The position numbers and the translations under genes were made by a program. DNA of 64,000 nucleotides from Oopsacas minuta (taxonomy: Eukaryota > Animalia > Porifera). Position 1 is the first letter of the stretch; every line of letters begins with the position of its first letter. The DNA lies in the NCBI GenBank assembly GCA_024704765.1, contig JAKMXF010000365.1, forward strand, positions 1 through 64,000, written 5' to 3'. The notes beneath the pieces were generated by a model. The model saw nothing but the letters and a program-made list of their open reading frames with translations. It was not told where the DNA came from and searched no databases. This document shows positions 1 through 64,000 of the stretch, piece after piece.

Positions 1-5
1 CCCCC

Positions 6-199
6 GGTTCACCCTTTTCAGCTAGAATCCAATCAAACGCCATCCGCCTACATTCATCTACTTGAAATAACCTTTAAGTCCTCCTCTATGGTTCAGTTCA
101 TAACTAATCAAGTCAACACTCCGATCAGCTAGTCAACTAGCACAGAAATCCACACAGCCGTCCCCTTGGTTCACCCTTTTCAGCTAGAATCCAATCAAA
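6..199. repeat. 32-bp exact direct repeat (6-37 and 168-199)
   Basis: GGTTCACCCTTTTCAGCTAGAATCCAATCAAA occurs twice, 162 bp apart. Confidence 0.8.
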
Positions 200-1210
200 G
201 TCTCGCTTGATTTGAATAAATGAGTGACATAACTGATCCAAGAAAGATCTCTCCACTTTGTACATGTTCTGATTCTCCTTGACTGATTTGTGCGCCTTTA
301 GTTACTTGTGAGCTAGAATCTAACAAACATCTCTAACATGAATGCTACACGAGTAGTTGGAATTATTATGTGGTAATGGTACGGAGTTAACCGTTGTAAC
401 GTAACTTGATACGAACTAGAGTCTAATTCATATCTAGTTGATATTAAGATGTTCTAGTTACGAGGCCATCCATGTAGTAGTGTAGTAAGTAGTCTTAATA
501 GTTTGTTCAAAACAATTTTCTAAAGGTAATTACGAAAAGTGGAACTCGGGGAAAACAGTACACCTAGGGAAACAATATTTTCAGTACTATCCGAGTGTAC
601 GTCTTATCCAAATATGGATTTAATTAGAATGGATGGAAACAAATTTTAGACACAAATTAACTAGCAAGTTTGCAACCGAATAATACTGTATTTGGAGAAT
701 AGTTCAATATTAGATTGCAAACCGAAAATCAGTAACCTGTTGGGTTGCTATTCATAATACTGATATTCGGTTCAATCGATATCAGCCTTGTAAATTAGTA
801 ATAAATGTGGGCACAAGTACATGCATAAGATAATAGTTAGAAGTGTTCACTCAAAGAATTATGGTAAATTTCTGTGAGAAGAAAATCCCAGAAGAATATA
901 ATAGAATGTTATCCATTAAGAACTGAATAATTATGGAATAATTAATCAAAGACATTTATTACTAAATAAATACAAATCAAACAAACCTTAAAATCTGTTT
1001 CTGCTATCGCTATAAACTGAACAAACAAGTCAAAATACAAAGATAATTACGTACTTTTGCTCAGTGATAGATTGAGGTTCCGAGCTGAATAGAAATCTAA
1101 TTCTGCATATTACTGAATCGTTATGGAAAGTTAAGATATATATCATATAATTAAACATATTTGTATCTCTATAATTAGAACTATTGTATCGCTAATTATA
1201 CTATTTAATA

Positions 1211-1316
1211 AAGAACCAGAAGAGAACATTTTATTATGGCATGGCTATACACCAGTGGGCACACGATTACACTGGTGTGCACGCGTGCACACCAAGCACG
1301 TCCATAAACTGCAACA
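1211..1316. repeat. Dispersed ~105-bp module containing a perfect 22-bp palindrome (copy 1 of 3)
   Basis: AAGAACCAGAAGAGAACATTTT...TGGTGTGCACGCGTGCACACCA...AACTGCAACA. The palindrome is at 1273-1294, with further copies at 1717-1738 and 3783-3804. Confidence 0.85.
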
Positions 1317-1337
1317 CTCATATTAAACACAACACGA

Positions 1338-2027
1338 ATTATTTAATTCTTCCATAGAGTCTCAGGAATCTTCATCTATACAGCAGAAAAACAATCCTGC
1401 AAAGAGGAAAGTTGATGGCTGTAAGATTGACTCTAAACAAACATCTTCACCTTCTTGCACATTACGAAGTAGCAAGACTAAGCTATTTTACTTTCTCCCT
1501 GTCTCGACGTGTCCTAAACAGAAAGATAAACTGAACAGCCATATCTTCATCAATACAAAGGATGCTAAAAAATTACAATGTTGATAACAATGATATAATA
1601 ATGATAATTAATGCACTGCAACATATTTATTATGTTTAATTATATTATTTAACAAAGAACCAGAAGAGAACATTTTATTATGGCATGGCTATACACCAGT
1701 GTGCACACGATTACCCTGGTGTGCACGCGTGCACACCAAGCACGTCCATAAACTGCAACAGTTACACTAAAGTAATTGTACTCACTCATTACACTTAACA
1801 CAATACTAAACTCACTCAAAAATGGGTGTTCAGTTTATCTTTATTTTTACGCGACGTAGAGACAGGGAGAGAGTAAAATAGCTTAGTCTTGCTACTCCGT
1901 GTTGTGCAAGCAGGTGAAGATGTTTGTATAGAGTCAATCTTACAGCGATCAACTTTCCTCTTTGCAGGATTGTTTTTCTGCTGTATTGATGAACATTCCT
2001 GAGACTCTATGGAAGAATTAAATAATT
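1338..2027. repeat. ~200-bp imperfect inverted repeat with ~280-bp loop (foldback/MITE-like), copy 1
   Basis: 1338-1541 (ATTATTTAATTCTTCCATAGAGTCTCAGG...) is the imperfect reverse complement of 1822-2027 (...CCTGAGACTCTATGGAAGAATTAAATAAT). Confidence 0.85.
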
Positions 2028-2375
2028 ATACCACCTTGACTTTGAAATCTATTTGTTAATACATATGTATTTCACTATAAGGATACTGCTTTGATCAATC
2101 GAGTATCTAATTAACTGATGAGGTAAATTATTCAATGTGATACAGGTTAGGGATGTCTAAAGTGTCTATAGGATATATACACACTGTAAACGAGGTGGTT
2201 AGTTGTCCCTTTAAATCAGAATCTAAATTCACATCATGGACGATATTCGAAGCACCAAGCTTCAAAATAAGTACTAGACAAGTAAAAATTTTATGATTTA
2301 TACACTTGAAACATCAAAATGAAAAATTCGAAATCAAATGCCACGCCCCCTGAAAAGATCCTGACGCCCCCCTGG

Positions 2376-2650
2376 TTAAGAACCCCTGCTGCAGCAGTTG
2401 AGTCGAGTTACCTCCTCATAATTTTGAGAAATACCTGAATTGAGTTCAGTTGATGCTCTCATCTCTCTCTCTTGAAGCAAGTTCGCATTAGCTCGTAACT
2501 CAACCAGTTCTTTATCCATACTGTCATTATCCAACAGTAGTTTCTCTTTGAGGCAGAATAGCTTATTAGGAGTTTTGAAGAGTAGATAAATTTCGTTATT
2601 AGGTTCAGAAATTTTCTCTCTCTCTTCTTTCTCAACATCTTCAACTTTTA
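2376..2650 (-). pseudogene. 3' fragment of the HOOK-like gene (third copy), ending at a hAT-like terminus
   Basis: Matches the 3' end of ORF 4421-6034 (KVEDVEKEERE...EEVTRLNCCSRGS*) but carries ~100 nt absent from that copy. Its upstream side is replaced by the 16-bp satellite. Confidence 0.7.
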
Positions 2651-3289
2651 GTCGTATGTCCCTTTAGTTAGATGCCCCGTTAGTTAGATATCCTTGTAGT
2701 TACATGTCCCGTTAGTTAGATGTCCCGTTAGTTAGATGTCCCGTTAGTTACATGTGCCATTAGTTACATGTCCCATTAGTTCCATGTCCCATTAGTTACA
2801 TGTCCCAGTAGTTACATCTCCCTCTAGTTACATCTCCCTTTAGTTACATGTCCCGTTAGTAACATGTCCCATTAGTTACATCTCCCTTTAGTTAGATGTC
2901 CCGTTAGTTACATGTCCCGTTAGTTACATGTCCCATTAGTTACATCTCCCTTTAGTTAGATGTCCCGTTAGTTACATGTCCCATTAGTTACATCTCCCTT
3001 TAGTTAGATGTCCCGTTAGTTAGATGTCCCATTAGTTACATGTCCCATTAGTTACATGTCCCATTAGTTACATCTCCCTTTAGTTAGATGTCCCGTTAGT
3101 TAGATGTCCCGTTAGTTACATGTCCCATTAGTTACATCTCCCTTTAGTTAGATGTCCCGTTAGTTACATGTCCCATTAGTTACATGTCCCATTAGCTACA
3201 TCTCCCTTTAGTTACATGTCCAATTAGTTACATGCTCCATTAGTTACATGTCCCATTAGTTACATGTCCCTTTAGTCGTATGTCCCGTT
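2649..3289 (+). repeat. 16-bp tandem satellite array A (TAGTTACATGTCCC[G/A/T]T), ~40 units
   Basis: 16-bp period visible directly. Confidence 0.95.
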
Positions 3290-3290
3290 C

Positions 3291-3400
3291 TCTGAGCCGT
3301 CAATTATCAGAATTGTATAGAGTTAGTCCAGATAAATAAATTTAAAACTAATCAATGATTTGTCATTATATTAATTAAGGATTCTCATATTAAACACAAC
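3291..3400. repeat. ~110-bp satellite-flanking linker module
   Basis: TCTGAGC..AATTATCAGAATTGTA..GAGTTAGTCCAGATAAATAA..TTTAAAACTAATCAATGATT. Inverted copy at ~12840-12950; partial copies at ~6942-7010 (+) and ~9237-9304 (-). Confidence 0.85.
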
Positions 3401-3404
3401 ACGA

Positions 3405-4093
3405 ATTATTTAATTCTTCCATAGAGTCTCAGGAATCTTCATCTATACAGCAGAAAAACAATCCTGCAAAGAGGAAAGTTGATGGCTGTAAGATTGACTC
3501 TAAACAAACATCTTCACCTTCTTGCACATTACGAAGTAGCAAGACTAAGCTATTTACTTTCTCCCTGTCTCGACGTGTCCTAAACAGAAAGATAAACTGA
3601 ACAGCCATATCTTCATCAATACAAAGGATGCTAAAAAATTACAATGTTGATAACAATGATATAATAATGATAATTAATGCACTGCAACATATTTATTATG
3701 TTTAATTATATTATTTAACAAAGAACCAGAAGAGAACATTTTATTATGGCATGGCTATACACCAGTGTGCACACGATTACCCTGGTGTGCACGCGTGCAC
3801 ACCAAGCACGTCCATAAACTGCAACAGTTACACTAAAGTAATTGTACTCACTCATTACACTTAACACAATACTAAACTCACTCAAAAATGGATGTTCAGT
3901 TTATCTTTCTTTTTACGCGACGTAGAGACTGGGAGAGAGTAAAATAGCCTAGTCTCACTACTCCGTAATGCGCAAGCAGGTGAAGATGTTTGTATAGAGT
4001 CAATCTTACAGCGATCAACTTTCCTCTTTGCAGGATTGTTTTTCTGCTGTATTGATGAACATTCCTGAGACTCTATGGAAGAATTAAATAATT
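3405..4093. repeat. ~200-bp inverted repeat hairpin, copy 2
   Basis: Duplicate of 1338-2027 within the direct duplication. Confidence 0.85.
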
Positions 4094-4409
4094 ATATCAC
4101 CTTGACTTTGAAATCTATTTGTTAATACATATGTATTTCACTATAAGGATACTGCTTTGATCAATCGAGTATCTAATTAACTGATGAGGTAAATTATTCA
4201 ATGTGATACAGGTTAGGGATGTCTAAAGTGTCTATAGGATATATACACACTGTAAACGAGGTGGTTAGTTGTCCCTTTAAATCAGAATCTAAATTCACAT
4301 CATGGACGATATTCGAAGCACCAAGCTTCAAAATAAGTACTAGACAAGTAAAAATTTAGTGATTTATACACTTGAAACATCAAAATGAAAAATTCGAAAT
4401 CAAATGCCA

Positions 4410-4433
4410 CGCCCCCCTGGTTAAGAACCCCTG
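4410..4433 (-). mobile_element. hAT-like terminal inverted repeat (solo end); second copy ends at 2388
   Basis: The minus strand reads CAGGGGTTCTTAACCAGGGGGG, matching the CAGGGGTTCT(C/T)AACC start typical of hAT elements. No partner end or TSD found in the window. Confidence 0.5.
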
Positions 4434-6034
4434 CTGCAGCAGTTGAGTCGAGTTACCTCCTCATAATTTTGGGAAATACCTGAATTGAGTTCAGTTGATG
4501 CTCTCATCTCTCTCTCTTTCAGCCGGGATAGCATATTAGGAGTTTCTCTCTCTTCTTTCTCAACATCTTCCACCTTTGAGTTCTTTAGAGCAGAGAGATC
4601 TGCCTCCCACTGAACTAATCTCTCTCTGACTAATTCCAATTCTTCCTGTAAAACCTGTTTTTCTTGTCCAAGTAATTGTACAGAAGCTTGGTATCCCATG
4701 TTAGTTCTTTCTAGAATAGTTTTCTCTGATTGCAGTTGGAACATTTTATCTTTCACAGAAGTTAATTCGAGTTGTAACTTTTCAACATTCATTATTAATG
4801 TTTGGTTTCCCTTAGCAGTGCTAGCTAGCTCATCGGCCATGTCTTGGAGATTCTCGCATTTATCTTTGTAACCAATGAGGGCAGTAACATCCTTCTTGAG
4901 TGATTGATTTTCCCTTTCTAAAGATTGATTTTCCCTTTCTAAAGATTGATTTTCCCTTTCTAAAGATTGAACCTGATCGCATAATGAAACTCTCTCATTG
5001 AGTAGGTCATCACATTGATTATATTTCTCACTCATTTTTTTACAAGTTAATTCAGACTCAGTTAACTGTTCAATTTTTTCAATCAATTCGGTCTCGGTCT
5101 CTTGACAATAATTTCTGAGTATGTGTAACTCTTCTTGTTGCTGATTGATTTTGTGTTGTAACTGATCCAGTTGATTGATTTTAGCGGGTGTTGGACGAGT
5201 GAAGTCAGGACGCTTTAGAGAGTAATTTATGTCTGGTCGGTTTATACATTTCTGGACTGCTGGAGAGTCAAATCCGTAATATCTGCTCGTTACACCGAAT
5301 AAACTTTCCTGTTTCTGATAATCTTCGTTTGCAGGGGATTCGTATAGAGGGGAAACTTTTTGTAAGACAGGAGTTTCCAGTGTGAATGGGTTAGGAGATG
5401 CTTGAAGTGATGGGGTTACCGTGTTTGTGATATCAGGTGACTCTGTTATCATAAATTTATCTATTTCTTCAACCTTTTGGTCTGTTTCAGGTGTCTCTTC
5501 AGTCTCTAGGTCTAGATTTGTGACTAAATCACGAATAGCTTCTATCTGTTTTCTGCCAGGTGTTTGGAACATGTCTTCAATTAAATTTCCAAGACAAACC
5601 TGGACCTCAATATCCAAATTCAGGATTCCCTTAATTATAAGTTCATTTGGTTTCTGCTGTACAAGGTATGCCAAGAAAATAAGTAACAACTTTACTAATT
5701 CATGCTCATTCCCAGATATCAGGTCTGGGAGAGAAATAGCTTGTTCTAGTGGGATTCGGAAAAATTCAGAAAATATAGCAAGTATTTTGGTGAAAGTATA
5801 CTCAAGAGATTTCACATTTTGAATATCTGAATCTTCCTGACATAGAGTACAAGGTAGAGCAGTCTTATCAGCTGTAGCAAATATCATGTAATCAATTAGT
5901 AGTGTTGAATCTGAGAGATCAGTGATAGAAGAGAGCTCAGATTTTATGCTTTCAAAGGAATTGATCCAACTCAAAAGGCTTCTGTACCATTTGAGGGGTT
6001 GGAGAGGATTGGGGTCTGCAATAGAATCTGACAT
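4421..6034 (-). CDS. HOOK/NuMA/Girdin-type N-terminal calponin-homology domain + coiled-coil protein, intronless, C-terminally truncated (537 aa)
   Basis: SLLSWINSF..ITDLSDSTLL..PDLISGNEHELVKLLLIFLAY..ILNLDIEVQ resembles the Hook/NuMA N-terminal CH domain as recalled, followed by heptad coiled coil. LERENQS is triplicated (21-bp repeat). The stop codon lies inside the hAT-like terminus. Confidence 0.7.
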   Translation of the reverse strand: MSDSIADPNPLQPLKWYRSLLSWINSFESIKSELSSITDLSDSTLLIDYMIFATADKTALPCTLCQEDSDIQNVKSLEYTFTKILAIFSEFFRIPLEQAISLPDLISGNEHELVKLLLIFLAYLVQQKPNELIIKGILNLDIEVQVCLGNLIEDMFQTPGRKQIEAIRDLVTNLDLETEETPETDQKVEEIDKFMITESPDITNTVTPSLQASPNPFTLETPVLQKVSPLYESPANEDYQKQESLFGVTSRYYGFDSPAVQKCINRPDINYSLKRPDFTRPTPAKINQLDQLQHKINQQQEELHILRNYCQETETELIEKIEQLTESELTCKKMSEKYNQCDDLLNERVSLCDQVQSLERENQSLERENQSLERENQSLKKDVTALIGYKDKCENLQDMADELASTAKGNQTLIMNVEKLQLELTSVKDKMFQLQSEKTILERTNMGYQASVQLLGQEKQVLQEELELVRERLVQWEADLSALKNSKVEDVEKEERETPNMLSRLKEREMRASTELNSGISQNYEEVTRLNCCSRGS

Positions 6035-9000
6035 TACACAATTGCTACAAAATCAACGAATTAGAAATTGTAAGGGCAGCATCCGGACAGAACATATCCA
6101 TTATAAATAAATCAAATAGTAATCATGCAAGGATGTACCGTGCGATGGAGTTACTCATGACTCGTGAGTCGGAGTTCGGAATGAACGACTTGCGATAAGC
6201 GATAAAATTAATTAATTGATTATTACATTCGCCAAAAAGACAATGACTTAGGCATGATGACTCGAGTCATTGAGTTGCTCATGATTTGTGACAATTTCCT
6301 GTCACAAGTCTTTTCAATGACTTGTGAAATATTATGAAAAACCAAGGGCGTGAAGTGTGTTAAAAATGAGGGCGCAGCATTGAATGCATGTGCTGCACAG
6401 TAGCCCTGAGTATTGACTATTGGCAGAATAGGTGTGGCGCCCGGTTTGAGCGAGAAAATGGGAATCTACTGATATCCTCGTACTGTACGTGTAAATGTCA
6501 TCAACGAGATGATTAGCGACTTTTACCAGTGGCGGCATGCTCTGCGTATTTGGCCACGTGTAGTAAACGGTAGTTATCCCCACAAAATAACAGTATACTT
6601 ATACAAATACACGTACTACTATGAAAGAAGTTGTGTAGAACTTCGATCTAGAGCAATGCAAGGAATTATTTAGGACACAGGAAACCACTCTATGCATATA
6701 ATTTTAGGAGCAAGAAAATTGAGAATCTTTCCCTATAGTAACACTAATTTCCTGGTTTAGGCGTATGAAAAGTTGAAAGGAGAGCAAGGAACATACTTCG
6801 ATGACATGTATAATCATCTCCATGATGCAATAAGTGTAGAATTACCATGTTTAATCGTATAGATGGATAGTATTTCCTTCCAGTTATCAAAATAATTAAC
6901 GGAAAATAGCTTACAAATCTACTACAGAGTGACTACGTATCTGAGCAGTAAATTATCAGAATTGTAAAGAGTTAGTCCAAATAAATAAGTTTAAAACTAA
7001 TCAATGATTGAATAATAATTCTATAATTAGAAATTGTGTAAGTAAATTTTACAAGAATTATAATTATATTTATAACTAGTAGGACCCAACCTCATTTTTC
7101 TCTCGACTTTTCTGTGTACTCAAGTTAACAAATATCTTTGATAAAACAAAATAATTATTTCAAATCAATCTACAGGAGCTATCAAATTCATAGTTTCATG
7201 ACTTATATACTTGATTTCAATCAATGCTGGTCGTCCAAACAGTGAGGGCATATCTCAATTCTATTGATAGGTTTCTGCCTAGTATTTAAATATCCTTCAG
7301 ATGATGTTGTCAATGCAGTAATAACTCTGTTAAAAATCCTATGTAGAATCGAACAGGACAATCGACTGATGAGACAATTTCTTGTTGGTAACAGTAAAAC
7401 TAAACTTAATCAACTCTCAATTTGGAGGATAGAATTTGAGAATTTTGATTTCTGGAGATTTGAGTGCTTGTCAAACACCATTCCATTGTTATCTCAGCGA
7501 AATACTATCTGCCACCAGCAATTGCTTATCGAAGAATAAAGTTCTCAATCTAGACTCGAAAAGGAACTTGGAATAATGCCGTGGTGAATTAAAGAGGAAA
7601 CTACCAAAGTTACAGTCTGAATGGTGCTTGTATTTCTAGTACATATGTGTATTGTATTCATAATATTCAAATACAGTTTGTTTCTAGTTATTGTAGTAGT
7701 TATAGTGATAAATAATAATCACCACTATCCATCTCTATTCTATAATATTCAATGTAGACTATAATTATTGTCATTTCATCATGTATCACTATTGTTGATA
7801 TCTTACTATAGGAAATTAACCCTCCATGACTGTTAATACTACACCATATATTGTAATTGGGTTTATACACAATTCTTACCATTTCTTTTCTGGTAATTCA
7901 CTATACTTCCTCACAGAGAATATACTCCTGAAATTCATGATCAACTTCTGGAAGCAAAACTCGATGAATCCCCGTCAAGAGCGACTGTGTTTAGATGGTA
8001 TCAAAAGTTTAATGAGGAGGGACTTTCTTTAAAGGACGATCCCAGAGTGGGTCGCCCTCCTTCCTCGACAGACGACGTCCATATTCATCAAATTCGTCCA
8101 TTAATTGAAGCTGAACCTAAATAGTCAGTTCGAATACTAGCTGATGCAACTGAGATTAGTAGAGAATCGGTTAGACGCATCCTAGTTGAGGTACTGGGGT
8201 TAAGAAAGGTCTGCTCTGTCTGGGTCCCACACCTGCTTTCTAAGGCTAACATGGACTCTAGGGTGGTCTGTGCTCAAGAAATCGTCGAGATGATTGATAA
8301 ATACTCAATGGCCGAACTTCTAAGGTGTTGGGCTACTGAGGATGAGAGATGGGTGTTCTTTGATCCTCATCTAACAAAGGCAGAGAACAAAACATGGCTG
8401 GCCCCTGATCAGAAGCGTCCTCGAGTTGTCCGACCTCAACTGACAAATCGTAAGGCATTAATCATCTTGGCATTTACTGGTGATAGTAAATTCAGCGTTG
8501 CTCTCCCACCCCCAAAGGGACAATAAATGCAGAGGTATATATTGACTTTATTCAATCCACTGGAGAAAGATGGCGTAAACTTCACTCAAATCCAACAAAA
8601 CTTTGTGAATTATGGGGGCAACATGACTACACTCGACCCCATACTGCTAGAGCCACAATGGAATACCTTAAAAGGAGGGATATGATGTGAATTAAAGAAT
8701 CGCCATACAGCCCAGACTTGAATCAGTGAGATAGGTGAGTATTCAAGGAGATTAAAAAGCATCTACGGCAAGATGAATATTCTAGTGCAGAAGAAATCCA
8801 AAAGAAAACGCTGCAATTCATGAGACAGCTGACAGCAGAACGTTTCCCACTGGAAATTCAAAGATTTTATAGACATTGTAAGTCTGTGATTGAATGCATG
8901 GGGGATTACGTTTCATAAATCCAAAATGGGAACTTATTAACAATACGAAACCAATTAAATACTAGGCAGAAACCTATCAATAGAATTGAGATATGCCCTC

Positions 9001-11625
9001 ACTGTTTGGACGACCAGCATTGATTGAAGTCAAGTATATAAGTCATGAAACTATGAATTTGATAGCTCCTGTAGATTGATTTGAAATAATTATTTTGTTT
9101 TATCAAAGATATTTGTTAACTTGAGTACACAGAAAAGTCGAGAGAAAAATGAGGTTGGGTCCTACTAGTTATAAATATAATTATAATTCTTGTAAAATTT
9201 ACTTACACAATTTCTAATTATAGAATTATTATTCAATCATTGATTAGTTTTAAACTTATTTATTTGGACTAACTCTTTACAATTCTGATAATTTACTGCT
9301 CAGATACGTAGTCACTCTGTAGTAGATTTGTAAGCTATTTTCCGTTAATTATTTTGATAACTGGAAGGAAATACTATCCATCTATACGATTAAACATGGT
9401 AATTCTACACTTATTGCATCATGGAGATGATTATACATGTCATCGAAGTATGTTCTTTGCTCTCCTTTCAACTTTTCATACGCCTAAACCAGGAAATTAG
9501 TGTTACTATAGGGAAAGATTCTCAATTTTCTTGCTCCTAAAATTATATGCATAGAGTGGTTTCCTGTGTCCTAAATAATTCCTTGCATTGCTCTAGATCG
9601 AAGTTCTACACAACTTCTTTCATAGTAGTACGTGTATTTGTATAAGTATACTGTTATTTTGTGGGGATAACTACCGTTTACTACACGTGGCCAAATACGC
9701 AGAGCATGCCGCCACTGGTAAAAGTCGCTAATCATCTCGTTGATGACATTTACACGTACAGTACGAGGATATCAGTAGATTCCCATTTTTCTCGCTCAAC
9801 CCGGGCGCCACACCTATTCTGCCAATAGTCAATACTCAGGGCTACTGTGCAGCACATGCATTCAATGCTGCGCCCTCATTTTTAACACACTTCACGCCCT
9901 TGGTTTTTCATAATATTTCACAAGTCATTGAAAAGACTTGTGACAGGAAATTGTCACAAATCATGAGCAACTCAATGACTCGAGTCATCATGCCTAAGTC
10001 ATTGTCTTTTTGGCGAATGTAATAATCAATTAATTAATTTTATCGCTTATCGCAAGTCGTTCATTCCGAACTCCGACTCACGGGTCATGAGTAACTCCAT
10101 CGCACGGTACATCCTTGCATGATTACTATTTGATTTATTTATAATGGATATGTTCTGTCCGGATGCTGCCCTTACAATTTCTAATTCGTTGATTTTGTAG
10201 CAATTGTGTAATGTCAGATTCTATTGCAGACCCCAATCCTCTCCAACCCCTGAAATGTTCCCGAAGCCTTTTGAGTTGGATCAATTCCTTTGAAAGCATA
10301 AAATCTGAGCTCTCTTCTATCACTGATCTCTCAGATTCAACACTACTAATTGATTGCATGATATTTGCTACAGCTGATAAGACTGCTCTACCTTGTACTC
10401 TATTTCAGGAATATTCAGATATTCAAAATGTGAAATCTCATGAGTATACTTTCAGCAAAATACTTGCTGTATTTTCTGAATTTTTCCGAATCCCACTAGA
10501 ACAAGCTATTTCTCTCCCAGACCTGTTATCTGGGAATGAGCATGAATTAATAAAGTTGTTACTCATTTTCTTGGCCTACGCTGTACAGCAGAAACCGAAT
10601 GAACTTATAATTCAGGGAATCCTGAATTTGGATATTGAGGTCCAGGTTTGTCTTCTAAAATTATTTGAATACATGTTCCAAATACTTGACAGAAAACAGA
10701 TAGAAGCTGTTCATGACTTAGTCACAAATCTAGACCTAGAGACTGAAGAGACACCTGAAACAGACCAAAAGGTTGAAGAAATAGATAAATTTATGATGAC
10801 AGAATCACCTGATATCACAAACACAGTAACCCCACCACTTCAAGCATCTCCTAACCTACTCACACTGGAAACTCCTGTCTTACAAAAAGTTCCCCCTCTA
10901 TACGAATCCCCTGCAAACGAAGATTATCAGAAACAGGAAAGTTTATTCGGTGTAACGAGCAGATATTACGGATTTGACTCTCCAGCAGCCTTGAAATGGA
11001 TAAACCGACTGGAGATAAAACACCCTCTAAAGCGTCCTGACTTCACTCGTCCAACACCCGCTAAAATCAATCAACTGCATCAGTTACAACACAAAATCAA
11101 TCAGCAACAAGAAGAGTTCCACATACTCAGAAATTTCTGTCAAGAGACAGAGACCGAATTGATTGAAAAAATTAAACAGTTAGCTGAGTCTGAATTAACT
11201 TGTAAAGAAATGAGTGAGAAATATAATCAATGTGATGACCTACTCGGTGAGAGAGTTTCATTATGCGATCAGGTTCATTCTTTAGAAAGGGAAAAGCAAT
11301 CACTCAAGAAGGATGTTACTGCCCTCATTGGTTACAAAGATAAATGCGAGAATCTCCAAGACATGGCCGATGAGCTAGCTAGCACTGCTAAGGGAAACCA
11401 AACATTAATAATGAATGCTGAAAAGTTACAACTCGAATTAACTTCTGAGAAAGATAAAATGTTCCAGCTTGAATCAGAGAAAACTATTCTAGAAAGAACT
11501 AACATGGGATACCAAGCTTCTGTACAATTACTTGGACAAGAAAAACAGGTTATACAGGAAGAATTGGAATTAGTCAGAGAGAGATTAGTTCAGCTGGAGG
11601 GAGATATCTCTGCTCTAAAGAAATT
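4570..11625. repeat. Large inverted duplication: arms ~4570-7291 and ~8955-11625, spacer ~1.66 kb
   Basis: Arms are reverse complements (e.g. 7261-7291 CTATTGATAGGTTTCTGCCTAGTATTTAA vs 8956-8985 TTAAATACTAGGCAGAAACCTATCAATAG). Each arm includes the gene and ~1.2 kb of upstream DNA. Confidence 0.95.
7895..8918 (+). mobile_element. Inactive mariner (DD34D-type) transposase pseudogene
   Basis: Translation gives HTH ATVFRWYQKF..LKDDPRVGRP, WVPHLL, TEDERWVFFD, QHDYTRPH, SPYSPDLNQ*D and C-terminal CKSVIECMGDYVS*. It has several in-frame stops and a frameshift near 8520. Confidence 0.9.
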
Positions 11626-11629
11626 TTGA
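10211..11629 (+). CDS. Second, inverted copy of the HOOK/NuMA-type CH + coiled-coil protein, truncated (472 aa)
   Basis: Paralogous to 4421-6034 with many amino-acid changes. Homology stops at ...ALK and the ORF ends KKF* just before a 13-bp satellite. Confidence 0.7.
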   Translation: MSDSIADPNPLQPLKCSRSLLSWINSFESIKSELSSITDLSDSTLLIDCMIFATADKTALPCTLFQEYSDIQNVKSHEYTFSKILAVFSEFFRIPLEQAISLPDLLSGNEHELIKLLLIFLAYAVQQKPNELIIQGILNLDIEVQVCLLKLFEYMFQILDRKQIEAVHDLVTNLDLETEETPETDQKVEEIDKFMMTESPDITNTVTPPLQASPNLLTLETPVLQKVPPLYESPANEDYQKQESLFGVTSRYYGFDSPAALKWINRLEIKHPLKRPDFTRPTPAKINQLHQLQHKINQQQEEFHILRNFCQETETELIEKIKQLAESELTCKEMSEKYNQCDDLLGERVSLCDQVHSLEREKQSLKKDVTALIGYKDKCENLQDMADELASTAKGNQTLIMNAEKLQLELTSEKDKMFQLESEKTILERTNMGYQASVQLLGQEKQVIQEELELVRERLVQLEGDISALKKF

Positions 11630-11638
11630 CTGAATTAT

Positions 11639-22234: not shown

Positions 22235-25006
22235 ATGGCAACTCAAAATCCTGTTCCTCGCAGAGAGAAGAGGAGCAATAGATTATTCATCAAACATTTT
22301 ATGCACTCTCACTCCCTATTCGATATGAATCCAACAGCTGAGGTGCTATTTGACTTCACACCAAGGCAACAGCCGTTCCAGACGCCAGGGGATGACGTAC
22401 AGTTTCTGGAACTAACAAGGGGGCAGACAGTAAGGGTGAGTACCCTTTTAAGTTTGTATAACACCTATTGTAGCTATGATCTGTTTGTTTAGATTAATCT
22501 TAATGTTACGAGGAATCTCCAAAACAAAGATCTGTTATTTGGACAGATTATCCTACCGGACAATTCTAGCCAATCAGATAGTGAGGTGTCAGACGAGACA
22601 GGGTGCTTCCCTTCCAACTGTATCCTCCCTCACGCGGTGTACCGAATATTCCCTGAGGAATTAACCATGGACAAGTTCTTAGGGGACGGAGGCTTTGGGT
22701 GTGTGTATAAGTATAAATTCAAGGATAGAATGGTAGCTGTTAAAGAGATTAAAGCTAGTAAGTGGAACTAATTATACTCATAGTTTCAGTTTATAATTCC
22801 ATCTTTGTTTAGCTCAGCGTGTGTCTCTGGATCTTTTAAAGGAGGTTAATCATGAGGCTACAATTCTAGCTAAGCTGTCCTGTCTGGGATCACAAGATGC
22901 TCCACACACTAATTTGTGTCGTTTGCTAGGTGTTATGATAGATGTATCACATCTCCAGTACTCTCTTGTCCTTGAGTATTGTGCTGGAGGAGAGCTGTAC
23001 CATCTGTTACACCACAGGAAGGTGAGTGATCATTCATATGATTAATCCTATCATTACACAGGGTATATAGGTTACACTAGACAGCTACGGTCTGGTACTC
23101 AACTACTGTCTACAGATAGCAGAGGGCCTGGAATATATGCACTCTGCTCTGGATATTCCTATTATTCATAGAGACCTCAAAACTAAGAATGGTTTGTATA
23201 ATTAATATATGGAATGTGCATCTGTAAATATATTTCCGTTAGTGTTATTGAGGAGAGAAGTGGTCGCGACAGATCCTGCCACTTTAGAAGGTAACACCCT
23301 TAAACTTATAGACTTCGGTTTAGCTAGAGAATTAGCTAAAACACATCTGACTACAGATAAAGGTACATATGTATATATGGCGCCAGAAGCGATACGATAC
23401 AATCGCCACTCTGTGTCATCTGATATTTGGAGGTTAGATAAATCTTCTTGTTGTTTGTTTGTTGTTGTTTATTATTTACTCTCCAGTCTAGGTGTTATCT
23501 TCTGGGAGCTAATGGTACAAGTGTTCCCCTACCCTAACATTCCTGAGTTTGTGGTGTTGCTAGGTGTAGCTCAGGGATTAGTAGCACTACCACTTCCCGA
23601 CACATTCCCGACAGACTTCAGAAAGCTTTTACAAAGTTTGTTATTTGTTTGTTTTGAAGAATTGTTACTAGTTTGTTATTGTTTATTAATTAGGATGTCT
23701 AATGGTAGACAGCGAGAAGAGATTGGATATTTCTAGAATAGTCAGAGATTTGAAATATTTACAGAAACATAACAATAAATATCCAATAAAATCTGACACC
23801 TTCATAGAATTAAGAGAAGAGTGGCAGGGAGTAGCGAGTAAGGTGGATGTTAATCAATCAGAGCTTATAACAGAGGGACTAGGGAGAGACACGAGTGTTA
23901 GTAGGATGAGCTTCAGAGCTGTTAGTTCCAGTTCCAGTACCAAACAGAAAACATCTGTAATCACACACAAACAATCACAGATACTGGTAATACGTCACTA
24001 TTATAATTTACTTAAATAATATTGAATATTTATTTGTTAGGATTTGAAGTCCTCTCTTCCCTTGGGAGTACCTGACAGGAATTTGGAAGAAGAAATATCT
24101 AAAACACAAACAGAAATTTTGGTGAGTTTATTGTAAACAAATAAATAAACAAATATTGATTTGTTTATTTGTAGGATCTCAGGAATAATTACAGATTCTC
24201 TCACGCCGCTCAGTTCGCTTTAGCTGTCACTAAATTTAAGAAAATTGGCCGCCAAAGTAAAGACAACACCCAAGAACTGACCAATGGAATTGTAGAGTCT
24301 GACACGATTTGTGAAAAAGAAAATATTTTAGAAAACAATAATATTTTTTCAGAAAAAGCTAATCCGAATGAGCCAATCAGAACGCGAGGAAGTTTGATAC
24401 CAAGAGAAGAATTGGACTATTTGGAACAAGAATTCAAACTCAGACAATTACAACTTGAAGTTCGTATGTTTGTTTGTTTATATATTTGTTTACTTGTTTA
24501 TTATAGCTTGAAAAGACAAGACAGCTGGTGAGAGAGAGTCGTAAACAAGTTGCTCTATTAAACAGGAAGAAATTCAGATTTCCGTTTTTCAGTTAGTTTA
24601 TTTACAAATTGTTTGTTTATTTGTTTGTTTGGTGATTAATTCTAACACCTAGACAGTAGTAAACAACTACAAAGCAGCTTTGATGTAGGAATAGAAACTG
24701 ATCCAGAAATAGAATCAGCTGTTCAAGATCTTAAAAATAAACCAAGAAGTAAAAGTTTTGGGATTATCAATGGTAAATATTTATTCTCAGATTTTCACAT
24801 CTTTTACTTGTAATTCTATTTTAGCGCTCAAATCCAAATTCAAAAGAGTACCCAGACCCATACCCACAGATATTTCGCCTATTCAGGAAGTGGCAGAGCA
24901 AAATTTAACACCTCTAGCGGACCCCTTAGAGTCCAAGAGTCCACCTGCCCCCTCCTCCTCTGACCTCAAAGATAAGCCATCTCTCTTTAATAATTCCGAC
25001 CAATGA
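22235..25006 (+). CDS. Mixed-lineage-kinase-like (TKL/MAP3K9-11 type): SH3 + kinase + coiled-coil tail, multi-exon
   Basis: SH3-like AEVLFDF..LELTRGQTV..GCFPSNC; kinase LGDGGFGCVY, VAVKE, IIHRDLKTKN, LKLIDFGLARE, GTYVYMAPE, SDIWSLGVIFWEL, VAQGLVALPLPDTFP. Confidence 0.85.
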
Positions 25007-25317
25007 AATCTTTTCTGAGAACTTGTTGTTGTCAAAAGATTTGTAAATACTAACAAATATTTTATTGACCTGTTTTGTATTATTTGGTGTAATATTCAAT
25101 ATATACTGTACTTCTATCTACAGCTGTTATATAGGGATATGTCTCATACATTGGTCCTCTCTAATTGTCCGCTATATGACAATTAGAGACTCTCTGTGAT
25201 TATAATCAGAATAACTAATTAAGAAAAGGGAAAATATAAGATATACAAATTTCAAATACAATCTCAATAATTCCTTAGTAACATAACTATGTATTTGGTA
25301 TGTATATAGGTTACAGG

Positions 25318-25826
25318 CTACACCCTCTTGTATCCTGACTTTACAACCTTCATATTAGAACCTGTCCTACCACAACAGGCGGCGCCTAGACAGCAGCAAC
25401 AGAACAATAGAATAAGGAGAGGACACCCCACACATACTACACAACAAGCCATTATTCCTCCGACGATAGCTCCGATAAATGTCCTAGAAACATAAAAATT
25501 ATTAATTTGAACCAGTTAACACCTCAGAAGAGAGGACATGTTCCTCTGTTCCCATTAATTAATTAACTTACGGAATTTCATTACAGCATATAAAGTTAAC
25601 TCCGAAGTTACAGCAAACTTCAGGATATCTGTTTACGTCATCAGTGCTGTTACAAATAAATGATTGAGTGTCGTTCTTACACCTGAGGTCTGTATTATTC
25701 CCGAATATGCTGGCTAAACAATGTATATATAAATATTTACACCTTTGTAAATATGAATAACTCACATGCTTGAGCTGAATAAGCTAATGCCAGCAGACCC
25801 AATATGATTATAATTTTCTGTTCCAT
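25318..25826 (-). CDS. Shisa-like (C*C*CC*CC) single-pass membrane protein, 122 aa, 3 exons
   Basis: Exons 25826-25766, 25713-25572 and 25483-25318 with GT-AG junctions splice in frame to MEQKIIIILGLLALAYSAQASSIFGNNTDLRCKNDTQSFICNSTDDVNRYPEVCCNFGVNFICCNEIPTFIGAIVGGIMACCVVCVGCPLLILLFCCCCLGAACCGRTGSNMKVVKSGYKRV*. Confidence 0.75.
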
Positions 25827-26017
25827 ATTATAGTTCTAGTTCTGATTGCTACCCCACAAATAAATAGGTATATGTATGCATATATTCTCTGAGATATATG
25901 ATACTTAGTTTCGATGTGTAATAATAGCTTTTAAGTTATTACATTAATATTCATTTATTTAATTACAGACTCATATAAATATCCTAAGGTGTTAAGAATT
26001 CATTTATCGACACCTAG

Positions 26018-26018
26018 C

Positions 26019-26088
<70 letters not shown>

Positions 26089-26092
26089 ACAA
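26018..26092. repeat. (CAA)n microsatellite
   Basis: About 24 CAA units. Confidence 0.95.
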
Positions 26093-26567
26093 CTGACAAT
26101 AACAGTCAAAAATTTCGCGATTCAAATTTAGTATTAGTTTTCTGTGAAAAGACCAGGGATACCGCAGTATTTGTAGGCCCGAAATAATAATAATATAATT
26201 TACAAGTAATCCTGAGCACGCTCCTCCTCTTATGGGAAAGATCCTCAATTTTAAGGCTCCTAGATAAACCCTTACTCACACTTCTTTACTATTGAGTATA
26301 TCTTCTTTCCTTATAAGGAATTGTTTAGGATAATTATCATTTGTAATCATAATTATCAATTCTATAATCGTAATTATAACAGCTGATCTTATGTTTAATT
26401 AAATTAATTATTTTCAAAATATTCTACTAAGGAACACATTCCATTGGTCTGTGGTTGCTATGGTTATGAATCCAAATAACCAATCAGAAGAGATCTTATA
26501 AATAGAAGAATACAATTATGTGTTCCACCTCTGAGAGATTAATTAGTGATTATTCATATTAGAAGTT

Positions 26568-28031
26568 ATGTCTTTATTCCAGAAGAAAAGATCTGAAGCG
26601 GGTAAGGCGCGTGAATTAGAGAAACAAGAATCTAACCAATGGGAGAGAGATAAGGAAAAAGTATTTAATTCCTGTGTTTCTTTTAACGTTAAAGTAAGTT
26701 CTATTTATAGCTACATATAATTCTAATTATAGATTCCTTATAATATATTCTATTTTAGGTGTTGGGTGAGATTTCAGTTGATGAAGCTAGAGGTGTTGAA
26801 ATATGTGAATATGCTGTCAAAGATATTCCTTACGTAAGTGATAAATCGTACCAGTTATAAGAGGTGTGAAATTAATCTTATTTGTGGTTAGAAAAAGAAT
26901 AAAACAAGAGGACTACTGAAGATCTATGCTCACGGATTAACTTTAGTGGAAGAAAAATCTAGCGTAAGTAATTGAATTATAATTATGCATCATGAACCAT
27001 GGATACTATAAAGGTTCTATACTTATAGGCTCTGTTAATTAACCAAACAATAGAGAAGGTGTCATTCTGTTGTGCGTTGCCTAGCAACGACAGAATATTC
27101 ACATATATAGCTAGAGATAGCTTCACGAGACAGTGGTTATGTCACGCATTTGTAACCACTAAAGGATTATCGGTAAGTATTTGCTTAACAACTATACAGG
27201 TGAATTGGTATGTTACCAACTGAATATAGGCGGATAGAGTCAGTCACGCGTGTGCCTGTGCGTTCACGGCTTGTCTGCAGAAGAAGCAGAGAGAGAGGAC
27301 TAAAGCTGGTCTGGCTCCTCTTGGGGACACCCTCAATCCTAACTCTACACAGACAGGACTAGATATGAGGAGGGTAAAATCCTCTGGAGAGATCCTGGAG
27401 AGTACCAACAGGTCCAAACAGCTGACTATGGTAGCCCCTCTGAAACCCCTAGGAGGGTCCAGAGGTGACCTCTTGGAGGAGAGCATGGAGGTCCGAAGTG
27501 AGGCCGCTAGACGGGCGTAAGTACGCAATTCGATGGTAAATATTATGTATTTATAATGGTTACTATAGAAACGTAAAGTTGCTGTTGGAATCTACAGAAG
27601 TTAACGGACATACTAAACAGCTATACCCGCCTGAATTACAAATTCCTGCCTCCCCTAAGAAGACCGCCCGTCAATTTGAAACTAACTTTACCTGTAAGTT
27701 CCAATTATATTCTATTATTCATAAATTAATAAAATAATTAGCTATAGAGAGGAACAAGCAGAACAGGAGATCACTACCCGACAGATCCAATATTCCTCAA
27801 GTTATAGACAGCTCTCCTGTAGACCCGTGGGCACCTGCTTACTCCCCAATCAAGAAACCATATCTGGACCCATTCGATCCTTTCTCACTGATGAATATTT
27901 CAGGAAATACTAATCAACAGCTGGGGCCTATCATGACGAATTCTAATTTCAATCCTTTCTCTAGCTGTCCCATGGAGACCTCAGGTTTTGACACCTTTCC
28001 TAAAAAGAACAGGAACAATCCCTTCCTGTAA
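26568..28031 (+). CDS. NUMB: Numb-like PTB-domain endocytic adaptor, multi-exon
   Basis: NQWERDKEKV..CVSFNVKVLGEISVDEARGVEICE..LLINQTIEKVSFC..RIFTYIARDSFTRQWLCHAF..DRVSHACACAFTACLQKKQRE matches the Numb PTB. The tail carries DPW, DPF x2 and NPF x2 (ends NNPFL*). Confidence 0.9.
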
Positions 28032-28226
28032 TTGTTGTTGTTTATTTGTATGTTCAATGGATAAATATCTTATTTTTATGATTCTAATATTTATGCCAAT
28101 TATTAAATTGTATAAAGTTGATTGGACCAGGGATAAGCTAGCGATATGATTGGTTGAGTATAATTGCTGATAAATAAATAAAACTAATAAATACAAAGTA
28201 AATAAAACTAATAAATACAAAAAAAG

Positions 28227-31200
28227 TTAATAAAACAGATTTGTTTGTTCTGCAAAATCTTCCATGTAGTGTCCAGGGGGCTTCCGAGGAGGCTTGACAG
28301 CGGCCTGGCGCATAGCAGAGGGGTACCTCTGAGGGGCAGGAATATACTGAGGCATGGGTACATACTGCTGGGGGTAGTATCGGGGGATGACAGGGGGGTA
28401 TGGACCAGGGATATAGGGGGCGGAGTACTGCTGGTATTTCTGGGCTGCTTTCTGCTGCTGGTGAATAGAGGCAGGAACAGATCCAGTCTGTATAGTCCTG
28501 TGTACTACTACTGGTTTCCTGTGTTTACTCTCTTTCCTGGAAACAAATAATTTTACAAATATGCTATACAATGATAAATCATATTTACTTGTCAAATATT
28601 CCAAATATTCCTGTCTTCTGTTTGTCCTTAGGAATGTGATGTGTAGCCACCTCTGCTGAGAATGACACGTTCTTTTCTACTTGACTGTCCGGTACCTTCT
28701 TCCCTAGCAACCAGATGGAATGTGTAACATTTGTTAAATCAGGATAGTAACATACCTTTGTCTTTCCTCTTGTCTTTCCTCCGACTCTTATCCTCCTCAA
28801 TATCTTTGCTCTTAGATCGATCAGCTGAACGCCTCAGTCTTATTCTATCTTTAGATTTATCTGTTCTATTTATAGCTACTTTAGCTTTATCAGCTGATTC
28901 AGATATTTGAGCGGGCTTGACAGGTGATTGGTTTTTAGAGCTGAGCTCAGTCAGCTGTTCTCTGGTACGTCTCACATGTGCTCCCTCCCTCAAATTCCTC
29001 AGAGAAGGAGAATCTATAAATAGTAACACTTCAACCAATAATATTACAGAATTTAATTTACCAATAAACTAACCGAAAATATTTCTAACTTGAGTCAGCT
29101 GTTCGGATTTCTTAACTAAACTACTGACTACTCCTTTCTTTATGTCTTCAAGTGGCACACCTGTCAACTGTGCAACTTTATTCACACCTTTATCTTGTGC
29201 AACTTTACTCTCGGGTATGACTGGTATTTTTCGTTCTGGGGTATGAATCTCAGAATCCCGCGTTTTCTCAGAAATTGCGCGTAAATATTTCCACCCCTCA
29301 CTTGCCCGCTTAGGTACTACAGGATCCTCTACAGAGACCTGCTTCTCGAAATGAGAGATGTGAGCTAATACTCTCCCCTTCGGAGCTGTCGGAGTATCCT
29401 CTGCCACTTCTGCCACTTCTGCCACTTTATTGAGAGGTGTCACAATAGGAGAGGGGGCTACAGGTGGATCAGGTGCTAGGGTATCGTCCTCAGAGGACAC
29501 GTAGCCCTCTGTAGCCAGCTGTGCATGTCTCATAGAGTCTGCTAAACTGTCCTGTAAGGAGATCCTTGATCCTCCGGACAGATCTATCCCTTTAACATCC
29601 AGACGGTAAGGGCTCCCTAAATATACAAATAAATATAGCAGTATACCCTAGCAACTAATATACATACCTGGAATGTGTACTCCTGACCATTTAAGTGCTA
29701 TAATGAAGCTCCCAGAACTCTTGGGTTTATATCTACAGCAGAGGAGCTTAGTGTCCTCTGGTGTAGGGTCTACATACACCACAAGTGAGGTGTTAAATCC
29801 CTCAACACTCACAGCTAGCGCTCCTCTGCCCGCACTATGAGTAGACACGAAGAACTCTGTCCTATCTCCTACCTATATACATTCCTTATGTCATATCGGT
29901 AACTAAGTTAATATTAAATAAACTAACCATCGCCTCGTGTAGACCGGGGCCATAAGCTCTACATTGAGAGGGGTCTGTATCACTTGGTACTATCTCTACG
30001 AAGAACGGTGAATCAGCTGATTGTTTGTCTCCATATCTGACACTAACTGAGTATACTCCTACTTCAGGCGGATCTATATTCACCTATGCAATTAGATGAA
30101 TTAATTACTTCAGTATAATTAACATTACAATGGTTAACCTGATAGAATCCTTGTCTGTATTGATGCATTATAACTCGAGCAGTCAGCTGATTAACCTCAC
30201 AAACAGCTGATACAGACAGCTGACTAGCAGGAGAGCTAGTAGCATCTACAGTAAAGTCTACAGGCTGTCCTAGTGTGAACTTCATGTCAGGATTGAGGGC
30301 GGGACCTGAGAGGAGACAGTCCGTGTCCTCCTGGCCCATATTTTGGTGACAACTGACTTTAAAGGGAGAGCCTATTAGGTACAGGAGTTAACAATAACTA
30401 TCAGCTGTAATTTTATTGGTTAACAAACCTGATATATGATCTCCATCCATTGACACCTCTACCAAATAGGCGCCAGGTCTCTTGGGTGTGTACTCTACCT
30501 TATAGTCTCCCTCTCCCCTCTCCACCAACCAGTGCTGTACCTCTCCGTGTATAGAATGTACTTTAACACCTAAGCGACCGGATTCCAAAACATCGGAATG
30601 TTTAGACCGGATGTAGAACTCTGACAGAGTACCTACACAACCAAATCATCATTCAAGTATGTTATATAATATCATCATTAGTACAAACACACAAACAAAT
30701 ACCTGACACAGCTCTCTGTAGCCCTGTTCCATAAGCATGAGTATTCATAGAATCACTAGCTATAACCTCTAAATAGAAAGGACTATTTTCTAGTTGTATA
30801 TCTCCTAGTAACACCTCTAGCTCGTGTTCTCCTGACTCCCAGGGTGTGAAAGTTGCTACAGTGTGGCCTAGACCTCTAATAAACAAACAAGCAAACAAAT
30901 AAACAATAAATATTTACACATCGTATAATACTAACAACAACAGAATTCCACAAACTTTATAATGTGGTTGTTTTATAAATGTGTCAGCTGTCACAAATAT
31001 ATTAATACTTACTCTTCTTGAGTAGCTACTATGTACTCAGCTGTTGGTCCCCTAGCGGACACTTTAATCGTGATGTCATTATTCTCACATACTCCTGCTA
31101 GCTCGTACAGAATAATAAACTCCAATTCCTCTCCCACGACTCCTAGCTCCCCCTCCAGGGCTGTCCCGCTCACTGACACTTGAGTTATGTCACATACCCT

Positions 31201-33794
31201 TACTCTAGAAATATACATGTAGAGGATATGCGTACCATAGCGTATCCTAGCAACCACTCACCTGAATGGGGAGTTAGGAATGTGATCAGTCCCCCATTTG
31301 AGAGAACACACAAATTCCCCTAAACTCCCGGGCAACAGAGTAGCCACAATGGTATCTTCTGTTCTATTAATTTGACAATCAATTCCTCTGTCACAATTGA
31401 AGTGTAATTGGGCGGGACCAGCTGTTGCAGCGGTAAGTGTAATTTTCATTGGGCAGCCAATTTGCATACAATTAGGGAGACATGAAGGGGACAGGAGGAT
31501 CAGCTGATTAGCATCTGAGACAGGGAGGAGGACAGGAGACCCTGCGATATGTATCTCCCCTGCTAATAGGCTTATCTATAGAATAACACATTAGAATACC
31601 TATTGTATGTTAAGGTAACTAGGATAGTACGAATACATTATTCCCAACATCTTATAAGTCAATCACATACCTTATACATTCCTGTGTTGTCAGGAGTTAC
31701 CCACACATAACTGTAGTTCCTGTGAGTCTCAGTAGCTACAGATAGAGGTAGCCCTGTCTCTGAGTGTTTAGCCTCCACAGACAGCTGGGTCAGACGACCC
31801 TGTTTGGACCTGACACACAGACAAATAGCCTCTCCTACTTTAACACCTGGTAGGTGTCCTGTCTCTGGGTCTCTGGGAGCGTCTAGATGGTATGAAGGGG
31901 GTAGGACAGCTGACAGCTTAAGGGGGGAACCTCGTATAGGAACATTATCCCAGAGGATGTGTAGTGTGATATCTCCCTCATCCTAATATAGTATCATTAA
32001 GATTTCTACTGACAAATACAAATATGTAATCTAACCTTAGGATGAATACAAATAGCTCGAATGCCATTCTGCCTAACAACGCTTGTCAGGTGTATTGATA
32101 TATTATTTGAGTAAATTACTTGTCCTGTCAATACACCCTCTCCTGCTCCATCGGTACTTACCAACACCTCGTACTCTTTGGATACCTAGCAACCGCGTAG
32201 GAATTCAAACATATCATAAATATTTTTACCCATAAGTGATCGGGTTGCTAACCACCTGTATTTCTTCATGAATATTCTCTACTAGCTTTACTGCAGTAGG
32301 ATCTGTTACTAGGATACGGTATGGTGAGTTAGGAATGTGTTCTCCACTCCACTTTATAGCTATATATAATACACCACTTCTACTAGGCTTATAAATGACA
32401 CTAATAATCTTGTTATTATGATTAATTGAGTGATCTAACACCTCTCCTTTATCATATCTATAATTTGATTATATAAAATGTAGGATAATTCATTGGTTAA
32501 TAAACTAACTTAATTTCTATAATCAGCTGTCCTCTACCAGCTGTTTGGGTGTTAACAGTAAAAGAGCTAGTCACTCCTACACTACAGGAAGTGATACCTC
32601 TGCCAACAGCTGAGCAGTTATCAGCAACAGACCCTACCCTAGCATTCTTAATCTGTAATAGGAATGTTTGTAAAGAGATAAGATCTACTTTTCCTTCCCT
32701 GAGTTCTCTGGCTGTTATTATCGGTGATATTTCTAATTACATAATAATAACACAATATACTATACACATTCCTACTAACCAATCATATCTCTAAGGAAAC
32801 TAAACATCTCAGAGAGGTCTCGTAATGTCCTCTTAGCCTCCGGACACTTAGCTAGGACCAGTCTCCCCAAGAGATCTCCGTTCCTCCAGTCCTCGGGGGA
32901 TAGTCCTCTGGGGGCAGAAGACCCTAGTAAGCCTCGTAACCACACAACTAGGGAAGTAGTCATAGCAACAAGGAATAGAGATAGGTATGTAGCTAATGAT
33001 TCCTCATCTAATGAACAGCTGCTTAGTGATTCAGCTGATAGAATATCTTCAACACCTAGCTCTCTATTAGGAACATTCCTTAGTTACTAAGGTAACAACA
33101 ACAACAACAACAACAACAACAAACCTCTTAGCTGTGAATATCAGCATAGCATGGTTACCATGATTCAGTGAGGAATGTGTAGGAGATAAATAGGAGATTA
33201 GTTTATATAGGAACATTCCATTATTCCAACTCGTTGCTAGGTCAGGAATCTATAAAGAACAAATAAATCAGCTGTTATATGTATAATCTATAATTAGTAA
33301 CATTTTCAGACGGTAAGACAGATCGTATCCATAGGAGGACAGATTTCTTGGACCCTGATCTCTTGGTGTCACCTGACAGCTGGTAGCGGACTATCATACT
33401 CCAGAGGATACCTGCTAGTACCTCCGGGTCTCCTCTGAGTACATCTTCTGGTCCTATTGGTTATATTAGTATATAACAACAAATGTAAGGTGTGAATTAT
33501 TTACAAACCTATCCTCTGTACCCTAACACCTTGTTCCTGCATAACACTCAGACAGGTGTGAATATTTTCTATCTTTCTAGATCTTACTCTAGGCTGATAA
33601 TGGATTTTGATTGGTTCCTTGAGTCTCATAAGGGAACCACACAACTCAGCTAATAGGACCCCATCACTGAGTCCAGAGGACAGATCCGTGACTACTCTCC
33701 TCTCTGGAGGGAGGGGGGACCTAAATTGGGCCTCTCTCAGGTGGTAGTTGGTCCAACGGAGAAAGGTGTCTAGTCGACAGGGAAGGGTATCCAT
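28227..33794 (-). CDS. Filamin-family protein with three CH domains, several Ig-FLMN repeats and a long low-complexity C-terminal tail (jitterbug/FLN-2-like architecture)
   Basis: CH1 LDTFLRWTNYHL..DLSDGVLL..KIENI; CH2 VLLWIRSVLP..SWNNG..DEESLATYLSLF; CH3 LVVWLRGLL..DWRNGDLLGRLV..VDLISLQTFL; Ig repeats with IKWSGEHIPNSP, LKWGTDHIPNSPF and VRYGDKQSADSPF. Exon boundaries only partly resolved. Confidence 0.82.
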
Positions 33795-34101
33795 TCTAAC
33801 AGTTGGAGTGTTAAGTAATAAGTAAATAACAGTATTTACTAATATTTCTCAAAATCAAATAAGTAATATAATCTTAACAGTATTGATAACAATAAATGAA
33901 CTAAATTCATGTGATTATATCGGAACTGAACTATGTTATATCGGAACTAATGGTGTAGTCATGTTAGTATCAAATGATATCAACATATCATATGAACATA
34001 ACTTATGACCACGCCAGTTACTAGGAAAATTTAAACCCAGAGGTAGTAATGAGTTCTTATAAATACTAAACAAACAAACAAACAAACAACAAACAACAAA
34101 C

Positions 34102-35037
34102 ATGCTACACCTGCTATATGTTACTCTGACAATAACGGTACTATCGGTCACCTGTCAAATGCCTAGACCCCTCTGGAAATGGTCCCAATCCTCTTCCTCC
34201 CATCTCAACTACTCGGTACCTGACAGTTCCTCTAACGCAGAGTACAATGGTATGAACTCCTGCGGTGGAGGAGGGGACTCCCGGGTCTCCTGGTCCTGTC
34301 CTCACATGATGCTCCTCTCTCCGGATATGCAGTATGCGGCACAAACAGATAACATTCCATGGGCCTTATACGGTGTCGCAGGAATAGGACAATCGTCTGA
34401 CTGCGGGAAATGCTACCAGTTACAGCTGAATAACGCAGGTACTCCTGTGAGGACATATATTGTACAAGCGGTTAACACGGGATCAGATGTGTCTAGCGGA
34501 CAGTTTGACGTACTCGTAGGGGCGGGAGGGTTCGGGATATTTAACGGGTGTGCCTCTGATTGTAAATACGGACAGACCTGTTCTGGGGGTCACTGTAACT
34601 ACCCACAATATACCGGGAACTTCCAAGCCTGGACACCTGATGGGAACTGTTATGGGGGAGGAGTACATGACCCCAATGGGTGCAATAACCTTATTACAAC
34701 CCCATCGGGACAGCAATCATTCGCAGAGGAGACTCTAATCTACGGATGTAAGACCGCTATCCAACAAGGATACCATCAGAACTTTAAAGTCAATTACAAG
34801 CGAGTAGCTTGTCCCAGATCTCTATACCTAGTTACCGGTATTAAGTCTAGGAATGATGACGCCCTCCTGGACCAACCTAGCCCCTTTCTAGCTCTAGACG
34901 GTACAGGACAGGCTACTACTACCATGGACTGCTGTAAACCTACTTGTGCATGGAGACAGAATATAGGAAGGTACACCGTACCTGAATTCCCTAGTCTATA
35001 TGTGTGTGATAAGAATGGTTACCCTCTTACCAATTAG
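34102..35037 (+). CDS. Secreted GH45 endoglucanase-like protein, intronless, apparently circularly permuted (311 aa)
   Basis: Signal peptide MLHLLYVTLTITVLSVTC. GH45 motifs: CGKCYQL..IVQAVNTGSDV..GQFDVLVGAGGFGIFNGC..KRVACPRSL..TG..RNDD, then TTTMDCCKPTCAW..VCD at the C-terminus. Confidence 0.85.
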   Translation: MLHLLYVTLTITVLSVTCQMPRPLWKWSQSSSSHLNYSVPDSSSNAEYNGMNSCGGGGDSRVSWSCPHMMLLSPDMQYAAQTDNIPWALYGVAGIGQSSDCGKCYQLQLNNAGTPVRTYIVQAVNTGSDVSSGQFDVLVGAGGFGIFNGCASDCKYGQTCSGGHCNYPQYTGNFQAWTPDGNCYGGGVHDPNGCNNLITTPSGQQSFAEETLIYGCKTAIQQGYHQNFKVNYKRVACPRSLYLVTGIKSRNDDALLDQPSPFLALDGTGQATTTMDCCKPTCAWRQNIGRYTVPEFPSLYVCDKNGYPLTN

Positions 35038-35403
35038 TGATTAGTGGAGAAGGTGTTTATATGTATATACCTGTTATAATTAAATTATAGAGTAATCATC
35101 TATTATTTATGGGGTAGCACCGTTACTATATTATGAAAATCAGCTGATTATGTTATTTACTATTTAGGAAAGTGAAACAATTCTCAGATCTATTTGTATA
35201 ACTATATATTCCATCTGTCCGATATATACTACTCAACCTGGATACAGGCCTGTAGACACAGACATTATGTAACACTGCAGTTTTGTGGGGTCTTTATTTA
35301 CTTATAATATTCTATTATAACTCCTTATAATTAATCCCTTATACTACTGGATCCTCCTCGGGGCGGTTACAGGGATATTATTAATCACATGTCCTGTTAG
35401 CAA

Positions 35404-35853
35404 ATGGCTACTCAATCCTCTGACAAGGAGGAGACAGATCTCGAGTCTCTCATGCAACATCTCTCTGAGGACAAGAAAGCCCCTAAGGGACGGAAAGAGG
35501 AACTGTTAGAAGACCCCTTCCCCCTAGCTAAGATTCTAAAATCAGCTAGCTCCCTCCTTGTAGTGCTGATCCTATCTCTAGCTTGTGTAGCTGCCTTTAT
35601 ATCAAGATTATTTGCTGTTATAAGATTTGAGTCTATTATTCACGAATTTGATCCATGGTTTGTTTGTTTGTTTGTTTGTTTGTTTGTTTGTTTATTTGTT
35701 TACTTGTTTATTACTTGTTTACAGGTTCAACTATAGAGCTACTCATTACATGGTAAACAAAGGATTCTACAACTTCCTGAATTGGTTCGATGAGAGAGCT
35801 TGGTACCCTCTTGGCAGGATCGTAGGAGGAACTGTGAGATATATTATTATTTG

Positions 35854-35888
<35 letters not shown>

Positions 35889-38800
35889 TACATATCCTGA
35901 TAGGTATATCCTGGCTTGATGCTTACCAGCGGATTAATACACTACATACTTAACTCCCTACACATAACAATACATATAAGAGATGTATGTGTGTTCTTAG
36001 CTCCGATATTCAGGTATTATTATATCCATGGTGCATGCTATATAGAATAGTAGTTACGTAATTTGTGACATAATTGAGTTCCAGTTACAGTACCAATATA
36101 GCATTTACAATATATAATATTCTTATAGTGGCCTTACAGCTATTGCTATGTTCTTAATGACCAGAGAGGTATGGAGTACAGGAGCTGGTCTATTAGCTGC
36201 TGCCTGCATGTCTATAGGTATTATACAATCTATTACCGTATTATAGAACCAGGGATATATTGGGGAAGGAATTTCTTTATCTTAATATTTGGATTATGTA
36301 ACTATTATATCGAGGTGTGAAATTGTACAAATATGGTCCCAAACCGTCAAAGTAAGATAATTCCATTGGATCGCTTGAACTTAGATATAATTAACAGAGT
36401 TAAATAAAATTTTAATTATTTATTCATTCTAATTATAGCTACTCTTATTCTAAATATAGAAATTTATTAATCGTTGTTCTGTATCCGATATTTGGCTTTA
36501 GTTCCAGGTAATAACACCTATTGTATTTATAGTTCCAGGTTACATATCTCGGTCAGTAGCTGGTTCTTATGACAACGAGGGTATAGCTATATTCGCTCTT
36601 CTGTTCACATACTTCTTATGGGTGAGTAATAAATAAATAAATAATAACAAATAATAAATACAAACACAAATATTATTCTCTTTTCTTTCTGAATTTGCTC
36701 TTCAACTTCTTTTTTGTAAATCTTATAATTTTGCTTCTGTTTTTTGAATTACACCCGGAATGTAAACAAACTAGACAACAAGGTAATATGAAAAACAATA
36801 ACAAAACAGAACTAATAATAATTAATCCACCCTTGTCCCTCTCCTCAAATGCAGCTGTACTATTTACTCGTCTGTAGAATATAAAGTGATTACACTGATT
36901 CTGTATTAGTGTATTGTTTATTGTTTCTGTTGATATTAGGTTCCTGTTTAAGAAACACCTTCCTACTTCTTCCACGATAAATTCTAAAAAGGTGTTATGA
37001 ATTATAAACAGAGGAACATATCTCATGACCAATTATGGTCGTTATGTACCGATTAGTTAACAAATATGGCCTACAGGGGTGCAAATTGCCCCATGTTCCC
37101 CTAGGGTTATAAAATATATTATTTACATGTTTATTGATAAACTTACGAGAATAACAAAACTCTGTCAACAACAACAACAACAACAACAATAATATCCAAA
37201 TAATACTAATTTTCATTTTCTATTCTGTAATTTTCCTAGTATTTATGAGCAGAGGAATGCCTAATCTGTTTATCATTGACACTTATAATCAGTTATTGTT
37301 TGATCAATCACTACTCAATTAGATCCTATTCATCTTACATTCCTTAGATCTACCTTAGTTACCGGATATAACACTATTTGAAAAGTATTTATGATTAGAA
37401 GTACTAATATTTCCTGTTTTAATGAATATTGTTTATAGTTACGATCTGTGAAGACAGGATCTGTATTCTGGGCTACCTCATGTGCTATATCTTACTTCTA
37501 CATGGTAGGACATATTTTCACACCTCTCGTATGCATATATTTATAATATGAATATTCTGTAGGTGTCGGCATGGGGAGGCTATGTTTTCATAATAAACCT
37601 TATACCACTTCACACATTTGTCTTAATACTCATGGGGAGGTTCTCTGTTCGTCTGTATGTAGGTAAGCGATAGTTCCAGTTGTTCACACGTCTCTAATGC
37701 TGTTATTTGATTGGTTCCTATATATCTATAGCTTATACAACATTCTTTATACTGGGTCTCATTATGTCAATGCAGGTTCCATTTGTTGGTTTTCAACCAA
37801 TCAGAACCAGTGAGCACATGGCAGCAGCTGGTTAGTTACCATGGTTACGAATTTTTACACAAATATGTGATATATTATATTATTATAGGAGTATTTGCAT
37901 TAATTAATGCGTATGCATTCCTTGATTACGTCAGAGGATTAGTAACTAAGAGAGAATTCACACTCCTTTTCTATTTTATGGTTCTGGTATGTGCAGGTGT
38001 TGTGTTCCTAGCTGTATTGGTTCTTACATGGAGTGGTTAGTTACGATATTTTCATATGATTAATTACAGCTTTTATTGTTATTTGTATTTGCAGGTTATG
38101 TGGCGCCCTGGAGTGGCAGATTCTACTCCTTATGGGATACAGGTTACGCAAAGATTCATATTCCAATCATAGCATCTGTATCAGAGCATCAGCCTACTAC
38201 CTGGGCCTCTTTCTTCTTTGATTTACATATTCTTATCTGTGTATTCCCGTCTGGTATATGGATAGTGTTACGGAAGATTACTGATGAGAGAATATTCTGT
38301 AAGTTATGGACCAGAGATATATAATTCCGTCATCATGATGGTATTTATAACAGCTGTTACCTATCAGGGGTCCACAGGATCTCACTTGTATTGCAGTCTA
38401 TAGGAGGGAACTGCTGCTCTATAATCTCACTAATCCATGGTCTGCTATTACATATATCTAAGGTGTTATAATATGATTAATCTCTAGTGGTGCTGTATGG
38501 AGTATTTGCTGCGTATTTCGCTGGTGTTATGGTCAGATTAATGCTTACTTTCACACCTATTGTATGCTGTCTGGGCGCTATAGCTATATCTCAAACTCTG
38601 ACACAAAACTTCTCTTCTGAAGAAGCTAAGGATACAGAACATTCCAATAAGCCTAAACCTGTTGCTAAGGTAATTCACTTTGAGAATATTGTCAGAATAA
38701 TTGAGATATTAAGGTGTGAAATATTTGTTGTTGTTTACCGTATATATTCTGACTAATAACAGCAAATAATCATCTCGTTATGAGAGAACTATTTACTTGT

Positions 38801-40143
38801 ATCTTGTCTAATAGACGCGCCAGAAAGGTGCGAACAGAGACAAGAGAGAGGACACAACACCTGAGGAACTAGATACACATGATGACTACTTAAATTCCGG
38901 TACTAAGAACTTCGTTGTCATGGCAATAGCTCTCATCCTAATGTTATTTACGGTACATTGTACTTGGGTAACATCCAATGCTTACTCCAGTCCATCTATC
39001 GTACTAGCTACTCAAGGTTCAGATGGGTGAGTTCCTACAGTGTGTAATTCAGACATTCCTATTCATATATCCCGTATCTAGGAGCCGTATGATCCTGGAT
39101 GACTTTAGGGAGGCCTACTTCTGGTTGAGTCAGAATACAGCTGAGGATGCTACCGTGATGTCCTGGTGGGATTATGGGTACCAGATAGCTGGCATGGGTA
39201 ACAGAACTACTCTAGTGGATAACAACACCTGGAATAATAGTCACATAGCTCTGGTATAATTCTATTTATAGTAATAATATTATATAGCAATTATTACATT
39301 ACATTCTATCTATCTTGTAGGTAGGTATGGCTATGTCCTCCCCTGAGGAGAGGGCTTACAAGATAATGAGGAAATTAGGTGTGAACTATGTGCTAGCTAT
39401 ATTTGGAGGGTTTATTGGTTACTCAGGTGATGACATCAATAAATTCTTATGGATGGTGCGTATAGCACAAGGAGAACATCCCTCTGTTATAAAGGTATAT
39501 CCTAGCAACACATATTAAGGATAGGAATGTTATGATTATGTATAAACAGGAATCTGATTATTTCACACAAAATGGAGAGTTTAGAGTAGACAGTGAGGGA
39601 GCACCTACCCTCCTCAACTGTTTGATGTATAAGATGTGCTATTATAGATTTGGTGAAATACAGGTTTGTTTATTTACTTGTTTGTTTGTTAGTTTGTGTT
39701 GTTTGTTTATTGTTGTTTATCTGTTAGTTTGACTCCAGGAATCCTAGTGGATTTGACAGGACTAGGAATGTTGAGATTGGTAACAAAGATATTTCTTTTA
39801 AACATTTGGAGGAAGCATATACTACTGAACATTGGCTAGTCAGGATATACAAGTTTGTTTACTTGTTTGTTTGTTTACTTGTTTGTTTACTTGTTTACTG
39901 TTTAGAGTCAAAGATCCCTCCAACAGGATAGTAGACGACGATGCTAAAATTACATTTAGAAATAAGAAGACTAAATATAGTCCTTCCACTAAGGTAGCTT
40001 AATCATATGATATTTTATTATCACCTATGATCCCTGTGTTCCTATAGAAGTATGGTAAGAGGAAAGGAATTGTACCTGATAAACTGAAGGTGACAAAAGG
40101 TAAATCATACAAACAGCTGACGGGTAAAAAGGTCAGACAGTAG
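35404..40143 (+). CDS. STT3B: Oligosaccharyltransferase catalytic subunit STT3B, multi-exon
   Basis: [43 protein letters not shown] (B-type residues), [49 protein letters not shown] and a basic tail. Confidence 0.96.
36673..37216 (-). CDS. Nested antisense gene in an STT3B intron: small type-I membrane glycoprotein (126 aa, 2 exons)
   Basis: Exon 37216-37147 (donor GTAAGT) plus exon 36983-36673 (acceptor TTTTTAG) splice in frame: [80 protein letters not shown]. Confidence 0.55.
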
Positions 40144-40529
40144 AGATTAGTTAGAGAATATTTTGGATAATTTAGTATATTTATAAATAATAATAATTGT
40201 TATAATTCTATCAGAATATGAAGTGTCGCCTGCTGGAGCGATAATATAAGTGGTATCAGTGACACTATTCTCTCTAACACCTGTGTAAATACATAATCAT
40301 GTAAGGTGTTATACGAACTAATCAGCTGATACGTATTTACTATAATCAGATATTCATGACACTGCTTAATCCGATTGGTCAAATGTCAAAATCTCCCATC
40401 TACCCCACATTCCTATTACTCATTAATATCACCCCGTAGACAGCAATACTGTTCTACTCCTTCCAATATATTCATTAACACTAGTGTAACATAACAATAC
40501 ATATAGTGTATACTAATACTGACAGCTAT

Positions 40530-42163
40530 CTACTTCCTTCCGTCCCTCTCTGTCTCATCCTCTTCCAGTAGATAGGCCGCTCTGTACTCATCTGTTCCTG
40601 GTATTCTAAGAGCAGGGTTCTTAAATGTTGTCCCCCTCTCCCCTAGAGACGTGTACCCTTGGTCATATAGGGTACAATAAGGTACCTTATGTTCCCAAAT
40701 GAATGTCCATATGTCTCTATAGCTCCAGGTTAATATAGGCATAACTCGCATGAAATTTGGCCAATCCCTGTCCGTACTTTGAAAGGTGTGAAGTCTGTCT
40801 GAATGAGGGTCGATATTCCTTGTACCCATGAGTATAGCTCTTATATTTGGGTACTTATCTCTAAATTCAGTTAACACCTTTTTCATGTTCCCCTGTAGCA
40901 GTACGATATTCAGTTTGTTATCTTTTTTTGTCTGTTCTATGAATTCTTCAATTTCTGGGAATGTTTCTCCTGTGTTGATGTTTAATATTATAATATTTGA
41001 TAACTTCCTGCCGCTCTGTGTCATTACTATCTTAACCAGATACAGCAGGACCGTACAGTCCTTACCTCCGTTAAATGCTATGCAAAATTCCTCGTCAGAA
41101 TATATCACACAAATATTTTGTATTACTTTAATCGCTTCTTTCAATTTTATGTCAAATAATTTCAATTTTTCCGTTTGAAATATTTCTTTTGATTTTGATT
41201 CAATTTTATTTTCTAATCTCACTTGATATTCTGGAAATAAATTTGTTTGTATTTCAGTAACACATTTCTGTAAACAATCTTTGTTTACAGAATCAATTGT
41301 CAGTTTAGTTATATATTCTTCACACTTCACAGGATACGATCCTATCTCAACTTTTCCTTCCCATTTATTTTGAATTTCTTGTAACTTTTCTGCTAATAAC
41401 AATTCATAAGAATTAAAATAAATTTCTTTACAAAAGAATTCAATATTTCCTTTGAAGTAATCCTTGCATTCTTCAAATACTTTCTTGACATATTCTGGTA
41501 TCCCTGGAAACACAAATATGTTGTTTAACTTAATTAGTGGGAACCAGCTGACCAATAGATTATTAGCGCCAAAATACACCTACAAATATACACACATTAA
41601 AATGCTAGCGAGATCATTTGTGTAATAAATTTTGCATAACAACCTCAGATCCTTTTGGAATGTTAGCCATCCTACTCTCCCTGGCCTGAGTATCGTTTAG
41701 TCCTACATTCCTAAGGTATTCCACTAATCTACTGTCTGTACACATATCTCTCTGCATTCCTTTACCCACTCCTGCAAACGTTACGTCATCATGAGTGGGC
41801 CCTACTCCTCCTAGATACAGCTATGATAAATTGATGAAGTCAAATATCTTAAGCAGATATCCCATTGGTTAAATTTATTTACTAAAAGGTGTGAAAATAT
41901 GAACTTTAGACCAATTCCTTACCCAGGTATCTCCCCCCTATTATACCTGTAGTTATGACGTAATCATATTGTGTAGCTAGCTCTTTAACACTATCAGCTA
42001 TAACATCAATAACATCCGGTATAGTTAGTATCCTATGAGTACGTATACCCCTCTTGAACAGCTGATTAGTTAGGTACACAGAATTAGAATCCTGCACTCG
42101 TCCCTTCAATATTTCATCCCCTATAATAACTAGCGCAGCTGAGGGAGAGATCTGATTGGTCAT
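40530..42163 (-). CDS. FLAD1: FAD synthase (molybdopterin-binding/CinA-like domain + PAPS-reductase-like FAD synthase domain), 3 exons
   Basis: AALVIIGDEILKGRVQDSNS, TTGGVGPTHDDVT, IAFNGGKDCTVLL, MGTRNIDP, MRVMPILTWSY..YDQGYTSLG..T..NPAL..ERDGR. Confidence 0.95.
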
Positions 42164-43071
42164 CTGTAAGCACACGTTTCTATAAATAGCAGTGAATTAT
42201 AATTATTTCTACTTCATTTTTTGTATAGGAACTGCTAATTGTCCCAACACCTCATGGGTCAAGTGGATAATTAGAGGATATACACAATTTATAGGCTAGT
42301 TTTGTTGGACAGTTAGGAAGTATTCTTTAGAATATCTTGCAATATGTAACCATGGCAACTAGCATTGTCTTACGGTATCTTAGACTATTCCATAAGGGTT
42401 AATTAGAATTATTCCTTATTATTTCTCATTACTTATGAATTTGTTATTTATTATTCTTCCTAACAGCAGAATTGTTAAATTTCTCTCTGATACAATCATT
42501 AATTTTCAAGCAGTAGTGGTCAGAGAATTACTTTGATATGACGGGAGTTAACTGTACGTACAGTTAACTTCCGTAATATCAACACATCAATAAATCGAAA
42601 GGGTGTAGACTGTATTTATATGATTTCTATTGATATTGATTACACTGTTTTCTTATCATTTTTTGCCTCTCATTTCCTATAATGATTTCTCCATTCAATA
42701 GATAATTATCATCTCACGTAATTTATTCGAACAGATTGTGAATCTCAATTATGAGATATCATATTAATTATCTAAAGTAATCCACACTCATAGTATGTAG
42801 ATATCTCATGTTTATTACATGTGTACTCTCAATAACCTCGAATATAACAAGTAATTATTTGTTGTTTGCTTGTATGATTTATTTGAGATAAATAAATAAA
42901 TAAATAAATTCAGTAAGGTGCTAAGTTGTTAAGATCAGCTGGTTATTAATGTATTTTGGTTGTGTGTGTATAATTGATTGAAGAACTGGCAAGAGCTACA
43001 AACTTAAAACTCATATATATACACCTCCGAGTAAGGAATCTGTACATTGAGCTGCTTAAACCCGTTTAGAG

Positions 43072-43458
43072 ATGGGAAGGAAGTCTGATATTATTGGGTA
43101 TGTCAAGACTTTAGATGACTATAAGACTAGATTATCGCTGAGAACTTTACTGGCTTTGTTACAGAAGGAAGATGTATTTATTCGAATAGAAGCAATCGAC
43201 CTCAACATCATATTGAGGTCTGTTCCTGAGATCAGCAAGGCTCAGGCCGATAAGATTAAGAAACATAAAAGGCTTTTGAGGAAGAGGGTTGCCAAGAAAG
43301 GCTTTGAAGATCGTACGAAGGTTCGATACACAGATTTGAAACGAGGAATAGAATCTTTAACTTTGGATAAGAAAAGATTGTTGGAAGAGAAACTTGGTTT
43401 GCAAAATGAAGTTAGAGTATTTTCCAGAAATATTATCCTGGAAGGTGTCGCTAGTTAG
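43072..43458 (+). CDS. Divergent Maf-like bZIP protein 1 (128 aa, intronless)
   Basis: Maf extended-homology-like EDVFIRIEAIDLNIILR, basic region KIKKHKRLLRKRVAKKGFEDR and a leucine heptad zipper. TATATATA lies ~55 bp upstream. Confidence 0.65.
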   Translation: MGRKSDIIGYVKTLDDYKTRLSLRTLLALLQKEDVFIRIEAIDLNIILRSVPEISKAQADKIKKHKRLLRKRVAKKGFEDRTKVRYTDLKRGIESLTLDKKRLLEEKLGLQNEVRVFSRNIILEGVAS

Positions 43459-44323
43459 AGTTATACTTCCTGTTAGCGGTTAACTATCTTCCCCGCAATA
43501 TTTGTTAGTGAATTGCTGTTTATTGTTTCCTGTTGTTTATCTTTGAGCTTTTTGCAATTTCCTTTTCCAGCTGCTCTCTGTTGTAGAATTAATATTATTT
43601 TGTACAATCAACTACTTAAGATGAGACCGTTTAGAGGTGTTACTCCATCTGAAGGGCTTATTAATTGAATTAGTATCCCATGTGTTAGTAACCATCTTTC
43701 TATTACTGCCACTTTTGTTGTGACAGTTTAGCAGTTCCCTCTAATTTACAAATACACCCATAACAAATATTCATTAATTTCTATCATACAAACTTTCCTA
43801 TTTTTACTACAGTCTACCTCGACAACATTACTGGCTAGTTGGTATGCATACTAATTTGCTAGTTGAAAGAGGAACATTTCTCTCTGCGCTTACCCCCTCT
43901 CATCTTATGATGTGAGGCAATTAATCCAGAGGCACATTCCTTTATCTGAACATGGTATCTAGGTTGTGCGATTTAATGAGCTAATCAGTTAATTATATTA
44001 GTTGTAAAGTTAAAATACAATTTCATGACGTCACTTTATTTGCCTAAAATTCCTTCCATGAATAGCTGTATCCATGGTATTTGCTATATTTATAAGATCT
44101 AAACTGTAACCATAACGATGACGTCACCATTGCGGAGTGATGGTGACATATCTAATTTTAAAGAGATAGAACAGTGCCAGATCGTGAGGACGGCACCTGG
44201 TTCAGCTTTTAATATGTTTGCCAACTAACCTTCCAAATTATCAGAGTATGGTGTAATTCAAATCTACCATGGATAAGAATTCCATGATGAGGTGTATGAA
44301 TTCTATTATTTCATACACACATA

Positions 44324-44460
44324 CACTGAATGCCGGTTATAAGATCATCGTCGGGAAATGAGCTTAGTGTTCTTATATCCGGTATAATATACAAGAATAT
44401 ATGAGAACTGTTTCTGAAGATGGCTTTTGTAACCGGTGTTCTTATATCCGGCATCTACTG
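44324..44460. mobile_element. Tc1/mariner-pogo-type MITE, 137 bp, ~20-bp TIRs, TA flanks
   Basis: TA-CACTGAATGCCGGTTATAAG ... CTTATATCCGGCATCTACTG-TA (16/20 TIR match). Confidence 0.7.
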
Positions 44461-45159
44461 TATGAGCTGTTTGATAGTACAAAAATTTGTAAATTCTAAA
44501 ATACGTATTTCCATAAGGTAAGTATTATTTGTTGATTATTTGTTGATTATTTGTTGATTATTTGTTGATTATTTGTTAATTAAATAACTCAATTTGTATT
44601 TTGTTTAGTTAATAATATTTAATATAAATATTTGCATTTCATCGACAATCTGTGTTGCTATGGAATTATTAAATAATTATTTTAACACCTACTACAGTCT
44701 CAGAGCATTCATCTGTAATAATTAAGTCATTTCTATTCTCAGATTCATTTATTGGGGAAAGTTCTGATGGAATTTGACTGCTTTCTAGTTTCTATAATTA
44801 TAGTCAATTCCGGTTATATCTAAGCTCAAGGGACCGTGATGATTAGTTAGATATGGCCGATGGAATTATGTTACTTTGAAGGTTTGGGAGCATATTTGCA
44901 TACAATTTCACACTTCTATATATCCGTGTTAGATATAACGAGTTGATTGTACGAATATGTAAATGGGGTCACATTGGTCTAGTCCCCTCTTTAAGAACTC
45001 TGATTCTATTTTTAGATTAACACTTTGTTTATGTGAAAGATATTTTAAGCATTTTTAGTATATTATTGATCAGCAAAATATTGCATGCTTGGTTGCTTGG
45101 CTGGTTGCTATGCAAACATAATTAATAAGTGAAAATGTTGAATTTTTTGCTAATATTTT

Positions 45160-45690
45160 TCAAATCTTTCGATTCAATTTGATTTCAAATTCCTGAATTT
45201 CCTTAAGAAGGAAGTTCCTCTCTCTCTCTAAGCTCTCCTTCTCTTCCCTCAATAAACGTAGAGCTTCCATATCTGAGAACTCAAGGGTCCGGGTCTTGCT
45301 GTCCCATCCTCGCTTAGCCAATCGTTTCCGGAGTCTCCGTTTGTGTAGTTTCACTTCTGACACCTCTCTTTGAGAGAGGGAGACCTGTCTGAGTAGAGCA
45401 TTTAGAGATTTCGCCCCTATTATTCTGAGATCCTCCTCGTTGTTGAGAAGAGACAGTAGCTCTACGTAGGGAGAGCAGGTAGTCCCTGTGCGGGCTAGAC
45501 GGAGCTTCAGAGAGCTCAGACAGCATTTAGAGTCTGTACCTGTTTCGTATTGTGTCACACAATGTTCTGAAAATGTCAGCTGATTAGTGATGGAATGAAA
45601 TGTTAAATTTGTTTGATCTCCGTTTGAGAAGTTTGAATTAGGAAAATAACTCTGAAAGTCATTTTCTAAATTTACATAAAAGTCATCCAT
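45160..45690 (-). CDS. Divergent Maf-like bZIP protein 2a (176 aa, intronless)
   Basis: NEEDLRIIGAKSLNALLRQVSLSQREVSEVKLHKRRLRKRLAKRGWDSK plus zipper. TATAAAA on the minus strand at 45762-45768. Confidence 0.75.
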   Translation of the reverse strand: MDDFYVNLENDFQSYFPNSNFSNGDQTNLTFHSITNQLTFSEHCVTQYETGTDSKCCLSSLKLRLARTGTTCSPYVELLSLLNNEEDLRIIGAKSLNALLRQVSLSQREVSEVKLHKRRLRKRLAKRGWDSKTRTLEFSDMEALRLLREEKESLERERNFLLKEIQEFEIKLNRKI

Positions 45691-46840
45691 AATATATTAT
45701 TTGTTGTTATTATAATTATTATTATTCTAATTGTTGTTGTCTTTGTTTACATCTCTCCAGCTTTTATAGTAGAATATTTGACTGTTGATATTCGTTTTGT
45801 TAATGTGTCCGAATATATTTTCAATTCCATTTGTGCTTTCAATTTTCATTGAAGTTTATTGCTAATATACAAATATCTCTTAGATTATATTTAACAACAT
45901 TCCTACGTTACTATTTCGTATCTATGATATATGTGTGTGTGTGGACATATTTATGAGGATCATGTGCCGCTTGTAATCTGTAGTATCTTTCATTTCTAAC
46001 TTTACCATTTCTAAATAAGGATAAATATATTATTGAAAGTGAGATCGTTTCTTTCATTACTTTATTAATATACGTAGTTTTACTGGGTTATTTATATGTA
46101 CTTAACACCTATTTCAAGAATGGGGATGGTTCCATTTTAGCGGAGCAGCTGGACATGTAAACAGCTGATGTATCAATTAAGACATTTACTTGTGAATCTG
46201 TTTACTTTCAATATGAAGTGTTTGGTTTACATAATACTAACCATACAGGACGCCATGTCAAGCAAATAAACTTCTATATGAGCTATGGATTGTTTATCAC
46301 ACCAAATATTTATTTTTGCTTATTTACATATCATAATACAATCAATGATGCTATTTACTGGAAATTTGTTTGTCTATAATAATTATTGCATTCATAACAC
46401 CTGTGCATTATGGTTGCTAAGGACAATCCAGGTCGCTGATTCCTTATTTTTCTGTATCATTAACATTCATAACACGTATTTAACACTTTTATTAACACAG
46501 TTTCATCACTCTGAAGTGAAAGTAAATCTTGTATATTCATTAGTTTGTAAATCTACACTCTTATACGTAACACATGTATCCTCCTTCATGGGTGATGTAG
46601 ATATGTTCAAATTGTAAGCTATGCTTATTTAAGATATTTACAAATTAATGGTTAGTATATTGGTAGTCAGAGGTCATGAGGGAGACGTGTAGACACCTGC
46701 TTAATCCAGGAATTTTGGCCAGCACAGGGACTTTATCTGCCAGGGGCACTCCTGGGATCGCTCAGTTGTAACATAGTCTCATGGTCGACACTTTGTGTCC
46801 TTCATGGCTGCCGAATTGGTCGCAGAGGCAGCTCCAGCCT

Positions 46841-46960
46841 AGGGCGTAACTACCATTGAGACAGAGGACGCAGTTGCCTCATTTCCCTATAGTAATCGCC
46901 ATATATTGAGGCAAATATCCATCCTTGCCCCCTCGCTCTGGGATCTCTAGTTCCGCCCCA
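46841..46960. mobile_element. Possible short non-autonomous DNA element (Harbinger-like TIRs)
   Basis: AGGGCGTAACTA ... TAGTTCCGCCCC imperfect ~12-bp TIRs; no clear TSD. Confidence 0.35.
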
Positions 46961-47341
46961 GCCAGGTCTTAGAAATAGAATGAATAGTTGATAAACCAGA
47001 TTACCGAACAGACAGAAATATGTGAGATATATTAGACAGATTATTCGTGCTCGTCCATCTCCTGAGTTATAATTGTGAGAACTATGAAAGTGTTTAGATT
47101 CTTTCTGCCATTAATTTTGGAATTTTCAATTGGACAGAAGTTGTTCTTTTGTAAATGACCATTTTAGAATTGAATTTGTAGCCGAATAATTTCCAAAATT
47201 ATTTTCTCTTTCATTTTTCAAATTCATTCTATGTGTGTTGATGCCATAAATTCTGATTGGATACATAATCCAATGTCAGATATATAAGAGCGAAATTATT
47301 AGAAATTAACAACAAATACAAACAACAACAAATAATATATT

Positions 47342-47863
47342 ATGGATGACTTTTATGTAAATTTAGAAAATGACTTTCAGAGTTATTTTCCTAATTCAAA
47401 CTTCTCAAACGGAGATCAAACAAATTTAACATTTCATTCCATCACTAATCAGCTGACATTTTCAGAACATTGTGTGACACAATACGAAACAGGTACAGAC
47501 TCTAAATGCTGTCTGAGCTCTCTGAAGCTCCGTCTAGCCCGCACAGGGACTACCTGCTCTCCCTACGTAGAGCTACTGTCTCTTCTCAACAACGAGGAGG
47601 ATCTCAGAATAATAGGGGCGAAATCTCTAAATGCTCTACTCAGACAGGTCTCCCTCTCCCAAAGAGAGGTGTCAGAAGTGAAACTACACAAACGGAGACT
47701 CCGGAAACGATTGGCTAAGCGAGGATGGGACAGCAAGACCCGGACCCTTGAGTTCTCAGATATGGAAGCTCTACGTTTATTGAGGGAAGAGAAGGAGAGC
47801 TTAGAGAGAGAGAGGAAGTTCCTTCTTAAGGAAATTCAGGAATTTGAAATCAAATTGAATTAG
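47342..47863 (+). CDS. Divergent Maf-like bZIP protein 2b (173 aa), inverted near-identical copy of 45160-45690
   Basis: Same protein except one N>K change and a 3-residue shorter C-terminus. TATATAAG at 47281-47288. Confidence 0.75.
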   Translation: MDDFYVNLENDFQSYFPNSNFSNGDQTNLTFHSITNQLTFSEHCVTQYETGTDSKCCLSSLKLRLARTGTTCSPYVELLSLLNNEEDLRIIGAKSLNALLRQVSLSQREVSEVKLHKRRLRKRLAKRGWDSKTRTLEFSDMEALRLLREEKESLERERKFLLKEIQEFEIKLN

Positions 47864-50169
47864 TAATTATTTGTTTTGCTTGTTAGCATCGCGGTCTCTG
47901 CCTTATTTTGCTAATGTATTTGCTTCAATATTTGCTATGTAAACATTAGATCCAATCTCAAAATATTTTCACGCTCTAATTATCGCCGGCTATTCAGAAG
48001 TCATTCAAACGACTTTGAGACTCGTGTCAAGAATTTGTGTAACATATTTCCTGAATAAGCTTTAAGGTATTTTCCCGCACTAATAGCGCTTATCCACTTG
48101 ACAACCCGAGTGAAGAAATATCAGCCATGGAATGTACTAATTAGCGGACATCACAGGACATAGCAAATTTACATTAAACTTGAATACTAAAACCCGCGAA
48201 AAATGTAAGGTTTTTCAAGTGTTAGCGCTACTTTAGCCTCAACACCGCCAAAGTTGTCAATTCTATATTCTCTAGAATGATGAGTGACTCTATGATTCGT
48301 TTTTGTAATCTGCTTACTCGTGACAAGCCTTGTTTTATGGATATTTGTGCTTGTAAGTGTGAATTATTGTGTGTCATATTATCTATTCTACCCGCTAAAT
48401 TTTTTAAATACTTTCTTGTTAATACTTCCATAAACGGAATTTTCCATAAATATCTGCTACATACATATACAGCTTGTATATTGGTATATTGGAATGTATA
48501 ACCAGCTGTAATGCAGATATATAGTCATAACATCTACCCGATAATCAGCTGAGAAAATTACTAAAATGTGTGAAACATTGAATCTAAGGAATTTGACTGA
48601 TGTATGACGTAAAACAGTGGCAGTAGTTAGTGATATCACCCAATGGTTTATCATAGTGGACCTTAAGGGGAGATTCCCCCTATACACAGTGACGGTTAAG
48701 TGTTAGGTAAAAGAAGTGGCCATTATAGACGGGTTTACCACTAGTAATGACCACAAATGGTTGCAGTGGCAGCGTTTGAATGTCCACTATACAGAGGTGC
48801 CTCTAGAATACTTTCTTTCTTAAAATTTTACTATCAAACAAAATTGGAAATTAAGTTTTCTAAAAGTTTTTACGAAAATCCTCTGACTGCCGATTATCCA
48901 GAGGAATATGATTAATAACTATTATTAACTTATGTATGCTTGATTGGATTATTCATATGATTAATTGATCTTTTGAGAATTGACTATTGCCGATGTAATT
49001 TCACTTTTCCTTAAATTCCGCAGTAATCATAGAAAATAATATAATTATTCTACCGCCATTGGCGCCACTTTTGATAATTAAATTGATTATCTTATACCTA
49101 TTGTGGATATTGGTTGCTATGGAAATTCCTGATGGAATTTTATTTCTGGAATATCTGTAACTTATATATTTAATTAGTTTGTTAGAATTATTATTCATAT
49201 ATACGTAGACCTGTAAATTCTGTTGATATAATCTAGTGAGGTGTTTATTAATTAATATGCATATAAAGCATTACGTAACTCATAGCCCGCTAGTCACAGG
49301 CTCGACAATATGGTGGTGTAGTGACGATAATAGTGGCAGCGGTTAAACCACAAGTTATAATATCAGTTTGAATGTAAAATTTTATTTGTTGTTGTTATTG
49401 ATATTTCCAGTTTATTTAGAAGAAATCTCTGCAAATAGAAAATGAAATATAACACATCACAAATACTGCTGACTTTTAGTTCAGATTCAAACTGGAACTA
49501 TAATTGTCATACCTTTATTTATACATTAAGATTGAAAGCTTAAATAATCTGTAATGAGCAAAGTAATTAGTTGATATTTTTCAATTTATATATTTCTATG
49601 AAATTCATATGAATAATTTTAACACCTATAAATTACGGAATATGCAACTCAATCTTTGGCATTTTTGCGTGTTAAAAATTCGTAGAAATATTTAATTTCC
49701 TTTGATTTGCTTAATTTTTGGTTTATTATTTGTTAATTATATTTTCCTATCTTTATAATGGTAATACATTTGTTGTATTATCGGAAGCATTAACCAGATG
49801 GCCGCAGATATTCTAGCTCTTTAATCGAAACTAATCCGAACTAAATTGCTTAGAAAGCACTTATATCAGTGAAAAACAACCGATATCATTATCTGATCCT
49901 CTTAACGGGACTATACTCTATCAGTTCTTGTGACAACCATAACCATACTGGCCACCATTTTATGCTCAAAGGTTGATGGAATTATCCGATATGATAAAGA
50001 AACAAACACTAAGGAATCTTTCAGTATATATATATATATATTGTAAACAAACAAGTAATGACACAAATAATCCTTGAATGTGTGTAGTAGTCTGTGGTGA
50101 ATTCCTTTGTAGCCTAAATAAAGTAAGGAATCAATTCTATGAATTATCTTCACAATGCAATAGTCAGTA

Positions 50170-50225
50170 CAGTAGATGCCGGTTATAAGAACATTATGTC
50201 CTGCTCTTAGAACCGGCATCCACTA
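50170..50225. mobile_element. Minimal MITE (21-bp TIRs + 14-bp spacer), same family as 44324-44460
   Basis: TA-CAGTAGATGCCGGTTATAAGA..TCTTAGAACCGGCATCCACTA-TA. Confidence 0.7.
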
Positions 50226-50280
50226 TACTATTCCAAATGTTGGTACTGTTAAAACCAGACCAACTTTACTGTCTCTTAGG

Positions 50281-50645
50281 TAGGGCATTAGGATTGTACG
50301 ATCATTGATCCCTCGATCACGATTGCGATACTTTTATGACGATCTGGCGATGATCGGCGATCATTGTGTTATTAAGGATCGTATGTAAGATCGCGATCCT
50401 ATTTTGCACAAAAATTTTCGATCATTTTGTATACTTTGAATGCTACTTTTATTAGCGTTTTATTACTTAAGTAATTTGTGTTGAACAATCAGTAATATTC
50501 GTTCGTAGAATGCGTTGATTCTCCACCTGTTTCTTTTGGCATTAGAAATGATGTAATTATCAAATATATGTCTTGAGTATTATACAAACAATCGGAAAAA
50601 TGATCGGGATCGGGATCTTGTTTAACACGATCGACTAACGCCTTA
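50281..50645. mobile_element. Non-autonomous hAT-type element with 8-bp TSD and CGATC-rich subtermini
   Basis: TIRs TAGGGCATTAG / CTAACGCCTTA (9/11). Flanks CTCTTAGG (50273-50280) and CTCCTAGG (50646-50653) match 7/8. Dense CGATC motifs at both ends. Confidence 0.7.
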
Positions 50646-51239
50646 CTCCTAGGTTGATACTTTGACCAGTGTTCCCTATCATACACTATATAACACCTCT
50701 AGCTTCAAATAATAAATTCTTTAATAGCCCACCGAGCTAGGCTGTTCCATTCGGACCCCCTGTCAAGAAATTTAACGTAGACCCCTTACCCAATAGTAGT
50801 CTTCATAGGGAGCCCACAGAGACCTTTGGTAAGAACCCATAGCCAATTGCACAAACGAAATTAGCATAGCCCCCGCTGAGATAAAATTCTCCCAATCTTC
50901 TCCAGCTACTAAAAGGTAAGGGAGTCGGTGTGGCATTCCACAATTCCGTCCATGGTCTGGACATATCTATTTGCCGATTCAATGAATTTTGCTTCCCTGG
51001 GAGTGTCTCAGAATATTTTCATAAATACTCGCAAAGAATTAATAATTATTCAAGTTTGAGAATTCATTCTCTTTGCTAAGATAATTTTAGTGATTTTCTC
51101 TAGAACTTTATTTGAATTTCTTTGCTGCTTTTAATTCACAGTTTTCAGGAAAATAAAATATTTTATTTACAAATAAATACGCATTTTAGCTAAACAGCTT
51201 GCTTGCTTGCTTAACATTACCGATAATAAATGTGTGTGT

Positions 51240-51530
51240 TTATGAAGCTGAATTATTCTGGAATCTGCTGTAAAGGCTAATCTCAGCTAGCAGTCTATCC
51301 CTCTCTTTCATGAGTTCAGACTTCTCAATCCTAAGATTCCTTACATCCCTCTCCAACCGGTTATCCACCTCTCTGAGTTTCTGATCGTATCTTTTCTTGT
51401 ACCCTCTCTGTTTAAGTCGTCTCCTCATAGTCTTAATCCTTGTCACCTCCCCTACTGATTCTCCTACCAGTCTCCTCTCCAAATCCTCTAGACTAGCCTC
51501 AACAATGAATTTATTACTTAATTCTGACAT
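51240..51530 (-). CDS. Divergent small Maf-like bZIP protein 3 (96 aa from ATG 51530)
   Basis: EASLEDLERRLVGESVGEVTRIKTMRRRLKQRGYKKRYDQK (Maf consensus RRTLKNRGY) plus zipper. TATATAAA at 51577-51584 on the minus strand. Confidence 0.8.
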   Translation of the reverse strand: MSELSNKFIVEASLEDLERRLVGESVGEVTRIKTMRRRLKQRGYKKRYDQKLREVDNRLERDVRNLRIEKSELMKERDRLLAEISLYSRFQNNSAS

Positions 51531-52464
51531 ATTTAAAATTAACCGTGTTTTAATGTTACTTCCTAGCAACCAACAGTTTATATAGTTATGTTAGAATTGC
51601 TGAACTATTCCCAAATATTATTATTTGCCCCCAAATAAATTCCAAAATTGGCGCGTATTTGATAAAATCATTAGAACCTAAATTCTGAATTTCTACGCGA
51701 ACCTGCTTAATCAGTGAATTTCAAATTTGATTTGTTTATCGTAGAATGATTTGTTTAATATATTAACACCTTTTGTTGTTTATTCCAAATTCTTTTATGA
51801 GGTAACTTAGCGTATAAATACGAGTTACTTGCATTTCAAATGAATGAATTACGTCACACAATAATAAACAAACATATAAAGCAATAAATAGCTCAAATAT
51901 TGAATTGTTTAACAAATAAACAACAAATAAACAAATAAACAAACAAACAAACAAACACACAAACACAACAGCTGAAGAATCAATTTGCTTCTCTCTGCTT
52001 AATATAAAGAAAAATCATAATTATTCAATTATTATTTGTTTTATTAAATATTTCCCAACGCTTACCTAGCAACGATAAAATATTCAAAATTTCCCTTCAA
52101 ATGATTTGATATTTTATTTCTGTATTTATACCTCTGATAATAATTATACAATATTCATGTTAGTAATTATTCACACCTTGCGCCACTTGTGACCACAAAG
52201 GACACAATTTGCCTCTAGCATGTCTTATGGTATTGTGACACTTTCCTTGGTGATATTAATGATGAATTGGAATGTATTCTGTTTTCTAGAAGTATTTATT
52301 TAGGAAAATATGACTTTTGACATATTCGAATAAGGGTGTTACAATATATACCTTATTTGATATATATGAGTTTACTGTCTGTATGACTTCTGGGGTCAGC
52401 TGTTCTCAACCTAATAAGGTGTTAACATATGTCTATATTCATTAGCTAATAGCTAGAATATAGA

Positions 52465-55400
52465 ATGGCAGAAGGTCTCTACAGACTAGGAGACTATGTA
52501 TACATGGAGAGTACGGCTCCTCCGCAACCCTATCAGATATGTAGAGTGGAAGAACTCAAGAAGAACACGAAGGGGTCTGTTGAAGTTTATGTAAAGTGCT
52601 TCTTCAGACGTAAGGACCTCCCCCAATCCCTGGTCCAACTAGCTGACAGACACGCTAATCAGCTGGAGGAGGATCATATATGTGAATTGCAGGAAGAGAG
52701 GGAGAGATTGAGGACTAGTAATCCATTGGCTGCTGAACAAGGTTAGTTCCAATTGTAACTAAGGGGTTGACACATATTTCATTAATTTGTTATTCTACTT
52801 ATAGCTAATAATTGGATACTACATATAATTAATAATTAACACCTTCTGTTACCATATATGGTCATTGTTGTATAGTTATATTAGAATTGTTGACTTATCT
52901 GTAACTAATAAACAACTTTAGGTATTTAATTGTGTGTTCTATTAATAGCTATACTTAGTTCCAGTTTCATATTGTGTTACGTAGCACAATGGATATCCAT
53001 CTTAGTTCTTATAAAAGCATTCAGAATATGTATATACCACTGAATACGGACATTATACCTATACAGACACACAGACACACAGACAGATACACAGACATAC
53101 AGACACACAGACAGATACACAGACATACAGACACACAGACACACAGACAGATACACAGACATACAGACACACAGACACACAGACAGATACACAGACATAC
53201 AGACAGACAGATACACAGACATACAGACACACAGACACACAGACAGATACACAGACATACAGACACACAGACACACAGACACACAGACAGATACACAGAC
53301 ATACACATACACAGATACACAGACAGATACACGGACATACAGACATACAGACACACAGACAGATACACAGACATACAGACATACAGACACACAGACAGAT
53401 ACACAGACATACACATACACAGATACACAGACAGATACACGGACAAGTACAAAAACTAACTCACAAACAACAAACAAATAAGCTAACAAACAAACTGATC
53501 TTTGATCATCTAGTTAACAACATATGAATAATTCAACATTTCTACTTTATTGAGTTTACTCACACAACAATAACAACACGCTAAGCGCTGCAAACAAGTA
53601 TTATAGTAAATACAAACAAACAAATAACAACAACAACAACAACAACAGGAAGCTAATGCATTAGATTATACATGTACTATGTACTATGTGTGAGTAAACA
53701 GGAGGGGACCATGGATATTCTATCAATTGTTACTGAGCTCATTACAGAAGTTATCAAGATCTGTTTGTGTGAATCTATCACCTTTACTGCAATCTCTTCC
53801 CATCACGTAACACATCTCACAGAGATTTCTTTGATGTCTGCCATTATCTGCCACTTCACACCTTCTACCCGGAACAAGTCTTGTTGGGAGAACAGCTGAT
53901 GAACATCTACTGCATTTTTGTTTTTTGTTTTGGTAGGAATTAGCGCTATTCCATTTTCTGCCACATGGACAACAAAAGTAACCAGTCATCTTATGGTCCC
54001 CTGGGTCCAGGTCTATATCAAGAGATATCAGAATGGGAGTGCATATGTCTCCTTCACAGTTCCTTATAGTCTCCATCTCAGTCCTACTTCCAAATATTTC
54101 GTAGCATATTGTTTTGCAGATTGGACAGGTGTTTGACTCCTCAAACCATTTGCTAATACAGCAGTAGCAAAATGAATGAATGCATGCTAGAATTCCAATC
54201 CTCCCATTTGGTTTCTCCTGACAGATGGCGCAAAGATCTGTGTCAATATTTTCGCGGGTAGGACTGCATTCAATAAACCCGGTGTCAGCACAATTGTGGC
54301 ATAAATTGTCCTTGTTGGTGGCTGAAGTGGCGTGACAATATTCACATGTTTGATGTGTCGCCATCAGTTTGTAAATGTTTAAGAATGTGTGCATGAGTTT
54401 CCCACTTTTCTATTTATGAGATTTTCCTTTGTGATTTTGTTCTATTTGTGTTTTTATGAATAATATTTCTGACATAATCTGTTCTAATTATAGACTGTTT
54501 ATTTGGGATTTGCTTTATAATATTTACTAAATACACCGCAGACAACTTTATTGGGGAAACTATTTTTAGCGAAAATTATGTTGAATTTTCCAAAAATTCA
54601 AAAAGTAATTTACCCTCTAATTTGGAACTAATTATAGTGTTAGTTCCAATATAGAATATTATCCCTCGGCGGGAGATTAAGTCTCAATCTTGGATGTGTT
54701 TTCCCATAACTTGTTAACACCACAAACAAACAAACAAATATACATGTATATTACTCGTCAATAATATTGAAATAATTGTTTGCAATAGTAAATTTATGGA
54801 ATATTAGCAAGGTATTACTTACACCATTAGGGGTCTACTTATCACCCTATCTCCCTCTCCTATAGATACAGAGAGTCTTGAGGGTATATGGTCCGGTATA
54901 ACCGAGGTGGCGCGTCACCAGCTGAAGCACAGAGAGCTATTCCTGTCCAGACAGATAGAAACATTTCGTATCGATGCTGTGAGGGGTAAATGCACTGTAA
55001 CGGTACTTAATGAATTAGAAAGTCTATTGTCTTATCTGAAAGATGAAGACAAATTCTATTATTCTATGGTTTATGATCCTAACCAGAAAACACTTATGGT
55101 TGATAAAGGTCTGTATGATTAATCATATTTTCACACCTTTGGTCAATTCCACCTTGCGTATAATTCGAATTTGAATCTTACAAATGTCTGACACGATTAT
55201 TTGCAAACAATTTGAATGTTGTTATTATTATTATTTTGATTTACAGGAGAGATGCGTATCGGTTTCAGATACCAAGCAGAGATCCCTCCTCTCCTCACAG
55301 ACCCTCTAACAGAGGATCACAGAGAGGTGTTAGATCTAGAAACACCTGTCTGGGTCCCCTCCAAGATCCCAGACGAAGACATCGAAAAGTTTCTAATAAT

Positions 55401-57022
55401 AGCACGATCTGTTGGTACATTTGCTCGGGCTCTTGTAGATGATAGTAACAATATTAACCGTATGCCTCTACGTCTGGGGGCAGCTACTGCCTCCAGAGAC
55501 ATAACTCTATTCCATGCTCTTGACACCTTACATGCTGCTAATTACGATCTAGCTGCTGGCATATCTGGATTTGTTATTAATGGTAGACCTATTGTATGTT
55601 GTGATGAGTTGGAGGCTTGGACAGCTGAGGAGGCTAATTTGTTCCAACAAGGTGAGTTATATTTGTATCAATGGGACCATATCTACCCCATGTGACTATA
55701 TTATATAACACCTTCCTTGTAAAAGGCGTCTCCAATGGAAGGATTTTTTCAATTCCCGTTATATCTAAGCTGGAGGGATCGTGATAATTTCGACATTACT
55801 TTGACCATATATGTACAATTTTCACACTTCAATATAAGCCGGTATTTCAAGGTAACCGTGTTAGATATAACGGGACTTGACTGTAATTCTTTGAGTCCTT
55901 ATGGTATCCATGGTTACAGGTCTGCTAGAACAGAAAGATTTCCTTTACATTCAACGGAAATTCTTTCCAAAGAAATCTCTCAAATCTGTAATTTCCTATT
56001 ATTATTTATGGAAAACTACACAACAATACCAAATACAGAGGAAGCTTAAACTACAAGATAAACAGAACGATTTGAAAGAGGTCATTGTACATCTGATCCG
56101 ATCAGCTGGTCCCTCTCAAAACCCCACGAATTTATTAGGTCTAGCGCCACCAAGTGGAGAGCTACCACAAACTGTGCCACATGACACCTTGATTAAGGCG
56201 GCAGATGGTGGTAAATCCTGTGAGAGCTGTTATGCTACCACTAGTAATAAATGGCATATCTGGGGAGACCCTACTCGTGGGTGTCGGATATGTAACCACT
56301 GTATGATCTACTGGCGTAAATATGGGGGCCTGAAGCTACCCACTATATGGGAGCATCACGAGAAACATCCCGAACAGGTATACACGTGTAATCAGTGTAA
56401 AAAACAATTTAATAGACAGGAGAGGTTAACAAACCATTTAAGGCAACACCAACCACATAGATGTCACATGCCTAATTGTGAGAAAACATTCAAAAGTAAA
56501 TCGACACTACGTCGACACATTTCAGGACAACATCAGAACCAGCCTGGCTCCAGCATGCAACAGTTAATGCCTCCTACCAGCTTTCTAATGAATGCTACTT
56601 CATTGTCATTATTTGTACGTAAACAAGTAGCACGTGTTGATATAATACGCTTAGCTAGACACCCATTCCGTTCCTACCCGAAGGAGCCCTTCGATATTCC
56701 AGAGGACTCAGAGTTCAAGCTACGAGCCCGCCGCCTGGGTCTTAAGTATACCAATTCCCGTGCGATAGCTGATGTGGTCGATCAGCTGATTGAGTCACAG
56801 CTCCACCCGACTAGTCCCATAATACGCACCCTCTTAAAAGGTACCCTACTCTCCCCAAAGTCTATCCCACTCATGTCTGACCATTTGTCCCCTCAAATCC
56901 TCCTGTCCTCTTCTAGTTCCAAGAGACTCAGACCTCAGTCAAATGACACTCCGGCGCCTAAACAAATATGTTCAGAAGATAGTCCGACCAATCAGATTGT
57001 ACCCTCACACTTCGCTAATTAG
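52465..57022 (+). CDS. MTA1: Metastasis-associated protein (MTA1/2/3 family; BAH-ELM2-SANT-GATA, plus two C2H2 fingers), multi-exon
   Basis: [37 protein letters not shown]; ELM2 [24 protein letters not shown]; [24 protein letters not shown]; [23 protein letters not shown]; R1-like RLARHPF. Symbol given at family level. Confidence 0.92.
53061..53445. repeat. Complex (ACAG/ACAC/ATAC) microsatellite in MTA intron 1
   Basis: Direct inspection. It explains the four low-complexity ORFs at 52974-53489. Confidence 0.95.
53723..54364 (-). CDS. Intronless RING-HC (C3HC4) + ZCCHC24-type zf-3CxxC protein nested antisense in MTA intron 1
   Basis: [32 protein letters not shown]; then [36 protein letters not shown], resembling the ZCCHC24 C-terminal domain. 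Likely start MATHQ at 54364 (upstream in-frame ATG at 54394). Confidence 0.8.
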   Translation of the reverse strand: MATHQTCEYCHATSATNKDNLCHNCADTGFIECSPTRENIDTDLCAICQEKPNGRIGILACIHSFCYCCISKWFEESNTCPICKTICYEIFGSRTEMETIRNCEGDICTPILISLDIDLDPGDHKMTGYFCCPCGRKWNSANSYQNKKQKCSRCSSAVLPTRLVPGRRCEVADNGRHQRNLCEMCYVMGRDCSKGDRFTQTDLDNFCNELSNN

Positions 57023-57190
57023 GCTAATTAGTGTATTGACTTAGTAGATGTATTCTGCATTCCAATTCTCCCTTACTGTCACTAGGTTAAGTAAGGGTAT
57101 AATTATGCTTTAATTGTTTAATAATTATTTTAATTACTTCCGGTAGAAATTTCAAATTTCTTAGGATCTATTATTTTGCAAATTTATTGA

Positions 57191-57292
<102 letters not shown>

Positions 57293-58012
57293 AAGTTTAT
57301 AATTTATTACAATACTTATTTATTTAACAATTCCATAAATAGAAATATTTCAGAATGCATTTGGTTGTTAAGGTATCGCCAGTAACTAAGGATGCACCGT
57401 ATGAGGACTAGACACCCCAGGAGATCACCATCTAATAGGTGTCACAATAATGTGGCACGAGAAGAGCCACTTTAAAATATAGCGACACAATTATCAGAAG
57501 AAGGAAACAAAGTTTTGGAATCAGCAATATACACAATATTCCCACTTGAGAACTACCTAGCAACCAGCAGTACACTTTGGAATTCATATATCCTGTCAAT
57601 TTGTCGAATAATATACAAATACGTGAAATAACCCTAATTACGTGTATGATTAATCTTCACACCTTTCAAGACAATATTAATATACAATCACCTTTTTATT
57701 TCGGTCTTAAGGTCTCATGGTTTCTCTTGACAGCACCCTCGTATATATATTTATTTTAATTAATTAACACTTCAACATGTAAAGCTATTTACTATATTTC
57801 AAAGTGAAACTAAAACATAGCTTCTAAATCATGTATTCTGCCTACGTAGCAATAGTTATGAAGTTTAATATGAAAATAAAGAATAGAAATTTAATATTTG
57901 GAATTACTAATTTCAAATTGAAACAAATAATTAATTTTTGAATTCTATCTTTTCTCAGAAATGAGATTACATTTTGCCTAATTTTATAATTTGTTAAAAT
58001 TCGTATTACCAA

Positions 58013-58688
58013 GCTTACGCTGTATCTTACGCCGTATCTTAAGCCGTATCTTACGCTGTATCTTAAGCCGTATCTTACGCCGTATCTTAAGCCGTATCTT
58101 ACGCCGTATCTTAAGCCGTATCTTACGCTGTATCTTAAGCCGTATCTTACGCCGTATCTTAAGCCGTATCTTACGCCGTATCTTAAGCCGTATCTTACGC
58201 TGTATCTTACGCTGTATCTTACGCTGTATCTTAAGCCGTATCTTACGCTGTATCTTACGCTGTATCTTACGCTGTATCTTAAGCCGTATCTTACGCTGTA
58301 TCTTACGCTGTATCTTAAGCCGTATCTTAAGCCGTATCTTACGCTGTATCTTACGCTGTATCTTAAGCCGTATCTTAAGCCGTATCTTACGCTGTATCTT
58401 AAGCCGTATCTTACGCTGTATCTTACGCTGTATCTTAAGCCGTATCTTACGCTGTAGCTTACGCTGTAGCTTACGCTGTATCTTAAGCCGTATCTTACGC
58501 TGTAGCTTACGCTGTAGCTTACGCTGTATCTTAAGCCGTAGCTTACGCTGTAGCTTACGCTGTAGCTTACGCCGTATCTTACGCTGTATCTTACGCTGTA
58601 GCTTACGCTGTATCTTAAGCCGTATCTTACGCTGTAGCTTACGCCGTATCTTACGCTGTATCTTATGCTGTAGCTTACGCTGTATCTT
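58013..58688. repeat. 12-bp tandem satellite (GTATCTTACGCT / GTATCTTAAGCC / GTAGCTTACGCT variants), ~56 units
   Basis: 12-bp period. It explains ORFs 57984-58697 and 57991-58728. Confidence 0.95.
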
Positions 58689-59508
58689 TCGAATCAAGCA
58701 GACATCAATTCATTATTTTATTAATTAAACTACAAATTTTGCTAATATTTTTCTAAGAATTTACTAAAAACAAATAATCATAAATACATACATATATTGT
58801 GTAATATCGCATAATAATTATTAATAACTGTTATCACCTTACATTTATTATATAGCACTGGAATTGGGTCATTGCTATTACAGAAATATGCTGATAATAA
58901 TCTTGTATTCACAGATAAAAAATACAAATTCCTTACTGTCTTTTTTACAAGAATTTACTACTGAGATATTTGTATATTACTGGTGATTGGTTTTTATAAT
59001 CTAGATTAATCTCACCAGGTTAATTAGAGGTGTTAGTTTCAATATGTACATATATTAATTATTAATGTATTTGGGGAGTATACATTAGGTATCCAGCAGA
59101 TTATCCTACCCAATCAGATTTAAGAGTATATCCGCAGCTGTTATTCTATTTGTGCATTCGTATGCCTATCTGAGACTGTAATATCATTGGTCTAATGGAC
59201 TCCATTGGAAAGGTCCTTGCATAGAATATGTGTCCTCCTTATATGTGGTCCAATTGGCATGAAATTGGTCACATGGGTGTATATACATGTACCTTTTCAC
59301 ACCTCTGGATATAATAATATATTCACTAATATAACTTCTTAGCAATCGGTCTGTAACCTGTATTTTAATTGCAAAATTATGCGAAATAAACTATACTAGA
59401 AATTTCTGTAAATTCAGCTCGCTATTAACCGCTATTAGCTGCTGTTATCCGCTATTAGCCGCTATTATCTGCTATTAGCCGCTTAGAATATATTACATCA
59501 ATTATTTA

Positions 59509-59919
59509 TCAAACTTGCTGGAGAGAATCTTTATAGAACTTTAATTCAGCTTGTAGCTGTCGTTTCATTTTCACTAGTTCCTCTTTCTCCTCGTTAAGAT
59601 CCGCTAGCCTCTGTTCCAGATCCTGGAATGCTCTTCTCCCTCTTTTATCGTACTTCTGTTTAAAATGTGATTTCTGTAATCTACGTCTCTGTATCCTTAA
59701 CAGCTCTACCTCCTCGCTAGTAGCAGTAGTCCTGTTTAATAATTCATAGAATTCTGTTAATTTTAGACTACGGATAGCTTCTTCTTGTAAGTAAGGGAAG
59801 GAGGGTAGCAGAATATTATTGTTCTGATTTGTATCTACACTCCTGGGGAGGTATATATCTAGACCTCTTAAATCTGAGAACTCTAATAACTCGTCTGTTA
59901 TTTCTATTTCTCTTTGCAT
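59509..59919 (-). CDS. Divergent Maf-like bZIP protein 4 (136 aa, intronless)
   Basis: EEAIRSLKLTEFYELLNRTTATSEEVELLRIQRRRLQKSHFKQKYDKR plus zipper. TATATAAA ~35-40 bp upstream; a 10-bp GCTATTA.CC tandem repeat lies just 3' (59421-59483). Confidence 0.75.
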   Translation of the reverse strand: MQREIEITDELLEFSDLRGLDIYLPRSVDTNQNNNILLPSFPYLQEEAIRSLKLTEFYELLNRTTATSEEVELLRIQRRRLQKSHFKQKYDKRGRRAFQDLEQRLADLNEEKEELVKMKRQLQAELKFYKDSLQQV

Positions 59920-60657
59920 CTTTGTTGTTGTTTGTTTGTTTGTTGATCCTTATTTATATAAATCACTTTGAAAGTGTATTAATTGCCAGGACACTTTTGG
60001 ATTTTATTTCATTATTTTATATTTTTCATCTCTAAGATAATTAGCAATATATTTTGCATACCAATCACAGTGTTACGTTGCCATATACGATTAGACCTTT
60101 CAGCATAAATCTATTTCTGGGACAGGTTAGGTGTAAAATATTAATAATACATTTTCAATATTTGGATAGACAAGTAAATATAATTGTTAACTGCCTTGCA
60201 ACTTACCTAGAGACTAGTTGTATAGATTGGAATTTGTACTATCATTTGTCTTACAAATGTATACATTATAAAGCTTATTATTGACAGAGATGGAGCTGTT
60301 GACAGCTATCGTTATATGTTTATTTCTGTAAATATATATGTAAATAGAATTGGCTGTCAATACCAACAAATGAATGTAATTAGTTCTATTTACAGCTGAT
60401 TATTTGCTGATTTGTTGCTATTAATAGAATTTGATTATCCTGATCACTCAGATATTTATCGGTGTTGTTATTATTATTTATTTATTTATTTATCTCTTAT
60501 ACCTTGTAAGGTGTGAGCGCCAAATTCCTGGGATAATCTAATTAATGATACAGGAATTCTGTCTCAAATACGATTATTCACATTCTTCCACTTTGGTTTA
60601 TCCCAGGAATACCTCTGTGTATTAGATGTTTGTTAGTAGCAATTAGGGTATTAAGGA

Positions 60658-62154
60658 ATGTTTGGCTTAATCACAGATATAATTACGTGAGTTAACACCT
60701 ATTATTCCACCTTATATAACACTTTACACCTATTATTCCACCTTAAATAACACTTTACACATATTTATTCTAGGTTATTTTGCTGTAATCTCTATCCAGT
60801 GTTTGCTTCATTCAAAGCTATAAGGAATAGAGATGGTGATGAATACGTATGTTTATATATTTTCACACCTTCTATCAACATATTACTGTTGTTTATTTGT
60901 AGTCTAGATGGTTCATATATTGGATAATGTTCTCTCTGTTCCTGTCCGTTACTTGGGTCACAGATTGGATATTTTGGTGGTTAGTTAAATACCATAGACC
61001 CAATCTTGTTGTTAGGGATAAATACTATTCATTTGTTGTTGATTTCTCTTAGGATTCCATTCTATGGCATGTTAAAATTGGGTATATCTATTTGGATGTT
61101 ACCTTTCTTTAGAGTTAGTTACATATTTATACCTTAGCAACGATACTGCATTCAGGAATTTTATATCTTGACTTTAGGGTTCTAAAATTCTATACACAGG
61201 ATTAGTACATCCTCAACTGATGGAAAATGAAGTGGTTAGTATTAACAAACAAATAAACAAACAACAAACAAACAAACAAACTACCAAGCAAATATGATAT
61301 ATACATATTTATTTGTTGTTATTTACTAGCAAATCGATATGTTTGTCAACTCAATTAGCAACAGATTACTCACATTAGGAAAAGTTCTATTTTCATTTGC
61401 TTTACAGAAAACTACAGAAGTAAGTATATCACGTTTAGGTACATATTATTACACCTTTATCTTGTGTATATATAGGCATATGCTACTCAAACATTTGCAG
61501 CTGTTGCTCCTATCCCTCCCCAACAACCAGCTGCACCTCAAGGAATGAAGTACCCTCTTCAAACAACTGAATCTTCTCCACCTACATATTCTGATGTAAT
61601 TGGTTCAGATCCAGGTCGACAGAAGGAATTCAGTGATGATGAGGACATGGCCAAACATCTTTCTAGTAGGCTGACTTATTTTATTTTGGGCGCCATAACA
61701 TTAATCACTTAGATGGCGCCTATTTTTCATTATGCTTCACAGCAATATGTGCCGGCTATAAGAACCTCCTTGGGAGTATTAATACATATACTTTACCGAT
61801 ATTTACTGTATTAATATTTATAGTAACATTAGCACGTGTGTCACCAGAACCAACGGACACTACTGCCACTTCAGAGCCACATATGCGTGAGCCACACAGG
61901 CAAACAGAACGGCCAAAGAGTGAGGCGATAACTCAATCACAGAGGTCCCATTTATCCAGACAGAAGTCTCCTCAATTTAAGACCGGGAGAGCTCAAAGTG
62001 AAGCAAGTATAGATCTCACCTCTGAGAAGAAAAGGTCCTCTAGACAATTGAGACAACAGACACAAGAATCTACGGTTAGTTCCTGTTAATATTTGAGGTG
62101 ATAGGTATTTATTTATTCTATTTATAGCGACAGAGTAAGGTACAAGAGAAATAA
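60658..62154 (+). CDS. REEP1-4-type ER-shaping protein (TB2/DP1/HVA22 family), ~8 exons
   Basis: Hand-spliced: MFGLITDIITLFCCNLYPVFASFKAIRNRDGDEYSRWFIYWIMFSLFLSVTWVTDWIFWWIPFYGMLKLGISIWMLPFFRGSKILYTGLVHPQLMENEVQIDMFV..., then a polar tail. The 3' exon structure after ~61666 is less certain. Confidence 0.85.
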
Positions 62155-62702
62155 CAGCTGTGAATAAACAATCAGATTCTGTAGATTTATTGTTTATTGT
62201 TTTGTTGTTGTTAAGCATTTTTATGATCACAAATATTTTAAATCATTACATACACACACACACATGAAGTCTTTGATTGTAATTATTGTTTGTTTGTTTA
62301 TATGTTGTTATTGTTAAGATGTATACATTTCGAAATTAATGTATATTTGTTTGATATCCTAAAGGTGTGAAAATCTCACGTAGACATAAACAACAAATCA
62401 TACTCGCTAGCTGCTGTAGTATAGATAGCTATTAATATTCACCCATATCAAGTTTTAAAATATTTGTAATATATTGATGGGTAGCTTGTATTATCACAGC
62501 CCCACCGGTTATTCAATCAATTCGTTCGTTAAAACGATAATTTTTTGCTTGGCTTCCTGTTAGGAGGCTTTATAACTACCAGAGGTGTATTGGAATTTGT
62601 AATAACGGACACTTATTGTGTGGCTAAACGACTTGCTTTCTTCTTATATCTGGCAAAAAATCAGTTGAGTAGAATATAATAGATTCGGTTAATGAGCTAG
62701 AG

Positions 62703-63046
62703 TTCTTATACTCGGCATGCTCTTATAACCGGTGTTCGTATACCCGGCATGCTCTTATACCCGGCATGCTCTTATAACCGGTGTTCTTATACCCGGCATG
62801 CTCTTATAACCGGTGTTCGTATACCCGGCATGCTCTTATAACCGGTGTTCGTATACTCGGCATGCTCTTATAACCGGTGTTCGTATACTCGGCATGCTCT
62901 TATAACCGGTGTTCTTATACCCGGCATGCTCTTATAACCGGTGTTCTTATACTCGGCATGCTCTTATAACCGGTGTTCTTATACTCGGCATGCTCTTATA
63001 ACCGGTGTTCTTATACTCGGCATGCTCTTATAACAGGCATCTAGTG
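62703..63046. repeat. 32-bp (2x16) tandem array derived from the MITE TIR, ending in a TIR + TA
   Basis: (TTATAACCGGTGTTCTTATACTCGGCATGCTC)n ending ...CTTATAACAGGCATCTAGTG-TA. Confidence 0.85.
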
Positions 63047-63457
63047 TATGACTATCTGCTTGGTTCTGTTTCTGGACAAATGTCCCGATTAATCAGACCA
63101 TCACCATTTTAACATAATATTTATAATAGCTGTTTCCCTAACACAAAACACTATAATAATTACATTTGCATATTATTAATCATATATTTGATAGAAATGA
63201 GCACAAGTACTATCTCCTTACGGATTACTTTCAGGTGCAGGTGTACAGAATAAGACTTTCGTATCCGTTTAATTGCCGTATCAGTCCTACCCATATTTCT
63301 AACTAAATATAGTAGTATTTTCCAAACACAATCTTTTGAGCTAATTTGCTACAGCAAATTAATAATATTTTACCAGCAACACCTCCTTCATATTGTTGAC
63401 ACATTTTGTATACTTTTATATCAACAAATTTATATAAATACGATTAATTATTTTGAA

Positions 63458-63799
63458 ATGGTGTCAGAGTCCTCAATGGCTGAAAATTATTCAAATATTG
63501 TGCCAAATTCCAAATATCCATTTTATTCAGAGGAACAAATTCATGATCTCCCATTCAAGGATCTCATAGCTGGACTCAGGTCCCTAGCAACCGTGGAAGA
63601 GATCGGAATGATTAAAAATATTCGTAAAATCAACAAAAAGAAATTATGGAAAAGAAACAGAGACAAAAATGAGAAATTCGAGGTTATAGATTTGGAGGCA
63701 ATTTTGGAAATTCTTAGAATTGAGAAAAATACTCTAATTTGTTTCCGAACTTGTTTATTAAAAGAGATAAGTGAACTCCAATCCCTAATTAATAGTTAG
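63458..63799 (+). CDS. Divergent Maf-like bZIP protein 5 (113 aa, intronless)
   Basis: FYSEEQIHDLPFKDLIAGLRSLATVEEIGMIKNIRKINKKKLWKRNRDK (cf. Maf FSDEQLVTMSVRELN..LR..KEE) plus zipper. TATATAAA at 63431-63438. Confidence 0.7.
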   Translation: MVSESSMAENYSNIVPNSKYPFYSEEQIHDLPFKDLIAGLRSLATVEEIGMIKNIRKINKKKLWKRNRDKNEKFEVIDLEAILEILRIEKNTLICFRTCLLKEISELQSLINS

Positions 63800-63800
63800 T

Positions 63801-63866
<66 letters not shown>
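63800..63866. repeat. (GTT)n microsatellite immediately after the bZIP stop
   Basis: About 21 units. Confidence 0.95.
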
Positions 63867-63869
<3 letters not shown>

Positions 63870-64000
63870 CACATGCTTCACACATATCATGCATCCATCG
63901 CTCTATTTGTTTACCACACGTAATGTAATTAACACTTCATTGTTGTCACCAACAATATTAATATTTGTATCAGCTATTATTCTTGCATATTTTTGTTTAC

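Follow-up and report, generated by a model that had tools for sequence, protein, structure and literature searches.

The glass sponge Oopsacas minuta has an intronless gene encoding a true circular permutant of GH45, i.e. a protein that belongs to the family by homology and has a different topology, as had been claimed in an original prediction made on the window (the whole stretch of DNA analysed, 64,000 nucleotides). The coding sequence matches the gene call on contig JAKMXF010000365.1 of assembly GCA_024704765.1 at 100%, the public call beginning at M20 and thus leaving out residues 1-19. On the combined evidence, we consider it probable that this is a functional, long-resident and likely secreted permuted-GH45 gene of bacterial origin, inherited vertically since its capture. 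A broader proposal, which we advance tentatively as a serious possibility falling somewhat short of probable, is that it belongs to an unrecognised permuted GH45 clade of bacterial origin, largely invisible to Pfam, that spread to giant viruses, was captured once by glass sponges and, in them, now works as a secreted beta-glucanase expressed at a high level.

Three types of sequence comparison, i.e. phmmer, HMM and hhalign, all give the swapped order. In phmmer searches against PDB sequences, which matched 10 solved GH45s (best E 2e-14), query residues 79-153 and 228-254 correspond to GH45 chain residues 66-142 and 184-209, respectively, and query residues 266-307 to chain residues 5-41. An HMM of 11 canonical GH45 domains matches query residues 18-248 at HMM positions 14-205 (76 bits, i-E 6e-25) and residues 267-310 at positions 4-42 (23 bits, i-E 1.4e-8), and hhalign aligns the C-terminal segment of the family with the canonical N-terminal segment at a probability of 98.8% (E 1.2e-16). 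Pfam PF02015 is matched at 54.5 bits (E 1.9e-14; gathering score 27), with profile positions 37-155 alone being covered. The canonical linear order is base segment followed by core; here, the core (residues 41-254, equivalent to canonical GH45 from about residue 25-43 through its C terminus) precedes the base segment (residues 266-311), the counterpart of the N-terminal segment in canonical GH45 (TRYWDCCKPSCAW...C), with the linker at residues 255-265 connecting the old C terminus to the relocated segment. Because the two segments match canonical GH45 in swapped order, we interpret the arrangement as true circular permutation, as opposed to the remains of a tandem repeat or a misassembly. The motifs on which the original prediction relied are all at the residues quoted (TGSD129...GQFD136; RVACPRSL...RNDD, 234-253; TTTMD276CCKPTCAW), the acid pair D129/D136 having the canonical 7-residue spacing. 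It had also named a single full-length hit after rearrangement as support for permutation; in the event, moving residues 262-311 to the front made the two HMM matches colinear but did not merge them, so that this criterion was too strict for this protein, the ~40-residue extension separating the two matches. The features of the gene and its neighbours, which lie as originally described, are collected in the table.

Table. Features of the permuted GH45 gene and its neighbourhood (coordinates are those of the window; A1 and A2 are family alignments; L002 is the syntenic locus of a second species).
Feature	Coordinates	Strand	Basis
Permuted GH45-like CDS, complete, intronless, 311 aa + stop	34102..35037	+	ORF list; Pfam GH45 54.5 bits; full-length homologues
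Probable signal peptide, residues 1-19 (MLHLLYVTLTITVLSVTCQ)	34102..34158	+	Hydrophobic N terminus by eye; homologues alike
N-terminal extension, residues 20-40 (PRPLWKW...)	34159..34221	+	A2 conservation; pLDDT ~97
GH45 core (double-psi beta-barrel + loops), residues 41-254	34222..34863	+	VIA-align; HMM alignment
D129 (34486-34488) and D136 (34507-34509)	34486..34509	+	Aligned to sTGgDLgsnqFDi of solved GH45s
Variable linker, residues 255-265	34864..34896	+	Gap-rich, poorly conserved columns in A1/A2; pLDDT dips to ~89
Relocated canonical N-terminal segment, residues 266-311 (GTGQATTTMD276CCKPTCAW...C302DKNG)	34897..35034	+	phmmer, HMM, hhalign
D276, putative catalytic base	34927-34929	+	Within relocated segment 266-311
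AT-rich head-to-head intergenic region, 307 bp, shared with filamin	33795..34101	.	GC 27%
Filamin first coding exon (calponin-homology domain), upstream neighbour	33501..33794	-	ORF; Pfam CH + Filamin on called gene; colinear with L002
STT3B-type oligosaccharyltransferase, several exons, downstream neighbour (end approximate: last exon match seen)	35404..39497	+	Pfam STT3 on called gene
FAD synthase (FLAD1-like) ORF	40533..41579	-	tblastx 58% identity over 227 aa to L002 FLAD1 ORF

The permuted order has a broader distribution than originally proposed: >240 sequences share it, divided among bacteria, giant viruses and an animal clade, and all of the ~100 full-length relatives have DCCK ~155 residues past the acid motif. 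At E<1e-3 there are 880 representatives, many of which match profile positions 46-331 in a single stretch; the loci found comprise 118 bacterial and 18 giant-virus examples. The bacterial members are from Myxococcota and Fibrobacterota (Fibrobacter included), where the permuted domain forms the C-terminal part of multi-domain proteins; some of these also contain cellulose-binding modules, the fusions being with CBM_2 or with two CBM_3 domains plus fn3. The giant-virus copies adjoin a GT90 glycosyltransferase. The N-terminal extension is present in the animal and giant-virus clades and in a three-member bacterial clade; it is missing from the main bacterial clade, the members of which have profile matches beginning at ~39-49. 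Of 10 members scanned with Pfam, six have no GH45 match, all of them longer multi-domain representatives grouping with the bacterial clade, and NCBIfam holds no model matching any of five members tested (sponge, viral and bacterial). Estimates of cellulolytic potential are therefore likely too low for Myxococcota, Fibrobacterota and giant viruses. A Foldseek search of the BFVD viral structures gave no match; we found no description of a permuted GH45 in the literature, PDB entries or NCBIfam, and nothing on a permuted family in the literature on GH45 in sponges or giant viruses.

Conservation within the family is strong. D129, D136, D276 and 16 cysteines are invariant in 65/65 members (alignment A2); in the relocated segment D276, C277, C278, K279, C282, W284 and C302 are invariant across the 65 sequences, as are the candidate core partners of its four cysteines (C277, C278, C282 and C302), and in the N-terminal extension W27 and P40 are nearly so. 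D276, in TTTMDCCKPTCAW, aligns to the catalytic-base motif (Y/W)DCCKPSC known from GH45 subfamilies A and B, and the roles of auxiliary Asp and catalytic proton donor described in the Cel45 literature (PMC9485262) can be applied to D129 and D136, respectively. The homologues also have a hydrophobic leader immediately before a P-x-x-LW-x-W motif, consistent with residues 1-19 being a secretion signal and the enzyme probably being secreted.

In an AlphaFold (AF2) model (pLDDT 92, pTM 0.89), the whole chain forms one compact domain, in which the relocated segment is modelled as a packed strand and helix (strand 267-274 at pLDDT 89-97). Using VIA-align, model residues 42-262 superpose on residues 27-214 of 5glx with Z 13.9 and an rmsd of 2.7 Å over 172 residues. 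The suggested superposition on Cel45A was borne out for the core (4eng, Z 13.5), and ten GH45 subfamily-A structures give Z 12.5-13.9 over model residues 41-262; the structure aligners being sequential, these values cover the core and leave segment 266-311 unaligned. Other double-psi beta-barrel (DPBB) proteins, including cerato-platanin, barwin, expansin and MltA, give Z 3.4-5.0.

Relative to canonical GH45, the first ~40 residues have been relocated behind the old C terminus via the ~11-residue linker; they comprise strand beta-1 and the catalytic-base Asp, together with the CC-x3-C-x-W motif and one further cysteine. The chain now begins at canonical residue ~43, after the signal peptide and the short extension with PLWKW. 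Since the relocated segment keeps all four of the cysteines that tie it to the core in canonical enzymes, it most likely returns to its usual site in the double-psi beta-barrel, with the putative base D276 opposite the acid D136 and its helper D129. The product is predicted to be an inverting endo-beta-1,4-glucanase, which may have a digestive role on the beta-glucans of ingested microbes or algae. The reported replacement of R-Y-W by T-T-M before the base is present, and proved to be a family-wide difference; judging from the residues involved, it could mean that substrate binding is changed or weakened.

This last observation bears on the principal alternative, i.e. that the permuted GH45 fold serves another substrate (chitin/chitosan, peptidoglycan, mannan or xyloglucan) or a non-hydrolytic, expansin-like role in wall loosening or binding. 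Besides the family-wide change before the base, it draws on the presence among DPBB relatives of the chitosanase GH75, the lytic transglycosylase MltA, expansins and barwin, on the ability of CBM2 and CBM3 modules to bind chitin as well, and on the location of the giant-virus copies beside GT90 and not beside cellulolytic genes. However, the catalytic Asp pair and the helper Asp are invariant across the 65 sequences, endoglucanases are by far the best structural matches (Z 13-14, compared with 3.4-5.0 for other DPBB proteins), and there are relatives in Fibrobacter, a cellulose specialist, as well as relatives fused to cellulose-binding modules. We thus regard a different substrate or function as unlikely, albeit the alternative that merits most attention.

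With respect to origin, the animal clade consists of 49 clusters on animal-type contigs, the sponge gene included, with support of 100/99 and a long exclusive stem. It forms a trichotomy with a giant-virus clade (99/95) and the 3-member bacterial clade, and these three together are sister to the main bacterial clade. When rooted on de-permuted canonical GH45 sequences, the permuted family is monophyletic with bacteria basal, and the animal clade is nested among non-animal sequences. The permutation most likely arose in bacteria and not in the sponge. A horizontal origin of the animal clade is supported, as judged from the tree, because the clade lies inside an otherwise bacterial/viral family; an extension-bearing sub-branch probably spread to giant viruses and, once, into the animal lineage that includes Oopsacas minuta, with vertical inheritance presumably following that single capture. 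The term sponge lineage is firm for Oopsacas; the other members of the animal clade presumably belong to it too. A contrary view is that the gene descended vertically from an early eukaryote or animal and was lost almost everywhere else, with no transfer into animals. The trichotomy, and the lack of a taxonomic label for most sequences, lend it some room; against it, bacteria are basal in the rooted tree, none of the 129 homologue matches is a named animal, fungal or plant protein, in a database rich in named animal proteins (e.g. FLAD1), and a GH45 survey of 1101 eukaryotes and 16,401 bacteria reported no sponge (PMC13084967). We consider purely vertical descent very improbable.

The surroundings of the gene also inform on the timing of any transfer. 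It lies on a 1.06-Mb contig, between the conserved genes filamin and STT3B, which are only 1.6 kb apart. Its closest relative (72% protein identity) has the same filamin-GH45-STT3B-FLAD1 arrangement in a second species (L002), which is colinear with the window over 29168-42142; the STT3B exons match at 81-94% identity, and the named relatives of the FLAD1 ORF in L002 are animal FAD synthases. No synteny was observed at three other relatives (L003, L013 and L113), and tblastx matches of L004 and L013 to positions 53,000-53,450 of the window were rejected as synteny, being low-complexity repeats. At the handful of loci inspected, the neighbours of other members of the animal clade are genes of animal type (FLAD1, MICAL, B-box/filamin, calpain and LIM). 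The GC content of the ORF is 48.5% (GC3 47%), that of filamin exon 1 is 46.9%, with other exons being alike, and intergenic DNA is at 27-32%. The reported higher GC relative to the flanks thus holds for the intergenic DNA but not for exons and, as the ORF equals neighbouring exons, GC was discarded as a sign of foreign origin. Nor is the lack of introns, originally considered unusual in an intron-dense genome, unusual here, since the genome has a mean of only 1.59 introns per gene (PMC10280926).

Given the L002 synteny at 72% identity and a GC content equal to that of neighbouring exons, we conclude that the gene is long resident, and hence that any bacterial or viral transfer is ancient. The earlier suggestion of horizontal acquisition accordingly stands with respect to the nested position in a bacterial/viral tree, but not as a recent event, given the syntenic orthologue, the 49 animal clusters and the host-like composition. 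The view that the gene is integrated and not a contaminant is likewise upheld by the 1.06-Mb contig, the L002 orthologue and read contigs across both junctions, DNA-like contigs extending from the ORF into both neighbours at a flat depth of ~70-120. Thus, although the absence of introns, giant viruses and bacteria as nearest non-animal relatives, and the location in a 1.6-kb gap might suggest a recent acquisition, or the erroneous joining of microbial or viral contamination to the sponge assembly, that reading is scarcely credible and is already contradicted by the presence of the gene at the same syntenic position in a second species, where the protein is only 72% identical, by GC and GC3 equal to those of neighbouring exons, by the long exclusive stem of the 49-cluster clade, by the joined read contigs and by a 94%-identical copy present in a different study under a different organism label.

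The head-to-head region shared with filamin is presumed to be a bidirectional promoter. It is closed, right before the ATG, by a (CAAA)n-type microsatellite at ~34063-34101; short-read contigs break at 34058-34105. One run (X4, TruSeq adaptors), which carries no RNA label, covers positions 33820-35023 alone with contig depths in the thousands, RNA-like coverage that is a hint of expression.

The N-terminal extension was considered as a possible degenerate first copy of the relocated segment, the canonical HMM having weakly aligned PLWKW to PsCaW. This candidate was rejected: by hhalign, the N-terminal segment of the family has no similarity either to the canonical N terminus or to the C-terminal segment of the family itself (probability 0.1%), and residues 20-40 are, on the alignments, no relic of the canonical N terminus. 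Although circular permutants arise, in the textbook scheme, by duplication and subsequent truncation, the proposal that the present gene is a tandem GH45 remnant (the end of one copy plus the start of a second) or the product of a rearrangement during assembly, as opposed to one folded domain, has a practically negligible probability and is already contradicted by the occurrence of exactly one copy of each segment with no second GH45 fragment in the 64-kb window, by the lack of a relic in the extension, by the same order in >240 independent sequences from three domains, and by the single compact domain modelled at pLDDT 92.

If correctly interpreted, the permuted GH45 protein would be the first cellulase-type enzyme endogenous to Porifera to be reported, and also the first GH45/DPBB glycosidase known as a natural permutant. 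Relative to every solved GH45, the putative base and acid of what would be an inverting glycosidase come from opposite ends of the chain, making the family a natural test of how much rewiring the DPBB active site tolerates and, for enzyme engineering, a new scaffold. The distribution of one enzyme clade across bacteria, giant viruses and the sponge lineage is a clear example of an ancient transfer between domains, the recipient being an early-branching animal, and hints at how glass sponges, and the hosts of the viruses, handle beta-glucan walls.

Comparison with GH45 subfamily A (Humicola insolens EGV/Cel45A, 2ENG/3ENG/4ENG; Thielavia terrestris, 5GLX; Melanocarpus, 1L8F; Neurospora, 6MVI; the springtail Cryptopygus, 5H4U) reveals a shared core fold (Z 12.5-13.9; rmsd ~2.7 Å and 27-28% identity over ~170 residues), together with the sTGxD...FD acid motif, the D-C-C-K-P-S/T-C-x-W base motif and the cysteines of the N-terminal segment. 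The sponge protein differs in having the base segment at its C terminus and an additional N-terminal PLWKW extension; compared with canonical GH45, its Cys-rich stretch (C154-C194) is longer, with 16 invariant cysteines overall, T-T-M replaces R-Y-W before the base, and one Cys of the canonical CCxC is Gly (DCGKC). GH45 genes of fungal origin occur in beetles, springtails, oribatid mites, nematodes and molluscs, according to PMC13084967 (which cites Busch 2019 and Muelbaier 2024). Like the sponge gene, the secretion of which is probable, these are endogenous secreted genes in animal genomes, explained by horizontal transfer and then vertical spread (PMC13084967); they have the canonical order and group among fungal sequences, whereas the sponge gene is permuted and groups among bacteria and giant viruses. 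Further afield, GH75 chitosanase (7TVL-7TVP), MltA, expansin domain 1, barwin and cerato-platanin have the double-psi beta-barrel in common with the sponge protein, and an acidic residue is conserved in DPBB carbohydrate-active proteins where GH45 has its proton donor (PMC9485262). Nevertheless, DPBB proteins other than GH45 match the sponge protein weakly (Z 3.4-5.0; Pfam Barwin E 0.01), lack both the DCCKPxCxW segment and the GH45 loop/helix decorations, and have similarity far below that of GH45.

With regard to topology, a parallel is provided by the GH70 glucansucrases relative to the GH13 alpha-amylase family, the textbook example of a glycosidase catalytic domain that is circularly permuted in nature. 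The sequences are unrelated, and GH70/GH13 enzymes employ a (beta/alpha)8 barrel and a different chemistry, in contrast to the double-psi beta-barrel of GH45; in both cases, however, a whole clade is permuted in chain order with the fold and the catalytic residues being kept.

The GH45 query is a real circular permutant, as the original prediction had claimed, the swapped order of its segments being recovered by phmmer, by a canonical GH45 HMM and by profile-profile comparison. The Pfam Glyco_hydro_45 model matches it at 54.5 bits (threshold 27), covering profile positions 37-155 only. When all PDB sequences were searched with phmmer, Thielavia GH45 aligned in three pieces, with chain residues 66-142, 184-209 and 5-41 corresponding to query residues 79-153, 228-254 and 266-307, respectively; Melanocarpus GH45 gave the same three pieces in a likewise swapped order, and no chain among the PDB sequences had the permuted order. 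An HMM built from the 11 canonical domains returned by our searches matched at positions 14-205 (query residues 18-248, 76 bits) and 4-42 (residues 267-310, 23 bits, i-E 1.4e-8); placing residues 262-311 first, much as proposed beforehand for residues ~268-311, made both matches colinear, although they remained two matches. When the C-terminal part of the family profile was compared with the N-terminal part of the canonical one, the probability was 98.8% (E 1.2e-16, 37 columns). A half-decayed tandem duplicate was rejected because the query has one copy of each swapped segment, and because its conserved N-terminal extension (P-x-x-L-W-x-W) resembles neither the moved segment nor the canonical N terminus in profile-profile comparison.

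In a 65-sequence family alignment with animal-type, viral and bacterial members, D129, D136, D276, K279 and W284 are invariant, as are 16 cysteines, including C277, C278, C282 and C302 of the moved segment (residues 266-311). The AlphaFold2 model computed from this alignment (mean pLDDT 92, pTM 0.89) shows the moved segment, with pLDDT 89-97, beginning in a strand (267-274) that runs up to D276, then a helix and a strand. Significant Foldseek matches in the PDB were confined to GH45 subfamily A. In the structural comparison proposed, VIA-align superposed model residues 41-262 sequentially on solved GH45 enzymes, from about residues 25-48 to their C termini (Z 12.5-13.9, rmsd ~2.7 Å, 162-172 residues), versus Z of 5 or below for other DPBB proteins. 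As expected for a permutant, sequential aligners leave model residues 263-311 unaligned, and in the solved enzymes the first ~25-40 residues. From the invariance of catalytic residues and cysteines, a single-domain model of high confidence and the published Cel45 roles, with Asp10 as base and a conserved acid (PMC9485262), we infer that the active site is reconstituted in the permutant. The protein is most likely an inverting endo-beta-1,4-glucanase that is secreted and has D136 for its acid, D276 for its base and D129 for its helper; the sponge would use it on beta-glucans from the microbes or algae that it ingests. T-T-M stands where canonical enzymes have R-Y-W ahead of the base, as originally noted; this change is family-wide (T-T-M-Q in viral forms) and, being beside the catalytic base, may alter specificity.

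The permuted layout is a family feature and not a one-off. Searching 5.8 billion proteins returned 129 matches, ~100 of them full length (33-72% identity) and none a named animal protein, and searching 1.84 billion representatives with a profile returned 880 proteins at E<1e-3, of which 60 reach E<1e-30; many of the proteins, 350-1100 aa long, match profile positions 46-331 as one stretch. In a set of 276 retrieved proteins, 111 had the acid motif ~155 residues ahead of DCCK and 11 had the canonical order. The 118 prokaryotic loci (one genome per species), mainly from Myxococcota (Polyangia, Myxococcales) and Fibrobacterota (Fibrobacter, Chitinispirillaceae), are all colinear through query residue 310-311. 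In bacterial members the permuted domain is C-terminal, and some carry it in fusion with CBM_2, or with two CBM_3 and fn3; one homologue (P0061) lies in a bacterial ABC-transporter neighbourhood. Six of the ten members scanned have no Pfam GH45 match, and no NCBIfam model matches any of five members tested. The six without a Pfam match are longer multi-domain proteins (P0153, P0156, P0158, P0163, P0169 and P0170; P0156 with CBM_2 and Big_7, P0158 with two CBM_3 and four fn3) that carry a full permuted domain (profile 140-165 bits), and their clade is thus under-annotated.

IMG/VR yielded 18 giant-virus MAG loci with permuted GH45. The gene neighborhoods inspected bear out the bacterial and giant-virus origins: homologues P0129/P0094 lie on a 671-kb scaffold densely packed with orphan genes, and P0060 and P0051, which both adjoin a GT90 glycosyltransferase, are surrounded by DUF5772, DUF5891 and DUF5832 genes together with TFIIS, HSP70 and TBP, a set read as mimivirus-type. 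On two giant-virus contigs (L010 5368-7950 and L011 5125-7920) permuted GH45 is head-to-head with a large GT90 (860-931 aa), a conserved pair that may target a common glycan. Giant-virus-type copies are also present on L014 (RGVZ01000013.1) and L015 (JAIXQT010000076.1), two contigs catalogued as bacterial MAGs; the L014 domain is identical to an IMG/VR GVMAG locus (L108) and that of L015 falls inside the viral clade, and both are probably mis-binned viral contigs.

In a FastTree analysis of 252 rows, rooted on canonical GH45 domains re-ordered into the permuted order for alignment only, the permuted family is monophyletic (support 99). Unlabelled lineages branch first, followed by a mainly bacterial clade of 103 rows, about three-quarters of them from bacterial genome records, as sister to a 124-row group. 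IQ-TREE (LG+C20+F+G4 PMSF; 86 selected rows, with fragments and near-duplicates left out; root, main bacterial clade) renders the latter as an unresolved trichotomy of an animal-type clade (support 100/99, stem length 1.0), a giant-virus-type clade (99/95) and a three-sequence bacterial branch (100/99); only a handful of rows under each of the 'animal' and 'giant-virus' labels are context-verified. In the animal-type clade there are 49 clusters (90% identity level), all single-ORF calls, with 55-72% identity to the query. Two of its members, the full-length P0023 and P0083, a 178-aa fragment, are apparently both on one 1,290,495-bp contig, pointing to a pseudogene or a local duplication in the species concerned.

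Within the 64-kb window the gene is the sole GH45-like sequence by tblastn, and the motifs originally quoted are all present at the residues named (see table). The gene called on its 1.06-Mb contig in the Oopsacas minuta (glass sponge) genome assembly (GCA_024704765.1; PMC10280926) encodes the exact protein counted from M20; this public call (292 aa) loses the hydrophobic leader (34102-34158), and homologues favor the M1 start. A (CAAA)n-type microsatellite (34063-34101) abuts the start codon, and DNA-like short-read contigs break at 34058-34105. Elsewhere, a low-complexity stretch (52959-53524) with several open frames on both strands accounts for spurious tblastx matches with homologue loci L004 and L013.

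Coordinates of the GH45 gene and its catalytic residues, with neighboring genes and their identity to L002, the contig of the closest relative
Feature	Position (nt)	Strand	Remark
Permuted GH45 gene	34102-35037	+	single 311-codon ORF
D136	34507-34509	+	quoted motif position
D276	34927-34929	+	quoted motif position
CH-domain/filamin gene		-	one side of GH45 on JAKMXF010000365.1
STT3 gene		+	other side of GH45 on JAKMXF010000365.1
Filamin exons			57-82% identity, window vs L002
STT3B exons			75-94% identity, window vs L002
FAD synthase (FLAD1)			single-exon; only 58% identity, window vs L002

The closest relative, P0002 (72% identity), is on a 337-kb contig of another species (L002; ENA assembly ERZ25071281), positions 1463-16471 of which are colinear with window positions 29168-42142, with shared gene order and strands, filamin(-)/GH45(+)/STT3B(+)/FLAD1(-); named relatives of the L002 FAD synthase are animal enzymes. 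This synteny and the animal-type neighbors on the 1.06-Mb contig uphold the view that the gene is integrated. Other members of the animal-type clade adjoin MICAL and B-box/filamin genes, or calpain and LIM exons, and have no synteny with the window. Two arguments for a foreign gene, from high GC and from the lack of introns, fell away: the GC content of the ORF (48.5%; GC3 47%) is on par with filamin exon 1 (46.9%) and other exons, and the mean intron number per gene in this genome is only 1.59 (PMC10280926), so neither property marks foreign origin. Taken together, the trees, the L002 synteny and the host-like composition indicate one old acquisition from a bacterial/viral pool followed by vertical inheritance in a sponge lineage, in line with the possible horizontal acquisition proposed.

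Two DNA-like runs of the source sample gave contigs that span 33800-35400 with no difference from it and extend into filamin exon 1 and STT3B exon 1; these runs are probably the assembly's own data and so do not constitute independent support. A third run from this sample (X4, with different adaptors of TruSeq type; run type not on record) yielded 129 short contigs, all within 33820-35023, which cover the ORF at depths in the thousands and leave the downstream part bare, a pattern that looks like an abundant transcript. Run X5, which belongs to another study and carries another organism label, gave a 1172-bp contig (~94% identical, depth ~7); in it 1 bp is inserted after 34653 and 7 bp are deleted at the stop codon (35033), so that it represents either an assembly error or a close relative's copy with a frameshift.

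The literature covered, which is incomplete, contained nothing relevant on permuted GH45 or on GH45 in sponges or giant viruses, and a canonical GH45 survey of 18,412 genomes mentions neither sponges nor permutation (PMC13084967). The main object of interest is the whole permuted clade, more than the sponge gene alone. The family is GH45 by homology with a different chain topology: in canonical GH45, including all PDB chains, the base segment comes first, whereas in permuted GH45 it comes last.

What the first reader, a model, noticed from the sequence alone, without database searches (positions are those of the whole stretch)
43072..63799. Cluster of six intronless Maf-like bZIP genes sharing a rewired DNA-contact code (N-x7-R to K/Q-x7-D/E)
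Seen: aligned to Maf RRTLK-N-RGYAASC-R, the basic regions read KRLLR-K-RVAKKGF-E (43072), KRRLR-K-RLAKRGW-D (45160 and 47342), RRRLK-Q-RGYKKRY-D (51240), RRRLQ-K-SHFKQKY-D (59509) and RKINK-K-KLWKRNR-D (63458). All six lose the invariant Asn. All replace the invariant Arg with an acidic residue. Five put an aromatic at the Cys position, and all have Lys where Maf has the first Ala. The proteins are otherwise highly divergent, keep the Maf extended-homology helices and a zipper, and each has a TATA-like box ~20-75 bp upstream of the ATG. Known: the Asn and Arg make the base-specific contacts of bZIP proteins. Inference: a lineage-specific expanded family under selection for a new signature. They could recognise a non-MARE sequence, or act as non-binding dominant-negative dimer partners (as CHOP or Id do).
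Basis: partly seen in the sequence, partly recalled or inferred. Interest (0 to 1): 0.8.

Follow-up and report, generated by a model that had tools for sequence, protein, structure and literature searches.

The report
Glass-sponge mini CNC/Maf bZIPs, rewired basic region
Six small single-exon genes in a glass-sponge genome encode cut-down relatives of the Nrf2/Maf gene switches in which the two "invariant" DNA-reading residues (Asn and Arg) are replaced by Lys/Gln and Asp/Glu. Other glass-sponge assemblies keep this altered stretch more strictly than any other part of the protein, so it is a working, undescribed variant and not decay.

Summary
The register (Asn column = K/Q, Arg column = D/E) holds in ungapped alignments to MafB, Nrf2 and BACH1. 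It also holds by the canonical spacing to the zipper leucines.

- **Not decaying copies.** Syntenic orthologues with the same signature sit around the same MTA gene in at least three other unnamed ENA assemblies. Synonymous sites are saturated (pS 0.74-0.86) while pN is 0.26-0.38. In every orthogroup the rewired basic region is the best-conserved segment (47-87% identity).
"Maf-like" is too narrow. Only 2 of 6 pass Pfam bZIP_Maf, two orthogroups match Nrf2/BACH1 best, and all six carry a CNC-type zipper (Lys, then Lys/Arg, at core 'a' positions). Two of the six are a 99% identical inverted pair. A seventh member lies on contig C111.
- **Wider context.** The cluster is one branch of a radiation of more than 100 mini CNC/Maf genes in this 61-Mb genome (apparently Oopsacas minuta). 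Only 31 of 103 keep N..R.
- **Best reading (inferred).** They are obligate heterodimer partners of Maf-type zippers that still bind DNA with changed specificity. A dominant-negative role is not excluded.

I could not test expression. The scan has already noted two other mini CNC/Maf clusters elsewhere in this genome. I found no paper describing any of this.

The parts
43072..43458 (+). Gene 1, 128 aa, K..E class (HKRLLRKRVAKKGFE). Accessory helices, basic helix and CNC-type zipper.
   Evidence: ORF. Six orthologues at 50-67% identity with HKRLLRKR invariant. Group profile against canonical Maf: prob 91%, E 1.1e-6.
43014..43020 (+). TATA-like box of gene 1, 58 nt before the ATG
45160..45690 (-). 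Gene 2, 176 aa, K..D class (KRRLRKRLAKRGWD). It has an N-terminal extension of about 85 aa with no known domain.
   Evidence: ORF. Orthologue at L088:17527-18054(-) and P0024/P0026 keep KRRLRKRLAKRxWD.
45762..45768 (-). TATA box of gene 2, 78 nt before the ATG
47342..47863 (+). Gene 3, 173 aa. Head-to-head inverted duplicate of gene 2 (172/173 aligned residues identical).
47281..47287 (+). TATA box of gene 3, 61 nt before the ATG. The promoter sequence is unrelated to that of gene 2.
45172..45711 (.). Left arm of a 540-nt, 99% inverted repeat (right arm 47321-47860). It covers little more than the two coding sequences.
   Evidence: A like head-to-head pair, 94% alike, exists in the other assembly.
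51240..51530 (-). Gene 4, 96 aa from the first ATG, Q..D class (RRRLKQRGYKKRYD). It is the most Maf-like basic region of the six.
   Evidence: Pfam bZIP_Maf 33.4 bits. Ungapped MafB alignment. AF2 pLDDT 96.3 and MafA/MafB fold match at TM 0.79-0.90. Orthologues at L087:17882-18193, P0016, P0021 and P0027.
51578..51584 (-). TATA box of gene 4, 54 nt before the ATG at 51530. This makes the upstream TTG start at 51569 unlikely.
59509..59919 (-). Gene 5, 136 aa, K..D class (RRRLQKSHFKQKYD). It has a CNC-type accessory motif (FPYL...) and a disordered N-terminus.
   Evidence: Pfam bZIP_Maf 24.8 bits. Orthogroup profile best hit is Nrf2, E 1.6e-6, ungapped. P0001-P0006 and P0015 keep the basic region unchanged. 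AF2 helices 46-51, 54-63 and 68-135.
59952..59960 (-). TATA box of gene 5 (TATATAAAT), 39-41 nt before the ATG. It is conserved in the orthologue.
63458..63799 (+). Gene 6, 113 aa, K..D class (RKINKKKLWKRNRD). The real start is possibly the second ATG at 63476, where the orthologues begin (MAEN/MAQK).
Evidence: ORF. Orthogroup profile best hits are BACH1 at 6.6e-7 and Nrf2 at 2.2e-5. Orthologues at L087:3804-4148(-) and L087:3180-3524(+).
63431..63439 (+). TATA box of gene 6 (TATATAAAT), 25-27 nt before the first ATG

Best explanation
The six genes are intact members of a conserved, glass-sponge-restricted subfamily of miniature CNC/Maf-superfamily bZIP proteins (96-176 aa).

Shown here:
- Each keeps the accessory helices ahead of the basic region, a strongly basic helix and a leucine zipper in canonical register.
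- At the two positions that define bZIP base reading they carry Lys/Gln in place of Asn and Asp/Glu in place of Arg. They also have Lys at the first Ala position and usually an aromatic at the Cys position.
- Each paralogue's version of this stretch is held nearly fixed across assemblies.

Inferred:
- All six have Lys and then Lys/Arg at two successive core 'a' positions of the zipper, the pattern of Nrf2/BACH-type CNC proteins. They should therefore homodimerise poorly.
- They should instead pair with proteins whose zipper has aliphatic residues there. In this genome those are the four canonical Mafs on contig C88 and the large M..R and S..R classes.
- In such heterodimers the rewired basic helix still lies on DNA but reads a half-site different from the MARE/CsMBE half-site. 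This would give the radiation of mini-bZIPs an enlarged combinatorial repertoire of target sites.
For: Real genes under constraint:
- The ORFs are intact here and in syntenic orthologues around the same MTA gene with its nested RING gene, in ENA assemblies ERZ25072730 and ERZ25071281. A further related cluster lies on one contig of ERZ20067936.
- pS is 0.74-0.86 (saturated) against pN 0.26-0.38.
- TATA boxes are found in 11 of 11 genes and orthologues, against 8% by chance per gene.

The basic region is a working surface:
- It is the most conserved segment in all five orthogroups: 71-87% (47% in the loosest group), against 32-74% for the accessory helices and 30-56% for the zipper.
- Its net charge over 22 residues is +9/+10, against +8/+9 in this genome's canonical Mafs.
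- Gene 4 keeps the equivalents of MafG Arg56, Arg57, Lys60, Arg62, Gly63 and Tyr64, which are phosphate and flank-reading contacts according to PMC9756947.
- Experimental Asn-to-Gln and Asn-to-Ser changes in Zta retain binding with altered half-site preference (PMC8756438).

Fold: AF2 pLDDT 96.3. The top structural matches are MafA/MafB/MafG on DNA, at TM 0.79-0.90 and rmsd 1.3-1.5 A.

Zipper type:
- The 'a' positions at +14/+21/+28 are aliphatic-K-K/R in all six.
- Among library proteins, 44 with CNC-type basic regions show that pattern (IKR, VKR, VKK and so on). The 44 with Maf-type basic regions show mostly K/R-V-N.
- This genome's canonical Mafs have K-I-V.

Pairing test: gene 4 protein with the canonical Maf bZIP domain of L001 gave ipSAE 0.45 against a best control of 0.18. 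The tool's verdict was 'weak support'. Its mark was reached by 51 of 78 solved complexes and 2 of 108 mismatched pairs, and it warns that passes at 0.60 or under are more often wrong than right unless the pairing was already likely. The runs agree in at least 94% of their contacts and the partner's pLDDT is at least 81.
Against: - There is no expression evidence. The only runs found hold over 90% of a 5.5-kb stretch including intergenic DNA, so they are DNA runs. The window's proteins are not on record elsewhere.
- No DNA-binding or dimerisation measurement exists.
- An acidic residue where the invariant Arg meets the centre of the site could simply prevent binding.
- The complex prediction is weak and cannot tell which family member is the partner.
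- A zipper argument from 'a' positions gives a tendency, not a rule.
- With the nine contact columns removed, the tree neither resolves nor rejects a single origin of the acidic class (7 changes on the free tree, but the constrained tree is 5.95 lnL better; p-AU 0.57).
Confidence: 0.5

Rival explanations
1. Natural dominant-negative (poison) partners. The proteins heterodimerise with Maf-type or CNC-type factors through the zipper. The Asp/Glu at the Arg position, near the fork over the centre of the site, then blocks or weakens DNA binding of the dimer, much as CHOP or Id titrate their partners.
For: Both base-reading invariants are lost in all members. The CNC-type zipper points to heterodimers. 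An earlier scan note describes another pair in this genome with an acidified basic region, read the same way (untested here).
Against: The basic stretch keeps full positive charge (+9/+10) and is the most conserved part of each orthogroup. The accessory helices, whose known role is to position the basic region on DNA (PMC9756947), are retained. A pure titrating partner would not need either feature. Even CHOP-type inhibition can coexist with binding to alternative sites, so this rival overlaps with the best explanation.
Confidence: 0.25
2. Homodimeric, or within-cluster heterodimeric, DNA-binding factors that recognise a new palindromic or pseudo-palindromic site without any canonical Maf partner.
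For: The genes are clustered and could be co-regulated. The zipper has four to five regular Leu heptads. The basic region is conserved.
Against: Lys at a(+21) and Lys/Arg at a(+28) in all six would face each other in any dimer formed within the class. That is the arrangement found in CNC proteins, which rely on small Maf partners (PMC9756947).
Confidence: 0.12
3. The conserved basic helix serves another ligand. It could bind RNA or an acidic protein surface, or act as a nuclear or nucleolar targeting signal, with the zipper acting as a scaffold. In that case the proteins are not transcription factors at all.
For: Both canonical base readers are gone. Very basic helices bind many polyanions. 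The oomycete bZIP study raised the same possibility for its novel classes (PMC4046829).
Against: The whole Maf/CNC DNA-binding architecture is kept, including the spacing from the accessory helices to the basic region and from there to the zipper.
Confidence: 0.08
4. Decaying retrocopies or chance ORFs with no function.
For: The ORFs are single-exon and short, four of six fail the Pfam threshold, and no RNA evidence was available.
Against: The ORFs remain open in several assemblies after synonymous saturation, with pN well below pS. Synteny is conserved. Conservation is region-specific. TATA boxes are present in 11 of 11 genes and orthologues.
Confidence: 0.02

Closest known systems
CNC bZIP proteins (Nrf2/NFE2L2, NF-E2 p45, BACH1)
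   Same: The accessory CNC-type motif, basic region and zipper align without gaps for the 59509 and 63458 orthogroups (Nrf2 at 1.6e-6 and 2.2e-5; BACH1 at 4.5e-4 and 6.6e-7). The zipper core pattern aliphatic-K-K/R at a(+14/+21/+28) is found in all six. This predicts dependence on a Maf-type partner.
   Different: There is no N-x2-AA-x2-CR: K/Q replaces Asn, K replaces the first Ala, an aromatic replaces Cys and D/E replaces Arg. The proteins are 96-176 aa and have none of the long regulatory regions of CNC proteins. Gene 4 lacks the extra N-terminal CNC helix and matches Maf better.
Maf proteins (MafA/MafB/c-Maf; small MafG/K/F)
   Same: Pfam family PF03131. Gene 4 aligns without gaps to MafB and keeps R-R-x-L-K-x-R-G-Y. 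Its model superposes on MafA/MafB/MafG bound to MARE at TM 0.79-0.90. The size is like that of small Mafs.
   Different: The Asn that hydrogen-bonds the flanking cytosine in MafG (Asn61; PMC9756947) is Gln or Lys, and the invariant Arg is Asp or Glu. The zipper is not Maf-type (Maf: K/R-V-N or K-I-V at the same 'a' positions).
Oomycete 'novel class' bZIPs (C-R, V-R, R-R, N-K classes; PMC4046829)
   Same: Both are lineage-specific expansions by duplication of bZIP genes in which the conserved Asn of the basic region is replaced. Both are conserved and presumably functional, and both are classed by the residues at the same two positions.
   Different: They are unrelated bZIP lineages. In oomycetes the second position stays basic (R or K), whereas here it is acidic. 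Here the domain is the CNC/Maf type with accessory helices.
CHOP/DDIT3 and designed A-ZIP dominant negatives
   Same: These are bZIP-family proteins with a non-canonical basic region that act through heterodimers.
   Different: CHOP's basic region is disrupted by Pro/Gly and A-ZIPs carry a net-acidic extension (both statements are from my own knowledge). The sponge proteins keep an uninterrupted helix prediction and a net charge of +9/+10.
Other mini CNC/Maf clusters noted by this scan in the same genome (s1-221489, s1-221520)
   Same: Same genome and same superfamily. All are small intact genes with altered basic regions that are conserved in other glass-sponge assemblies (not re-tested here).
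   Different: Those notes describe a deleted heptad and an acidified basic stretch. Here the basic region is full-length and fully basic, with a specific K/Q..D/E substitution pattern.

Membership tests
Pfam PF03131 bZIP_Maf (CNC + Maf superfamily) | Profile score at or above the gathering cut-off (22 bits) | tested here: inconclusive
   This is met by 2 of 6 (51240: 33.4 bits; 59509: 24.8 bits) and not by the other four as single sequences. Their orthogroup profiles do reach family members. The 63458 group hits BACH1 at 6.6e-7. The 45160/43072 group reaches this genome's canonical Mafs by hhalign at prob 91%, E 1.1e-6.
Pfam PF03131 bZIP_Maf (CNC + Maf superfamily) | Accessory helices (EHR or CNC motif) directly N-terminal to a long basic-zipper helix | tested here: met
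   The AF2 model of gene 4 has H6-11, H14-20 and H26-95 at pLDDT 96.3, and matches MafA/MafB at TM 0.79-0.90. Gene 5 has H46-51, H54-63 and H68-135, and matches Nrf2/MafG/MafA chains.
bZIP superfamily | Basic-region invariants N-x7-R | tested here: not met
   The pairs are K..E, K..D, K..D, Q..D, K..D and K..D. The register was checked.
bZIP superfamily | Leucine heptads in phase with the basic region (first zipper Leu 10 residues after the Arg column, then every 7) | tested here: met
   d positions +17, +24 and +31 are Leu in all six. Position +10 is Leu in 4 of 6, and +38 is Tyr/Phe/Leu.
Maf proper (large and small Maf) | N-R-G-Y-A-x-x-C-R basic motif | tested here: not met
   Only gene 4 keeps R-G-Y. 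None keeps N, A, C or R.
Maf proper (large and small Maf) | Maf-type zipper core (K/R at a+14, aliphatic at a+21, V/N at a+28) | tested here: not met
   All six have aliphatic-K-K/R. The 44 library proteins with a Maf-type basic region are mostly KVN or RVN, and this genome's canonical Mafs are KIV.
CNC family (Nrf/NF-E2/BACH) | CNC motif upstream of the basic region, aligning to Nrf2/BACH1 | tested here: inconclusive
   This is met for the 59509 and 63458 orthogroups, with ungapped or nearly ungapped alignments including the FPY/PF stretch. It is not shown for the 45160/43072 group (BACH1 E 0.15). It is absent from the 96-aa gene 4, which matches Maf better.
CNC family (Nrf/NF-E2/BACH) | N-[KR]-x-A-A-x-x-C-R basic motif | tested here: not met
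CNC family (Nrf/NF-E2/BACH) | Zipper with Lys/Arg at a+21 and a+28 (the heterodimer-only type) | tested here: met
   All six show it. The pattern is that of the 44 library proteins with CNC-type basic regions.
Dominant-negative HLH/bZIP inhibitors (Id, A-ZIP type) | Basic region absent or net acidic | tested here: not met
   Net charge is +9/+10 over the 22-residue basic segment, the same as canonical Maf.
Dominant-negative HLH/bZIP inhibitors (Id, A-ZIP type) | Heterodimers fail to bind the partner's DNA site | not testable with these tools
   This needs EMSA or PBM with purified heterodimers.

The most novel reading that the evidence does not exclude
The K/Q..D/E pattern is a new bZIP recognition code in which the conserved acidic residue itself reads bases, as the basic-region Glu of bHLH proteins reads the E-box. 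It would be used in heterodimers with Maf-type partners. On this reading, the 100-plus mini CNC/Maf genes of glass sponges, with a dozen or more different residue pairs at the two 'invariant' positions, form a large combinatorial network. That network would have replaced or supplemented other regulators in these syncytial animals with compact, gene-poor genomes.
Probability: 0.3. Interest if true: 0.75.

Novelty: new variant of a known kind. Interest (0 to 1): 0.62.

Why it matters
The N-x7-R pair is the textbook constant of bZIP DNA recognition. Here a whole clade has swapped both residues, the Arg for an acidic residue, and then held the new version fixed. It gives a natural test of how far the bZIP scaffold can be re-coded.

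It also belongs to a radiation of more than 100 CNC/Maf-type genes in a 61-Mb sponge genome. Only 31 of the 103 bZIP ORFs whose two columns could be read keep N..R, and that count includes a few ordinary non-Maf bZIPs. This runs against the published view that non-vertebrate animals have one or two CNC genes and that sponges have under twenty bZIPs (PMC6213907, PMC4736632). Neither glass-sponge genome paper mentions it (PMC10280926 has no occurrence of bZIP or Maf; PMC10282587 names one bZIP of unknown function).

The proteins are small and single-exon, so binding and dimerisation assays would be easy to run.

Tried and rejected
- **Expression.** The look-up of sequencing runs (rna) on window:47300-52800 found only four runs of one study, each holding 0.90-0.96 of the words across genes and spacers alike. 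They are therefore DNA runs, so I did not use read laying.
- **Exact-sequence look-ups.** Look-ups of the window's own proteins found no record.
- **Complex prediction.** Gene 4 protein with canonical Maf (L001 residues 205-317) gave 'weak support', 0.45 against a best control of 0.18. I do not take this as evidence for that particular partner.
- **Alternative register.** hhalign gave another register for the 45160/43072 group (KRGW under NRRY, restoring an Arg). It needs a 4-residue and a 3-residue gap and breaks the phase with the zipper, so I rejected it. It cannot be excluded without a structure.
- **Single origin of the acidic class.** A quick ML tree gives one clade at SH-aLRT 86 when the contact columns are included. 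Without them the free tree needs 7 changes, but the constrained tree is better by 5.95 lnL (p-AU 0.57). The question is unresolved.
- **PDB search for the 45160 group.** It gave only marginal hits (BACH1 0.15, MafG 0.18), and a spurious repeat-protein hit on the N-terminal extension.
- **Literature.** Seven full-text searches found no description of glass-sponge CNC/Maf expansions or of a K..D class.

Full report
**What is there.** Between them lies an MTA-type gene (BAH, ELM2, GATA and C2H2 exons at 52465-57022) with a RING gene nested antisense in its first intron. The assembly has 61.46 Mb in 365 contigs, and the window is the start of contig C365. These figures match the published Oopsacas minuta genome (365 scaffolds, about 61 Mb, 36% G+C; PMC10280926). 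An earlier scan note had already called the organism a glass sponge.

**Checking the observation.**
- The quoted basic-region strings are correct.
- Pfam bZIP_Maf passes its cut-off for only two of the six: the 51240 gene at 33.4 bits and the 59509 gene at 24.8 bits, against a cut-off of 22.
- The 51240 protein aligns without a gap to MafB, with Gln under the invariant Asn and Asp under the invariant Arg.
- After I collected orthologues, the 59509 orthogroup profile aligned without a gap over 87 residues to Nrf2 (E 1.6e-6).
- The 63458 orthogroup profile aligned to BACH1 (6.6e-7) and Nrf2 (2.2e-5). In both orthogroups Lys falls under Asn and Asp under Arg.
- Independently of sequence similarity, the zipper leucines fall 17, 24 and 31 residues after the D/E in all six, which is the canonical bZIP phase.
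- For the 45160/47342/43072 group, the link to Maf rests on profile-profile comparison with this genome's canonical Mafs (prob 91%, E 1.1e-6). That alignment chose a shifted, twice-gapped register.
- An AlphaFold2 model of the 51240 protein (pLDDT 96.3) has two short helices and one 70-residue helix. It superposes on MafA, MafB and MafG bound to DNA at TM 0.79-0.90 and rmsd 1.3-1.5 A. The 59509 model has the same layout after a disordered N-terminus.
- A TATAWAW box lies 25-78 nt upstream of the ATG in all six genes and in all five orthologues examined. The chance rate is 8% per 77-nt stretch of this window.
- The box positions suggest that the 51240 gene starts at the ATG at 51530, and that the 63458 gene may start at its second ATG.

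**They are not decaying copies.**
- Word-index searches found homologues of the 59509 and 43072 proteins at 50-67% identity, all from unnamed ENA assemblies.
- One such contig (ERZ25072730) carries the same neighbourhood: the MTA gene with its nested RING gene, flanked by orthologues of the 59509, 51240, 63458 (two copies) and 45160 genes. Each orthologue has the same K/Q..D signature.
- A second assembly (ERZ25071281) shows the same arrangement.
- A third (ERZ20067936) carries several members on one contig.
- Between the window and the first assembly, synonymous differences are saturated (pS 0.74-0.86) while non-synonymous differences are 0.26-0.38.
- Within each of the five orthogroups the 20-residue basic segment is the most conserved part: 87, 83, 71, 86 and 47% mean pairwise identity. 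The accessory helices score 32-74% and the zipper 30-56%.
- So the rewired stretch is what selection holds most tightly, and each paralogue has its own fixed version.

**How far the class extends.**
- A Pfam bZIP_Maf scan of the whole assembly gave 92 matches, about 80 of them over the cut-off. Nearly all lie in open frames of 80-370 codons.
- A profile of the window's genes added more matches.
- An iterated HMM over all these ORFs gave 106 distinct proteins, and in 103 of them both columns could be read.

| Residues at the Asn and Arg columns | Proteins |
|---|---|
| N..R | 31 |
| M..R | 20 |
| S..R | 9 |
| K..D | 5 |
| V..R | 4 |
| A..R | 3 |
| K..R | 3 |
| Q..D | 1 |
| K..E | 1 |
| other pairs | 26 |

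- Only seven carry an acidic residue at the Arg column: the six in the window and one on C111:257862-258182, a paralogue of the 59509 gene.
- The genome also has four tandem canonical Mafs (K-N-R-x-Y-A-x-x-C-R) on contig C88.
- An exhaustive HMMER search of 1.84 billion representative proteins with the class profile found 334 proteins at E <= 0.001 and 17 at E <= 1e-10.
Those I traced come from the same kind of ENA assemblies. The rest are ordinary N..R Maf and CNC proteins.
- A quick ML tree places the acidic class, with four neighbours (K..V, D..S, R..K, S..K), in one clade (SH-aLRT 86) with 1:1 orthologue pairs.
- Without the nine contact columns, the 68 remaining columns neither resolve nor reject monophyly (p-AU 0.57).
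- Six of the seven genes lie within 21 kb, which fits tandem origin.

**Maf or CNC?** 'Maf-like' is too narrow.
- All six have an aliphatic residue at a(+14), Lys at a(+21) and Lys/Arg at a(+28) of the zipper.
- Among the library proteins, the 44 with a CNC-type basic region (N-[KR]-x-A-A-x-x-C-R) show exactly this pattern. The 44 with a Maf-type basic region show mostly K/R-V-N.
- This genome's canonical Mafs have K-I-V, and the M..R class has R/K followed by an aromatic or aliphatic residue and then V.
- The 59509 and 63458 groups match Nrf2/BACH1 much better than Maf, including the motif upstream of the accessory helices.
- The 51240 gene matches Maf better and keeps R-G-Y.
- The cluster is therefore best filed under the CNC/Maf superfamily, with CNC-type zippers.

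**Mechanism.**

Shown:
- The architecture of a Maf/CNC DNA-binding domain is intact.
- The basic helix is as positively charged as in canonical Mafs (+9/+10 against +8/+9 over 22 residues).
- The basic helix is the most constrained part of the protein.

From published structures:
- MafG Asn61 hydrogen-bonds the flanking cytosine, with Tyr64 beside it.
- Arg57 reads the next guanine.
- Arg56, Lys60 and Arg62 hold phosphates.
- MafG mainly reads the outer bases and not the TRE core.
- CNC proteins bind as heterodimers with small Mafs (all from PMC9756947).
- The 51240 protein keeps every one of these positions except Asn61, which is Gln.
- In Zta, Asn-to-Gln and Asn-to-Ser changes keep binding but shift half-site preference (PMC8756438).

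Inferred:
- The proteins still lie on DNA.
- They do so as heterodimers, because two facing Lys/Arg pairs in the core disfavour dimers within the class.
- They read something other than a MARE or CsMBE half-site.

The role of the acidic residue is open. It could read a base (as the Glu of bHLH basic regions does; from my own knowledge), pair with the partner's Arg across the fork, or repel the central phosphates.

A complex prediction of the 51240 protein with a canonical Maf domain reached the tool's mark only weakly: 0.45 against a best control of 0.18. That mark was reached by 51 of 78 solved complexes and 2 of 108 mismatched pairs, but passes at 0.60 or under are flagged as more often wrong than right. 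The runs agree in at least 94% of contacts and the partner's pLDDT is at least 81. It cannot tell which family member binds.

The main rival is a dominant-negative role. The retained charge, the retained accessory helices and the strict conservation argue against a pure titrating partner, but nothing excludes it.

**Comparison with what is known.**
- The nearest precedent for whole classes of bZIPs with a replaced Asn is in oomycetes (C-R, V-R, R-R and N-K classes; PMC4046829). There the second position stays basic and the domain is not the Maf/CNC type.
- Surveys of animal bZIPs report 446 bZIPs across 18 metazoan and 2 unicellular holozoan genomes and a stable complement in sponges (PMC4736632).
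- Another survey reports one or two CNC-type genes per non-vertebrate species, with 17 bZIPs in Amphimedon (PMC6213907).
- The Oopsacas genome paper does not mention bZIP or Maf.
- The Aphrocallistes paper mentions a single bZIP of unknown function upregulated in the growing osculum.
- I found no description of the K/Q..D/E class or of the radiation.
- This scan has noted two other mini CNC/Maf clusters elsewhere in this genome, one with a deleted heptad and one with an acidified basic stretch. I did not re-test them. They agree with the picture of a large, diversifying family.

**Limits.**
- No RNA data could be brought to bear.
- The other assemblies are unnamed, so 'glass-sponge-restricted' rests on synteny, similarity and the absence of the class among the other library hits.
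- dN/dS cannot be given as a number because dS is saturated.
- All functional statements are inference.

**Verdict.** It is a new variant of a known kind, of moderate to high interest.

Noticed in passing
G000 genome-wide (e.g. L005-L086; C55, C297, C309, C310, C341, C354, C362): There are more than 100 small single-exon CNC/Maf-type bZIP ORFs in a 61-Mb genome. Only 31 of 103 keep N..R. Large classes have Met (20) or Ser (9) at the Asn position, and many sit in local tandem or inverted clusters.
   Followed up: partly
G000:C88:838965-846304 (L001-L004): Four tandem canonical Maf genes (257-336 aa open frames, K-N-R-x-Y-A-x-x-C-R, Pfam 57-66 bits). They are the likeliest conventional partners for the mini-bZIPs.
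   Followed up: partly
window 45172-45711 and 47321-47860; L088:17527-18054 and L088:20102-20312: The head-to-head gene pair is 99% identical over little more than the coding sequence, while the two promoters are unrelated. The other assembly has the same head-to-head pair, 94% alike, although the species differ by about 44% in protein. This looks like concerted evolution by gene conversion between inverted copies.
   Followed up: partly
G000:C111:257862-258182 (L089:995-1318, minus strand): A seventh K..D gene lies outside the cluster. It is a paralogue of the 59509 gene (RRNLQKSHFKQKKD). Its neighbour in the tree, L078 (C111:106456-106743), has K..V.
   Followed up: partly
window 52465-57022 with 53723-54394 (minus); L087:12219-16814 with 14673-15431; L104:14968-18174: The MTA-type gene with a RING/3CxxC gene nested antisense in its first intron is conserved in arrangement in two other assemblies.
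   Followed up: partly
window 58014-58688, 53063-53445, 62753-63034, 57192-57292, 63802-63866: Long simple arrays lie between the genes: a 24/36-nt unit x 19-28 copies, (ACAGACAC)n, a 32-nt unit x 8.8 copies, and (AAC)n with its complement (TTG)n. The orthologous spacers in the other assembly hold different, much longer arrays (L088:12529-16493).
   Followed up: no
window 45436-45690 (N-terminal 85 aa of the 45160/47342 proteins): The N-terminal extension has no Pfam match but carries a conserved stretch (C-x-D/S-S-L-K-x-R-L-A-x-x-G-T-x-C-S-P-Y) shared with the orthologue in L088. Its function is unknown.
   Followed up: no
library proteins P0056, P0098, P0099, P0137, P0153: A separate set of Maf-like proteins from unknown organisms has N..S (RRRRLKNRxSARxCSNKKRE), that is, Ser at the invariant Arg column. 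It is unrelated to the sponge class.
   Followed up: no
window 41906-42175 (minus): An exon encoding a molybdopterin-binding (MoCF_biosynth) domain lies just upstream of the cluster.
   Followed up: no
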